Part shown: positions 1 through 64,000 of the stretch, piece after piece
Position numbering within the stretch: the first letter of the stretch is position 1
How the letters are laid out: every line of letters begins with the position of its first letter
Source of the DNA: Reclinomonas americana ATCC 50394
Lineage: Eukaryota
Assembly (NCBI GenBank): GCA_048213135.1
Contig: PS015034.1
Coordinates: forward strand, 74,054 to 138,053
Length of the DNA stretch: 64,000 nt
Direction: 5' to 3'
Position numbers and translations under genes: made by a program
The notes under the pieces: generated by a model
Database searches by the model: none
What the model saw: only the letters and a program-made list of their open reading frames with translations
What the model was told of the DNA's origin: nothing

Positions 1-16
1 CTCCTCTGCTCTCTGA

Positions 17-560
17 ATGCACCCTGGTGGAAACATGCAATGCACTTGTCTTCTTAAGAAGGATCGCTTCTTTCTCGCTCACTGCATGCCTAAGCACTTG
101 CGTGTCTTCACTATCGTGCACTTATCATCGTCTCACCACTCACGCACAGTACGCACAGTGCCCTTCTCCACTCACAAAGCACCACATGGTGAGCAACCCA
201 ACTTGCAATGCACTTGTCTTCCCAATCGCTTCTCACTGCATTGCGTTTCTTCACTATCGTGCACTTGTCGTCTCACCACTCACAGTGCCCTTCTCCACTC
301 ACAATGCACCACATGGTGAGCAACCCAACTTGCAATACACTTGTTTCTCAAGAAGGATCGATAACTTTCTCGCTCACTCCACGCCTTGAGCACTTGTGAT
401 TCTTCGCTCCTAACACCCACTAACCCAACATGCAATGCACTTGTCGTCTCTTCTCCACTCACAACCAACTTGCAATGCACATGACTTCCCAATCACTCTC
501 GCGTTTTCTTCTCTCCAAACCCAACTCGCACTGCACAGTCTTCCCACTATCTTGCACTTC
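17..560. repeat. Degenerate tandem repeat (roughly 115-140 nt units; core CCCAACTTGCAATGCACTTGTC), probably intronic
   Basis: TGCAATGCACTTGTC-like cores recur at ~36, ~204, ~331, ~431 and ~471. The block ~110-230 is nearly repeated at ~250-345. Confidence 0.8.
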
Positions 561-584
561 TCCTCTCGCCACACAAAACGCAAG

Positions 585-749
585 ACAACTCACGAGAATT
601 GCTCAGCGTCCACGGATCCGCCGCCCCCGGCTCCACCGACACCGGATTCAATGCCTGAATCACACTCATCGCCTGCGCTTTCGGCACCGATGCGCGATAC
701 ACATCCTCCAACAGCCGTTTGTGTCGCCGAACAGGCCGACAACAGCTAA
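585..749 (+). CDS. Possible terminal exon (Pro/Ser-rich) of a gene that starts upstream of the window
   Basis: Open frame TTHENCSASTDPPPPAPPTPDSMP...QADNS* follows an AG acceptor. No recognisable homology. Confidence 0.3.
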   Translation, partial: TTHENCSASTDPPPPAPPTPDSMPESHSSPALSAPMRDTHPPTAVCVAEQADNS

Positions 750-1086
750 CAAAGAATGAGAGAGAGAGAGAGAGTGAGCTGGACATGTCGCTTTCCGCGC
801 GCGCTCTTCATCGTCTCTTTGTGATGCGCTCGTGTGCATGGAGAGAGAGAGAGAGAGAGAGAGAGACTCACACGCGCACACACACAATGCACGACAACTT
901 CGCGACACGTTGCAATGCATGAATAGCTTTCGTTCGGGTTGCCACACACACACACACACGCACACACACGTCTCACACACACACACAAGGCACGCACCTG
1001 TTCCCCATTCCCTGCACCAGCGATTCCTATCAGCAACAGAGGGACACAACCCGCGCAGGACCTGCTCTGCATCTCTTTTTCTCAGA

Positions 1087-1489
1087 ATGAGTTCGCGAAG
1101 TCGTGTGTTGACGCTCTACCGCGGCATTCTTCGCGTTTCGTTGCCACCTTCATTTACTACGGTGTCGCCTATATGCATGGAGGGGGAAGAGGCTCACTGT
1201 GAATGGCGCAGGAGGCACGTGGAATGCCGACGGAGAATCGACGGGCGTTTGTGGTGGCCAAGGCGCGACGAGAGTTCCGCGCAGCACAGCGAGAGACGTG
1301 CCCGCGCAGTGCGTTTGTGTGTATGTATGTGTGTGTGTGGTCGTGCATCAGCTGATTGCATGATTGTCAGAGATCGAGGAGTGCATTCGCTTGGCAGAGA
1401 CGCAGCTGGAGACGGTGCAGGTGCAGGCGAAGCACTTGACGACGACGTTTGCAGCGTTTCCGCACTTGAATGGTGTTCCGAGGAGATAA
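1087..1489 (+). CDS. LYR-motif (Complex I LYR family) small mitochondrial protein, 87 aa, 3 exons (1087-1134, 1212-1308, 1371-1489)
   Basis: Spliced product MSSRSRVLTLYRGILREARGMPTENRRAFVVAKARREFRAAQRETCPRKIEECIRLAETQLETV...PRR* has the LYR motif and the downstream R-x-x-F motif. GT-AG joins are in frame. Confidence 0.85.
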
Positions 1490-1504
1490 AAAAACGAACG
1501 GGTT

Positions 1505-2623
1505 TTATAAGCAGCAGCGAGTCACGACAACTTGCGCCTCTTCGACGATGAAGCAGCGTAGTACGGTCTCCACCAGGCAGCGCTGTTCGTCAACCGACTG
1601 CATCTCCTGTGTGGCGAGCGTGGCGAGTCGTGCGCAGTGCAGTTCGTGGCGGGCGAGGGCGAGCGGTGAGGACCACACGCGTACGGAGCTGTCGTAGCTG
1701 CCGCTGACGATGCGGTGCGCGTCGTGAGTGATGGCGAGCGACGACACGCGCGACGTGTGCCCCTCGAACCGCCGCACCTCTTCTCCCGTCGCCAGCGACC
1801 ACAGCCGCACCGTATCGTCCAGGCTGCCGCTGACCGCGAACTGGCCACTGGCGCAGACGGCGACACACGTCACCTTGTGAGTGTGTCCCTCCAGTCGTTG
1901 CACCTCCTCGCCACTTGCCAGCGACAGAACGCGCACCACTGTGGTCTCCCCTCCAGTCACCACGTGCAGGTCATCGGGGGTGATGGCCACAGCAAACACT
2001 CGACAGAACAGGCTCTCGTTGCGACAGAGTTCCTCCCCACTTGTCAGCGACCACACCCGCACCGTTCCATCCCAACTCCCGCTCACCACGTGCCGGTTGT
2101 CGCGAGTGACAGCGACCGACGACACCGCTGCCATGTGACCTCGCAGCCACCGCACCAACTCGCCCGTCTCCATGGAACATATGCGCACCGCGCTATCCCA
2201 GCTGCCCGTCACAATGTGCTGGCCATCGGCAGTGACCGTGACAGCTCCCACCCAATCACTGTGGCCCTTGAATCGACGCACCTCTTCCCCGCTTGCCAGT
2301 GACCACAGACGCACCGATCCGCAGTTGTCGCTGCTCACAACGTGCTGCCCGTCGGGAGTGACGCACACGCAGCTGACGGTATCCTCGTGCCCTGCGATGC
2401 TCTGCACCTGCTCTCCACTCGTGACCGACCACACTCGGAGAGACCTGCTCTGGAATCCGCCACTAGCACTGATAATGTGCTGGCCGTCGGGAGTGAGGGC
2501 GACGGAGTTCACCGTCTCGCCGACTGGCAGCCGCCTGCAGTGGTACTCGGTGGAGGCAGTGATCATCGCGGAGAAGAGAAGGCGGAGGGATGAAGTTGGT
2601 AGAGGACGCCCTTCACACTGCAT
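1505..2623 (-). CDS. Intronless WD40-repeat protein (~7 blades); start may be the ATG near 2566
   Basis: Continuous ORF with repeated GH...V..VAVTPDG.HVVSGS.D.TVRVWSL.SGEEV units. Confidence 0.9.
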   Translation of the reverse strand: MQCEGRPLPTSSLRLLFSAMITASTEYHCRRLPVGETVNSVALTPDGQHIISASGGFQSRSLRVWSVTSGEQVQSIAGHEDTVSCVCVTPDGQHVVSSDNCGSVRLWSLASGEEVRRFKGHSDWVGAVTVTADGQHIVTGSWDSAVRICSMETGELVRWLRGHMAAVSSVAVTRDNRHVVSGSWDGTVRVWSLTSGEELCRNESLFCRVFAVAITPDDLHVVTGGETTVVRVLSLASGEEVQRLEGHTHKVTCVAVCASGQFAVSGSLDDTVRLWSLATGEEVRRFEGHTSRVSSLAITHDAHRIVSGSYDSSVRVWSSPLALARHELHCARLATLATQEMQSVDEQRCLVETVLRCFIVEEAQVVVTRCCL

Positions 2624-2628
2624 TGTCT

Positions 2629-5600
2629 TTAATAAAAGTCTCCACCACCACCGCCACCACCACCACTGCCACTACTGCTATTACTGCTGCTAATGGTGGT
2701 CATGTTGGTTCGCGACGACTGCCGATAGTGCTGCTGTTGCAACACGGACGGCGTCTGCCGGTGGTGTTCTTGGTACGAGGCCGTCGACGACGATGCACGT
2801 CGCGATTCACTGGCCACCGTGCGATGGGCGCCCGTCGCACCCAGCTCACGCAACTTGTGCTTCAGCTTGTGAACCTTGCGTTGCAGGGCCACTTTCTCGT
2901 CGGCGATCTCACTCGCCACCTTGCGGTACTCTGCAAACGGGAACCGCGCGATGAGAATCACTCGATGCCGACGTGCAGCAGCCTCCGTTGTACAAACCAG
3001 ACGTGAGCCCCTCAAAGTGCGCCAGCTGCAACCGCAGTTCCACCATGGTCTCCTGCGCAGCAACACGATCAGCATCTCCATTTCCTCCNNNNNNNNNNNN
3101 NNNNNNNNNNNNNNNNNNNNNNNNNNNNNNNNNNNNNNNNNNNNNNNNNNNNNNNNNNNNNNNNNNNNNNNNNNNNNNNNNNNNNNNNNNNNNNNNNNNN
3201 NNNNNNNNNNNNNNNNNNNNNNNNNNNNNNNNNNNNNNNNNNNNNNNNNNNNNNNNNNNNNNNNNNNNNNNNNNNNNNNNNNNNNNNNNNNNNNNNNNNN
3301 NNNNNNNNNNNNNNNNNNNNNNNNNNNNNNNNNNNNNNNNNNNNNNNNNNNNNNNNNNNNNNNNNNNNNNNNNNNNNNNNNNNNNNNNNNNNNNNNNNNN
3401 NNNNNNNNNNNNNNNNNNNNNNNNNNNNNNNNNNNNNNNNNNNNNNNNNNNNNNNNNNNNNNNNNNNNNNNNNNNNNNNNNNNNNNNNNNNNNNNNNNNN
3501 NNNNNNNNNNNNNNNNNNNNNNNNNNNNACCTCACACACGTGCCTACGCGTAGCGTGATGCTCTGGAGGCGGAACGCACCCAAACAGCATCGCTGCGAGC
3601 GCGCCTGGTGCAAATCCAGAGTGAACACGAGCGCACTCTCACGCAACTGCGCGAGGAACTGACGGTCACGCATCAGCGACAGTTGCAGTCGCTGCGTGCC
3701 GACATTGACCGCCAACTGGCCGCCCAACGTTCCGTTCACGAGCGTGAGGTCGGCGATCTGGAGGCGCGGCATCGCGCCACACTGGAGGCGCTCGATACAT
3801 CTGAAACGCGACTGGCCACCGCTCGTCGCGCGGAAGCCGAGCGCCTGGCCACGATGCAGTCGGAGCACTCGCGGGAGCTGAGTCAGCTGCAGAGTTCCAT
3901 GACCGAGCGCCTCGATGCGGAGCGTCGGCGCGCCGATGCCGAAGTGGAGGAGCGCGTGCACTCGATGCGAGCGTCGCAAGTGGCTGAACTAAATGCGGCC
4001 GAGTCGCGCCTGCGAGTGGAGCGTGAGCGGCAGCAGAGTCATGTCGAGGGCGAAGTGGAGAGGCGAGTGGAGGCTGTGCGGCAGGCCCACGTGCAGGAGT
4101 TGGCTGGTGAGTTCGGTGGGAGGTTGCATCGGCACAAGAGTGATTGTCTGACGCACGCACTGATTCTTTCTTGTTCTGTCTCTCGCAGCACTGCGCCAGA
4201 CGCTGCAGACGGAGCTGTCGCGTGTGGTATCCGAGGCGGACAGTCGAGTGCAATCCCTGCGCGAAATTCACCGCCAGGAGATGGTGTCGCGCATGGAAGA
4301 AGTGCGCAGTTCGTACGTCGAGGAGATTCGTCGCGTGCGTGAGACGGAGAGTGGCTCTCCGTCGCAGCTCCGCCGGTTGCAGTCGGCACTGGAGGAGCGG
4401 CAGCGGGAGGTGGAGCGACAGGCCGCGATGATGACTGAGATGGAGCGGCGATACCAGGCGGAGAAGCGGCAGTGGGAACTCGAAAGTCGGCGACAAGTGG
4501 CCGAGGTTTAGTGGAACGCACCGGGGAATGGGATTGTGAGATAGACGACTCACGCGTACAAAAATCTGCAGCTTCGCGAGAGCCACCGCCGCGACTCGCA
4601 GCTGGCGACGGAGCGCTTAGAGATGGCGCACGCCACGCAGATGCAGCACCTGGAGCGTCAACTTGCTGAGCAGGAGAATGAGCTGCGTGTGCGCATGGAG
4701 GCGGTGGCGCAGTCGCACAGTGAGCATCTGCGACGCGTGCGCGATGAGGCGACACTGGAGTACGAGAGGCAGCTGCAGGAGTTTAGACGCGTGCGATTCG
4801 CGGAGCGGCAGGAGGTTTTGTTGGTGGCCACTGTTGTTGTTAAACCGTGGCGCTGACGCGGGTGGTGCAGGAGTTTGAAGAGAACGACGAGGCCAGTGAC
4901 TCGGATGTCGATGCGGAGCATGAACGTGTGCATCTCGATCAAGTGCTGCGAACACTGCAGGAGCTGGAGCCGCGATTGACGAGGGTGAGATGCACGAGAA
5001 NNNNNNNNNNNNNNNNNNNNGCACGCGCCTCACGCAGGCTCTGCAAGACTGCTGCTCACCTCGGCACCGATCTGCGACTCACGCAAGCGTGCCAGCTCGC
5101 GCGTGTGAGTCGACTGCAACGCCTCCAACTCCTCGCTGTGCTGACGCGCAAGTGCATCCAACTGTGCGTGCGACGCGCATGAGTTGTATGCAATCTTGGA
5201 AGCGTGAGGGCACTTGCACTCACCGACTCCTGCAACCGTGTGTCGAACTGCTGCTGCAGGCGTGAAATCTGCGAAACGAATCGTGCGCGCGAATGAGCAC
5301 GCACGATCACACAACAGCAAAAGCGTGAGCGCTTGGTCACCTCGGCGGCATGCGATCGACGCAAAGTCTCCACCTCCTCGCGCCGGGCGGCAGCCTCGCG
5401 AGACACCTGCCAAGCGCATGCAAGTGAGTGGATGCATGCCCCGCGAAGACACAGACATTTGCAAGCACGAACCGCTGCACGCAGGTCCTCACTGGCCTTG
5501 GCACGCACGCCCTGCAGTGTCTCCTCGAACGACTGGCGCAGCGACTGGCTCTGGTTGTGCAACGCCGACTCGTGTCGCTGCTCAAGTGACTGCAGCTGGG

Positions 5601-8600
5601 GCATTCAAAACCACGCACGGTGAGAGACGAGACTCATTTCCTTGCACCCGGGGACATCATACCTCACGCGCATGCAACTCATGAGCTTGCGCCAGAGTAG
5701 AGGCGCGCTGTTCGAGCTGCAAATTCACGAGAAGATAAGTATGGGAAGACGGTTAAAACACGAATCCAATTATCTCCGCAACCTCTTGCACGCGAGAAGC
5801 ACGGCCGTGCAACTCGGTAATGTTGCGCTCGCTCTCCGATAGTCGCTGCTGCAGCTCGGTGACTGCCGACGATCGGCTCTGTTCAGCGTGCTGCGCTTCG
5901 GCGAGCTCCTCCCGCAGACGTGCAACCTCGCGCTCCTTGATCGTCACGCTCATCTGCGCCGCGTCCAAATCGGCGCGCAGCTTCCTGCACGTGGTCTCCA
6001 GTGCTTCCACTGCGCATCCACGTAAGAAGCCTCCAAGGGTGCAACCCAGATACATGCGTAAACAAACTCACCTTCATCTTGCAATCGGGTGACCTGTTCA
6101 GCACTGGTGCTGCGTGCGGCTCGTGCACGCGCCACCTCTTCTGCGCGGCTGGCGCTGGCCTCCTCTGCAGTCGCCACCTCCTGCCGCAGCTTTGCCACCG
6201 TCGTCTGCAGCATGTCGACTGCATCGCGCGGGGTGCAATATGAGCACACGCTACAGCACGAGTCTCTCACATGATCATTGTGCTTACCTTGCGACTGCAA
6301 GCGCACCACCTCGCGTTGTCGACTCTCGGCCTGTTCCGAGTTGTGAATGGACTCGGTGCGTTGCGTGCCCAGTGCGCTCTCCAGCGACGTCACTGCGTAT
6401 GAAGAAGCGTGAACACGCAGCAACAGCTGACGAAGGGATTCTGCAAGCAAGTATCGGCACCCACCTTGCGATGACAGGCTGTTGTTCTGGCTCTGCAGTC
6501 GATCGACCTGTGAAATGAGCTGCTGCAGCTGCTGGCTCGTCTCATCGAGTTCGGCGCGCAGCTGCGAGCTACGCTGCGTCTGCACTCGGAGCTCCTGTCG
6601 CAGTTGCTCGACCAGCTGAATGCGTTGCACGGCTTCGCGCTCCTCGTTCTCCAGATCGACCATCGAACCGGACAGGCGACGCGGCGGGCTTCCACTCACG
6701 GAGCGCGACGGAGCCGGGGAAGCGGCAGCGCTGGACGGCGAGAGATTGCTCGGGCGACCGTGTCGCAAGTTGTCCAGATGCTCCCGCAGCTTGTGCTGCA
6801 GGCGACGGTACTTGTTGCGCCACATCTCCACCATCTCGGTCAGTGCTCGCTGTTGCGTCTCCAACATGGCCGTGCGGTTGCCGCCTGCACTGGCAGCTGC
6901 GCGGCAGTGAGAGGGGGAACGATGATTGCAATAAGGGAGAGAATGCATGAATGGCACACACCAGCGTCACCGGTTGTGTGCTCCGCCGACTCCTCCCACG
7001 CCAGCTCTGTCAGCGCAGCCAGCGAGGCGCGCAGCGTGTCCACTTGGTGAGCCAACAAGGCACTTTGGCTGATAATCTCCGCATGCAGAGCAGATGCAGA
7101 CGGCTGTCGGGGTGCGGCGGCCGTTGGCGACGAGGATGCCGGTCGCTGCGAATCACCACAGATCAGTGTGTGCGCGAAAATACAAAACAAGCACGACGAG
7201 CGGAAATGGACCACCTTCAGCAGCAACTCTGCCGAACAAGCAAGCTCGCCACGGAACACGTCGAGCATCCTGGTTAAAGAGCAAGAATCAGCGGCGCTCG
7301 TTCAGGAGCAAAAGCAGCACGCCCTCCTCCCCAAGGAACTGACCCCTCTATCTCCTCGTTCTGCTCAGCCAGCGAGCCCAACTCCCGCTGGTAGGACGCC
7401 TCGGCGGCACGCACTTGGCGCAACAGGTCCTGCATTTCGGAATGGAGCTGCTGCTCGGTGCGCTCACGATACTCCATCACCACCGAGTACATCCGGCGCA
7501 GCTCCTCTGCGTCGCGCAGTGAGACACACACGGACAGACACGACACCAAAAACACAACAACGGGGTCTGCGCACCCGGCGACTTGCCGAGGGTCTCGGGG
7601 CGAATGTCGACGCCATCGATATCCGACAGCACCTCCGAGGTGGCCACGCTACTGCCATTGTCACCGTCGTCGACGGTGCTCGAAGCAGCCGACATGTTCT
7701 GCACCGAGGCCGCACCCGAGTGTCGTGCATATGTCAGTGGCGTACGCACTCCCGACGCATCAAACACACGTTGACTTATGCCAATCAGCGAGAATGCAGC
7801 GGCTGCACACGTGCACAAGTGTGTGAGCGATTGAACGAGACAGGGACACGACTGCGTGATCACACACCATCACGCTCCGCAGGCGACGGCGATCCCGTCA
7901 CAATCGCCATTGGCGACAACGAGTGCATGAGGAACGGTGAGGCATCGACAGGATTGCTGGCACCGCTGGCGCCCGGTCCACCGTGGACACGGCGAGTCGA
8001 TGCCAGTGATGGTGCTACTCCGGTTGGCTGGCGCGTGGCCGACGAGGGCGACACATTCATGCTGTAGTTGCCGCCTGCGAATGCACGCCGTGAGAGCAAT
8101 GCAGATAATGAGGGAAAACAATCACCAGCACGCACCCTGCGAATCGGCGGCTGCCGTTGGTGAAAATGCGCCTGCCGGCGACTTGTGCTGCTGAGTCGGC
8201 GATGCGTGCGCAGTCGAGCCACCAGACTGTCGTATAGGAGAGTGAGGAGCGCCACCACCATCATCAATACCACGAAAATGCTCGACTCACCGACGCCGCA
8301 GCAGTGGAGAACAGCGTACGCGGTGGCGTGTTCTGCGGAGGCGACGAGAGACTTGCACGTCGCTCAGCAGCCAATCGCTTCTTCTTGGCGGATTCTGTGC
8401 GCAGGTGCTGCAACTCCTCCTCGGCCACCGCCAACTGTGATCGCCGTCGCTCCACCACCGTGCTCAGATGCTCAATGGCCGACATGAGCTGCTGCACTTC
8501 GGTTCCGGAACTCGAGTTGAGCATCGAGGTGACATTCGACGGCGACTGTGACAACACGGAGCCTGACGGCGAACCATTCTGCACACGCAGTTCCGCGCGT

Positions 8601-11600
8601 GATCAGCAGAGGCACATCATGCAAGCAGCGCGCCCGGACTCACCGACAACTCGGCTGTCTGTGTGGCAGTCGTTGACACCAAAGCTGGCGTCGTGGGAGC
8701 CGCAGTGGAGGGTGTAGGAGACGCGGTGCTGACTGCAGACACTGGCAGCATGTGACGGAAGTGCGCCATGAGCTGTTCCAGGTACTGCACGTCCTCGTCT
8801 GCGCGACCAACAAGGAAACACACACGCCAGTGAGCCATAAATCACCAACTTCAGGAGTCGACACGCTTAGAGACCATGTGTGGAGAGCGCACTGGCCAGC
8901 TGCAGGCGGAGATGTGCGACCTCCTTGTCGAGGTACTTGATCTGCGTCTCTCGTTCCTCCAAGCATCGCGACCAATCTTCCGAATTCACCTGCAAAGCGC
9001 GCTGCTCGTGCACGGTCTCCAGCACGCGACTCAGAGTGGCCTCCTCACTGCACACGCGCGCACAAAAAATGTGGCAAATGAGTCAGTGCCGTTGTCACCT
9101 CGTCCATNNNNNNNNNNNNNNNNNNNNNNNNNNNNNNNNNNNNNNNNNNNNNNNNNNNNNNNNNNNNNNNNNNNNNNNNNNNNNNNNNNNNNNNNNNNNN
9201 NNNNNNNNNNNNNNNNNNNNNNNNNNNNNNNNNNNNNNNNNNNNNNNNNNNNNNNNNNNNNNNNNNNNNNNNNNNNNNNNNNNNNNNNNNNNNNNNNNNN
9301 NNNNNNNNNNNNNNNNNNNNNNNNNNNNNNNNNNNNNNNNNNNNNNNNNNNNNNNNNNNNNNNNNNNNNNNNNNNNNNNNNNNNNNNNNNNNNNNNNNNN
9401 NNNNNNNNNNNNNNNNNNNNNNNNNNNNNNNNNNNNNNNNNNNNNNNNNNNNNNNNNNNNNNNNNNNNNNNNNNNNNNNNNNNNNNNNNNNNNNNNNNNN
9501 NNNNNNNNNNNNNNNNNNNNNNNNNNNNNNNNNNNNNNNNNNNNNNNNNNNNNNNNNNNNNNNNNNNNNNNNNNNNNNNNNNNNNNNNNNNNNNNNNNNN
9601 NNNNNNNNNNNNNNNNNNNNNNNNNNNNNNNNNNNNNNNNNNNNNNNNNNNNNNNNNNNNNNNNNNNNNNNNNNNNNNNNNNNNNNNNNNNNNNNNNNNN
9701 NNNNNNNNNNNNNNNNNNNNNNNNNNNNNNNNNNNNNNNNNNNNNNNNNNNNNNNNNNNNNNNNNNNNNNNNNNNNNNNNNNNNNNNNNNNNNNNNNNNN
9801 NNNNNNNNNNNNNNNNNNNNNNNNNNNNNNNNNNNNNNNNNNNNNNNNNNNNNNNNNNNNNNNNNNNNNNNNNNNNNNNNNNNNNNNNNNNNNNNNNNNN
9901 NNNNNNNNNNNNNNNNNNNNNNNNNNNNNNNNNNNNNNNNNNNNNNNNNNNNNNNNNNNNNNNNNNNNNNNNNNNNNNNNNNNNNNNNNNACATGCAATC
10001 AACAAACCGATGCATGTCGTCCAGCACGCCACGCAGTTCAACAACGTCCACCGTACCGTGCGTCTCCAGTCGACTGAGCACCGCAAACACACGCTCGCGG
10101 AACAGTGACCGCTGTACGTGAAAGCACATTCACCAAGGTGAGAAATTAAAACAACCATTCGCGAAACTCTGAAGAACACCAGCGCAGATCACCAAATCGC
10201 GATACTCTTGCTGACAGTTGGTGAACTCGGCCTGCAGTTGGCGGATCTTCCACGTGACACCACGCATGCGGTCTTCGTACATCTGCAGGAGAGGGGGATC
10301 AGGGCTACAGAGAAGACACGATAAGGAAAGAGACGAAATAAAACGCAACAGACACCACACACTCGACGGTTTGCGTCTGGTGGCTCGTCTCCTCNNNNNN
10401 NNNNNNNNNNNNNNNNNNNNNNNNNNNNNNNNNNNNNNNNNNNNNNNNNNNNNNNNNNNNNNNNNNNNNNNNNNNNNNNNNNNNNNNNNNNNNNNNNNNN
10501 NNNNGCGCAGTCGCTCGTGTAGCCGGAGCGCCTGCACACCAGTCAGATCAAACTACACCAGTCCTCATACAACGTCGACGTCACCTCTCGGCGATACAAG
10601 TCGGCCGCAATGCTCAAAATCTCCGGGTTGCGACCCTCGAGTGCGGCCTCCATGTGCTCACGCAGATCGTGAGCGCGCAAATCCTCCAGTCGCCGAATGA
10701 GTTCGCATCGATCTGCCAGCGCCCGATCCTTGGTAGCGACGGCTTGTCGGAGTCCGGAAATCTCCTGCTCGCGTGCTTGCAACTCGGCGCGCAAGAAGTG
10801 AGCCTCGCGAGCTGCCTCGGAGGGCTGTGGCGCACACCAGCCGTGTGTGAGTGAGAGAGAGAGAGAAGAATGTCAATCCCTTCGCGCAACTTCGGCAGTC
10901 GGTGGCGATGGCGTGCGTGCAGTGGTGGCCGACGCACTGGCCAACTGCGCACTGCGGGAACAGCAAGAAGAACTATGTGAGACGGGAGGAAGACAGCACT
11001 GCTGCAGTGCTGGCTGACTAACCGAACAGACTCCAGTTCCTGGTGCACCTGCTGCAACTCTCGTTGCGAATTGTTGAGCTGTGGCGATGTCAGCAGCAAG
11101 AGAGACAAGCGGATGATGCAGCAGCACCTCGTACCTCGGCGCGCAGTGTCTCTGCCTCCATACGCCTGCGTCATGCACCACACATGAGTCAAACACGAGT
11201 GCAAATGCGTCGCTGACGGCATCACGACGACTCACTCTGTGCGCAACGCCTCAATGGTCTGCACGTCGGAGCGATGCACGCTCTCCAGCCGCGTCACCTC
11301 GCGCCGCGTTGCGTCCAGCTCGGTCAAGATCGCGGCCGACGCCTTGGCCGTGTCGCGGTCGGTCTGCTGTCGACCGGCATTGCTTCGCGCGTCCTCCAAA
11401 TCGCGCTGCAGGCGCGTGGCAGCATCGGTTGCGTCACGTGCTTGTCTTTGCAGCGCGGCAATAATCGACTCCTGATCACGAATCCGTTCATCGCGGCTCG
11501 TCAGATCTGACGTCTCGCACAGCAGCAAGTTGGCGCCATCCAAGTCGTCCTGTGCGTCGCAGTCGATGAGAATCAAAGAGAGAAAGCAAGAGAACACGTT

Positions 11601-14600
11601 GTGCCACCGCCACATTTACCTCCATGCATGCAATCTCGTTCCACAGATCGAGTTTCCACTGCGCAAGGCCACCAGGCTCGCCAGCGTAGGCTGCCGCTCC
11701 ACCCGGCTCACGCTCGTCGCCAGAGCTCGCCTGCAATGGTGGCGGAAGGCGCCGCCCGCCACCCACACCACCGTGCTCATCATCATCGCCTTCCTCGTCG
11801 TCATCACCATCATCATTGTGATCGTGGGAGTGGCGCTGGTCGTCGCGCACGTGGGAGAGGTGTGATTCGAGGGCGTTGATCTCGGTCGTCGCATTCGCAA
11901 TCTCCGTGTCAAGCGTGGCCTTTTCTCGTCGCAACTCCTCTGCGCCACACCATCAACATGAGTAAATGGAAAACAATCGATGCACACGCGTGCTACGTCA
12001 CGAACCGACGTGCAAACTCAAATCCAACGCGCTCTTCTCGTACTGTGCTGCACGATCTGCCAAGGATGTGGATGATTGTTAGCAACATTCGTGACTTTAG
12101 ATGTGCGTCCCAGAATGAGCACCAACCAGCCAGCGTATCACACTGCTCGGACACCTCGGTGCGCGTCGCTTCCAGATCGTGCAACTCGGCCGACGATCTG
12201 CTCCGACATACACGGGTCAGCAAACACCTTGAAAGCGCAGGGAGCGTGCGAGTACACAACTGATGAATGGCACGGTGTACGCGATTCAGTTCCGTCTGTG
12301 CCTCATGTAGCTGCTGCAGCGTCCTGTTTCGTGCAGGCAATGCACCGGGTTATAACACAGCTGACCAAGAAACAATGACAGAATAGTACGCGTACGCACC
12401 ACTCATGCTCCTGCTTCACCGAGGTGAGCGCTCGTCGGGATTCCGCCATTTCCGCATGCATTGCCGTCTCCGCAGGGCTTCTGCACACATCGTCAGCAAC
12501 GAGCTACTGCGCAGACACCTCACAAAGCGCAACGATTGCGTGGGTGACGGTGTCCGACCACTGCAGCCACACAAACACACAAGTCACACAACATGACTCA
12601 TGCACACCATGAGGCAAAGCGCCATCACAAACCGCGTGTACAATGGAGACTCGGCGCCCTCGATGAACGAGGAGGCACCCTGTGATGGGCGATGAGTCAC
12701 TCAATTCAGCCGACAATGCTGCGTGTGCACGCAACTGCCAGCTGCTGTTTGCCGCTCAGCATCGCTTTCAGTGCCGTCACCTGTTGCTCGCTCGTGCGCC
12801 GACTCTTTTGTTCCATCAGAAGATCCTCTTCGAGTTTGCTCACACGGGAGCGCAATTGAGCTGTGAGGCGCGCGCATCGCATTGGCATGAGACGCGCACA
12901 AACAGTGACAAACTTGAAAGCAGAACGCACAGATTTGCACCGTGTCCATGCGTGCCTCGTCGAGCGCGAGACCCTTTGTGACGTCCTCCGCCTTGTAATC
13001 GTCCAGCAGCGACTCGACGGCGTCGGCTGTGGCCTCCACCAGCGAGTGCACATCACGATGCTGTCGCAGCGACGAGGCCACACTTGCCGACATGACCGTG
13101 ATGACACGCCGTGACGCCAGCGTGCTGAGAAGGTCCACGGCAAAACCGCTGTACGCCGACGCATCGATCTTGGTCGAGGCCGTCTGGCGAGCGCGCACTG
13201 TGTTGAGTGAAGAGCACATACAAGCACGCACACACAGAAAAGGAGGGGAAGCATTCTCGCACCGAAGACACTGTGACGGCGTGCACCTCGTCCAGCAGCG
13301 CCTCTGTCTGCTGGTTGAGATGGCGCTGGGCCTTCAGCCGCGATCGCAGAGCACTGATCTCGGCATCGAGAGCCTGCTTTTCCGCTGTGAGAGTTTGGAT
13401 TGTGCGCAATCCAACGTTGCGTTCCACAGTGAGATTGTACACCGTCTCCTCGGCAAAGTTGCGGTACTTGGATGCCTCAATGAGGAAGTCTTGTAGCTGC
13501 TGGTGAATGCTCAGGTAGCGTTGCGAGACGGCGTAGCCAGAGGACGATGAGGAGCCCTGTGCGTGTCGGGGGCGGAATGAGGGCACGGAGAACTATAAAG
13601 TCGACGTGAGAAAAAAGTGCTTTAGGCAAAGACGAACCGTGTTCTGCGAGTCTGCACAAGACGCAATGAAGAAGAATGTGAGTCGAGTGCATTGCGTGGC
13701 GGCGAGGGGCGCAGGGCGACGCACCGCTGACAATCACCAGGCACTCTTGATTGAGTTGCGAAATCTTCTCCAGCAGATCGCTCGATGCCGACGGCTCCGA
13801 CACGGTCAGCACAGCACTACGACGGAGGGCGGCTGCATCGTGGTGACCCGTGTCACTGCCGCTCTCTGCGGCACTCGCCATGAGACACGTTTCGCACACG
13901 AAGAGACACGGCACATGCACTCACCTCCGGAACTCAAGCCCAAGTCGTCGCCTGTCACATCCATCACTGACTGATCGAATGCCGCCATGCGTTCCAGCAC
14001 GCTTGCCGTCGTCCCGCGACGATTCTCCAGCTTGCCCAGTTGCTCCTCAATGTCACTCTCCTGCCGGCGGCCCTCAAGCAGCTGCGTCTCCAGCTCCGCG
14101 AGTCGCTCGACCATTTGTGCGTGGAACCTGCACACAGATGAATACTCGTTTGCGACAGAGAAGAGACTGAGTGTCACACGCACCGAGTCTCCGCTCGGCT
14201 GGCGCGCAAGTCTGGCGTCGATGTGGGTGGCGTAACAAACGTGCCGGAGGTCTGTGGTCCAGTGGCGGTCGGCGATCCATGCACCACGGTGGTGTGCGTC
14301 GCAGTTCTCTCCGAGCCCGTCATGGTAGTGGTGGTAAACGACGGTGCCTCGCTGAACTGACGATCGATACGCGCCTCGTCTAGTTCCTGTTGCAGCAGTG
14401 AGAGTTGCTGCAGGGCGCGATTCAGCTCCACGGCCTTGCGTTGAAGCTGTGCAGACACGCGCGTGAGCCACGCATGTGTCGATCGGTGACAAAGGGATGC
14501 AAGGCGCACACCATCTTCGACTTGATGTCGAGCTCCTCCACCAATTCCGTGTTGCGCGTTTGCAGTCGCGCACACTCGTCCTTGACTGCGTCGACGCGCT

Positions 14601-15537
14601 TCTCCGCGATCTCTGCACGCGCTCGCTGCTCTTCCGCCTCGATGCGATACCTCTCCGCCTCCTTCTTTCGATCGGCAGCCACACGACGCATGGCCTCCAA
14701 CTCGGCTACACGATGCACCACAGTGAGCTTTCATCCCCCCTGGCCCAACTCACTCTCCCTCGTCGGCACGCAACACTGATCCCAATGCTCATCGGCTCGC
14801 CGACGCTCCTCCATGGTAACCGCATCGCCATCCAGCACCGCCAGCGACCGCAACGCAAACACTGTCAACGCACGCCAATGCGGCAACGACTCGAGCGGGT
14901 TGTCGCGCAGCGACAGCTCCGACAACTGCGGCAACGCTCGCAAGCGCGTCACATCGCGCACAACGCCCAACAGGTTGCCCGACAAGTCCACCCGCCTCAA
15001 CACACTCAATCGCTCCCACGGGAAGCGCTTCGGCAGGCGTTCCAGGCGATTCCACGACACATCCAGCACCTCCAATCGCGACAACACCTCAATTCCATCG
15101 AGGCACTCCAGACGATTATCCGACAAGTTGAGCTCAGTCAGCGATGCAGCCACCGCGGAGAGACCATCCGCGCGCGATATCAAGTTGTGTGAGAGATTGA
15201 GAGAGATCAGAGGCGTCGCAGCCGCGCTCAAGTTCTCAATGCGCTGTTTTGGCGGGAAAAGAAGCGATCAATCGCTGAGTGCGAGAGTGAGTGTGTGAGT
15301 GAGAGACGCAACAACGATCTTCAAGTCGTCTTGCCCGACGAGCACCAGAGTGGCGCCTGCGGAAGTGGGCGAGGAGGCTGTGCGTGCGCGCACGAGTGAC
15401 TCGGACATGTGTCGCGTGAGGACCGGACTGGCGCCGCCGCCTTCTCCGCCTGGTTGCACCAGAGGCGCAGGCGGAGGAGGCGTGTGTGCCTCTGTGGCTT
15501 GAGGCGTGGAGGCGCGGCGGCCTCCGCGACTGGTCAT
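2629..15537 (-). CDS. Very large multi-exon protein with N-terminal LRRs and extensive coiled coil (centriolin/LRRCC1-like); could be more than one gene
   Basis: ATG at 15537. SDS22-type LRRs (LISLNLSHNLISRADGL, LTELNLSDNRLECLDGI) and an LRR cap (LRDNPL...LAVLDG) at 14780-15245. Many E/Q/R/L-rich heptad exons follow, ending GGGGDFY* at 2629. Interrupted by gaps. Confidence 0.65.
3529..5000 (+). CDS. Coiled-coil exons on a gap-flanked contig, probably part of the surrounding minus-strand gene but inverted in the assembly
   Basis: The contig begins inside an intron (…GTAG|CGT GAT GCT) and ends inside an intron (GTGAGA). It has no start or stop of its own, and its composition matches the flanking gene. 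Confidence 0.65.
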
Positions 15538-15785
15538 TTAAGGGGGATGCGTGAGTGCGCGGGAAATGCGTCCTGTGAAGTTGCAGAGACTTCACTTACG
15601 TACGTATGCGAATGACCGCCAGCTGCAATGATTTCCCCCCATTTTTCATCGTTTCTTGTTTCACTATTTCTCTTCAAAACATGCACATGGACAACTTGGG
15701 GGCTGGCTTCGAGGCACGACATGCATGCCTCATTCTTTTTCTCTTGGGGGGTGGTGTAGTGGCAAAAAAAGTGGCGCCGTGGTCA

Positions 15786-18700
15786 TTACTGTGTGCGATG
15801 GTGAGTTACGAGTGCTTGCGAATCGTGACGCGACGACAACGCACGCAAACCTTCTTGTGCACACTGTCGTAAACGTGGACGAGAATGTCGCCGTATGAGC
15901 CGATTCCGCACACGTTGTCCTCGACGAGCCGCGTCAAGAAACGCGACGCGAAGTCGTGTGTTCGCCACAACACGCGCACCGGGAAGAAGCCCGAGTGTGC
16001 GGCGCGCAACTGGTACACAATCTTGCGTACTCTTCTCGAGTAATCGGAATCCACGTCAGGCAGCTCACCCTGCACGCAAAGAGTGAGCTCACGATTTTCC
16101 TCACACTTCCCCACACAGCAACGCACCACAGCCACAGCGTCACGGAATCGATCGTCGGCTTGATCCACTGGATCGCACCCAAACAGCTCGTACCGTGTCT
16201 CCAACGGCGTGGTGTCGCCAATCCACACAACAATTTGACCCCACAAATCCACATTGTCGAGAATGTACACGGAACTCGTCCGAATAAACGATGAGTTGAG
16301 TGGCACGTCGGGAGGCATGATAATGTCGTCCGGATGTGTAGACAGGCCGTGGTCAACGGCCGGTTCACCCCACTGCGAAGAGGGAAGAGCGAGATGTGTG
16401 AGTGACGTCGTATCAATAACGGTGGGAGAAGAAAAATAACCAACCATCAGATTGGCTGGCTCGGCCAGCATCAGGCGTGGGTACAGCATGCGCCACAACT
16501 TGGCGGGCGATGCATTCTCCAACGCCAAGTAGAACGCCAATGACCGATCCAGTGGACACCGATTCGGCCAGTGGAACACCGGGCTCTTCAACAACGCCAT
16601 GACTGCACGGCACAGGGTCAGTTGCCGACAATAAGATGTGAGCACACAAGTGCCGCGAAAAAGACGCAACTGAAGAGCGGCAAAGTCTTGAGCTTCTCCG
16701 GCAGGATCAGCTTGCCGACAGCAGACTCGCCACCACATTCACTGCGCAGCGCGATGAGTGGCGAATCGACTATGCATGAAGGAGGAGATAAATACTCAAC
16801 TTCTTGTACGCCGTCAGCATCGTGGTCATCGAGTCCATCACCTGCGTGGCCGCCGCCTGCTTGCCCTCCTCGGGCAAGACGCGCAGAGCTGTACATAATA
16901 GTTATGGATCAGCAACAGACGGGACGCAGAGAATTGAATGAATACATGTGTACCTTTCATGCTCCACACTCCAAGCACCGCCGCCAGATCCGAGTGCTCG
17001 TACAGAGCCGAGATGGATGTTGACGACACCACCGTGGCGGTGTGTGAGCGCAGTTTCCGCACACCACACTCATCCGTGTACCTGTGACCACATGTCAGCG
17101 ACCGATACTAAAAGAGACAGACGATTTGCGCGGTCACGCAACAAGACAGCAAACTGCAGGCAACACTTGGCACCGGCCGGGATGGGGTCGTCGTGCTGGA
17201 AGGTAAACGTAATGGTGCTGTCCTGGTCCATGCCCGCCAAGTAGAACTCCCGATGACCACGCTCCGTCATGTTGACGAATCGGGTAATGTTGGTGCGAGG
17301 CATGTACACTTCCTCGATGCACAATCCTGCGTGCATGCGTGGTCAGTCACGTACATCGACAACACACACACACGCCACCGCCGGCACGAGGCGCTCTCAC
17401 CAGTTGAACACCGAAGCTTGAAAATGCAGTCGCGGTACTTGGGCATCTGCAGGTGCGTCGACAACTGCGAGACCAACTGGCTGTAGTCCGACGGTCCGAG
17501 TCCCGAGTAGAGGAACAGCTTGCCGCCCGTCATGCGCGGCAGCGTGGCAATCGTGACAATGTCCGAGTACTCGTGGCCGACCATAAACAGATCGCAGCAC
17601 ACGCCGTAGTTGGCCATGTCACGGCCGAGGTGCGCAAAGAAGTCATTCTTCAGCATGTCCGGCACCAACAACTTGTGTTCCTTCTTGATGTCACCCAGCA
17701 CGCCGGCCGTCGAGCGAGGACCAGCCGTCATGCCAGCGCCGACCGCGTGGTGGTTTGGTGTGTTGGCAAACACGTACATGCGGCCGCCACAGCTGTCGCA
17801 TAGACTCTGCACGACATGAAAAAAGTGAGCAACAAGGTCACACAGCACAACAAAGGAGAGAATGGCACACACGCACCAGCATTTGTGTGGCCGCCAACAT
17901 GGCCGCGCCGACACACCCACGCGACGAGCTGGCCGACGAATCGGCGGCCGACTGGTGCACCTCGGGCGGAGCGAAAATCGGCGAGTTCGGGTTCGTCAGC
18001 AGCGCGCGCAGAGCAGTCTCGTTGCGATACACCGGGCCACCGCGCACACGCGCCTGCGGCGAGAGTGGGGTGTCGGTGTCGTCGCTTCCGAGTCGGAACA
18101 TGCCACCATCCTCAATCGGCACAAAGACGTCGTGCGGGTTGCTGACCGTCAGCTCCTTGATGCGTCCCGTCCTCTGCGCGACGACGACGACGACGACGAG
18201 GCAAAGTGAGTGGCTTTGCTCTCTCTCTCATTATTTTCTTGCCTCATGCGTCCCACTCACCGTGACACTGTAAAAGTGCAACTGCGAGTCGAACACGACC
18301 AGAGCCACACGTGCGCGACGAGCAATCAGCGCGTCGAGGTTCTCGAGAATCGAGTCGGCCACGGCACGGACCAGCAGGCCGCGCTGCACGACAAACACGT
18401 GGGCCATGGGGGTGGCGGCCTTGAGGTTCGGGTGCGGACCGAGATCAAACGACGCCGAGGCGCCGACACCCGAGGGCGTCGAAGCCAGCGAGCTGGGCGA
18501 GCCCAGGGTGGGGTTCGACGGACTCGCCGGTGATCCCAGACGACCGACACGGCCGGCGGCTGGTGTCGACGGTGCCGTCGGGGACTTGATGGTGAGGTCG
18601 TCGAGGACCGACGGGTCGGTCTCCGGGCCAAAGAGCGGCTGGTTCGAGTACAGTCCGGGCGGGGCGTCAATGCCGGAAATCTGGGAGAAGGCAAAAGGAG

Positions 18701-21700
18701 AAGGGTGAGAGGGGGCAAAGGGGGAAGGAGGAAGGGGGAAGAGGGAGGGGGAGAAGGGGAAGGGAAGGGGGAGAAGGTGGAAGGGGGAGGGGCGAAAGGG
18801 GTGAAGGGGGAAGGGGGAGAAGGGGAAGGGAAGGTGAGAAGGGGGAGGAGAGGACAGAGGGGAAGAGAGGGGAAGAGAGGGGAAGAGAGGGGGTAGAGAG
18901 GGAACACACACGGACATGCAAATGCACACAGACAGAGAAGGAGAGATGGAAGACATACACACAGAGGGAAAGGAAGAGAAGACAGACAGAGAGAGAGAGA
19001 GAGAGAGAGAGAATGTGAGTGCGCGCGACGCAACAAATGCAGCACTCTGGCGGCGAGACATTTGGTCCGAGCCCTGACCGGCATCGATAGACAGCTTCTT
19101 GTTGAGCGCCGCGACAAGCGTCTGATCGATCTTCTCCGTCGTGTACTGTGCGTGGATGCAAGTGAATGAGTTGTTGGGGAAAGATATGTGCCTGCGGGTG
19201 TGCGCGCACGGTAACAAACCTCGGAGCTGGCCAGCAACGGCTTGGGGAGTGGCATGTAGTACTCGGGCGCCATGCGGAAGTCGACGCTACCGGCGGCGAG
19301 TTCCACACGCTGGAAACGATCGGTGCGGTTGCTGTCACCGTCCAGCGTGCTGTAGTACGTGCCGTCCACGTCGTTGATGCACGAGCAAATGTTGCAGACG
19401 AACTTCCAGCCGTTCTCGCGCCACCGCGTGCCCGAGTTCACGTAGGTGCCACAGCGACGGCAGCGGCACTTGGTGATCTCGCCGTCGACCTCGCCCGCAA
19501 AACTCTTGGATTCGCCGACGCCGTCCTGGGTGAGAGGAGAGTGAGAGGTGAGAAGGTGGAGAAGGGGAAAGAGTTGAGTGAAGAGGGCGCTGACAAACCT
19601 CGCCAGGTACGGGGACCGCAAAGGGAGTCACAATGGCTCCCATTGGCAAGCCAGTGGCCGTCAATTCACGGCGCGTGTTCGGGATGCAGTACATGGACAG
19701 GCGCATGTAACGCGACGACGCATTGCCTTCGTCATACGTCACGTACTTGCTAAACATGGGCGGTGGTACCAATTGCGACAGAGTGCGATGGACCTGCAGA
19801 GAAAAGGAATGAGCAAGGAAGAGGGAGGAGGAGGAAAGAGATGAGATGTCTGTGGGGTACGTACCTCGACCTTCTGGCCGCGCAAAAAGTTGCCAGGGAC
19901 ATGAGTCGGCAAGCTGCGCGGGTCGACGCGGGATGTGCCCGACTGGCCACTTGTCTGTGACTGCGCGCGGGTGGAGGAGAAGGGGGTATAATTAGCGACC
20001 AGGGATGAAGGGCAAGGAGTGAAGGAGAAGACAACGCGCAGTGAAAGGGGGCGATGGAGTGAAACTTAATCGCTTACTCCGCGCACATGAGACGAGAACA
20101 TTCACGCAACGTTAAGCGACTCCTCCTGCGGCGGCAACATCGGCACATCGTCCGGCATCGAAGTCGGTGGCGCACCCTACAAAAAAAAACGCAAAGATCA
20201 GCCAACGCGTGTCGCACAAAAGAACGAAAGTGAAGGGAGAAGAGATAAGCCAACACGTTTCGTGCGAAGAGACGAAGTGAAGGAGGAAAACAAGTGAGCG
20301 AGGAAGGGAGACGATCTTTGTAATGGAAAAGACAAGCCACTTACGCCAATACGTGTCGCGCAGAGAATGGGGGTGAGAGAGACAGGGAGAGTGCGAGGAA
20401 CAGCGAGAAACTGAGAACGAAGAGGCGTTTAAGAAGCTGGGAGACAAACGGAATTGGGTGGAGCCCGAGGTAGAATTGAGAAGACAAGTCGCATGCGCCA
20501 ACACGTGTCGCACGAAGGAAGCAGGCGAAAGAGAGAGACACGGAAGAGTGAGGAGAGAAGAGGAAGAGAGACAAGCGAGCGAGAAAGGAATAAAGTGACT
20601 TCGAAGAAAAGTGGAGCCCGAGGCAGAATGGAAAAGACAGGTCATACGCCAANNNNNNNNNNNNNNNNNNNNCACGTGTCGCGCAAAGAATGTGAACACG
20701 AGTGAGATAGGGAGAGGCAGGAGGCGAGACAGAGAGAGAGGGGGAGAGAGAGAGAGAGTTTGGAAAGAGAAAAATGGAGCCCGAGGCAGAATTGAGAAGA
20801 CAAGTCGCATACGCCAACACGTGTCGCGCAAAGGAAGCAGGCGAAAGAGAGAGACACGGAAGAGTGAGGAGTGAGGAGGAAGGGAAACAAAAGANNNNNN
20901 NNNNNNNNNNNNNNNNNNNNNNNNNNNNNNNNNNNNNGCAAGAAAACGAGAAAGGAAGAGGTGATTGAGAAGAAAAGCGAAAAAGTGGAGCCCGAGGCAG
21001 AATTGAGAAGACAAGTCAAATCAACCAACACGTGTCGTGTAGAGAGGCAAGACAAGCAAGAATGGCGAGAGGAGAGAGAGAGGCTGTGAGGAAGCAAAGG
21101 CAACGACAAGAGCATGGCATCAAAACCCCACCAAAACCCCACCTGATACGCCGGCGAATACGTGCCGCCCGACGACGGTCCAATCGCGCTCGCGCCATAC
21201 GCCGGCGACATGACGCCCGAGTAGGCCGCATACGGCGAACCCGGCTGCTCAGCCGACGGATGCTGCTGATGAAACGGCGACACGGCCTGCGGAAGCGCAC
21301 CTTGCACGGCCGCCGCCTGCGCCGCATAATACGAATCTGGCGTGGACGGCGCACGCACAGCAGCAGAAGGCGACATGGGTGGCGTCGATGGAGTGGCAAT
21401 GGGTGAGCCGAATGAGCCGGCAAAGGAGGCGATCTGCGCGTGAGAAAAGGAGCCCACGAGCCCGCCCACTGCCGCTGGCTCCATTGTTGCTGCTGCTGGT
21501 GAAGGCGCATCACTGCTTGTGTAATAGTAGCCTGCGCTGGGTGGTGGTGGCGGCAGTGAAGGAGCGGCACGTGACGAGGCAGTGGAGGATGGCAGCGATG
21601 GCGAGCGCCCAAAGCCCGCCACTGCGCTGTCCAGTCCGTTGGCTGGTGCTTGCTGCTGGTGGTGTTGATGCTGTGCAGCTGCTGCAAAGGGCGAGCTTGG

Positions 21701-21847
21701 CAGCACAGCGCCTGCGGGGGCAAAGGGCAGCGATGGCATCACTGCACCGACCATGCCCACACGCTGTTGTTGTTGCAGTTGTTGAGAGGCTTGAGGCGAG
21801 GCATAGGGGTCTGCCTGTGTGAAGAACAGCCCGGAAGGCGGGTTCAT
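15786..21847 (-). CDS. SEC24: COPII coat subunit Sec24
   Basis: Pro/Gln/Ser-rich N-terminus; DEGNASSRYMRLSMYCIP motif; zinc finger CRRCGTYVN...CNIC; trunk, beta-sandwich (LRCSTG) and gelsolin-like C-terminus (RFLTRLVED...SYGDILVHVY). Stop is at 15786 if the last intron is spliced, otherwise 15806. Confidence 0.93.
20190..21050. repeat. Intronic repeat array in Sec24 intron 1
   Basis: Core TGGAGCCCGAGGCAGAATTGAGAAGACAAGTCGCATACGCCAACACGTGTCGC at ~20460, ~20612, ~20775 and ~20987, with partial copies at ~20200, ~20250 and ~20325. Confidence 0.85.
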
Positions 21848-22000
21848 TGTGAGCGCGGCGAGACAACTTCACAAAAAAGATCGTTTTTTTTTGTTGCGTG
21901 CCGGAAAACGAATTTGCGGTAGGGACAGACGCGGACAATGAGTCATGTGGCATAGTGCCGTTACAAGTGCGTGCGTTTGTGTGTGTGTGAGAGAGAGACC

Positions 22001-22604
22001 ATGCCGCCCAAGGCTGGCAAGAAGGGCAAGAAGGGCAAGTCGGCGGAGCCCGAAGAGCCGCCACCACCCATGTCGGTGAGTTGCATTCACTCTCTCTCAC
22101 AAACACACACTCTCTCTCTCTCTTATCTCTCTCACACACAAACACACGCACACACACACACACACATGAAGGTTATGTACGCCTATCGATCATTAAGGCG
22201 TCGCCTAACCCGTCACCTTTTCTCATCTTTCTCTCGCACGCACGCAAACAGACACTCTCTGCTCTTCACACTCACACACACACACACTTTCTCTCACTCT
22301 CACACACTTACACTCACACACACTGTCTCTCTCATAGACACTCAGTGGCCACTCTCCCTCTTCTCTCTCCTCTCTCACATTCTTTTCTTCTCTCTCTCTC
22401 TCTCTCTCCCTCTCTCCCTCTCTCCCTCCTTCTTTCTCTCTCTCTCTCCCTCTTCTCATTTTTGTGTGTCTTCTTCTTCTTGCAGGAGGACGAGCGTGAG
22501 CTGTTCATCTCGGAGAAGATGAAGCAGGTGTGGTCGCAGTTTGACAAGCTGAAGCAGAACAAGATCCCCATGGACATGCTGCAAGAGTACTTGTATACTG
22601 TTGG
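22001..22604 (+). CDS. Small EF-hand/calmodulin-like protein, 5' part only (rest lies in the gap); possibly flagellar
   Basis: MPPKAGKKGKKGKSAEPEEPPPPMS|EDERELFISEKMKQVWSQFDKLKQNKIPMDMLQEYLYTV has a degenerate EF-hand pattern (F-D-x-x-x-x-x-I). Donors are GTGAGT. Confidence 0.6.
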
Positions 22605-23793
22605 TGAGTGGGTGAGAGAGAGAGAGAGAGGGNNNNNNNNNNNNNNNNNNNNNNNNNNNNNNNNNNNNNNNNNNNNNNNNNNNNNNNNNNNNNNNNNNNN
22701 NNNNNNNNNNNNNNNNNNNNNNNNNNNNNNNNNNNNNNNNNNNNNNNNNNNNNNNNNNNNNNNNNNNNNNNNNNNNNNNNNNNNNNNNNNNNNNNNNNNN
22801 NNNNNNNNNNNNNNNNNNNNNNNNNNNNNNNNNNNNNNNNNNNNNNNNNNNNNNNNNNNNNNNNNNNNNNNNNNNNNNNNNNNNNNNNNNNNNNNNNNNN
22901 NNNNNNNNNNNNNNNNNNNNNNNNNNNNNNNNNNNNNNNNNNNNNNNNNNNNNNNNNNNNNNNNNNNNNNNNNNNNNNNNNNNNNNNNNNNNNNNNNNNN
23001 NNNNNNNNNNNNNNNNNNNNNNNNNNNNNNNNNNNNNNNNNNNNNNNNNNNNNNNNNNNNNNNNNNNNNNNNNNNNNNNNNNNNNNNNNNNNNNNNNNNN
23101 NNNNNNNNNNNNNNNNNNNNNNNNNNNNNNNNNNNNNNNNNNNNNNNNNNNNNNNNCCCTGTGCTTCTCTGCTCTCCACGTCGTCGGTGCTGCGGTTCTT
23201 GTATGTCTCATGCGACCCTCTTCGTTGTACCATGGCTGTTTTTACGCTTCTATTCTCTTCGCCGCCGAAGTTTCCAAGTGGTCTTCGCCTTTCCGCCCTC
23301 GACTTCAGTGCCACGTGCTTTGTTGTGCCATGGCTGCAGTAATCTTCGTCAACTTCTGCTTCTCATCATTATCCAGTGATCCTCGCTTCTGCGACGTGCT
23401 TTGGCGGTGCTTCGTTTCTCTTCGCCGTCGACGATTCTAACCAAGTGTTCTCCACTTCTCTGCCCACGACTTTACTTTGTTGTCGCTTGTGCTTCTGAGC
23501 TCTTAATCCTCACTTCCCCATCCGCCTTCCTCTCTTCCCGCTCCTATACTGCTGCTGTCACTCTTGATTCCCTTCCCCTCCTCTCGCCTCCCCCTCCTCC
23601 ATATCATCTCGCCGTGACCTTCATTTCCGCACCGCTGAGAGATCTCTTTTCCGTCCACCCACTCGTACAGATGTTAATCTTAAACACAAGAGCAAAAACA
23701 CAACAAGCAACACAACTCTCTCTCTCTCTCACACACACACACACTCACACTCTTTTTTCGCAACACTAACTACACACACAATCACACGCCACG

Positions 23794-25816
23794 CTATCTT
23801 GCCGCACACGCAGCCGCCGACGCTCGTGTCGCTGCTGGTGCTGACGGTGGTGGTGCACCGATGCTGCTGACCACCGACAGCGTCACCGACGAGTCTTGGT
23901 CCTGGTCCGCCGCCTCCCACCACATTTGAATCATTTCGTCCGACGGCACCGCCGGCACAGGTCCCACTCCATATTGATTCGTCACCGCGACGCAGTCATT
24001 CATCCACATCGTCACGCGTGACACCAGCTCCTGCCACAGGGCACGCAGGGTCGACTGGCGCGCCGCTCGCATATTGGCGTCGACGCGCGGATCAGCTGAA
24101 CCCATAATGGCCGCCGCACTGGCGGCAGCCGCCGCGGCACCGGGGCGACGCTGCTGCTGCTGTTGTGGTGGTGGTGGTGGTCTCTCTCCGTCAACCACGA
24201 TTCCCGACGGTCCAGCACCTGGCCTTCTTTGTGGCTGCTGTTGTTGCTGTTGTGGTTGTTGTTGTTGTTGTGCACTACCCTCTGCCTCGTCGGCTCCTCC
24301 ATCAGTCCACCCAGGCGCACTACACCTCAACTTGTGCACCATCAGGTTGTGCGTCGTCAGTGCCATTGACTGCGTCGAAGACGGTGAGTCATTCTCTCCC
24401 TGTAAGAGCAAGATAACAAATCAAGACGCAACAGGTCGGAAGGCCTTCGGGAGCAGGCGCTGCAGTTTTTGCAGCACCGACTCGGCCATTTGTGCGGCAG
24501 TGGCGGGCGCCGCCGCCACCAGCTCCGCCGCCTGCACGGCAGTCATGACGGGCGACGAGAAGGCCGAATCAGCCGGCGACGAGCCAAACGCCAGCGACAC
24601 CGACAAGCTGGAGCCCGGCATGGTCTGCGTGGACGAAGCCGCCGCCGACGTCGTCAGCAGGTGGGTAGTGGTACCGGTGCCCGACATGCGGCGGTCGCGG
24701 GCCTCCGCCGGCAACGCAAACGAATCGGTACGCTCCGACACATCGGCCGGCTCCACCGGCGCCGACGCCGACAGAGTGTTGGTGCCACCATCCGACGGTC
24801 CAATGCTGCGGTCGGCAGCCACCACGGCCAGTGCCGGCGATGGCTTGTACACACCTTGGTGTGCGTAGTCGGCCGGCGTGGCCGGGCAACCCAACGGCAT
24901 CATCACCGTGGGCGCACTCGGCGACAGCGGCGAGGCCTTGGTCGGNNNNNNNNNNNNNNNNNNNNCGTCTTTTGTGGTGACGGCGACGAGGCACTCAGCG
25001 TAATGGCCGCCGCAGCGTGCAGTGCACTCTCCGTGGCCGACGACACGCGCTGATGTACGTGCGGATGTCTTGCGGGTGTGACAGCGGGCGACGGCGACGT
25101 GGCTCCGACAGCCACCGCAGCGACAGCGGCCGCCATGGCCGCCGCCGCCGGCGCCATCGAGTCAGCCTCGGGATCCGCGTCCCACACCTCCTCCTCGTCG
25201 TCACCATCGGCCTCGGTCGCATCCTCATCGGGCACGCGCGGCACATCCACATCTGCCGCCGCTGCGACAGCAGCANNNNNNNNNNNNNNNNNNNNGCAGC
25301 AGCAGAACGCGGGGCCGGCGGCCGCTCCTCTTCCGACTCGGGCACATACGCATTCGTCGTGGTCCTTCTCGCCACATCCACACTATGCCGCGGCGGCTGC
25401 GCAATGGCCTGCAGCAGCGCCGGATGCCAGTCGGCAAACAGCGGCGTGGAACTCGAGCGCGAATGCATCGCCGCCGAGGTCGCCGGACACATGGCCACTC
25501 CCATTGCCGCCGCGCCACTGCCACTCCCAATGCTCTGCTGCAAATGATACGGCGACGCTGGTGGCTTTCTACTCGCCAACACATGCTGCTGCTGCTGCTG
25601 CTGCTGTCTATGATACGCATGATAAGCGGCCGCGGCCGCAGAGGGCGGCGATGACGGCAGCACTGTTTTTGAAGGTGTTGTTGTCAGAGGTGGTTTCTTG
25701 CTTGGTCGCTGATTGTTGGCGGCCTCACACAGGCCGGCCATGGCCTCGGCAATGGATGAGGAGGCATTGGAGTCTCCACTCGCCGTCGGGCGATGAAGGA
25801 ATCGGCGCGCCAACAT
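23794..25816 (-). CDS. Hypothetical low-complexity (Ala/Ser/Pro/Gln-rich) protein
   Basis: Long open frames across two small gaps and one probable intron (~24400-24440). Short globular-looking C-terminal part (LRALWQELVSRVTMWMNDC...MWWEAAD). Start is uncertain. Confidence 0.55.
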
Positions 25817-26605
25817 CGGGCGGCTATGATGCGGCGAGTGAGTGAGAGAATGTGTGTGTGAGAGAGAGATGGATAGAGAGAGGTGGAAAAGAGGAAGGGA
25901 GAGTGTGGAGGGACGAGGAAGGAGGAGAGAGAGAGGCCCCGTTTGGCAAGCATAACGGGTAGTGTGCGTGATCTTTCACGGCGCGGGAATATGCGAAAGT
26001 GTCAGAGCGCGCGCGTGTGTGAGAGAGAGGAGAGGAGGTGAGAGGAGGTGAGGAGAGTGAGCGAGTGCGCGTGTGTGAGAGTGCGTGCTGACGATTGGCG
26101 CGCACTTCACGAAAAAGGATATCCGGTTCCGCCGGGTACTCACACAAAAGACACGCGAGGAGAAGGAATGCACACACGCGCATCAGCCACGCGCGTGCGC
26201 CACATGAAAGAGCAGTGCGTGCACGCGAGTGTGAGCAGTGTGTCGCTACAATGAAAAAAAGTGTGTGAGAAGTCACGAGATGTCTCATCACCACGCGTGT
26301 GCGACGAAAATAACTTCTCTCAAGTGCGCGCGCGCGAAAACACCGCGTGTGCGTGTGTGTGCTGAGTCGCGACTCACCAGTAGAGACGCGAAGGTTCGTG
26401 TGTCGTGCGTTCGTGAAACGAAGAATCTTTGGGTCACCGTTGGCGTGAATGGAATTGCGCGATCGGAGGTAACCCCTTCATGAGAAACACAATGCGACAC
26501 ACGCGCATGTGGTAGAGAGGCTCGACGCTGCGGGTCGATCACAAAATAGGCGAGTTGTCTGTCCTTTGTCTTCATTCACGATTTGCTGCAGATCTCTCAT
26601 GATCG

Positions 26606-27357
26606 ATGGACGGATGGTGCCCTCTCACTCCAGCAGAGTACGCGTGGCCGACTACCGCCAGTAGCCTCCCGGACGGAGCCCCTGCTTCACCCTCCAAGGA
26701 CCAATCCAACCTCCATGAGCCTCCATTATACCCACCCTCAAGGCTTGTGCTGGCGACGATCGAGACACGGAGCGTGATCGAGGACGAGTCTGGCCATGGA
26801 ACGACCGCGGTGGCGACGAGCGAGTGGTGGTGCCACCCCGTGCATGTGACCGATGCCTGGCCCAACGCCGTCGACGTGAAGTCTGCGGACGACGCCTGGT
26901 CGAACGCCGCACGTTGCCTTGCCGACGGAACCTCTGCATCACCAGCCACTGAACGATCAACCCTTCGTGAGTCCTCATTATACCCACCCCCCCCAGGCAG
27001 GAGACGATGATCAAGACGTGGAACGAGACACTGTGCCGCCATCGGTACAACGCAACAATGGACGGATGGTTCCTCCCCTCTGCAGAGAACGCCTGGCCGA
27101 CTGCCCCCCGCAACAGTTACCCTCCGGACGGAGCTCCTGCTTCAACCTCCAAGGACCAATCAACTCTCCGTGAGCCTCCAATATACCCACCCTCAAGGCT
27201 TACGCAGACGGCGATCGAGACACGGAGCAAGACGCAAGACGAGTCTGGAACGACTGCGAAGACAGACGGACTGCTTTCATGTGACCGCCCGCCGCAACAA
27301 CGCCGCAGCCTTCGGGCCACTGACCCCAAGCGTCGTTTTTGCGCACTTGCGTTCTAA
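26606..27357 (+). other. Three diverged ~200-230 nt repeat units; hypothetical repeat-protein ORF or pseudogene broken at a C8 run
   Basis: The motif AW...DG.PAS..KDQS.L.EPP.YPP.R occurs three times. ORFs 26606-27010 and 27007-27357 join if the C run at 26987-26994 changes length. Confidence 0.45.
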
Positions 27358-27630
27358 GCGCTAGCAACAGCGCCCATGCTGAAACATTTTGCGCCACGAA
27401 ATCCTTTTGAGGCCATCACGCGTTTGATTGGCTTTGTCTCCTGAAAGGGAAGATGTCTGTTGGAGAAGATTTATCTAGTGTTGATTATTGTTGGTGTGCC
27501 AATGGTCATCGTCGGCAAGGGATTTGTGGACATTTGTCGCATTATTGTGGTGAAAGAAGTGTTTCTCTTTCTCACTTGCAATTGTCACTCATCCTCGTCG
27601 CCTCAAAGAACACCTCCACAAAACGTCTGA

Positions 27631-27702
27631 GCCTGCGTAGCATAGTGGTATTGCGTCGCACTCGTAATGCGAAGGTCGGGTGTTCAATTCACCCCGCAGG
27701 CA
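27631..27702 (+). tRNA. tRNA-Thr(CGT)
   Basis: Acceptor stem GCCTGCG/CGCAGGC; anticodon stem TCGCA/TGCGA with loop CTCGTAA; T arm GGGTG-TTCAATT-CACCC; TTTT terminator a few nt downstream. Confidence 0.95.
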
Positions 27703-27996
27703 TCGACTTTTGCTCCCCATGACGCCACGCACTCCGAAGAGCTCTCGACCCTTCTCCACCCTCAAGAAACAACGTCCTCCCTCTTCTTTCATTTTTCTTT
27801 TTTTGTTGTGGTCCATTCACGCGCGCTGTCATCATCTCCGCCGCCAAATGTGCGGTGGTGATAAGCCGCACAAACTGCAAGCTGCGCGGGAAGCTGCATG
27901 AGTTTTGCGCGGGAACCGATCATGCATGCGAATGGCTGGCTGCCAGTGCTGCGGTGAAGGAAAAGAGAAACAAGTGACGCCACAGTGCACCTTCAA

Positions 27997-30900
27997 TCAT
28001 ATCTTCAACCCCGACGTGCAGTCCCCACTCGTCGCACACGCCGTTGCCGTCGACGTGGCCACCACGACGCTCTTCGGCACACACTGCTTTGTTGACGCAG
28101 TGAATGTCCACGAGCCGCATGCGGATAATTGGGAGCACCACAACGAGCATGCTTGTGGTCCGGTTGTGGTGGTGATGGCCCACGTGAGATCGCCACCAGG
28201 TCGATCTGAATGCCAACAACCACCAACTCATCAGCACAACTCTCATCACTGCAACAACATTCCAGCTACTCACCCGTTCTAGTCTGGAAGCCGCTGCTGT
28301 CATATGCCGCCGCACTCGTCTTGCGTCCCGATACCAAGCAGAAATGCGAGCCACACACGTTGCTGGTCTCTGCATTGGCTGCGGTTGCTGGCACGTTACT
28401 CTGCATGAAATAAGAAGGTGAGCTCGCCATTTCCTCACGGACTCCCTTCTTCGATCTCCGATTACGTACCCTCAGCGTGCACACACTCACGCCAAGTGTG
28501 TTTGAGGCCGCAGCAGCATCCAGAAATGTCCACGATCGACATTGTGTGGAATCGTCGCACGCCTCGCAGCATGCCACCTCGCTTCGAACAGAGACGATGG
28601 TGGCCAAGATGGTGCCGCCGGGTCGATCCACAGCCTCGAACTGACACACTTCCAGCGCGGCTGCTCGGTATGGCGAAGAGTGAGACGACAGATGACGATG
28701 GTACACCTGAGCTGACAAGGCAACGCAACGGGCCACGACGCCGTTCTGCGGCACTGTTGAACAACCCGCATTTGATGCTGTATTCACGCACGGCAATCAT
28801 TGTCAGCAAATGCCCATTTATCTTTAACTTTTTGCACAGAGAGAGAGAGAGAGAGAGAGAGATCAGCAAGTAAAAACAAGGTGACCTTCCGTTGCCCTCG
28901 CAAGAGCCACTTCGACACAGAGACAGAGAGAGAATACTGAACAGAATACAGAGTCTCCCTTTGTTGCAACTAGATGCACACCCGCACGCAGAATTCGTAT
29001 TCTTGTGTCTCCTCACCATTGCTGTCTTGCCTTCACCATAACACTTCCGATCTCCGCTCTTCTCTCTATTCTAATACTTCGCCCAGTACCCTTTCCTCCA
29101 AATTCCCCCCTTACCATCTCCTCCCCCTTTCCCCTTTCCCTCTCTTCCTCCTTTCCTTCTTTTCCCTCTCTTCTCCCCTTTCCTTCTCTTCCCCTTTTTA
29201 TCTCTTCCTCCTTCCCTTCTCTTCCCTGTTTCCATCCCTTCCTCCTTTCCCTCTCTTCCCCCTCTTCCCCCTTCCCCTGTCTACCCTCCCTTCCCTTCCT
29301 CATTACACACCATACACAATCATGAACTGCTTGGTGTACGTCAGCGCGCCATCGCTCACTTGCACAAACACTTGCAGTCGCCGACTCAGCGGCGGAGCCA
29401 CCGACAGCGTCAGCTGATTGCCACCAACCAGACTGAACATAGCCGCATGCACGCCACCCACAATGCTAAACGTCGCCGTCTGTCCCGTGTTGAGATCCAC
29501 CATGCTCAGTGTGCCCACCGTGAATGGCACCGTCGCACTCGAGTATGTCTGCGAGCCCGATAGCAGAATGTCGCTCGGTGCCACACTCCCTGCACATTCA
29601 CACAGACACAGTTCAGCTCTCTTTTCTCGGTCTCCACTCTCTCTCTCTCCTCTCCCTCTTCACTTTATCTCCCTCTCCCTCTTCACTTTATCTCCCTCTT
29701 CCTCTCAATCTCTCCATCTCCGCTCTCCATCTCCCCTATCTCTCAGCATCCTCTCTCTCCCCTACCTTCTCCCTTCTCCCTCTTCCCCCCGCCCTCACCC
29801 TCTCCTCTCCCTCCGCCCTCTCTCTATCTCTCTTTCTCTCTCTCTCTCTCTGTTCCTCCCCCTTTCCCTTTCCCTTCCCTCTCCCTCTCCTTTTCCCTCC
29901 CCCTCTCCTTTCCCCTCCCCCTCTCCCTGCCACCCCTTTCACTCACCAATCGCAAAGGCCGACAAAGCAACATACGCGCTAGTTGATGCCCATCGCGTGC
30001 ACAGCTCGTACGTGCCACCAGTCGCACCCGCCGCGCCAATCGTCAGTGTGATGCTGTTCGAATTGGTGAATGCACTGCTAATGCTAGTGCTGGCGACGGC
30101 CGTCGGCGGTGTCGTCGCGCCGCATCGGGGGGTCGCGAGCACGTAGGCTGATGCATCCGCCGAGTTGTTCAGCAGCCCGTATCCCGCCACCGTCACCAGC
30201 TGGCCCGCCAGTGGCGACACGAAGGTGGCCGACAGTGATGTCACGGTGAGCACTGCATTGTGGGCAAAGGCAATCAGCATCATCAGGTGCCGCCACATTC
30301 ATGCACATACCCTCTCAATCATCACTCACCGGCCGTCACACTGAACGTCTTGTCGACAAACATGGGCGGTGTGCCGTTGTCAAACGAGCGAATCGAGACA
30401 ACCAGCGGACTCCCCACCTGTCCCGCAGATGGCATCTGCAGCTGTGCGCCGCCACCACTCAGAGAGAACACATTGCTGTTCGCTCCGCCAGTGATAATGT
30501 ATGTGTACGACTGGCCTCCGTCACTGTCGCTCGTGCTCATCGTGCACACAGGCATGTTGGCCGTCGACGGCGCAACATAGGTGGTGGTCGAGCACACAAT
30601 ATCGGTCGGCGTCGAGTTGGAAGTGGTGAAGGACGTGGTAGAGCCGGTGAGAGTGCTGGGCACGGTGGAGGTGGAGAGGGCACGGAAGTAGTACGTCCAG
30701 TTGGCGGCGAGCGATGTCAGTGACGCAGTCAGGGCGGTGCTGGAGGCAACGCCGGAGGTGGCCGGTGTGGCCGAGACGATGACGGAGCCGATGGTGAGTC
30801 GGCGGATGGTATAGCCATTGATTTCTGAGATGACGAACTCTGAGGAAACAGCACAGCATCGCTGTTGCACAAGACACTCGCACCTGCAATACACAATGTC

Positions 30901-33900
30901 GACGACGCGGCATCATATGCCATGAAAATCTGCATACAATGTACACAATTAGCTCACGTGTACAGCCGCATATGCACGCAATGGACGGAGCTAACCGGAC
31001 TGTTCAACCGAGCAGTGGTGAGCGGGCTTCCATCCGCCGATCCAACAACTCCCGCTGCACCTGCTATGGTTGTCACAGCACCGGTGCTTACAACGATTTG
31101 CCGAATTATGTGACTACCCCTCTTCTCGGATCGCGTTGGATAAGAACACGCGAAATAAAGGAACTATGCACGAAACGCAACATCGGAGACGTAAAAAACG
31201 CCTCGACCTCGATCTAGCTGGATGCCGATAGGCGTGTTGAACAGAGCGGCAGTGCCTGTACCATCTGTCGAGCCTGCAGCGCCGGTAAGCGAACCGGCCA
31301 GAGTCGACACAGTCATCGCCAGCATGTCAATTGCACGAATGTTGTGGCGCAGTCGGTCAGCTGCTCATTTCACGGGTGTGAGAGCGTATCACTTACGTCG
31401 GTGACCAATATGACGCGGAGATTAGTGTACACACCGACATAGAGTCGATTGGCCGTCGCGTCCACAACCAAGCCAGTCGGCCCATCAAACCGGGCTGTTG
31501 TTGCGCACGCTCCATCAACCATTCCCGACGACCCCATCGTACCGCAGTAGGTGGTGACTTCGCCGCCGTATGTGACCTACGAGAGGCAATCTAAGTTGCG
31601 CACTACACAAGGAACAATCGACGCAAGTGCGTGTACGCACCTTCCTGACCGCAGAGTTGCTCAAGTCACCTACGTACATCACTTTGTTGGCCGCATCCAC
31701 CACGATACCGTGCGGTTGGTTAAACCGCGCACTCGAACCCATGCCATCCGCAGCGCCTGCCGACCCATTACCAGCCAGCGTTGACAAAAACCCGGAAGGA
31801 GTACTCACGCGGATTGTGTAGTTCCACAACTACACAGTCTGAAGTTGAGAAACGAAGCAGTACTCGCTGAACGAGACTAACGCAACATCAGCAATGTACA
31901 TGTATCCGGTCGTCGAGTCAATTGACAGATCGGTGGGCTTGTTGAACTGAGCAGCAGTGCCGATTCCGTCGACCAGGCCCCACATTCCCGCCGTTCCCAG
32001 AAACGTCGACACCACACCTCCACTCGTCACTCGTCGAACTGTGTGGTTTTGCTGATCACACACAAATGCCGTGCCCGATGCGTCGATCGCAATACTCTGC
32101 CAGTCACCTCAATAGTGAGAAAAACCAGCTCGTGACAAGTGGGATGAGAACTCACAATCGGTCTGTTAAAACGAGCAGCAGTCCCCGTGCCATCTGTTGT
32201 TCCAGCCATGCCTGCTGAACCCAACCACGTTGACATCGCTGGCGTGATACCGAACGCAGCCGCAGTGGGCGCCCATTCAAACGAGTTGCTCATTGTCGAG
32301 GCCGCCACAGAGTTGCCCACCATAGCATTCAATGTCGCCGACGATGCTGTCACACTGTTGGCCGCAAGCGTGGCCAACGATTGGGTTGCTGTGATGCATC
32401 AACAAGGAAGAGAAGCACAGTGAATGACCAGCAATGTAAACAGGTGAATGAAGCGGAGAATGCAAAGAAGGAAGATGAGGAAGAAGAAGAACGAGAGGGA
32501 GGAGGAGGGGGAGGAGGAGGGGGAGTGAAAGCAGAGAACGGCAGACATCGCCTCACCTGTGGTGATGGTGAATGCCTTGTCGAAGAACAGCGGCGGCGAT
32601 CCATTGTCCGTCGACCGTATTGTCACCGCAAGCGAGCTGCCCACCTGCCCCGCCGCCACAATCACCAGCGACTGCCCGCTGATCGAAAACACCGCACTAT
32701 TGGCGCCACCGACAATCGAGTACGTGAACGACTGGCCTGCATTCGCGTCCGTCGTCTGCAGCGCACACACGACTTGATTCGCCACCGACGGCGACACATA
32801 CGTCGTCGACGAGCAGCTAATGTCGGTCGGAGCCACATTGGTGGTGGTGGTGACTGACACGGTCGCGCCGCTGATCGTGCTAGGCGTGGAGGTGACACCG
32901 ACAGCCCGCAAATAGTACGTCCAGTTGCTCACCAATCCAGTCAACGAGGCGGTGATCGAGGTGGCAACAGAGCCAGTAGCGGTGGCAGGTGTGGCCGACA
33001 CCAACTGGGATGACAGCGAGAGGCGACGGATAATGTGCGTGGTGTAATCGGCAACCAGCATAGATGCAGTCGATGCATCGAAGGCGACGTGGACAGGCGA
33101 GTTGAAGCGTGCCACGGTCAGAGCGCTGCCGTTGGCTGAGCCACTCACACCCGCCGCGCCGCCAATTGTCGACACTGACGAGTCTGACACACGAAGTTGC
33201 CGCACGGTGTTGTTGGTAGACTGAGACACTCAAGCAGTCAGAATCGAATGCAGAGGGTGTGGAGTATGGGACACGCTCAACATCGGCAACATAGATGACG
33301 TTGTTTCCTGCGTCGTATCCCAGTCCAACAGGTGTATTGAACCGAGCAGCCGTTCCTGGTGCGCATCGATAAGCACGAAAGCAATCGATCACACTGAGTT
33401 GCACACGATGATAAACTCACCGGTGGCATCCGTGGATCCAGATGCGCCGCTCGTCGAACCCGCCACCGTCGTCACCGTCATCCCCACAGTGTCAATGGCT
33501 CGGATGGAGTTGTTCACGCGGTCGACTGCACTCACGCATAACCAAGCAGAAGGCGCAGATGAGAATGAGAAATGCGCTGTGACTCTCCTCGTTCTCAGCT
33601 CACCAACATACAGCGTGGATCCGACGAGCAGCACGCCATTAGGACCACCGAATCGCGCCGCTCCCGCACACGCACCATCGGCAGTACCACTCATGCCCGC
33701 CGTGCCGCAAAAGGTCGTCACCGCACCAGCATAGGTCACTCGCCGAATGGCGTTGTTGAGCCAGTCGCCCACAAACACCACTTGGTTCGTGGCATCCACC
33801 GCCACACCCATCGGCTGATTGAAAGAGGCGGCCGCACCCGAGGCATTGGCACTCCCCGATGCCCCATTGCCTGCCAGCGTGGTGACCACGGCCGCCGGTG

Positions 33901-34090
33901 TGACGGCGCGAACGGCGTGGTTCGTCAACTATGGGAGAGAGACGCACAGAGTTAGCAGAATGCATCAAGCAGTGTGATCATGTATGCCTCTACATACTCA
34001 CATCGGCGACATACATCGTTCCCGTGGTTTGGTCGATGGCGAGGCCGGCAACACTGTGAGCGTGCTGGATGAGTGAAGGAGAGAGAGAGA

Positions 34091-34145
<55 letters not shown>

Positions 34146-35043
34146 GAGTACGGTACGTACGTTACGTTTACGTACGTCGTCGTCGTCCGTCCTACCGTCC
34201 GTCGTCCGTACCGTACCGTCCCGGACCGGGACCGGGACCCGGTACCGGTACCGGGTTCGGTCCGGTACCGGANNNNNNNNNNNNNNNNNNNNGAGAGAGA
34301 GAGAGAGAGCACATGGACGCACTTTTTGAACTGCGCTGCCACTCCTGTGCCATCCGCGAGGCCGCACGTGGTGCCAGCAAAGGTTGTCACCGTTGCTGCA
34401 GGCGTGATGCGCCGAATGCGACAGTTGCTGTCATTGCACGTGCAGGAGTGAGAGAGGAGAGACGAATCAACAATCGACAGACAACGACGAGGGAAGAGTG
34501 CATGCATTACAAACCCGTAATCGCCGACATACACGTTGCCGCCAGCGTCAAAGACCAGTCCCTGTCGAGGTATCTGTTAGTACATCACACAGGACATGCA
34601 GAAGGGGCAGCTGCGGCCACACCATTGGATTTGTGAATCGCGCACTGGCCCCAACGCCATTGGTGGTTCCCGATGAGCTCGCCGTGCCCGCAAAAGTGGA
34701 GACAGTGGCAGAGGAGGCACCAATGGCCGGTGCATAGGGTGACCACTCGAACGAGTTGGTGGTGCCGCCGGCGATGTTATTGGGATTGACCCACGCATTG
34801 AGAGTGGCCGTCGAGCCAGTGATGTTGTTGGCGACAGCGGTGGTCACTGTCTGCGCGTCTACGTGGAGAGCAACAGGTGACACGTGAGTGGGCGTGTCCT
34901 CGCTGCGCTCGCTCACAAGCAACGCGCGAAGCGCAACTTGCAGCGACGGCGAGCAAGTGAACGAGCAAGAGGACGACAGCAGTCGCGCAAAAGTACCCTC
35001 GAGTGACAGTGAGTCGAACAGTGCGAGAGGTAGGAGAAATCAT
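27997..35043 (-). CDS. Large secreted multidomain protein, copy 1: signal peptide, 2x [FN3-like domain with NHL propeller + cadherin-like domain], IPT/Ig-like, cadherin-like, 2x PAN/apple
   Basis: Hydrophobic N-terminus (AVVLLLVHLLAVAA); NHL repeats (AARFNxPxG...YVAD..N..IR); cadherin-like APTDI...D...FTYSIVGG...F.I.G...IRSTD.G; PAN motifs DRPGG...CC..C...C.SWTF. A phase-1 intron at 28778-29310 joins the PAN exons. Confidence 0.85.
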
Positions 35044-35127
35044 GCGCTGCCATGAAAACATGAAACAGAGACCAAGGAAATGGAAACGGTTGAAACTCCA
35101 ATTTGGCGCCAGAATTATCAACAATGC

Positions 35128-38100
35128 TCAAATTTTCAACCCCGACGTGCAGTCACCGCTCGTCGCACACGCAGTCATGGTCGACGTTGCCACCACGCCG
35201 CTCTTCGGCACGCACTGCTTGGTCGACGCCGTAAATGTCCACGAGCCGCAGGCGGTCAGTTGAGAGCACCACAGTGAGCATGCTTGTGGTCCGGTTGTCG
35301 TGGTGATGGCCCACGTGAGATCGCCACCAGGTCGATCTGAATGCCAACAACCACCAACTCATCAGCACAACTCTCATCACTGCAACAACATTCCAGCTAC
35401 TCACCCGTTCTAGTCTGGAAGCCGCTGCTGTCATATGCCGCCGCACTCGTCTTGCGTCCCGATACCAAGCAGAAATGCGAGCCACACACGTTGCTGGTCT
35501 CTGCATTGGCTGCGGTTGCTGGCACGTTACTCTGTATGAAATAAGAAGGTGAGCTCGTCATTCCCCTCACGGACTCCCCTCTTCGATCACGTGCCTTCAG
35601 CGTGCACACACTCACGCCAAGTGTGTTTGACGCCGCAGCAGCATCCAGAAATGTCCACGATCGACATTGTGTGGAATCGTCGCACGCCTCGCAGCATGCC
35701 ACCTCGCTTCGAACAGAGACGATGGTGGCCAAGATGGTGCCGCCGGGTCGATCCACAGCCTCGAACTGACACACTTCCAGCGCGGCTGCTCGGTATGGCG
35801 AAGAGTGAGACGACAGATGACGATGGTACACCTGAGCTGACAAGGCAACGCAACGGGCCACGACGCCGTTCTGCGGCACTGTTGAACAGCCCGTATTCGA
35901 TGCTGTATTCACGCACGGCAATCATTGTCAGCAAATGCGCATTTATCTTCAACTTTTTTTGCACAGAGAGAGAGAGAGAGAGATCAGCAAGCAACAACAA
36001 GGTAACCTTCCGTTGCCCGCACGAGCCACTTCGACACAGAGACAGAGAGAGAATACTGAACAGAATACAGAGTCTCCCTTTGTCGCAACTAGATGCACAC
36101 CCGCACGCAGAATTCGTATACTTGTGTCTCTTCACCATTGCTGTCTTGCCTTCACCATAACACTTCCGATCTCCGCTCTTCTCTCTATTCTAATACTTCG
36201 CCCAGTACCCTTTCCTCCAAATTCCCCCCTTACCATCTCCTCCCCCTTTCCCCTTTCCCTCTCTTCCTCCTTTCCTTCTTTTCCCTCTCTTCTCCCCTTT
36301 CCTTCTCTTCCCCTTTTTATCTCTTCCTCCTTTCCCTCTCTTCCCCCTCTTCCCCCTTCCCCTGTCTACCCTCCCTTCCCTTCCTCATTACACACCATAC
36401 ACAATCATGAACTGCTTGGTGTACGTCAGCGCGCCATCGCTCACTTGCACAAACACTTGCAGTCGCCGACTCAGTGGCGGAGCCACCGATATCGTCAGCT
36501 GATTACCGCCCACGAGGCTGAATAGAGCCGCATGCACACCGCCCACAATGCTGAATGTCGGCGTCTGTCCCGTGTTGAGATCCACCATGCTCAGTGTACC
36601 CACCGTGAATGGCACCGTCGCACTCGAGTATGTCTGCGAGCCCGATAGCAGAATGTCGCTCGGTGCCACACTCCCTGCACATACACAGTTCAGCTCTCTT
36701 TTCTCGGTCTCCTCTCTCTCTCTCCTCTCTTCCTCTTCATCCCCCTCTCTCCTCTCCTCTCAATCTCTCCATCTCCGCTCTCCATCTCCCCTATCTATCT
36801 GCATCCTCTCTCTCCCCATCTACCTTCTCCCTTCTCCCTCTTCCCCCCGCCCTCACCCTCTCCTCTCCCTCCGCCCTCTCTCTATCTCTCTTTCTCTCTC
36901 TCTCTCTGTTTCTCCCCCTTTCCCTTTCCCTTCCTTCTCCCTCTCCTTTTCCCTCCCCCTCTCCCTGCCACCCCTTTCACTCACCAATCGCAAAGGCCGA
37001 CAAAGCAACATACGCGCTAGTTGATGCCCATCGCGTGCACAGCTCGTATGTGCCACCAGTCGCACCCGCCGCGCCAATCGTCAGTGTGATGCTGTTCGAA
37101 TTGGTGAATGCACTGCTAATGCTAGTGCTGGCGACGGCTGTCGGCGGTGTCGTCGCGCCGCATCGGGGGGTCGCGAGCACGTAGGCTGATGCGTCCGCTG
37201 AGTTGTTCAGCAGCCCGTATCCCGCCACCGTCACCAGCTGGCCCGCCAGTGGCGACACGAAGGTGGCCGACAGTGATGTCACGGTGAGCACTGCATTGCG
37301 GGCAAAGGCAATCAGCATCATCAGGTGCCGCCACATTCATGCACATACCCTCTCAATCATCACTCACCAGCCGTCACACTGAACGTCTTGTCGACAAACA
37401 TGGGCGGTGTGCCGCTGTCAAACGAGCGAATCGAGACAACCAGCGGACTCCCCACCTGTCCCGCAGATGGCATCTGCAGCTGTGCGCCGCCACCACTCAG
37501 AGAGAACACATTGCTGTTCGCTCCGCCAGTGATAATGTATGTGTACGACTGGCCTCCGTCACTGTCGCTCGTGCTCATCGTGCACACAGGCATGTTGGCC
37601 GTCGACGGCGCAACATAGGTGGTGGTCGAGCACACAATGTCGGTCGGCGTCGAGTTGGAAGTGGTGAAGGACGTGGTGGAGCCGGTGAGAGTGCTGGGCA
37701 CGGTGGAGGTGGAGATGGCACGGAAGTAGTATGTCGAGTTGGCGGCGAGCGATGTCAGTGACGCAGTCAGGGTGGTGCTGGAGGCAACGCCAGAGGTGGC
37801 CGGTGTGGCCGAGACGATGACGGAGCCAATGGTGAGTCGGCGGATGGTAAGATTGTTAGTATCTGAGATGACGCACGCTGAGAAAGCAGCACAGCATGAC
37901 TATCACAAAAACCGGTTGGGGACACGCGTACCTGCAATATACAATGTCGACGATGCGGCATCATATGCCAAGAAATGCTGCATACAGATACAATGTACAC
38001 AAATGAGCTCAAGTGTTCCACGAACGGCCCTACGCACGCAATGCACGGAGCTTACCGAACTGTTCAACCGCGCAGCTGTGAGCGGGCTCCCGTCCGCTGA

Positions 38101-41100
38101 CCCAGCAACTCCTGCTGCACCAGCTATAGTTGTCACAGCACCGGTGCTTACAACGATTTGCCGAATTATGTGACTACCCCTCTTCTCGGATCGCGTTGGA
38201 TAAGAACACGCGAAATAAAGGAACTATGCACGAAACGCAACATCGGAGACGTAAAAAACGCCTCGACCTCGATCTAGCTGGATGCCGATAGGCGTGTTGA
38301 ACAGAGCGGCAGTGCCTGTAGCATCTGTCGAGCCTGCAACTCCAGTAAGCGAACCGGCCAGAGTCGACACAGTCATTGCCAGCATGTCGATTGCACGAAT
38401 GTTGTTACGATCTCGATCAGCTGCGCATCTCCAGAGTGTGAGAGCTGGTCACGATCTGTCTAATAGACGCGGAGATTAGCGTACACACCAACGTACAGTC
38501 GATTGGCCGTCGCGTCCACAACCAAGCCCGCCGGTCCCCCAAACCGTGCTGTTGGTGTGCACGCACCGTCAACGTATGCGTACGACCCCATCGTACCGCA
38601 GTAGGTGGTGACTTCGCCGCCGTATGTGACCTACGAGAGGCAATCTAAGTTGCGCACTACACAAGGAACAATCGACGCAAGTGCGTGCACTCACCTTCCT
38701 GACCGCAGAGTTGCTCCAATCACCAACGTACATCACTTTGTTGGCCGCATCAACAATGATGCCGTGCGGCTGGTTAAACCGCGCACTCGAACCCATGCCA
38801 TCCGCAGCGCCTGCCGAACCATTGCCAGCCAGCGTTGACAAATAACCGGAAGGGGTACTCACGCGGATTGCGTGGTTCCACAACTACAAAGTGTGAATGT
38901 TGAGAGACAAAGCAGCATTCACAGAAGAAACGCAACCAGACCAACGCAACATCAGCAATGTACAAGTATCCGGTCGTCGAGTCCATTGACAGATCGGTGG
39001 GCTTGTTGAACTGAGTAGCAGTGCCGATTCCGTCGACCAGGCCCCACATTCCCGCCGTTCCCAGAAACGTCGACACCACACCTCCACTCGTCACTCGTCG
39101 AACTGTGTGATTGGATTGATCACACACAAACGCAGTACCCGATGTGTCGATTGCAATACCCTGCCAGTCGCCTCAATAATGAGAAATACGTAGCTTGGGG
39201 CAGAGTGGGACGAAAACTTACCATGGGTCTGTTAAAACGAGCAGCAGTCCCCGTGCCATCTGTTGTTCCAACCATGCCCGCCGAGCCCAACCACGTTGAC
39301 ATCGCTGGCGTGATACCGAGAGCAGCTGTCGACGGTGCCCATTCAAACGAGTTGCTCATCGTCGAGGCCGCCACAGAGTTGCCCACCACAGCATTCAACG
39401 TCGCCGACGATGCTGTCACACTGCTGGCCGCAAGCGTGGCCAACGATTGGGTTGCTGTGATGCATCAACAAGGAAGAGAAGCACAGTGAATGACCAGCAA
39501 TGTAAACAGGTGAATGAAGCGGAGAATGCAAAGAAGGAAGATGAGGAAGAAGAAGAACGAGAGGGAGAGGTTAGGGAGGAGGAGGAGGAGGAGGAGGAGG
39601 GGAGAGTGACAATGCAGCACCCCATTCATCTCACCCGCAGTGATGGTGAACGCCTTGTCGAAGAACAGCGGCGGCGATCCATTATCCGTCGACCGTATAG
39701 TCACCGCCAGCGAGCTGCCCGCCTGCCCCGCCGCCACAATCACCAGCGACTGCCCGCTGATCGAAAACACTCCACTATTCGCGCCACCGACAATCGAGTA
39801 CGTGAACGATTGCCCCGCATTCGCGTCCGTCGTCTGGAGCGCACACACGACTTGATTCGCCACCGACGGCGACACATACGTCGTCGACGAGCAGCTAATG
39901 TCGGTTGGAGCCACATTGGTGATGGTGGTGAAGGACACAGTGGCGCCATTGATGGTGCTGGGCGTGGAGGTGACACCGACAGCTCGCAAATAGTACGTCC
40001 AGCTGCTCACCAATCCAGTCAATGAGGCGGTGATGGACGAGGCGAGGGAGCCAGTGGAGGTGGCAGGTGTGGCCGACACCGTCTGCGACGCCAGCGAGAG
40101 GCGACGGATAATGTGCGTGTTGTAATCAGCAACCAGCATAGATGCTGTCGATGAATCGAAGGCGACGTGGACAGGCGAGTTGAAGCGTGCCACGGTCAGA
40201 GCGCTGCCGTTGGCTGATCCACTCATGCCGGCCGCACCACCAATCGTGGACACTGACGAGTCCGACACTCGAAGTTGCCGCACGGTATTGTTGGTGGACT
40301 GAGACACTCATGCAGTCAGAATTGAACGCAGAGGGTGAGGAGTATGGGACACGCTCAACATCGGCAACATAGATGACGTTGTTTCCAGCGTCGTATGCCA
40401 GTCCCACAGGTGTGTTGAAGCGAGCAGCCGTTCCTGCTGAATCGGTCAGAACGCAGGCAGACAATCACACTGAGCTGCCCATCACGGTGGACTCACCGGT
40501 GGCATCCGTGGATCCAGATGTGCCGCTCGTTGAACCCGCCACCGTCGACACCGTCATCCCCACCGTGTCAATCGCTCGGATGGAGTTGTTCACGCGGTCA
40601 CCTGCACTCACACAAACAGCGAAAGGCGGATGAGGACGGGAGGAATGCATCATCTCTGCGTCCCCACACAGCACTCGCCAACATACAGCGTGGATCCAAC
40701 AAGCAGCACGCCATTGGGACCACCGAATCGCGCCGCTCCCGCACACGCACCATCGGCAGTGCCACTCATGCCCGCCGTGCCGCAAAAGGTCGTCGCCGCA
40801 CCAGCGTAGGTCACTCGCCGAATGGCGTTGTTGAGCCAGTCGCCCACAAACACCACTTGGTTCGTGGCATCCACCGCCACACCCATCGGCTGATTGAAGG
40901 AGGCGGCCGCACCCGAGGCATTGGCACTCCCCGACGCCCCGTTTCCCGCCAGTGTAGTGACCACGGCCGCCGGTGTGACGGCACGCACAGCGTGGTTCAT
41001 CAACTGTGGGAGAGAGACGCACAGAGTCAGCAGAATGCATCGAGATGTGTGATGCATACCTCTACATACTCACATCGGCAACATAGATGGTTCCCGTGGT

Positions 41101-41150
41101 TTGGTCGATGGCGAGTCCGGCGACACTGTAAGCGTGCTGGATGAGTGAAG

Positions 41151-41199
<49 letters not shown>

Positions 41200-41213
41200 G
41201 TACTTACGTTTTA
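35128..41213 (-). CDS. Tandem paralog (copy 2) of the NHL/FN3/cadherin/PAN protein; 5' end lost in the gap
   Basis: Colinear with copy 1 at an offset of ~7.04-7.13 kb, with the same exon structure and the same C-terminus (DCTSGLKI*). Confidence 0.85.
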
Positions 41214-41451
41214 NNNNNNNNNNNNNNNNNNNNNNNNNNNNNNNNNNNNNNNNNNNNNNNNNNNNNNNNNNNNNNNNNNNNNNNNNNNNNNNNNNNNNNN
41301 NNNNNNNNNNNNNNNNNNNNNNNNNNNNNNNNNNNNNNNNNNNNNNNNNNNNNNNNNNNNNNNNNNNNNNNNNNNNNNNNNNNNNNNNNNNNNNNNNNNN
41401 NNNNNNNNNNNNNCGTGGCCTCTCTCTCTCTGTCACACACACGCGTTCTCA

Positions 41452-41803
41452 CCTGTGCGCGGAGCGCCTTCTCCGCCGCGCTGCATCGTGCACGAGAAGC
41501 GCCCTTCTCCTGAATAGCATCGCGCAGCTTATCGCCCGCCAGTCGCACACTGCGTGCATATCGCTTCGCTGTGCGACGCAGCTCTTGTGCTGTGGTGACC
41601 TTGTCGGCCAGTCGCGGACCAGGCGCCGAAGCACCACGCAGAGCTGTGTCCGGATTAGTGAATGGGAGCAAGACAGAGAGGCAGCGATTCGCAATAAGAG
41701 AGAGAGAGAGAGAGAGACGCAACATCGTGCGTGGACGGCGGCAACGGCGACGCATAACAGCAGTGTGACAATGAGTGCGGCAACGTAGAAGGGGCGAGTC
41801 ATG
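41452..41803 (-). CDS. Secreted protein, first two exons (signal peptide + basic helical segment); continues into the gap
   Basis: MTRPFYVAALIVTLLLCVAVAAVHAR-S-LRGASAPGPRLADKVTTAQELRRTAKRY...KALRAQ, followed by a GTGAG donor. Confidence 0.6.
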
Positions 41804-42316
41804 GGATTGTGATTTTTTTCGGTGGGCGCGTGTGTTCTCGGCTCACTCGAGCAACAAAATGGTTTGTACTTTTTTGTCTCACCTTGGTTGTTCCGGGGTG
41901 GCGGAGAATCCACCGCGCTGTATCTCTCTGTCAGTGCGTGTGGTGGTCGATGGGCAGTCACTCGCTGCGTGCGATCGATATCATGATCGATATCGCGCGC
42001 GATCGTCGACGTCGTCTCTTTCGCCATGGCCAGTGATCGCCCCGTACGCAAGCGGCTGCGGAATAATGCACGGGTATCTCGCACTGTATCGTGCTGGAAT
42101 CCCGTGCGCAATGCCTCGCGATTATAACAACGCGCTGCGATCGATATCGCGACGTTGGCGACGTTCACGATTATAACATCGCGACAATCGTCTTCTCTTC
42201 GCCTCACCATTCGCACACCCCTCACACACACATACTTTCACAGCACGGATCACACTGGGACACCCGCAGCAATCAGCACAGGACGACAATCATCATCCGT
42301 CCCTCCTCTCCACATC

Positions 42317-45300
42317 ATGGTGAAGGCGTACCTGCGCTACGTGTCCACGGGCGCCCCGCTGGGCCTGGTCAGTGTGAGCCCGGCTGCGGCTGTCAGCACC
42401 AATGGCGGCTGTGCAGTGCTCACTCCGCCATCGACAATCACTGCGGCCACCGCCACCCGGCCTCGCCAGTTGAACAATGCACTGGCGTCGGCAGCTGTCG
42501 TGTGCACTCCGGCACTGGAGAACGTGCAGCTGTGGCACCAGCGACAAGCGGCGTTGGTGTGTGGCTGTTTTTGCGCCATGTGCACATTCACATGCACACA
42601 CGCGAGCGACCACTCTCTCACTCTTTCTTCTTCTCTCTGTCTGTCTGTGCAGTCGGCGCTGTTGGTGCAGAGCACCAGTGATCTGGCCGATGATTCACAC
42701 CCACAAGTCACTTGTGTGCTGGCATCGTCGTGTGGCACAATGGTCATTGCCGGCTATGTCGACGGATCAATCCGTGTCTTCCGTGTGCCGCCGCAGGCGT
42801 TTCGTGTGCCAGCGGGAGACAGAGAGGTCTGTCTGCCCACTCTCTGCCTCTCTGCAAGCCACCTACCCGCTCACTCTTTCATTCGACGCAGCCGCTGACC
42901 ATCACTCCCGAGCTGGTGTTGGAGGGTCACTCGGCCTCGGTGACGTGCCTGGTGCTGGATAATGGCGACTCGGGCCGTCCTGCCACCTTGCTCCTGTCGG
43001 GCTCCAACGACACCAACGGTATTCTGTGGGATCTGGTGTCGGGTCAGGCCGTGTCGACGCTACGCGGACATCGCGATCAGTTGTCGTGCGCATCGTTTGT
43101 GATGCCGAGTGGAGCCACTGTGGGCGGAGGTGTTGGTCGCGTACAGCGGGCAGTCACAGGGTCGCGCGATGGTCTTGTCAAGATCTGGGAGCTCGACACG
43201 GGAGCGTGTGTGGAGACCATTGTCGGCATCCGCTCGCCGATTCTGGCCGTGTGCGTGTGTCCGCGTGCAGAGCGGCTGCTGGTGGGTGCGTCGGACTCGC
43301 ATCTGCGCATGTATGAATTGGAGACGATGCGGTACATGGGCGGCATGCCGCGTGCCGGCAATCGAGAGCGTGTGGCGTTTGTGAGGTGGTTGACGGCCGC
43401 CAGTGGTCGTGAGTATGTGGTGCTCCACGGCGCCGACAAGGTGCTGGAGTTGTTGACGGTGCTGTCGGCGGAGCGCACTGAGAAGCGAGTTGCCAAGCGA
43501 CGGAGGAAGATCATGCAGAAGAGCAAGAAGCAGCGCAAGGATGCGGCGCAGGGCAAGGATGAGGAGGAGGAGGACGAAGATGGCGACGAGCCGATGGCGG
43601 AGGAGGCGGCTACTGAGGTGCGTCAACTATTCGCAGTGTGTAAGTAAGTGAGAGGACAGGAGAGTGAACGGGATGAACACAAGAAGGAGTAGAGGAGGAA
43701 GAAGAGAGGGCGGAGTGACAAAGAGGGAGTGTGTGTCCAGGCAGAGTGCCAACGCGCGGTGACATGCACAGGTCGGAATCGCGGATGTGCTGGAGGAGCC
43801 TCTGGTGCTGCTGCGGCCGGATGCCAAATTCACTGGCGTGTCTGTGTTGCCGATTGCGCGCAATGCGTCGCACCTGCCGGGTCAGGCGGTCAACGAAGAC
43901 GTGTTTTCGGTGCGCTTCTCTTCCGCCCCCACTGAGGAATTTTTGTGCTTGCGCTGAGAATGGGGGGCATGTGCAGGTGGTGACCACACTCGGCAGCAAC
44001 ACTCTGCAATCCTACGACGTTGTGGTTGCACAGGCGAGCTCCAAGGATCACGCCGCCGACGGTGGCCGGCGCAGTATTGATCCGTCAAAGACGGTGGCGC
44101 GTCCAGCCGGCCTCAACATTCCACACTGGGGTCACGGAAGCGATGTGCGTGCCGTAGTAATCTCCCACGACGACGCACTCGCGGCGTCGGTGTCGAGCGA
44201 CAGTGTCAAGGTGTGGACACTGGCGCACCGGAGACTACTGCGCTCGCTGCCGTCGGGTTATGGCCTGTCGGTGGCGTTCTTGCCTGGCAATCGGCACCTG
44301 GTGGTGGGCACCAAGACTGGCCACCTCGAGTTGTTCGACTTGTCGGCCGCCTGCCTGTTGGAGAGAATACAGGCGCACGATGGTGAGTGCCGTCGGCGAC
44401 GGAAAAAAGACGCGAGTCGTGTCAATCGGTGCTGATGTGTTTGTAGGTGCCGTGTGGAGTGTGATTGTGCATCCGGATGGGCGCGGTCTGGTGACGGGCA
44501 GTGCCGACAAGACGGTGAAGTTCTGGACGGTGGAGAGCATCACGGGCATGGTGGCTGCTCGACCGGTCGCCGATGCCGACGCCAGTGACGATGCTCCGGC
44601 GCAGGTGTGTGTGTTGGCAGGGTCGCGATATTTTCCGTGTCCACTCTCTTGGCCTCTCACCATTTTCGTGTGCTGTTGGGTAGGTTTCTGGCCAGAGGCT
44701 CTCGTTGCGCGAAGTCCACGTGCTGAAAATGACCGACGACGTGCTGTGCGTGCGCATGTCGCACGACGGAACCACGCTTGCCGTGTCGCTTCTCGACTGC
44801 AACATCAAGATCTTCTACGCCGACACACTTCGCTTCCGCCTGTCACTGTACGGCCATTCGGTGTGTGTGTCTTGCGTGTGTTGCTTGGCTCTTTTGCATT
44901 GCGCACGACGCGTGTGGCTGATCTCTGTGCGTCCCATTCGCATAGCTGCCTGTGTTGTCCATGGATCTCAGCACGGATGGCACGCTGATCGTCACCGGTA
45001 GTGCCGACAAGACTGTCCGTTTGTGGGGTCTCGACTTTGGCGACTGTCACCGCACGCTGTTGGCACATACGGACTCGGTAATGGCCGTGCAGTTTGTGCC
45101 AAACACGCACTACTTTTTCTCGGTTTGTGTCGTCGCACGGCGTGCGTGTGTGTGTGCCCATTCTCACACAACGAGCAGGCTGGCAAGGATGGTGACGTGT
45201 CGTACTGGGATGCCGATGCGTACGAGCGCATCTCCACACTGCACGGTCACCACGGCGAGGCGTGGTCGATTGCGTTGTCGTCCTCGGGCGACACGGTGGT

Positions 45301-46560
45301 GACGGGAGGCGCCGATCGTTCAGTTCGCATCTACCGACGCACGCAGGAGCAGGTGTTCTTGGAGGAGGAGCGTGAGAAGGAGCGCGAGAAGCAGCGCGAC
45401 AAGGAAGAGGTAATTCGCGCAGATGCCGGTTTTTGTTGGAAAAGGAAGAGTTATTAATTGGATGCGTCACACAGGCGGCCTCGGTGGCCATGGCATCGAC
45501 TCACGTCTCGAGCATCGTGGACACCACGGGCGAGGCACTCGCGCACTTGGCCAAGCGCGCGGCTGGCACCACGGCGGAGACGCTGAAGGCCGGTGAGCGC
45601 CTGCTGGAGGCACTGGAGGTGGCGGAGGACGAAGAGCAGAGATTGCGGGCGCATCGAGAGGAGTTCGAGAAGTCGCGTCTGGCACAGGAGGCCTACAAGC
45701 AGCTGCTCTCCAGGGGCAAGCGCAGCAAGTCGAGTGGTGGCAGCAAGGCTCCACCACCGCCTCCACCACCGGCGGCGCCCGAGCCTCCACCGCCGAATAT
45801 GTATCTGATGGCAGCGGGAGTCAAAACCGTGGATCAGTATGTGCTCAAGTCGGTGCAGGGCGTTCGCTCCACTGAGTTGGAGCTGGCCCTGGCCACACTG
45901 CCGTTCCACCGGGCCACGCAGTGTGCCGTTCATCTCTACAACGCGGTGTTGGACGAAAAGGTTCTTTTAATCTCCCGATATGTTTCAATGCATCGGATTT
46001 CCGATGTATGAGATGCTAACGCAGTCGGAATGTGCTCTCTCCGGATGCTCTTGCAGGTCGGTTGGGGTGGTCTCGATGTGGTGGAGCTGGTGTGCCGCGT
46101 GATCTTGACGATCCTGCGGCAACACCACACACAACTGGTGGCGAGTCGGGCACTGAGCGATCGGCTGAGCGAGATGGCGGAGCGCATGCGCGCGTTGTTG
46201 CGCCAGCAAAAGGATATAATTGGATTCAATGCGGCGGCGCTTGGCTACCTCCAGCGGGAGCTGGCGCTGCAACACGAGACCACTGACGAGTTTGCCGATG
46301 TGTCGAGCACGCGCGTCTCCGTGCGACTCCCGCGCGCGCCAGTGGCACGCAAGGCCGCCCGGCAGTCGGTGGCCTCGATGGAGAAGAAGAAGCGACTGGC
46401 ATCGGTCGCCGGCCTCGCTCAAGTCAAGTCCGATCAGCCACGCAAGAAGCGTGCCAAGTTCATCACGTCGCAATTGAGCGGAGATGACGGCACCGGCAAC
46501 AGCGACGGAGACGAGGGTGCGCCAGCTTCCCTCTCCGAAAGCATGTTCCCTCGGCGGTGA
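42317..46560 (+). CDS. UTP12: U3 snoRNP / SSU processome WD40 protein Utp12/Dip2/WDR3
   Basis: MVKAYLRY N-terminus; [45 protein letters not shown] and [16 protein letters not shown] motifs; C-terminal Utp12 domain ([10 protein letters not shown]). Confidence 0.95.
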
Positions 46561-47259
46561 TATCATATCGAGGGAGGCCATTGAATATCTCTTTGCTTCG
46601 AATATGTGGGTCGTTGGCATTGTTTGTTTCCGCATGCAGGTTTGTGGTGTTGTTAGAATAAAGTGAATTAGGTCTCACGCGCTTTACTTGAAAAAAGAAT
46701 CTGCGGCTTTTTTTATTCTATGTTTCTTGTTGTTGCGATTGCTCGTGCTGCGTCGACCCTCCAGCCTTCGCGCGCGCACAGGTCGACTGGCACTCATATA
46801 CAGTATGTGTACATGCATGCCACGCGCCCTCGGTGCGTCCAGGTGCACGCGCCAACAACATTTCCAAATTTGTAACGGTAACGGTCAGTGCAACGGTCAA
46901 CTTTTCGCTCCGCGGAACAGGCACGTGCCACCGCTGTCGGAGCCCACCGCCTGCGCCACCCACACACCGCCACACAGCACACACACACACACGCACACAA
47001 CGCACACGCGCGCGCATACAGATTCATTTCGAATCGTGCGCAAAGGCGAGGCGACTTTGCCTGCAATCCCAACAATGTGGCGCGCGAAATTTTTTTGAAT
47101 ATCAAACGTGAAATCGAACACCTTTTTCTCGTCGCAACGCTCGCACGCAGAGGCAAACACCCTCTCCCAACACACTCCAACTCTCTTTCTCTTTGTTTGC
47201 GCTCGACAACGCCCTCTCTCTGGCTCTTGTTTCTCTCTCCTCAAACAACAACAACGCTC

Positions 47260-47613
47260 ATGTCGGCCTCGTCTGCATCGTTTCTGTGGAGCGCCAAGTC
47301 GCACTGCCTGTCAACAACAACAACCTCCTCCTCCTCAACAACAACAGCACCATTGGTGCACACTGCGCCACCACCGCTGACAGCGTGGGCAAGAACAAAG
47401 CGGCCTCGCATGATGCCTCCAACTGCTGAAGTGAGTCGATCGTGCGCGCGCGTGCTCTTTGCACAGGCCGACGATTACGATGAGGAGGATGATCGAGAGG
47501 TACGCACTTGTTAAGTGTGCCTGCTTGTATCGCCTGCGTGATGCTCATTTTCTGTGCGACAACAACAGGTGTGTTTGGCGTCCAGGTTGTCTGTGGCCCT
47601 CCCAATCCGGTGA
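47260..47613 (+). CDS. Possible small 3-exon hypothetical protein
   Basis: MSASSASFLW...MMPPTAE|ADDYDEEDDRE|VCLASRLSVALPIR*, joined by in-frame GTGAGT/GTACGC...CAG introns. No homology recognised. Confidence 0.3.
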
Positions 47614-48440
47614 AAGCCCCTCTCCCTTGCCACTCTCTCTCTCTTTCTGCTTGTGTCGGTGATGGTGGTGGTGGAAAGGATCGCTTCTTCTGTCTCGTGA
47701 GAGTGCGCTGCTGCGATCGACTGTGCGCGTCTGCATATTCTGCGCTCGCCATTCGCGCGCGCGTACGCGTGTGTGTGAGAAGGATCCTCCTCCCCCATTT
47801 TTGGTCAATGTTCTTCTGTTGTTGTTGTTGCTGTTGTCATGTTAGAATCGTGCGTGGTGGTGGTGTGAGAATGAGTGGTGCTTAAGTTGCGCCACCTCTC
47901 CACCTCCTCCTCTTTGTGTGGTGTGTCTGTCGCGCTCGTTTGAGAGCGTGGTTGTACGTTGACGCGCTGCGATTGGTGATCACCGTTGAGTTGTACTCTC
48001 CTGAGTGGCCCACGAGCAGTGGAGGCGCGCGTGGTTTGCGCTGCCTCGAATCGTCAGCAGTGAGTGTGTGTGTGTTGTTACCTTGTGTGTTGCGTTGTAC
48101 TTTTTTGTTTTCGATCAAGCACTGTGTGTCGCTGCGGGCGAGCTTACGAATGAGCTCGCCTCTGTGCTGCTGTGTGCTTGCTCACGTGCACGTGTGTGTA
48201 TGTGTGTGTGTGTGCGTGCCGACAACTGTGCTTGCCAAGTGGCGTGGAGCTCTTGTGCCAATGATGTGCCAGTTGTCGTGCCTCTTTTTTTGTGTATGCC
48301 TCGTGCTCATGTCTTGTCTTGCCGTATCCCCCCCTTACTTGCTAGCATGTGATCGCGCCTAAATGAACCTGAATCGGTGGCTTGTGTTGCACTCGGCACG
48401 TCCGCGTTCGGGTTAAACATGAACATGCGACACGGACACA

Positions 48441-51400
48441 ATGCAGCACCAGCAGCACCAGCACCACAATCTGCTGCACATGCACAGCAACACCTCCGCG
48501 CAGCGACGTAACATGGACGACTGAAGCGAGCTCGCATTCGTCGGTCGCGACAGACACAGACAGACATTGATTTCGCCAATAGCGCGCGTATATGCAGGCT
48601 CCATCGGCACTGTCGCGATCTGTGGCTGCACACGCGGCTGCCACAGCTGCGGCTGCTGCAGCTGCCAATGCGGACGCAGGAATGACACCGCTGTTGCTTG
48701 CACACCCGTCGCCGTCCACACCAGAGAGCCCTGCTGCGGTCGCCTCTGCGTCGCCCCTGGTCACTGGTGGTGGAGGAGGTGGAGGAGGAGGAGGAGCACA
48801 GGGTGCTGCGCGAGGAGCGGCAGCCGCCAACATGAATGCACAGGTGTGGGAGTGGAGAACGTCATCTCACTCTCGTGTGTGTGTGTGTAAGTTGACTTGG
48901 TTGTGGCGGTGGGCAGATGCACACGCGGTTGTATGCACGTGCGTCGGTGGTGACGACCACAGTGGCCAACGTGTGTTACGCGCCTCCGGAGGAGACGCTG
49001 TTTGATAACACGCGCAGTGTCGACATTCATGTGCCGACAGAGTTGGTGTTGCCGCCTGATGCACTCGGCGGTGCGTGTTGAGCAGGAGTGCTTCTGTCAC
49101 TGTGCGTTCTCTGAAGTTGAGTGTGTGTGTCTGTGCAGGCGTGGCGGTGGCCAGAGCCATGGCATCGTACCAGGGCAGCAATGGAAGCCGAGCTGGACGA
49201 CTTGGTCGTGAAACGGTAATGCCGCTGAGCACTGCGCGACGACCCGTGCTGGTCATGGTCCCTGGAGGTGCGCCGCCTTGTGTGCATGTATGTGTGTGTG
49301 TGTCTGCGTGTGGGCATGCCCATNNNNNNNNNNNNNNNNNNNNNNNNNNNNNNNNNNNNNNNNNNNNNNNNNNNNNNNNNNNNNNNNNNNNNNNNNNNNN
49401 NNNNNNNNNNNNNNNNNNNNNNNNNNNNNNNNNNNNNNNNNNNNNNNNNNNNNNNNNNNNNNNNNNNNNNNNNNNNNNNNNNNNNNNNNNNNNNNNNNNN
49501 NNNNNNNNNNNNNNNNNNNNNNNNNNNNNNNNNNNNNNNNNNNNNNNNNNNNNNNNNNNNNNNNNNNNNNNNNNNNNNNNNNNNNNNNNNNNNNNNNNNN
49601 NNNNNNNNNNNNNNNNNNNNNNNNNNNNNNNNNNNNNNNNNNNNNNNNNNNNNNNNNNNNNNNNNNNNNNNNNNNNNNNNNNNNNNNNNNNNNNNNNNNN
49701 NNNNNNNNNNNNNNNNNNNNNNNNNNNNNNNNNNNNNNNNNNNNNNNNNNNNNNNNNNNNNNNNNNNNNNNNNNNNNNNNNNNNNNNNNNNNNAATCCTG
49801 TGACTGCAGGTCACTGGATGATGGGATCGAGGGCGACTGTTGGACAGCAGTTGGCGGCCGAGGCCGCTCGTCGCGGCTACGTGGGTGTCTCGGTGTCGGT
49901 GCGTCTCACTCCCGCGCTCTCGGCTGCTTTACACATGCTCATGCGCTCTTGGCAGTACCGAGCCACGTCGTGGGCCTGGCTGTACGTGCTCGGCAAGATC
50001 CTGGTATTCCTGCTGCTCACGGCACACTATGCGCCATTCGTGTACTTTTACTTCCCGTGGCCTCTCCTGTGGAAGCTGGTGTTCATCGGCGCCATATCGG
50101 TGTTCTACTGGATCCGCTTCTTGATCTCCGACTGTCGCAACTTGCGATCGGTGTCACAACGAGGTGCTCTGTCGCTTGTCGTGATGCTGGTGGTAGTTGT
50201 GGCGGTGCAGGTGTCTCACTGTCTGCTCGGCATGCAGGATCCGAGTTCCCCACGCACATACAAGACGTGGGGCAAGCGGTGCGGTGGGTGCGGCAAAACA
50301 TCCACCTGTACGGCGGCGATCCAGATCAGATCATTCTCNNNNNNNNNNNNNNNNNNNNNNNNNNNNNNNNNNNNNNNNNNNNNNNNNNNNNNNNNNNNNN
50401 NNNNNNNNNNNNNNNNNNNNNNNNNNNNNNNNNNNNNNNNNNNNNNNNNNNNNNNNNNNNNNNNNNNNNNNNNNNNNNNNNNNNNNNNNNNNNNNNNNNN
50501 NNNNNNNNNNNNNNNNNNNNNNNNNNNNNNNNNNNNNNNNNNNNNNNNNNNNNNNNNNNNNNNNNNNNNNNNNNNNNNNNNNNNNNNNNNNNNNNNNNNN
50601 NNNNNNNNNNNNNNNNNNNNNNNNNNNNNNNNNNNNNNNNNNNNNNNNNNNNNNNNNNNNNNNNNNNGCCGGTCATTCGGTCAGTGGTTTCCTTACGTGT
50701 GTTCGACACGGGACTCGTTGACTCACGACTTGTGGATCCTCGCTACGCAGGCTGGATCACATTTGATCTCGCTGCTGGCCGTGTCACCCAAGCTGCGCGA
50801 GTCGGCACAGCTCGGCGACTTTACCTACATCAAGGGCATTGTGTGCCTCAGTGGCATTTTTGATCTCACAGACACGTCGCTCAAATTTTGTTGGTGAGTA
50901 CCACTACCAGCAGCAGCGGCAGCATCAACATTCTCCCTAACACATGTTGTTCCTGTTGGTTGTGTAGTTTCGGGCACTGCTTCCAGGTGGCACCGATTTT
51001 CGGCTGCAGCTGTCGCCGCAACGAGCAGTACTCTCCCGTGCACCTGTGCCGTCGTCTGGCCGACCAGTTCAAGCGCTTCCGCAGCCGCTCGCTGTACGGC
51101 AGTAACTCGGCGTCGACCAATGGAGGACCCACGGCTGGCCTGAAGGCGCTGGCGGGTGCATCGCCACAACTGCCGCCACCGCCACCACGTGGTCCTGTGG
51201 GGAAGAGTGCCCCCGATGTTCCACTGCTCTCGGCGGCGGCGCGATCGACACGCTCGGCACAGACGCCAGACTACGATGTGGGACTTACGGCGGGCGATGT
51301 CGACGATTTGCTTGATCGCCNNNNNNNNNNNNNNNNNNNNNNNNNNNNNNNNNNNNNNNNNNNNNNNNNNNNNNNNNNNNNNNNNNNNNNNNNNNNNNNN

Positions 51401-53355
51401 NNNNNNNNNNNNNNNNNNNNNNNNNNNNNNNNNNNNNNNNNNNNNNNNNNNNNNNNNNNNNNNNNNNNNNNNNNNNNNNNNNNNNNNNNNNNNNNNNNNN
51501 NNNNNNNNNNNNNNNNNNNNNNNNNNNNNNNNNNNNNNNNNNNNNNNNNNNNNNNNNNNNNNNNNNNNNNNNNNNNNNNNNNNNNNNNNNNNNNNNNNNN
51601 NNNNNNNNNNNNNNNNNNNNNNNNNNNNNNNNNNNNNNNNNNNNNNNNNNNNNNNNNNNNNNNNNNNNNNNNNNNNNNNNNNNNNNNNNNNNNNNNNNNN
51701 NNNNNNNNNNNNNNNNNNNNNNNNNNNNNNNNNNNNNNNNNNNNNNNNNNNNNNNNNNNNNNNNNNNNNNNNNNNNNNNNNNNNNNNNNNNNNNNNNNNN
51801 NNNNNNNNNNNNNNNNNNNNNNNNNNNNNNNNNNNNNNNNNNNNNNNNCGAACGCAACTTGATTGTGCAGATTGAGGTCATGGTACGAGTTCATCAGCAA
51901 GAACGGCGGGATCCAAAACGGTTGCGACCGTGCTCGAGAGCGCGGGTGGTGCGGATCGTACAGGTGGGAGAGCAACGAGCGGAACGTGTCCTCGTCGGCG
52001 TCGCCCATCCGTGTGGCCAGCTCCTCTCTCTCCGCGTGCAAGTCGGCGGCCGACGACTGATAAAAGTTGCCGTCGTCGTCGCGTTCCGAGTACGCACCGC
52101 CTCCTCGTGCGGCCGAGTAGCCAACCGACGAGCCGCCCCAGTCGTTCGGAGTGCGACCAGTCGATGCACCGCGTCCTGCAAACGTGGCCTGGTAACTGCC
52201 TCCCCGAGAGAATGGTGGCGGTACGGTGGTACCAGTTGAGAGCCCCGGTCGAAAGCCACCCGAGATCGGCGTTCCATGCTCAAACGACTGCGACAAGTTG
52301 AGGTCGCGCGGCANNNNNNNNNNNNNNNNNNNNNNNNNNNNNNNNNNNNNNNNNNNNNNNNNNNNNNNNNNNNNNNNNNNNNNNNNNNNNNNNNNNNNNN
52401 NNNNNNNNNNNNNNNNNNNNNNNNNNNNNNNNNNNNNNNNNNNNNNNNNNNNNNNNNNNNNNNNNNNNNNNNNNNNNNNNNNNNNNNNNNNNNNNNNNNN
52501 NNNNNNNNNNNNNNNNNNNNNNNNNNNNNNNNNNNNNNNNNNNNNNNNNNNNNNNNNNNNNNNNNNNNNNNNNNNNNNNNNNNNNNNNNNNNNNNNNNNN
52601 NNNNNNNNNNNNNNNNNNNNNNNNNNNNNNNNNNNNNNNNNNNNNNNNNNNNNNNNNNNNNNNNNNNNNNNNNNNNNNNNNNNNNNNNNNNNNNNNNNNN
52701 NNNNNNNNNNNNNNNNNNNNNNNNNNNNNNNNNNNNNNNNNNNNNNNNNNNNNNNNNNNNNNNNNNNNNNNNNNNNNNNNNNNNNNNNNNNNNNNNNNNN
52801 NNNNNNNNNNNNNNNNNNNNNNNNNNNNNNNNNNNNNNNNNNNNNNNNNNNNNNNNNNNNNNNNNNNNNNNNNNNNNNNNNNNNNNNNNNNNNNNNNNNN
52901 NNNNNNNNNNNNNNNNNNNNNNNNNNNNNNNNNNNNNNNNNNNNNNNNNNNNNNNNNNNNNNNNNNNNNNNNNNNNNNNNNNNNNNNNNNNNNNNNNNNN
53001 NNNNNNNNNNCGCGTGTGTGTGTGTCCACCCACTGTCTTTTTCTTGTGATCTCATGCGTCCTTTGTGATGCACAGACGGAGGCAATGCGCGATTCGCTGA
53101 CCAAGTTGGGCGTGCCGAGTCACTTGGTGAGATTACGAGACAGATCGTGCAACGGACACGGCCTCATTATCAGTCTGGTGAGTGGTGGGGTGTGGAAAGG
53201 ATGATTGTAGGAGAGGCAAATACTCACCGATGTCTGTGTGTGCGTGCATGCAGGTGGGCTCTGCCACGGATCACACTAGTCCGGTGGTGTTTGACTTTAC
53301 CGACGCACTCACTCGCGAATGGGATCTGGAGACGGGTGCAACAGACACGGAATAA
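48441..53355 (+). CDS. HSL-family alpha/beta hydrolase (prenylcysteine methylesterase/arylformamidase-like) with a hydrophobic insertion
   Basis: RPVLVMVPGG.WMMGS; FPTHIQDVGQAVRWVRQNIHLYGGDPDQIIL; GHS|AG nucleophile motif; IKGIVCLSGIFDL; C-terminal His region (NGHG). Start is uncertain and the gene has several gaps. Confidence 0.8.
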
Positions 53356-53392
53356 AGTGCACCAGGGCATCTGTATACTTGTTGGATCTGCC

Positions 53393-55159
53393 TCACAGTT
53401 TCGCCTGCAGCAGTGATGAAGGTAACACTGGTGCTGGAGTTGTCCGTGTCGATCGTTCCGGTGCGCTAGCTTGCTGCTCCCCCAGCCACTTGGCAATGTC
53501 GGCCCACAGTGGTCTGCCGATCTGATGTCAGCACATCGTTGATAGAAGAAGTGGATGAGTGCACAGATTGTACGGAACTTGCTGGAGACGCGGAAGCAGT
53601 CAAAGTGACCTGCAAGTCAACGTCAGTGAAGACGCAACGGACGATGATGGTGACGGTGAGCAGACCAATGTGCTTGAGGTTGTATGACGACGGGTCAATG
53701 TGTCGACGATCAACGAAGGATGAGTGGCGATACACCTCTGCCGCGAGCGGGTGAGCAAGCTGAGTGGTGGCAGCATATTTCACGAAATGCATACCGTACG
53801 CCAACGAGTCCGCGGCCTCCTTGGGGCAGTATGCCTGGTCGTCGGTGAAGGACAGTGACAGGATCGGGGCACGGATCTTCTGGTATGCACTCCACTGGCG
53901 CATGTGGTTCGGGCGGAACATGTACCTGGTGAGCAAGCGATGCCTGAGTGAGTTGTCCACGACAAAGTACGCAGGCATCACGCACTGTGGATGGCGACCC
54001 CAGTGCGTCCACTGTTGCATCACACCAGCTGGCAGCGACTGCAAGCAAGATGAGAGACTTGCCTGACGGCCTGCAGCGTGGCGATTGACAACTCACCTCG
54101 CCCATGCCGATGAGATGCGACGGAAAGTACCCGTACACGCGCGTCAACAGCGGCCCCCAGACGTACCACAGTATGGTAAGCGATACCCGACTACGTGTCG
54201 AGTCAGCGCACGATCGCACGCAGCGTGCAGGCGATCGCGAAAACGCAACTGCAGGCTCCACGGCCAGTTTCGCAACGCGCCGACTTGCGCAGCCACGAGA
54301 ACCACCGCTGCACGGATCGAGCTCAGTTGAGGCACGCATACAAGCAAGCACCAAACACACAGTCTCACCGTCCACGCGGCTCGCCAGCTCCGGTCGCAAC
54401 ATGCCAATGATCTGCCCGCCGAGCGAGTGACCGACCACATCGAACCGTCGCGCCTGCACGCTCTCCAAGCAGAAGTGGGCCATCGCCGACAGATCGATGT
54501 GTCCCCACGTACTCAGCGACGCCGAAAAGCCGCGCAGGTTGACGGGCGATCCCTATTCACAGCTGGCGCGTGAGCAACAACAACAGCGCGGAGTTGGCAT
54601 ATGCATCGCATCGGGGTTGACGAGAAGACCTCCTTCTGCGGTCGCCTGCTCGGCGGCACACTCCCACCAATGCCACGGTAATCGAACAGCACCACTGTCG
54701 CTCCATGCTCACGACACAAGTACTCCGCAAAGGCCGCATAGAACCGCGTACCGCGGACTCCGATGGCGGGAACGCACAACACGCAGTGATCGCGCAGTGA
54801 CAACAACCCATCGCCACCACTGGTGTTGGTGTACTGCACGCCCGTTAGCGTGAATCCATCGTCAGCAANNNNNNNNNNNNNNNNNNNNNNNNNNNNNNNN
54901 NNNNNNNNNNNNNNNNNNNNNNNNNNNNNNNNNNNNNNNNNNNNNNNNNNNNNNNNNNNNNNNNNNNNNNNCTCGTCAGCACACGCAACTCACACACGAA
55001 CGCAAGCAAGACACCAACCCCAGAGCTGCTGGTGTTGAAGGCCTTGAAGTACTGCGCACGCCACGCCACACGTCCATGAGTACACTGCGACACACACACG
55101 CACACACTGTGCGTACTAACCTGCTGGCAGTACGTGCTCGGCACACCCCACTGCACCAT
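53393..55159 (-). CDS. Bacterial-type predicted alpha/beta hydrolase (COG4757-like) with C-terminal AKL
   Basis: DDGFTLTG, AIGV...FYAAFAEYL, FDYRGIGGS, WGHID, GHSLGGQ, LPAGVMQQW, SFTDD and IGHFDCFR motifs. Ends PLWADIAKWL...LLQAKL*. Confidence 0.85.
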
Positions 55160-55891
55160 CACCCTGTTGAACTTGTCTCTGTGTCGTGGTGCAATTGAAT
55201 CAGAACCAGAATATCGAATAAAATGACCCCCACTCTCTCGCAACAGCAAAACGTGCACGCACGCGAGTGCCTCTCTACGTGCACACGTCACTATCAACAC
55301 CGCATGCCTCCACGGAGATAACACCCCGCGAAATCCGCGGTTTTTTTCTCGCGAAGATGGGGCGTGAGCGCCACATTCAACGGTAAGACTCCCTTCTCAC
55401 AAACAAGAAAAAAAGTGAATCTATGCCCACACACAAACACAGCACTGCGACACTCACTGACGCGCACAGACNNNNNNNNNNNNNNNNNNNNNNNNNNNNN
55501 NNNNNNNNNNNNNNNNNNNNNNNNNNNNNNNNNNNNNNNNNNNNNNNNNNNNNNNNNNNNNNNNNNNNNNNNNNNNNNNNNNNNNNNNNNNNNNNNNNNN
55601 NNNNNNNNNNNNNNNNNNNNNNNNNNNNNNNNNNNNNNNNNNNNNNNNNNNNNNNNNNNNNNNNNNNNNNNNNNNNNNNNNNNNNNNNNNNNNNNNNNNN
55701 NNNNNNNNNNNNNNNNNNNNNNNNNNNNNNNNNNNNNNNNNNNNNNNNNNNNNNNNNNNNNNNNNNNNNNNNNNNNNNNNNNNNNNNNNNNNNNNNNNNN
55801 NNNNNNNNNNNNNNNNNNNNNNNNNGTGCGCAGAGCTTTGTTGACTTGTTGTTTTTCTTCGTTGACTCAACATGTGGGCGAATGACGGCAG

Positions 55892-58407
55892 GTGTTTGGC
55901 GACATTCACGGCCAGTTTCCTGATCTGCTCGAATTCTTCACCACATACGGATCGCCCAATCACCGCACTGGCGACATCCGCTTCGTCAACTATGTGTTTG
56001 TGGGAGACTTTGTGGATCGCGGCCGCTACTCGCTGGAGGTCATCGTGCTGCTGTTTGCGTTGAAGCTGCGGCATCCGGAGCGTGTGTGTTTGGTGCGCGG
56101 CAATCACGAGGACCGACTGATCAATGAGGTGGGTGTGAGAGTCTTGGATGGCCGATGCCACCATCGTCTGCGCAAGTGTACTGAGCGCTTGCGGTGTTGT
56201 TGTTGTTGTTGTTGTTCGCAGGCGTACGGTTTCCTCGACGAATGCCGAGAGCGACTGGGCGAGCAGGTCGGTGAGGATGTGTGGAACATGTACAATGAGG
56301 CGTTTGACTGGCTGCCACTTGCGTGCACGTGCGTACCGCCTCGCCACTCTGTTGTTGCTGCTGTTGCCAACTGATGTGCAACACACAGAATCGAGCAAAA
56401 GATTTTGTGCATCCACGGCGGCATTGGCGGCTCGATTCATCATCTGGGCCAACTGCAAAACATCAAGAAACCAATAGAGGTGCCAGAGGACATTGAGTGC
56501 GAACAAGATCGGATCATCATCGATGCGCTGTGGAGCGACCCGACGGAACACGATCGCGTGCATGGTGTACATCCGAACCTGCGTGGTGACAACATTGTGG
56601 CCTACGGCCCCGACCGCGTCAAGCAATTCTGTCGCGACAACGGGTTGGACCTCATCTTGCGTGCGCACGAATGTGTGGATGGCGGATACGAGTTCTTTGC
56701 CGACGGTCACTTGATCACCATTTTCTCGGCTACCAATTACTGCGGCAGGTGTGTGAGGCGTGCGGGTGGCAAGTCGGTGGCATGTTGCTCATCTAATGCC
56801 CTTTTTCGCAGATACGAAAACAACGGTGCGATTGCCGAGATCACACTGGAGGGACGTGGTCAGGCCATCAAGGTCCGACAGAAGGTAATCAGCGCCAAGT
56901 CCGCCGAGGAGGCGGCCAGAAGGTGGAATGCAACGCAGTTCAGGCCGCCAACGCCACCGCGTGGGCACGGCAAGAGGAGTCCTCGCGACGAGGTTGACGA
57001 CGAGGTCTACGAGAAGAGGGTGTGTATAGTTTGTGTGTGTGATCGACTGTCGTTTCTGCTGTCAATGCTCACAGTGCATCTTGTGGTCAGTTACCCAAGG
57101 TGTCTGCATTGTCGCTGGACGAGTCACCACCGTCGCCACCAAAGCGACAGGGAAGCACCGCTCCGTTGCGGAATCGCTTCTCCAATCAGGGTGGTGCGAA
57201 TGGCGCGGGTGGCAGCGGAGCGCTCGTGGGCGGCAGTGGTGTGGCGCAGAGGTACTGCACTGTCCCCCGCGCATGTTGTTGATTGTGTCGCCGTTGCTCA
57301 TGTGACGCCCACCCCCACAGTTCACCTGGGATGATGCACCAGAGCGAGCGCATGACGACCATGCTGTCGCGTGGCGGAGGTGTCGGACCGTCGTCTCCTG
57401 CCCCTGTACCCAATGTCAAGTACGCCGGCGAGTATTTCCCGCCCGAGGTGGAGCAGTTCTTGCGAGTATCCGAGGTGTCGGCCGAGCGCATTGGCCATGT
57501 TGCGTGCATGGTAGACAGAGGGAGGGGGAGGAAGGGAGAGAGAGAAGAAGGGAGGAGGGAGGGAGGGAAAGAGAGAGAGAGATAAGAAAGAGGTATGAGT
57601 ATGTGTAAGAGAGAGGCAGCGTGCGGGGGGCAGTGGGGTTGTGTGTCGGTGCCCCATCGCTCACGCATTCTCCACAGGCGCGAGAGCTGTACGACGTCGC
57701 GCTGCGGGACGAGCCGGTTGCTGTGCGGGAACAGGGTCTCAATGAGGCACAGTTCACCAATCTGTTGGTGGAGTTGGGCGCCAATCGTCACTACTGCCGT
57801 CAGGTTTGTCGGATGGCATCGTTCGGAGGGAGAGATGTTTTGTCGCTCATATGAACTGTGTTGGTGCTCCAGTACTTCAAGGCGTTTGGTGGCATAACAA
57901 CAGGTCGCGTCAATTTCGCGCAAATGGTGGCTGGCCTGGTGGTGCGTGCTGTGCATTCCTCTCTGAAGCCAGGCGTGGGGGAGTTCGTTTCNNNNNNNNN
58001 NNNNNNNNNNNTCACCTTGGTGTTGTGTTTGTGAACAGGCCATGGATCCCAACACGCCACACGCGGTGGACGACATCACGGGTGAGACGCGTCTGCGATA
58101 CATCTTTGCCGTGTACGACCTGAATGAGGACGGCACGCTGGAGCACGACGAGTTGATCCACATGATACGACACATTCGACGAGGGCGCAACGAGGAGACG
58201 AGCACGCAGACGGTGGAGAACGACGTCGCCGAGTACATTGCCAGTCTGCGAAAGCAGACCGGTACTGCCAAGTCCTCGTTTACGATGCAAGAGTTTTGCG
58301 ACGCTGTCAAGGCACTAACTTCCGTGGCACGTCCACTCTCTTCCGACTGCCACGAGCGCCGTTTTGACGCACGCGCCGTGAGTGGTCGGGAGCTTGTATT
58401 TGAGTAA
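55892..58407 (+). CDS. PPP-family Ser/Thr phosphatase with a BSU1/PPKL-like catalytic domain and C-terminal EF-hand(s); 5' end is in or before the gap
   Basis: GDIHGQ, GDFVDRG, RGNHE, HGGIG, LWSDP, RAHE and FSATNYCG motifs; RPPTPPRG tail; canonical EF loop DLNEDGTLEHDE at ~58117. Confidence 0.9.
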
Positions 58408-58610
58408 TCTCTCCTTTGTGTTGCCTCGTCGAGTGCATCTGTTCGCTCATCTCTCGTATATACATGTGTGTGTGTGTGTGTGTGTGTGTTATGTTTTGCA
58501 ACGAAAAAGAATGAAGTTCGGATTGTGGTGGTACAATGTGCACGGACGACAGACAGAAGGAGGAGGCAAGAGCAGGGGGAGAGACGGGCGAGGGAGCGAA
58601 AGAGGATTGA

Positions 58611-59919
58611 TTATTCGGCAGCGGCCTCTCCATCGGCAGCGGGTGCNNNNNNNNNNNNNNNNNNNNNNNNNNNNNNNNNNNNNNNNNNNNNNNNNNNNNN
58701 NNNNNNNNNNNNNNNNNNNNNNNNNNNNNNNNNNNNNNNNNNNNNNNNNNTTCCGCCTCCGCTGCTGGTGCTGATTCCTCCTCTGCTGCTGCTGGTGCTG
58801 CAGCAGCCTCCTCCGCTGGTGGCTCGGGCTCTGCAGCCGGCGCAGCCTCAGGCTCTGGAGCTGCCGCTGCTGCCTCCTCTGCAGGCGGCTGTTCGGCGGC
58901 CGGAGCCTCCTCGGCAGGCGCCTCTGCTGCTGGTGGCGCCGGAGCCTCACTGGCGGCCGGAGCCGGCTCATCGACAGCAACCGGCGCCTCTGCACCGGAG
59001 CCAGAGCCGCCCTCGTGCTCCTCTTCGTCAGCAGCAGCAGATGCAGCAGCTGCCGGTGGCGCGGGTGTACTCACAGGGTGCGACACTGGTGCAGCCGCCA
59101 CATGCGCCTCACCTTGCCCCTCGCCTCGCCACGGTTGCGAATACGGCTCACCCTGCATGCACCACGGCCGCCAATGAGCAACGCCGGGGGATCACACACA
59201 CTCTGCACAGAGAGATGCATCGCACCTTCTCCACGGCTTTCCGCGCCGCCACAAAGTTCTCAAACAGCTGCTGCAGCACCGGCGTGATGATGCCGTCGAC
59301 TTGATCCACCAGGCGACCGCCCTGTGTCGGTTGCGAGTGAGAGAGGGATAGAGGAGAGGAGGAGGAAGAGAGACAAGTGGCACTCACCCAGTAGAAGAGA
59401 AAGAGGGGCTTGGAGTGCCCTATCCGCTCCGTCAGCATCGTGACCAACTCACGCTCCACCGGCCTCAACCCGCCCTCCACCTTGGACGCCGTCTCCACCG
59501 CCGTCTCACAGGCGATCTGTGCATGTTGAGCAACGAGACAGCTCACAGAGAGACACAGAGAGATAGACACACCTTCAGCATACGAAAGTTGATCGATTGG
59601 CAGTCGGACTTGGTGTACCAGGCACGGAACGACGGCGCAATCACCTTGCTCGACCCTTTCATGCATGAATGAACGAAAATCAGCATTCATCTCACTCTCA
59701 CTCTCACGCATATGCTTGCACACTGACCTGCCCACTGCGTGTACACCTCCAACAGAGTCACTGCATTGCCATCGTCGGCATCGGCACGCAGGCGGTCGCA
59801 CAGAGGCAGCAAAGAGTCGCACTCAACATGCACCTGTGTGAGAGACGGATTGTGAGAGAAGGACACAGAGAGAGAAAGAGACGGAGACAACGCACCTCGA
59901 CATCCTTCTTTGGTGGCAT
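58611..59919 (-). CDS. Thioredoxin-fold protein (dynein-associated/NME8-9-like Trx domain) with an Ala/Glu/Pro-rich tail
   Basis: MPPKKDVE...LLEVYTQWAGSSKVIAPSF...SKPLFLFYW|GGRLVDQVDGIITPVLQQL matches the Trx pattern (DVY..WCGPC; P.FLFY..G.LV..V.G...P.L). Confidence 0.7.
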
Positions 59920-60053
59920 CTTCTTGTTTGAGGGAGGAGGAAGCACGCAGTCAACAAGCAGAACGAACTGTCCCTTGGTGTCGTAAACGCGCGCGAGCGG
60001 AATGGCGGGAATGCATTGTACCTACATATTTTGTCGCGTTTTTGCCACGCACG

Positions 60054-62148
60054 ATGTCTCTCTCACCATCGCTCCTCGACAAGCGTCGCATCACGGTTCG
60101 TCTCCTCTCTCTGTTCTTTGCAGCGTCTCACTTTGCCTGTCTGCATTCTTGTGTGTTGTGCGTGTGTTTTTCCTAATGTCACGAGCGACTCTCTCACGCG
60201 CGCGCACTCACCGCCCACGCACGCACGCACGCACCACAGGTCATCTACCGCCAGCAGGCGCAGACTGTCAGCTGGTACCCCGATGCCAGCCCCGCTGGTA
60301 TGCACTGCGCTTTGCCGATTCTATAAGTGTGTCGCGCGGTAAGATGGTGCCATGTCGACTCACCACGAGCCCTCTCTCTTGCGTTTTGCGTTTGCGTGCA
60401 GAGATTGAGCGCCTGGTTCGTCAGGTGTTTGACATCCCCGCGCACCACTCGATCCTCCTGCGCGATCTCGATGGAGACGCGGTCGTGGTGTCGCCCAACG
60501 TTTCGTGCCCATCGCATTCTTCCGTGCGCGCGTGTGTGTGTGTGCGACGCATCATGCTTGTTCTTCTCACAGCTGCCGAGCAACCGCACCTTCTCGCTCA
60601 CCGTGGACGATACCTATCTGCGCCCGTCGTCGCCTTGTTGCGTCTGCGTCTGCATTGGTGTCTCAGGGGTGTCGCTGACGTGTGCATGCATTGCAGATCG
60701 CTCGACCACGCTGAGCGCCAGCTACTCGTCGCCATCGCGCACGTCGCCGTTCCGCTCGTCGTCGCCGGTCCTGTCCCGCTCGGCCGCCTCGCCGTTCCGC
60801 TCCTCGTCGCCGCTGCGCTGTTGCGTCTTTCGTTTTTCTCTACTGCTTCTTNNNNNNNNNNNNNNNNNNNNNNNNNNNNNNNNNNNNNNNNNNNNNNNNN
60901 NNNNNNNNNNNNNNNNNNNNNNNNNNNNNNNNNNNNNNNNNNNNNNNNNNNNNNNNNNNNNNNNNNNNNNNNNNNNNNNNNNNNNNNNNNNNNNNNNNNN
61001 NNNNNNNNNNNNNNNNNNNNNNNNNNNNNNNNNNNNNNNNNNNNNNNNNNNNNNNNNNNNNNNNNNNNNNNNNNNNNNNNNNNNNNNNNNNNNNNNNNNN
61101 NNNNNNNNNNNNNNNNNNNNNNNNNNNNNNNNNNNNNNNNNNNNNNNNNNNNNNNNNNNNNNNNNNNNNNNNNNNNNNNNNNNNNNNNNNNNNNNNNNNN
61201 NNNNNNNNNNNNNNNNNNNNNNNNNNNNNNNNNNNNNNNNNNNNNNNNNNNNNNNNNNNNNNNNNNNNNNNNNNNNNNNNNNNNNNNNNNNNNNNNNNNN
61301 NNNNNNNNNNNNNNNNNNNNNNNNNNNNNNNNNNNNNNNNNNNNNNNNNNNNNNNNNNNNNNNNNNNNNNNNGTATCTCTCTCTATCCGTGTCGCCGACA
61401 GTGCACCACAGCGGCCTCGCCGCGACTGTCTCCGCACCTGACAAGTTTTGTGTGTGTGTTTGCCTCTTATAACTCCCCTCTCCACCGCGTGGTGGTGCTG
61501 ACCGACCCTTTTTCCGCACAGCGAGCCCGCGTTTTGCTGGCGGTGCCTCGTCGTCGTCGTCGGTTTTCGCCTCGTCGGGCCGTTCGCTGTCGCCGTCGCG
61601 CGCGGCGTCGTCGGCGCTGGCCAAGGAGTCGCTGGACCGCATCGACAAGCTGCGCAACTTTGAGAAGCACGTGCGTGAGCTGCAGGACAACAAGTTCCGC
61701 GAGTATTTCACCCTGTCGCCGGTGACGGGCGATTACATCTGGGCCAAGGATGTGACCTCGGGCGAGTTCATGAGCGCCATCTCCACCGATCTGTACTGGA
61801 ATGCNNNNNNNNNNNNNNNNNNNNGGGAGCGTGCGGCCTGCTGTCGACTCGTCGGCGGGATGAGGTCGATCGCATCCTCAACGGTGCGCTGTCGGCGTAC
61901 ATGGATGCGGTCCGCGAGCTCGGACGTCGTGGCAACTTTGATTTGGTGGTGTCGATGGAGGCCGGCTTTGCACGCGAGGCGCTGCGGGCTGCCTACACCG
62001 AGACCATCAACGTCATCCAGCAGATCATCCACGAGAAGATCAAGGAGGCCGAGATCTACACTCGGTGAGTTTAGCGGACGCGCGCCGTGCCGGAGAGGGT
62101 GGAGTGGAACTGACGAGGGGCTTCTGCGTGCGCAGTGACGCATACTAA
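60054..62148 (+). CDS. Hypothetical protein: N-terminal ubiquitin-like/PB1-like segment, Ser-Pro-Arg-rich linker, helical C-terminus
   Basis: In-frame exons MSLSPSLLDKRRIT|VIYRQQ...SPA|EIERLVRQVFDI...LLRDLDGDAVVVSPN|LPSNRTFSL...EAEIYTR|DAY*. Confidence 0.6.
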
Positions 62149-62552
62149 GGAACGACGATGGATTGCACACTGCAGCGTGGGTACAGGGGGAGAGAGGAGA
62201 GTGATGAGAGCATTCCAGTGTACTTCTTTTGAGTAACGTCGATCAGCTGGGCACCTGTCCATGAACACAAGACATTAGGAGAGGAGGAACAGCGTGGCCG
62301 TTCTTTTGGTTCCAAGTGGGGGGTTTGGCGTTCAGAAAACGCCGTGGGAGAAAAAGAGAGAGAAGAGGACAGGAGATGCAAGGCAGGCCATAATGAGATA
62401 AGAGCCATGCCTGCCTCCCGCCCACTCCACAGCAGAAGTGGACCCGCGCGACACATTGGCACACGCCGGCCCACAACCACCACCACCAAGTTACCGCCGG
62501 GAGCGGCGGCAACCTGGTGGATTTGTTGCAGCAGAGGTGCAGGTGGAGGAGC

Positions 62553-63073
62553 TTACTGCTCGCCCTCGCCCTTGCCCTTCTTCTTGGGCAGCAGCGAGCC
62601 GTGGATGTGCGGAATGACACCACCCTGGGCAATGGTGACGTTCTTCAGCAGCTTGTTGAGCTCCTCGTCGTTGCGGACGGCCAGCTGGATGTGGCGCGGC
62701 ACAATGCGCGACTTCTTGTTGTCGCGAGCGGCGTTGCCGGCGAGCTCGAGAATCTCAGCCGCCAGGTACTCCAGCACGGCGGCCAGGTACACGGGGGCGC
62801 CAGCGCCAATGCGCTCGGCGTAGTTGCCCGACTTGAGGAAACGAGCCAGACGACCCACAGGGAACTGCAGGCCGGCACGAGCAGAGCGCGAGATGGCCTG
62901 GAGAGAGAGAGAGAGAAGTGTTGTCAGCAACACTGTGCGCACACAAGACAACCACCACCATCGCCACCATCGCCACACACACAAACCTTCGACTTGCTCT
63001 TGTTGCCGCCAATGATCTTGGCACCCTCCTCCACCACAGCCTTCATGGTCTTGGTCGCACGCACAGACGCCAT
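62553..63073 (-). CDS. H2A: Histone H2A (one intron, 62898-62986)
   Basis: [14 protein letters not shown]...[50 protein letters not shown]...VTIAQGGV. Confidence 0.98.
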
Positions 63074-63207
63074 TTTGTTGATTGAGTTTTTCTTTGCTCA
63101 CAAGCAGGTACTTGAAGAAGAATATGGGAAACACCGGGTTTCACATGCCGTCGAGCGGGAGTGCGACGCCGCCGAAGACCACCCTCTTGGGTCGTTCGAA
63201 ATGATCT

Positions 63208-63221
63208 CCATTGGCGGGAAT
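63208..63221. promoter_or_regulatory. E2F-like element (TTGGCGGGAA) upstream of H2A
   Basis: Matches the E2F core TTsSCGC/GGCGGGAA about 140 nt upstream of the histone ATG. Motif match only. Confidence 0.35.
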
Positions 63222-63286
63222 CGCCGGCCGACCGATCGGAGTGGTGGGCTGCGCGGCGATGACCCGGGCTGTGGATGGCGCGACGA

Positions 63287-64000
63287 TTAACGAGAATCAT
63301 GATCATGCACTTGCGTCTGTGCGTGGGCCTTGGCGCTCCTTTCACAAATGGCAGTTGTGCCATCAGCAGTTGGTCCGCGTGCCTGCGCGGGAAAAAACCG
63401 GCCAATTCGCACGTTTTCTCCTCCGACGGCGCACTGCGATGCGCTGCTCTCCACCGGCACATGTGGTGAAGGTGGAGGTGGTGACGGGTGGTGACAGTGG
63501 CCGCCACGATGCGCACGCCATGCCCACACCGGAGCTAAAGATTCCAAGTCGACATCGACCGGCGAATATGCGGCAAATTCGCACATTTTGCTGATTGCTT
63601 GCGTGGAGCGTGCGTAGTGCAATCGTGACTTGGCCTCTCGTCTTTTTGCCCCATACACACACCCGACACGCACAAGAGACATGTTGAAAGTGCAAAAGCG
63701 CCACTTCTCCATGATGGAGACGGAGGAGGCAAGCGCATCCCCGTTTGGCACCAGTGGCACCAGTGCCGCCGCCGCCGCCGCAGCCGCCGCCTCTGCCTCC
63801 TCTGCCTCCTCGTCCTCTCTCCACATTGGTGGCATGAGCGGCGGGTTGAGAAAGCAACACAATCCACTGATGGGTGGCCTCTCGCGGCCGTTCGATGCCG
63901 ATCCGCGGCCACTCAAGCGCCCCCACCTCGACTCAGCCTCGTCTTCCTCATCCTCTTCCTCCTCCTCATCGTCATCATCATCGTCAACAGCGCCAACAGC
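63287..64000 (-). CDS. Probable 3' part of a gene entering from the right edge (acidic/Ala-rich)
   Basis: Open acidic frame (D/E runs, EEAEEAEAAAA). Exon structure and stop are unresolved. Confidence 0.35.
   Translation of the reverse strand, partial: AVGAVDDDDDDEEEEEDEEDEAESRWGRLSGRGSASNGRERPPISGLCCFLNPPLMPPMWREDEEAEEAEAAAAAAAAALVPLVPNGDALASSVSIMEKWRFCTFNMSLVRVGCVYGAKRREAKSRLHYARSTQAISKMCEFAAYSPVDVDLESLAPVWAWRAHRGGHCHHPSPPPPSPHVPVESSASQCAVGGENVRIGRFFPAQARGPTADGTTAICERSAKAHAQTQVHDHDSR

Follow-up and report, generated by a model that had tools for sequence, protein, structure and literature searches.

Whether introns may begin with GTT, with the usual donor consensus displaced by one base, is the question raised by this locus, of which we analysed one 64-kb window (the whole stretch of 64,000 nucleotides) from one genome. 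An earlier note had described such sites as a major donor class and proposed that they are read in a shifted or bulged register, possibly through variant U1/U6 snRNA or altered U1C/Luc7-type factors. Each of the 21 donors it had placed on this DNA (18 GTT-type and 3 ordinary ones) carries the motif reported for it on the strand reported, and its observation of a GTT-type donor class is confirmed at the level of sequence. The main class of donors in the window reads GTG[A/C/T]GT after an exonic G, and the second reads GTTG[C/A]G[T/C] after an exonic T or A. The latter is the main consensus with a T directly after GT and without G at +5 and -1; GTTGCGT appears to be the usual GTGCGT intron start with one extra T. 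We consider it very probable that the GTT class represents a genuine set of donors.

GTTGCGT occurs 34 times on the two strands of the window, compared with 15.8 copies expected from a third-order Markov model. Within modelled gene spans, 18 copies are in sense and 6 in antisense orientation, and modelled donors make up 12 of the 18 sense copies. Genes were modelled with a purpose-written gene finder in three versions: a first crude donor-agnostic model, a signal-aware donor-agnostic model and a mixture model to which the second motif was supplied. In the donor-agnostic setting, whose only knowledge of donors was GT, GTTG[CA]G[CT] was found at 8 of 106 donors versus 72 of 7857 among all GT sites (p=6.8e-6). 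A two-component fit on 116 agnostic donors recovered [T/A] followed by GTTG[C/A]G[T/C] de novo with a weight of 0.20; on these 116 donors the BIC showed no preference for two donor motifs over one (3121 vs 3112). The final (mixture) model contains 17-18 GTT-class introns among 110, a count that is partly circular because this model had been given the second motif. Roughly, the GTT class would account for ~12-16% of modelled introns (about one in six or seven), or ~12% on a conservative estimate.

Protein evidence fixes eight predicted GTT introns, namely three in a Sec24-like gene, two pairs in NHL-repeat paralogues and one in a LYR-motif gene (Table 1). A Sec24 profile built from 30 homologues, which were retrieved with another exon, ranked the GTT donor highest at each of three junctions, with margins of 4.8, 6.9 and 6.3 bits. 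The pair at 17142 was the best of all in-frame GT/GC..AG pairs within +-60 nt (56.3 vs 51.5 bits for the runner-up), that at 16800 was the best of 39 in-frame pairs (26.6 vs 19.7 bits) and that at 16670 was the best of 19 (43.8 bits vs 37.5 bits for a GC reading 3 nt downstream). In NHL copy A, splicing at 31886 joins ..YIAD to LWNY.IR and retains the D-x-x-N-x-x-[IV]-R spacing of the protein's other, uninterrupted repeats, and indels between this copy and its paralogue fall only inside the intron. Splicing at 33281 joins ..YVAD to STNNTVR with the NHL spacing kept, and a phase-1 stop codon starts 2 nt past the donor. Exon 2 of the LYR-motif gene matches the Complex1_LYR profile (59 positions, E=3.9e-4) from profile position 13 on, and exon 1, which ends in ..LYRGILR, therefore supplies the missing profile start. 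GTT sites very probably mark real junctions between exon and intron in a number of unrelated genes, with all junctions inferred from sequence.

One tandem duplication yields the pairs 31181/38241, 31886/38950 and 33281/40359, which are therefore three paralogue pairs and not six independent cases. At 31181 the putative donor is in phase 0 and the NHL exon that follows in phase 1, and the GTTGCGT of 31181/38241 may not be a donor. Likely members beyond those listed earlier are present at 16670-, 17142-, 16800- (GTTGAGT), 12735-, 10890- (GTTGCGC), 24432- and 54249-, with a possible further one at 10349-.

Table 1. GTT-type introns and candidate donors in the window, with the evidence for each.
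Position	Strand	Donor	Feature	Evidence and remarks
1135..1211	+	GTTTCGT	77-nt intron, LYR-motif gene	Complex1_LYR profile continuity
4506..4571	+	GTTTAGT	66-nt intron, coiled-coil gene; sole member with -1G	all three models; in-frame TAG 3 nt past donor
10283..10349	-	GTTGCGT	possible 67-nt 5'UTR intron	acceptor CAG adjoins ATG of modelled gene
10825..10890	-	GTTGCGC	66-nt intron, same coiled-coil gene as 12735	donor-agnostic model; in-frame stop 15 nt downstream
11166..11247	-	GTTGCGC	ambiguous donor	signal-aware agnostic and mixture models; in-frame GTGAGT 12 nt downstream
12680..12735	-	GTTGCGT	56-nt intron, coiled-coil gene	donor-agnostic model; in-frame stop 27 nt downstream
14706..14774	-	GTTGCGT	69-nt intron, LRR_9 gene; ambiguous	Pfam LRR_9 match reaches ORF residue 161, beyond agnostic-model donor 14804; use of an in-frame GTGAGT 21 nt downstream would shorten the intron to 48 nt, under the 56-nt minimum of the window's modelled introns
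15244..15312	-	GTTGCGT	69-nt intron, LRR_9 gene	mixture model only; agnostic model used GT 27 nt upstream
16603..16670	-	GTTGCGT	68-nt intron, Sec24-like gene	profile ~670 joins 671
16742..16800	-	GTTGAGT	59-nt intron, Sec24-like gene	profile positions contiguous over junction
17082..17142	-	GTTGCGT	61-nt intron, Sec24-like gene	profile 531-575 to 17142, 576-619 from 17080
18681..19034	-	GTTGCGT	candidate long CT-rich intron, Sec24-like gene	donor-agnostic and mixture models; uncertain acceptor; alternative is a single 800-nt intron from 19219, Sec24 profile favours neither
19961..20110	-	GTTGCGT	150-nt first intron, Sec24-like gene	reading frame only; start-codon exon in frame with R-V-D-P..L-P exon; in-frame TGA 6 nt past donor
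24370..24432	-	GTTGCGT	63-nt intron	signal-aware agnostic and mixture models; in-frame stop 9 nt downstream; first crude model has same donor, acceptor farther away
31175..31181 (paralogue 38235-38241)	-	GTTGCGT	candidate donor after ..FYVSD	ORF stop 15 nt on
31830..31886	-	GTTGCGT	57-nt intron, NHL-repeat copy A	NHL spacing, paralogue indels
33221..33281	-	GTTGAGC	61-nt intron, NHL-repeat copy A	NHL spacing
38884..38950	-	GTTGCGT	67-nt intron, NHL-repeat copy B	same junction as 31886; non-independent paralogue
40299..40359	-	GTTGAGC	61-nt intron, NHL-repeat copy B	93% identity to 33281 intron; non-independent paralogue
41644..41723	-	GTTGCGT	80-nt intron, signal-peptide-like first exon upstream	open frame over junction only
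53572..53578	-	GTTCCGT	unsupported donor of the earlier note	used by none of three models; mixture model donor 53621, first agnostic model donor 53638
54191..54249	-	GTTGCGT	59-nt intron, alpha/beta-hydrolase gene	in-frame join ..GALRNWPWSL to RVSLTILWYVW..
57499..57677	+	GTTGCGT	179-nt intron, PPP-type phosphatase gene	donor from all three models; acceptor 9 nt further downstream in first crude model; domain search at junction gave no domain support
60500..60572	+	GTTTCGT	73-nt intron, gene starting near 60055 (absent from gene-finder models)	frame open by eye and translation
60637..60696	+	GTTGCGT	60-nt intron, gene starting near 60055	frame kept; CTGAC 22 nt before CAG
60820..60851	+	GTTGCGT	donor of intron interrupted by assembly gap	motif after open frame; N run from 60852

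Statistically, the displacement by one base is specific. At 13 of the 80 remaining donors the core G[ACT]G[TC] lies in register +1, versus 357 of 7059 background sites (p=2e-4), and the inserted base was T in 11 of these 13 donors versus 88 of the 357 background sites. Of the 17 GTT donors that lack +5G in the donor-agnostic model, 13 carry G at +6, compared with 279 of 1016 GTT sites in the background (Fisher p=4.5e-5); the excess remained when one tandem copy was left out (11/14, p=1.2e-4). G at -1 was present in only 1 of 13 offset donors of this model versus 52 of 68 donors with +5G, and the -1 base of the GTT class is mostly T. Both the +6G and the non-G last exon base claimed in the earlier note were thus borne out. 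That note had also considered that +6G/+7T might simply reflect intron composition; the +6G excess, the strand bias and the count excess imply that composition does not account for them.

How such sites could be selected is a separate question. The reading that we prefer is that of an intron-rich, GC-rich eukaryote whose introns would be ordinary U2-type GT-AG introns that start in either of two ways, the major spliceosome reading the downstream GCGU core one base farther from the cleavage site. Either one U of the +2/+3 pair may be looped out, or the U1 helix may slide by one, with intron G+1 replacing exon G-1. The slid form would account for the missing -1G, although the mostly T base at -1 speaks against it since a slid helix would prefer A. 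Using ViennaRNA duplexfold and ACUUAC as the pairing sequence of a standard U1 (given in the bioRxiv preprint 10.1101/2022.06.08.495308), we obtained mean duplex energies of -1.25 kcal/mol for the GTT class, -7.55 for the main class and -2.57 for random GT sites. Pairing of the GTT class is weaker than that of random GT sites, and therefore pairing to the ordinary U1 alone does not explain selection; the mean of -1.25 kcal/mol speaks against ordinary U1 simply pairing with these sites in a bulged or shifted form. The reading of the earlier note is partly supported: the frequent intron starts and the displaced consensus stand, while reading by U1 in a shifted or bulged register is a proposal. 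Because the calculated pairing does not exceed that of random GT sites, added help beyond plain pairing to the standard U1 5' end would be needed, the candidates being proteins such as U1C or Luc7, checking by U6/U5 at a later step, or a changed snRNA. We regard this offset-register explanation, together with its proposed mechanism, as moderately likely.

Alternatively, direct pairing with (U)GUUGCGU might be provided by an additional, variant U1-like snRNA or by a single U1 that is altered, in which case two RNAs would read the two classes instead of one RNA in two registers. Over seven positions the GTT class shows less variation than the main class, and it lacks the exonic -1G, as expected of a dedicated complementary RNA; the standard pairing sequence does not set GTT sites apart from background, whereas a hypothetical complementary 5' end would (-9.76 vs -4.52 for random GT sites). 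Precedents are reported in the preprint 10.1101/2022.06.08.495308: U1 has changed to match the donors in Entamoeba (donor GUUUGU, U1 ACAAAC) and Mastigamoeba (GUACGU, ACGUAC), and both standard and modified U1 candidates are mentioned for Physarum. Entamoeba and Mastigamoeba resemble the present case in having an unusual protist donor with T at +3, which raises a changed snRNA, not a changed register, as a possibility; however, each has one transformed consensus with +5 G kept, while here two classes occur side by side within genes, the second of them without +5G. Moreover, lineages with GYGCGY-like or +4C donors (Mamiellales, Thecamonas) retain a standard U1 according to the same source, no snRNA gene was found in the 64-kb window, and a single machinery working with an offset is the simpler reading of the exact match to the main consensus with one T added. 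We consider a variant U1 possible, but rather unlikely.

It is improbable that the class is an artefact of misplaced boundaries, with GTTGCGT being a common word of TG/CG-rich intron or coding sequence. Such a reading gains some ground from the inferred nature of all junctions, from the second motif not being demanded by the BIC, from the paralogue pairs that make up 6 of the 18 GTT sites of the earlier note, and from the weak members (14774 and 11247 are ambiguous, 19034 has an uncertain acceptor, 53578 is unsupported and 31181/38241 is doubtful). However, it is opposed by the eight junctions fixed by independent protein evidence, the excess in the donor-agnostic model, the +6G excess that persists without the paralogue copy, the specificity of the extra base for T and the strand asymmetry.

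A separate splicing system (transformed minor, U12-like) or copies of a mobile intron (introner) would be very unlikely sources of the GTT introns. U12-type donors have a long and uniform intron start without exonic -1G, as the GTT class does, and lineages with expanded minor introns exist, to which the ~15% abundance here is comparable. However, the motif differs from RTATCCTT, and the branch-like motif, its distance from the 3' end, the intron length and the CAG end are all as in the main class. The YTSAY branch-like motif is present in 16 of 18 GTT-class and 66 of 78 main-class introns and the median length is 66.5 versus 69.5 nt (minimum 56 in both), similarities partly built into the gene-finder scoring; the 3' ends are CAG or TAG in both. 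In an all-against-all blastn of 110 introns, similarity was restricted to the tandem paralogue pairs and a CT microsatellite. Both versions are largely refuted by the blastn and 3'-signal comparisons.

Least plausible of all are GC-AG introns, in which the exon would gain a GTT (valine) codon and the intron would start with GCGT.. 3 bases downstream: this keeps the frame at every GTTGCGT and is the runner-up model at two Sec24 junctions, but it scores 4.8 and 6.3 bits below the GTT reading there, disrupts the D-x-x-N spacing of the NHL repeats and is incompatible with GTTGAGT, GTTGAGC, GTTTCGT and GTTTAGT. GC donors usually need a strong consensus, which GCGT[CGT] does not resemble.

Among known systems, human shifted-register 5' splice sites such as GUUAAGU, reportedly described by Roca and Krainer in 2009, share the GUU start and have all pairs moved by one position. 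In those sites G+1 would take the place of -1G, in agreement with the missing -1G of the GTT class. However, the core here is GCGU or GAGU and not AAGU, the -1 base is mostly T where a slid helix favours A, and such sites are rare in human while the present class is major. Bulged human sites (Roca et al. 2012, as summarised by Tan et al. 2016, PMC4856993) were predicted at 54 (+2/+3) and 36 (+3) of 201,541 sites, and the +3 (or +2) bulge register and the shifted register are described in that source as experimentally established in human cells. Similar to the GTT class, they have GU plus an extra U, no +5G, a consensus restored one position later and cleavage at GU. On the other hand, their flanking pairs suffice for an energetic gain whereas standard-U1 pairing here is negligible, and their register has experimental support whereas the present class is predicted from sequence. 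The human comparison drawn in the earlier note therefore holds as a resemblance only. Judging from these counts, donors of this form are very rare in humans and frequent in the genes modelled here.

A similar intron grammar is found in Mamiellales green algae, which, according to Irimia and Roy (2008), reportedly have strict GTGCG(T/C) donors and ACTGAC branch sites. The main class here combines GTG[C/A/T]GT with CT[C/G]AC branch-like motifs, although, unlike in Mamiellales, the window is intron-rich and its signals are looser.

Judged from the sequence, introns that start with GTTG[CA]G[TC], GTTTCGT or GTTTAGT (the GTT class) form a real and frequent class of 5' splice sites, whose core is offset by one base relative to that of the main class, G|GTG[A/C/T]GT. 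The window is eukaryotic nuclear DNA with ~58% G+C and 21 assembly gaps, and contains ~25 genes with many short introns. The 21 motif positions previously listed for GTT-type and ordinary donors were all correct, with the qualification that 31181/38241, 31886/38950 and 33281/40359 (slash pairs denote donors in the two paralogous copies of an NHL-repeat gene) are copies from one tandem duplication. In the two strands, GTTGCGT was observed 34 times compared with 15.8 copies expected under a third-order Markov model. Additional copies that had not been listed, each with a CT[C/G]AC-like motif and a CAG 55-90 nt on, are located at 12735, 16670, 17142, 24432, 54249 and 10349 (all minus strand).

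Genes in the window and segments of the Sec24 profile matched along the Sec24-like gene
Feature	Position	Strand	Evidence
LYR-motif gene	1087-1490	plus	Pfam or homologues
WD40 gene	1508-2671	minus	Pfam or homologues
LRR_9 gene	~14130-15410	minus	Pfam or homologues
Sec24-like gene	15806-20158	minus	Pfam or homologues
Sec24 profile 531-575	ends 17142	minus	three-frame search
Sec24 profile 576-619	starts 17080	minus	three-frame search
Sec24 profile 618-648	16889-16797	minus	three-frame search
Sec24 profile 642-672	16758-16666	minus	three-frame search
Sec24 profile 671-864	starts 16603	minus	three-frame search
tRNA-Thr, anticodon CGT	27631-27702	plus	sole RNA gene detected in window
NHL-repeat gene, secreted, two tandem copies	~29.3-34.0 kb and 36.4-41.0 kb	minus	Pfam or homologues
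WDR3/Utp12-like gene	42317-46560	plus	Pfam or homologues
Alpha/beta hydrolase	53393-54868	minus	Pfam or homologues
PPP-type phosphatase then EF-hands	55826-58407	plus	Pfam or homologues
Histone H2A	62553-63073	minus	Pfam or homologues

To obtain donors independently of any motif, we used a gene finder in which exons and introns are assigned by dynamic programming on a self-trained, three-periodic Markov coding score, and every intron is required to start with GT and end with AG. A later version gives extra weight to YAG, to YTSAY within the final 48 nt and to introns of 45-130 nt, with no other knowledge of donors (donor-agnostic model). The ordinary donor logo emerged unprompted from this set, with G at -1 (the last exon base) in ~60%, +3G in 61%, +5G in 60% and +6T in 46%. 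In the same donor-agnostic analysis, 8 of 106 donors of retained genes were GTTG[CA]G[CT]; the proportion over all GT sites was 72 of 7857 (p=6.8e-6, binomial test).

The offset was examined in those donor-agnostic donors with no G[ACT]G[TC] core at +3 to +6. The core was present one base later in 13/80 such donors and in 357/7059 background GT sites (p=2e-4), and the inserted base was T in 11 of the 13 compared with 88 of the 357. Weaker excesses were seen at register +2 (7/80, p=0.035) and register +4 (9/80, p=0.021), and none at register +3. Among GTT donors without +5G, 13/17 had G at +6 compared with 279/1016 in the background (p=4.5e-5; 11/14 when the paralogue copy was left out, p=1.2e-4), and 12/17 had +6G followed by a pyrimidine at +7 (background, 184/1016). 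G was present at -1 in only 1 of the 13 +6G-type donors, but in 52 of the 68 that have +5G (p=4e-6). These donors thus lack +5G and regain the consensus one position downstream, in the manner of a noncanonical-register 5' splice site. The description in the earlier note of an offset class, including the relation between +5G and +6G and its dependence on the -1 base, was therefore borne out on an unbiased set, and intron composition, which had been named there as a possible source of +6G and +7T, failed to account for them.

Independent evidence for individual junctions came from the Sec24-like gene. A first homologue search with a Sec24 exon gave no scoring match; a HMMER search with a different exon (17402-17791) gave 100 matches, and a profile was built from 30 full-length ones. 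In a three-frame search, profile positions were contiguous across the GTT donors 17142, 16800 and 16670. We then scored against this profile, junction by junction, all in-frame, stop-free GT/GC..AG pairs up to 60 nt away. The GTT donor ranked first at 17142 (56.3 bits, runner-up 51.5), 16800 (26.6 bits, runner-up 19.7) and 16670 (43.8 bits, runner-up 37.5), and the ordinary donors GTGAGT 18260, GTGAGA 17400 and GTACAC 16953 likewise ranked first at their own junctions; two other Sec24 junctions gave no clear winner. The profile did not settle the acceptor of donor 19034. In the gene model, the segment 18681-19034 (minus) of the same gene, which is 354 nt long and made up of CT microsatellite and CCCCTTC-like low-complexity sequence, is treated as one long intron; the Ser/Pro-rich 'exon' next to it may be an insert specific to the lineage, or may itself fall within an 800-nt intron.

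The closest full-length Sec24 relatives among 1.8 billion representatives share ~28-38% identity over the trunk exon and are scattered among protists, plants and animals; the sole close relative was a 104-aa fragment from a read assembly (71%), and a metagenome scan found no related Sec24 locus. By these comparisons the Sec24-like protein is unusually divergent, and its lineage seems to be poorly sampled or fast-evolving.

Removal of the GTT introns restored both frame and homology at three Sec24 junctions, two NHL junctions (each in two copies) and one LYR junction, and the others are supported by frame only. Uninterrupted repeats of the NHL-repeat gene follow D-x-x-N-x-x-[I/V]-R, a spacing that is exactly preserved when the introns at 31886/38950 and 33281/40359 are removed, and comparison of the paralogues at 31886/38950 showed indels confined to the intron. 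In the LYR gene, exon 1 closes with ..LYRGILR, and the match of exon 2 to Complex1_LYR (E=3.9e-4) begins at profile position 13. Reading frame and nearby stops support the donors 4506, 20110, 12735, 10890, 24432, 54249, 60500 and 60637. A Pfam search of the exons around 57499 and of the gene at 60055 gave no match, and a homologue search with the hydrolase exon gave no scoring match. Several sites are less secure. In-frame GTGAGT sequences lie downstream of both 14774 and 11247, the one at 14774 giving a 48-nt intron, which is under the 56-nt minimum in this set. The pair 31181/38241 may be no donor, as the frame ends 15 nt on and the next NHL exon is in another phase; 53578 was chosen by no gene model. 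The donors 28729/35854 and 10349, on which the reading frame gives no verdict, are doubtful. The last belongs to a 67-nt GTTGCGT..CAG unit (10283-10349, minus) that ends exactly at the ATG of a modelled gene and may be a 5'UTR intron of the GTT class.

A two-component mixture fitted from random starts to 116 donor-agnostic donors yielded G|GTG[A/C/T]GT with a weight of 0.80 and [T/A]|GTTG[C/A]G[T/C] with a weight of 0.20. Two components were not preferred over one (BIC 3121 and 3112, respectively); the second motif serves as a description and is not shown to be required. Retraining with a single donor matrix reduced the GTT class from 7 to 2, and this model was dropped as unfair because it suppresses the class, including three homology-backed junctions. 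Retraining with the mixture gave 110 introns, with a partly circular count of 17 starting with GTTG[CA]G[CT], or 18 with GTTTAGT; without one tandem copy and the ambiguous members the class comprises ~12 of 98. A single-matrix finder that loses the class then shifts or truncates exons, so GTT junctions are likely to be annotated wrongly in this organism and its relatives.

With regard to intron type, their sequence features place the GTT introns most naturally among ordinary U2-type GT-AG introns, within which they represent a second donor grammar. All 18 members in the final model start with GT, and they end with CAG (14) or TAG (4), the CAG end being shared with the main class and among the features that the gene-finder scoring favours. 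YTSAY was present in the last 50 nt of 16/18 GTT introns (median 18 nt to the 3' end) and 66/78 main-class introns (20 nt), a likeness that is partly circular since the gene-finder scoring rewards this motif. Branch-like motifs CTCAC, CTGAC and CTCAT are common to both classes, and median lengths were 66.5 nt (GTT) and 69.5 nt (main) with a minimum of 56 in both, the scoring favouring such lengths. Across all modelled introns, the length distribution is cut off sharply at 56 nt on the short side and has its median near 68 nt; a number of independent introns measure exactly 56-57 nt. One alternative is that the same junctions are GC-AG introns: a GC reading three bases downstream was the runner-up at two of the three Sec24 GTT junctions, and it was rejected because it scored 4.8 and 6.3 bits lower there and would break the NHL repeat spacing. 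U12-type introns are marked by the donor RTATCCTT and, a short way from the 3' end, by the branch site TCCTTRAY; both GTTG[CA]G[TC] and the branch motifs found here depart from that consensus. A family of introners or other mobile introns was dismissed, since blastn among the 110 introns matched only tandem paralogue pairs and a CT microsatellite, leaving no common sequence beyond the donor.

How such donors might be recognized was approached with ViennaRNA duplexfold, allowing any register, against the standard U1 5' end, from which this organism's own U1 may differ. Mean duplex energies were -1.25 kcal/mol for the GTT class, -7.55 for the main class and -2.57 for random GT sites, and the class showed no energetic gain from a noncanonical register with this 5' end, which speaks against a slid and a bulged helix alike. 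Of the interpretation proposed earlier, the frequent one-base-offset class stands, but a register shift of standard U1 looks insufficient by itself. Such weak pairing implies that something more is needed, namely protein factors, U6/U5 steps or a variant snRNA. In a slid helix, intron G+1 would pair in the usual place of exon G-1, which would fit the missing -1G better than a simple bulge does; the -1 base in the GTT class is mostly T and not A, which counts against such sliding. A hypothetical U1 complementary to the main consensus barely separated the class from background (-6.47 and -5.20), and only the GUUGCGU-complementary sequence did so among the pairing sequences tried (-9.76 and -4.52). 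It is conceivable, and in our estimate rather unlikely, that two U1-type RNAs, or U1 plus another sequence-reading factor, divide the donors, one for G|GUGNGU and the other for (U)GUUGCGU. If so, intron class would mark a division of the major spliceosome that is encoded by RNA and runs through the whole genome. Searches of the window for snRNA genes gave no match at the gathering threshold or at E<=1; the tRNA was the only RNA-family match at the gathering threshold, and E<=1 added four weak non-snRNA matches, all far under their own gathering scores.

To our knowledge, 5' splice sites read with an offset have been recorded only as rare exceptions in human genes, each demonstrated individually. 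An offset start in ~1 intron in 7, a proportion based on 64 kb of genomic DNA, would be a natural large-scale case. Such a genome could be used to study how the cleavage site is set when the U1 and U6 pairing cores lie one base too far, and could reveal whether the specificity resides in proteins or in variant snRNAs. According to Tan et al. (2016; PMC4856993), human U1 is able to bind in a shifted register and also to form a helix bulged at +3 (or +2), with 54 +2/+3 sites and 36 +3 sites among 201,541, and validated noncanonical registers together amount to ~1.5%; compared with the sites described there, the R. americana class has the same sequence form but is far commoner. Precedents for a change in U1 itself, as given in a preprint (10.1101/2022.06.08.495308), point both ways: U1 pairing sequences are altered to match the donors in Entamoeba and Mastigamoeba, and both standard and modified U1 candidates are said to be present in Physarum, whereas the standard sequence is retained in Mamiellales, which have GYGCGY donors, and in Thecamonas (+4C). 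Full-text literature searches did not find the GTT donor class described in print, and the heptamer GTTGCGT matched primers only.

Several other features of the window were also observed. The two NHL copies (29303-34016 and 36388-41000, minus) form a tandem duplication with a period of ~7.06 kb and encode secreted proteins in which cadherin-like/Ig-like modules come after the NHL repeats. They are 99-100% identical in some stretches, including introns, and diverge in others, a patchiness that suggests gene conversion. At 55826-58407, a PPP phosphatase catalytic domain is followed by a 20-N gap and an EF-hand pair (Pfam EF-hand_7, E=1e-6), and the two parts are probably one PPEF-like gene split by the gap. 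Homologues of the WD40 gene were generic WD40 proteins and nothing else. Positions 1-560 consist of irregular tandem repeats with units of ~60-120 nt, in which the words ttgcaatgcacttg and ctccactcaca are found. In the histone H2A gene, a first exon of 29 residues is followed by an 89-nt intron with the donor GTTTGT, and the C-terminal motif of its predicted product appears H2A.Z-like.

Follow-up and report, generated by a model that had tools for sequence, protein, structure and literature searches.

The molecular basis by which microbial eukaryotes distinguish foreign surfaces is, to our knowledge, poorly known. A 64,000-nucleotide stretch of the Reclinomonas americana ATCC 50394 genome (contig PS015034.1; hereafter the window) raises the question of whether one of its genes places NHL beta-propellers inside the loops of FN3-like domains, and what such a protein would be for. 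A preliminary description of the window had read propellers within split bacterial-type FN3-like domains, each followed by a cadherin-like domain, with PAN/apple domains at the end; it did not recognise the architecture and proposed a role in prey capture, adhesion or recognition.

Gene structure and domain order

The gene, here copy A, occupies 35043-27997 on the minus strand. Its 23 exons, joined in silico at GT..AG sites, form a single open frame of 1,504 aa. After a signal peptide come two units, each made of an FN3-like N-half, six NHL blades, an FN3-like C-half and a cadherin-like domain; a TIG domain, a further cadherin-like domain and two PAN domains complete the protein (Table 1). All four half-domains were recovered on the minus strand where the preliminary description had placed them, with six blades inside each pair and a cadherin-like domain after each. 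Its coordinates were too narrow, leaving out exon 1 with the signal peptide, the TIG domain, cadherin-like domain 3 and a tandem copy (paralogue B, 41198-35128).

An alternative in-frame donor would place the end of exon 1 at 34938, and an upstream hydrophobic exon resembling exon 1 was detected by a rough heuristic in 26 of 31 paralogues. Mapping domains over all 1,504 aa shows no membrane anchor, and the C-terminal end, shared by most paralogues, carries no transmembrane-like tail. Copy A holds 14 N-glycosylation sequons. One N gap (34273-34292) lies within intron 4 of copy A, and another (41214-41413) contains the 5′ end of paralogue B.

Table 1. Features of copy A and its tandem neighbour in the window
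Feature	Position	Strand	Evidence or remark
Exon 1, predicted signal peptide	34917..35043	minus	hydrophobic stretch AVVLLLVHLLAVAA
FN3-like N-half, unit 1 (strands A-B-C; aa 44-85)	34731..34856	minus	intact-bacterial-module profile and alignments
NHL six-bladed propeller 1 (aa 92-428, exons 2-9)	33008..34712	minus	six F-x-x-P / D-x-x-N motif pairs
FN3-like C-half, unit 1 (strands C'-E-F-G; aa 429-484)	32840..33007	minus	profile E 1.3e-9
Cadherin-like domain 1	32558..32839	minus	42-48% identity to bacterial PF00028 repeats; Pfam Cadherin E 0.03, below cut-off
FN3-like N-half, unit 2 (aa 580-620)	32264..32386	minus	intact-bacterial-module profile
NHL six-bladed propeller 2 (aa 628-966, exons 10-17)	30787..32242	minus	holds the family's most variable sites
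FN3-like C-half, unit 2 (aa 967-1022)	30619..30786	minus	profile E 3.4e-10
Cadherin-like domain 2	30331..30618	minus	31-36% identity to bacterial cadherin repeats
IPT/TIG-like domain (exon 18)	29948..30250	minus	Pfam TIG E 0.009, below cut-off
Cadherin-like domain 3 (exon 19)	29312..29587	minus	38-39% identity to domain 1; no Pfam match
PAN/apple domain 1 and linker (exons 20-22)	28274..28777	minus	PAN_4 E 1.2e-10, 41.7 bits
PAN/apple domain 2 and stop (exon 23)	27997..28205	minus	PAN_4 E 3.1e-6, 27.6 bits
Tandem paralogue B	35128..41198	minus	exons 5-23 as in copy A; 90.7% nucleotide identity

Two halves of one FN3-like domain

A profile built from 14 intact bacterial modules only matched the spliced protein in complementary halves, at residues 46-104 and 429-483 in unit 1 and at 584-629 and 963-1021 in unit 2 (E 1e-9 and 3e-10 for the C-halves; 6e-5 and 2e-4 for the N-halves). 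Because the profile derives from intact bacterial modules alone, this complementarity argues that the half-domains are not chance matches. The proposal of a propeller within an FN3-like loop of bacterial type is supported. Joined in silico, the two halves align with an intact module over its full length (43% over ~95 aa), and the FN3 signature L-x-x-x-x-x-Y-x-F-R of strands E-F is present. The same profile matched the FN3 chains of titin and PTP-delta at E 3e-26 to 3e-6, summed over repeats. Pfam fn3 scored 17-23 bits on the intact bacterial modules against a curated cut-off of 25, and Pfam gave no match for the window's halves, so linear domain annotation misses the split layout.

Each unit contains six pairs of the blade motifs F-x-x-P-x-G and D-x-x-N-x-x-I-R. 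Pfam NHL and TEN_NHL matches to single window exons were weak and below cut-off, while Pfam NHL exceeded its cut-off in one bacterial split unit (L164); propeller 1 is at most 51% identical to bacterial NHL proteins. The motif pairs, together with the model of a homologue described below, identify the inserts as predicted NHL six-bladed propellers. In the predicted arrangement a complete domain, its two ends close together, interrupts a sandwich, which is the design principle of split-domain adhesins.

The stalk is of a bacterial kind, as had been proposed: the closest matches of the cadherin-like domains are bacterial PF00028 repeats (E 1e-20 to 1e-13, 31-48% identity). Their EN and DFE calcium-site motifs are lost, DxD is partly kept and TD-x-G is kept, with 3-5 acidic residues per domain; since the calcium motifs are partly lost, the rigidity of the stalk is uncertain. 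The terminal PAN/apple domains were likewise confirmed, both scoring above the Pfam PAN_4 cut-off of 27 bits and showing its cysteine pattern.

Structure predictions

AlphaFold2 modelled residues 44-468 of P0047, a bacterial homologue 46% identical to unit 1, with pLDDT 96.5 and pTM 0.90, from an input alignment that included 42 intact modules, the source of the cross-half signal. The model is a seven-stranded sandwich in the order A-B-C, propeller, C'-E-F-G, and each FN3-like domain of the window is predicted to close round its insert in the same way. Without an alignment the propeller folds and the FN halves do not (pLDDT < 50).

Presented as two separate chains, the window's own halves scored 0.43 against 0.02 for the best control, with contacts agreeing at ≥95% between runs and partner pLDDT of ≥72. 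Among reference pairs, 51 of 78 solved ones and 2 of 108 mismatched ones reached the same mark; a pass with a score of ≤0.60 is frequently false, and resemblance to FN3 can be what produces it. This is weak support from the window's own halves; together with the P0047 model it shows the halves to be compatible with one fold.

The closest folds to the P0047 propeller were SOQ1, NHLRC2 and TRIM NHL domains (Z 40-44.5). The matches to SOQ1 and NHLRC2 reached Z 44, with an rmsd of 1.6-1.8 over 303-310 aligned residues. Six-bladed enzymes also appeared (PAL, Z 30; lactonases, Z 28-30), and the top Foldseek match was the teneurin-like protein 9IFO. The fold-search lists were filled by propeller matches, and no FN3 chain appeared among the entries listed.

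Split modules in bacteria and their origin

The NHL-inserted layout was found in 5 of 401 Verrucomicrobiota genomes and in one metagenome protein. The units concerned are those of P0047, where they occur three times, and of genomes G004, G082, G226, G347 and G359 (loci L152, L161-L164, L179 and L184). No example was found in 401, 401, 251 and 251 genomes of four other phyla. With at most 14-23 candidates scored per genome, the layout is rare in these samples, not already common. The bacterial proteins resemble the window's gene in using a common module, split after strand C, with a common propeller register, and unit 1 is 43.6% identical to P0047 over 424 aa. They differ in that one such gene was found per genome, with neither PAN nor a following cadherin domain in the stretches read. 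At the matching split point, the FN3-like module hosts LamG lectin-like domains in 4 of 401 Bacteroidota genomes, and a bacterial module with a discoidin domain was also found there.

Database searches for further split proteins returned mostly cadherin-repeat or NHL-only proteins, and a junction-only search gave 29 candidates, none of them a split protein. An ESM Atlas search, resolved to the level of clusters, brought up NHL clusters (0.91-0.92) and one fn3-like cluster (0.89).

Phylogenetic analysis of the joined FN halves gave two topologies. In a quick tree (90 rows, 96 columns) the eukaryotic halves lay among intact modules (SH-aLRT 92, unstarred), whereas in a 43-row tree (96 columns) they grouped with the bacterial split units (support 73); an AU test did not reject a clade of eukaryotic halves with P0047 (p 0.73). 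The insertion may have arisen once or more than once.

A family of about 80 paralogues

Strong matches in the genome numbered 83 for exon 2, 79 for exon 9 and 79 for exon 19, revealing a family of about 80 paralogues. The preliminary description had missed these paralogues and their hypervariable propeller faces. Pairwise identity has a median of 82% and a maximum of 94.5%, which indicates paralogues, not alleles. Exon order and splice sites are conserved across 40 loci (the exon 6 AG and GT/GC in 37 of 37 paralogues, those of exon 8 in 41 of 41), and a stop codon occurs in just 2 of 41 paralogue rows. Outside the propeller face pN/pS is 0.18-0.28, and the FN3 halves and stalk domains are under purifying selection.

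Variation on the propeller top face

Entropy peaks at blade positions F+1, F+2, F+4, D+1, D+2 and D+4 (1.4-2.5 bits, against 0.4-0.9 in the bottom loops); the p-value of the variability test is inflated, as its loop set was drawn after the entropy profile was known. The peak positions are the b-c and d-a loops, by definition the ligand-binding top face in the text of PMC4015489. All 32 paralogues compared have distinct top-face strings. Relative to neutral expectation the face is rich in W/F/Y (16% vs 4.5%) and N/Q (23% vs 4%) and poor in Pro (0.3% vs 9%), with 2.5% D/E and His also rare. This palette is not neutral, and the Asn/Gln excess is partly the ancestral NHL consensus.

Site models favoured M2a over M1a in propeller 2 (2dL 364, falling to 285 with trees built exon by exon and to 101 when multi-base changes are allowed), with lower values in propeller 1 (61), TIG and PAN (4.9) and the FN halves and cadherins (~0). 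In propeller 2, all 18 high-posterior sites fall in top-face loops. A fast-neutral codon class beat M2a (lnL -18762.9 vs -18781.3), and with multi-base changes allowed the two were about equal (-18612.2 vs -18610.5); the omega > 1 signal thus survives exon-wise trees and multi-base changes, and does not survive the fast-neutral class. In seven close pairs, dN at face codons was only 1.2-1.3 times local dS, a difference that was not significant (p 0.07-0.25). These codon comparisons suggest positive selection on the propeller face, with the fast-neutral model fitting as well.

Local hypermutation was not supported as a source of the variation: in propeller 2, synonymous divergence at or beside variable codons was 0.43-0.46 against 0.42-0.46 elsewhere, a comparison that conditions on identical amino acids.

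Interpretation and alternatives

The gene is thus one of about 80 for a predicted secreted protein with two NHL propellers inside FN3-like loops, and the family is probably a surface-binding repertoire for adhesion or recognition, whose specificity would be set by the variable top face. Of the roles proposed in the preliminary description, adhesion or recognition stands as the best guess, prey capture in particular being more conjectural. The propeller would join the FN3-like domain at its bottom c-d edge, a topology that would turn the top face away from the cadherin-like/TIG/PAN stalk. The members may each recognise a different foreign surface, the most plausible targets being glycans or proteins carried by bacteria, other cells or the substrate, and the conserved PAN/TIG end may tether the protein to the cell coat or cross-link it. 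More tentatively, the family could be an antibody-like germline repertoire on a bacterial display module: some 80 secreted proteins, each with two heads, in which the NHL top faces serve as paratopes, evolve under diversifying selection and recognise different prey, partner or enemy surfaces. The FN3-like module would then be a general socket that, across bacteria, takes an NHL, LamG or discoidin head at a single loop.

Alternatively, the products could be abundant structural proteins, in the coat or secreted, whose face varies to escape virus, predator or parasite or drifts unconstrained; this would explain the close fit of the fast-neutral class, the dN/dS near 1 in close pairs, and the many sequons without an anchor. 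However, bottom-face loops are conserved though equally exposed in the fold, the face departs from neutral expectation in being rich in aromatics and lacking both Pro and acidic residues, and the scaffold displays lectin-type domains in bacteria; we regard this account as unlikely. Less likely again is recognition of self or kin, in which the propellers would bind matching partners on other cells of the same species by analogy with teneurins. The TIG domain and the polymorphism recall Dictyostelium TgrB1/TgrC1. A teneurin-like protein is also the propeller's top Foldseek match, and teneurin NHL faces are described as mediating trans contacts (PMC5851990). However, the product has no membrane anchor, FN-plug or YD shell, and its diversity lies among some 80 loci of one genome, not among alleles of one locus.

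Secreted enzymes with diversified substrate pockets, lyase- or lactonase-like as in PAL or SMP-30, would accord with the six-bladed enzymes among the fold matches and with the PAL active site, which is placed on the top face in the text of PMC4015489. This appears highly improbable, as the would-be catalytic or metal positions there are the most variable, acidic residues and His are rare, and the closest folds are those of SOQ1, NHLRC2 and TRIM NHL domains. With 16,441 contigs and many N gaps the assembly is fragmented, and gaps border several of the tandem copies; yet an artefact, or a set of mostly dead duplicates, is largely refuted and scarcely credible for copies ~18% different in protein, with so few stops, low pN/pS outside the face and conserved splice sites.

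The family offers a directly testable candidate for how foreign surfaces are told apart, with a fixed scaffold, ~18 variable face positions in one propeller and ~80 natural variants. It also takes the split-domain rule for spotting ligand-binding heads beyond RTX adhesins, to an FN3-like module that occurs in a eukaryote as well as in several bacterial phyla.

Comparison with known systems

Germline-encoded diversified recognition families, such as Dictyostelium TgrB1/TgrC1, snail FREPs and sea-urchin SpTransformer, likewise combine a fixed scaffold with a variable exposed face, on a different fold; we know of no propeller nested in an FN3 domain among them. Graham et al. 2024 (Proteins 92:933), which reportedly defines split domains, may list propeller inserts. 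Our literature search found no account of an NHL beta-propeller inserted in fibronectin type III, nothing on expanded NHL-repeat families in heterotrophic flagellate genomes and, at the level of titles and abstract openings, nothing on the present family.

The stalk domains are as similar to those of bacterial cadherin-domain surface proteins (PF00028 with PF17803; P0001-P0013) as the identities above indicate; unlike those proteins, the window's product lacks the EN and DFE motifs, and such domains number just three or four per protein. Teneurins and bacterial teneurin-like proteins (PDB 9IFO, 6FB3) share an extracellular six-bladed NHL propeller, an FN-type holder and a top face exposed for cell contact, but as described in PMC5851990 their propeller comes after the FN-plug in the chain without being nested in it, and a YD shell follows.

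The layout also resembles the split domains of RTX adhesins, including Aeromonas hydrophila AhLap and Vibrio cholerae FrhA, where an Ig-like sandwich in the extender-domain stalk is interrupted by an insert projected off axis, the likely ligand binder (PMC12077191; bioRxiv 10.1101/2025.09.30.679566). The window's host is split after its third strand (C), whereas the preprint places the splits behind the first strand or ahead of the final two. The window's insert is an NHL propeller; the word "propeller" appears in neither main text, nor "NHL" in that of the preprint. The window's protein has no RTX, type I secretion signal or retention module, its ends being a signal peptide and PAN, and it belongs to a eukaryotic, intron-rich family of ~80 genes. 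The architecture is therefore not unprecedented: the bacterial examples given above show that the layout is not unique, and the nesting principle is already published as split domains in the text of PMC12077191. What is new here is a family of about 80 paralogues with variation concentrated on the top-face loops of the propellers.

Gene structure and domain map

The region described lies within a minus-strand eukaryotic gene that is rich in introns; its 23 exons, spliced at GT..AG sites, yield a single open frame of 1,504 residues (copy A; Table). The four half-domains reported in the preliminary description were confirmed at their positions in this spliced frame, and its observation of FN3-split NHL units is real. 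Single-exon Pfam matches to NHL, TIG and cadherin were weak, and no membrane anchor was found in the domain map of the product. At several introns the donor is GTTGCG or GTTGAG, preceded by the D of a D-x-x-N motif or by a base other than G (window 33281, 31886, 31181, 28729), and many introns lie in a blade b-c loop, adjoining hypervariable codons. Neighbouring genes were judged ordinary eukaryotic.

Table. Features of copy A, its surroundings and other split bacterial modules
Feature	Location	Remark
Copy A	window 35043 to stop at 27997 (-)	
Hydrophobic leader	N-terminus of copy A product	
FN3-like N-half, unit 1	aa 44-85	
Six NHL blades, unit 1	between N-half (44-85) and C-half (429-484)	
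FN3-like C-half, unit 1	aa 429-484	
Cadherin-like domain 1	after unit 1 C-half	
Second FN3/NHL/FN3/cadherin-like unit	aa 580-1118	
TIG-like domain	after unit 2	
Third cadherin-like domain	between TIG-like and PAN domains	
Two PAN domains	C-terminal end of copy A product	PAN_4 above Pfam cut-off in two places
Copy B	window 41198-35128 (-)	directly upstream of copy A, 90.7% identical; start in assembly gap
Low-complexity stretch	window 34140-34272	intron 4, beside N gap; resembles sequencing or assembly noise
tRNA-Thr(CGT)	window 27631-27702	~300 bases 3' of copy A stop codon
WD40 protein	window 1505-2671	by eye from translation
Sec24-like gene	window 15800-21900	by eye from translation
Utp12/Dip2-like WD40 gene	window 42300-46560	by eye from translation
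Serine/threonine phosphatase	window 55400-57300	by eye from translation
Histone H2A	window 62553-63140	by eye from translation
LamG/ConA-like split modules	L225:1483-2418; L243:1492-2445	Bacteroidota genomes G820, G835, G815, G825 (five loci, this row and the next)
LamG/ConA-like split modules, further loci	L239:1792-2733; L242:1810-2751; L222:1810-2760	see row above
Module with discoidin-like insert	L248:1627-3018	acidobacterium G1440

The two halves as one domain

A profile built solely from 14 intact modules of the bacterial proteins P0056, P0036 and P0047 matched complementary halves of the window protein twice, and the halves, joined by script, gave a 43% alignment along an intact module. 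Judged by sequence, the N- and C-halves are one domain, split. Its FN3-likeness is indicated by retrieval of the titin and PTP-delta FN3 chains with the module profile; Pfam fn3 scored the intact modules at 17-23 bits against a cut-off of 25.

In place of the window protein, modelling used residues 44-468 of P0047, a bacterial unit that is split in nature and shares 46% identity with unit 1. Folded without an alignment, the propeller alone forms; an alignment of 66 rows (42 from intact modules, 11 NHL-only, 9 from split units of bacteria and 4 from window exons) brought all five models to pLDDT 96 (best pTM 0.90), with strands A, B and C preceding the propeller and C', E, F and G following it. 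In fold comparison, SOQ1 and NHLRC2 match the modelled propeller at Z 44 and rmsd 1.6-1.8. Because the intact-module rows provide the cross-half signal, the model indicates compatibility with one sandwich rather than independent proof. When the two halves from the window protein were folded as separate chains with no alignment, the score was 0.43 against 0.02 for the best control. In this test, passes at or below 0.60 are frequently wrong and may come from resemblance to solved FN3 folds; 51 of 78 solved pairs attained the mark, as did 2 of 108 mismatched ones. With contact agreement of at least 95% and partner pLDDT of at least 72, this weakly suggests that the window halves belong together.

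Distribution of the split layout

P0047, a Logan protein with terminal sequences that look planctomycete-like, contains three units of the split form together with three intact modules. A junction profile derived from G004 recovered full NHL split units in five of 401 Verrucomicrobiota genomes (G004 itself, G082, G226, G347 and G359). No such unit turned up in the sets of 401 Planctomycetota, 401 Bacteroidota, 251 Acidobacteriota and 251 Chloroflexota genomes. Each set takes its phylum label from its centre genome; scoring covered no more than 14-23 candidates in any genome, and 30 of the 44 Bacteroidota matches were read as loci. The FN3-split NHL layout is thus rare, not unique.

Other heads occupy the same module. 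In four of the 401 Bacteroidota genomes the identical split point is occupied by a LamG/ConA-like insert (PF13385, E 1e-23 to 1e-30), and in one acidobacterium (G1440) the module opens there around an insert of 375 residues that includes a discoidin-like (F5/8 type C) domain and a further, unassigned part. Since NHL, LamG/ConA-like and discoidin-type inserts enter through one loop, this loop constitutes a socket for exchangeable heads. In a Verrucomicrobiota MAG (G002), 8 open frames, including two duplicates, have NHL propellers inserted likewise within Ig I-set-like domains; there, six or twelve blades directly follow a YQW strand in many instances (L083, L088, L140, L141, L144, L149). Within the own genome, giant genes on contigs C449, C110 and C101 (L213-L215) encode chains of FN3-split NHL units with no cadherins between them.

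The closest matches being bacterial, a bacterial source for parts of the window protein is plausible on sequence grounds. Trees of the FN3-like halves fit one or several insertion origins alike, so the source is no firmer than plausible.

A large paralogue family

Searches of the own genome (108 Mb, 16,441 contigs) returned 83 matches to exon 2 (at least 72% identity), 79 to exon 9 (at least 83%) and 79 full-length matches to exon 19 (at least 84%), which by sequence makes the window gene a member of a large family of ~80 copies. From the 77 remaining exon-9 loci we sampled 40, picked for long contigs. Exon order was identical throughout and splice sites were conserved; a hydrophobic upstream exon was present in 26 of 31 paralogues by a rough test, most shared one C-terminal end sequence, and stops occurred in only 2 of 41 rows, each at an exon edge. 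Pairwise identity of 78-94.5% (median 82%, 40 rows) identifies the copies as paralogues, not alleles. Among the papers listed by literature searches, none described a family of ~80 members whose propeller face is hypervariable.

Most fetched paralogues have one cadherin-like exon more than copies A and B, which carry a 77-base intron at that place (window 30329-30253 and 37367-37291); the corresponding interval elsewhere spans ~400-430 bases, and the exon is also absent from L024, L027 and L043. A 1.25-kb contig with exons 1-4 (L212, G000:C10511:512-1234; 91-98% identity to copy A) may carry the 5' end that copy B lacks; no overlap with the flanks of the gap was found.

Two Logan fragments, P0189 and P0166, encode a C-half and then a cadherin-like domain, and P0189 has the NHL tail as well; both run into intron-like sequence at the point where the window exons do. 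Neither has a high-score match in the own genome, so relatives may exist in other eukaryotes.

Variation on the propeller face

The propellers are hypervariable on their top face. Entropy peaks recur at blade offsets after the F of F-x-x-P and the D of D-x-x-N, which map to the d-a and b-c loops on the P0047 model; all 32 face strings are distinct. At top-face loop sites, a set chosen after viewing the entropy profile, pN/pS was 0.72-0.77, versus 0.18-0.28 in every other part.

Selection was tested with our own M1a/M2a implementation, using FastTree trees and one scale factor. For propeller 2, analysed on 36 rows, M2a exceeded M1a by 2dL 364 (omega 3.8 at 6% of sites), or 285 with exon-wise trees, and all 18 high-posterior sites fell in top-face loops. 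Propeller 1 gave 2dL 61, with 7 of 9 sites in these loops; the FN halves and the cadherin domains gave ~0, and TIG+PAN gave 4.9. Synonymous divergence is not elevated at or beside face codons, face residues depart from neutral expectation (W/F/Y 16% vs 4.5%, N/Q 23% vs 4%, Pro 0.3% vs 9%) and bottom loops remain conserved; these points speak for selection. Positive selection on the top face is likely, yet short of proof, because a fast neutral class gives a better fit than M2a (-18762.9 vs -18781.3), or an equal one when multi-base changes are allowed, and dN(face)/dS reaches only 1.2-1.3 in seven close pairs.

Synonymous divergence was 0.42-0.46 in propeller 2 and 0.26 in cadherin and TIG exons. 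The sequences look as if gene conversion had homogenised the stalk and spared the variable head.

Proposed function

The leader and lack of an anchor suggest that the product is secreted. Since, by the P0047 model, each propeller starts at strand d and finishes at strand c, the FN3 domain would substitute for a bottom c-d loop and direct the top face outwards. The FN3, cadherin-like, TIG and PAN domains, all conserved, would serve as carrier, and specificity would reside in the two propeller faces of each protein.

Sites that bind glycans or proteins characteristically contain aromatic, Asn and Gln residues. Because the face is rich in them and the bacterial socket accepts lectin-type heads, the family is probably, by sequence and analogy, a repertoire of candidate surface-binding proteins. 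An escape or drifting coat protein, the next reading in order, appears unlikely; kin recognition by the family is more doubtful still, and propellers acting as enzymes would be very surprising.

Comparison with known systems

By definition, the b-c and d-a loops of an NHL domain make up its top surface, where ligands bind (PMC4015489; PMC9634614). Teneurins stand apart from the window protein because their NHL domain follows the FN-plug (PMC5851990), whereas here it lies inside the FN3-like domain. Closer are the 'split domains' of RTX adhesins, which project ligand-binding domains (PMC12077191; bioRxiv 10.1101/2025.09.30.679566); the main texts of both do not mention propellers. The preliminary description had called the architecture unrecognised: the layout itself also occurs in a few bacteria (P0047 and the five Verrucomicrobiota genomes), and the architecture of the window protein is a variant of the published split-domain design.
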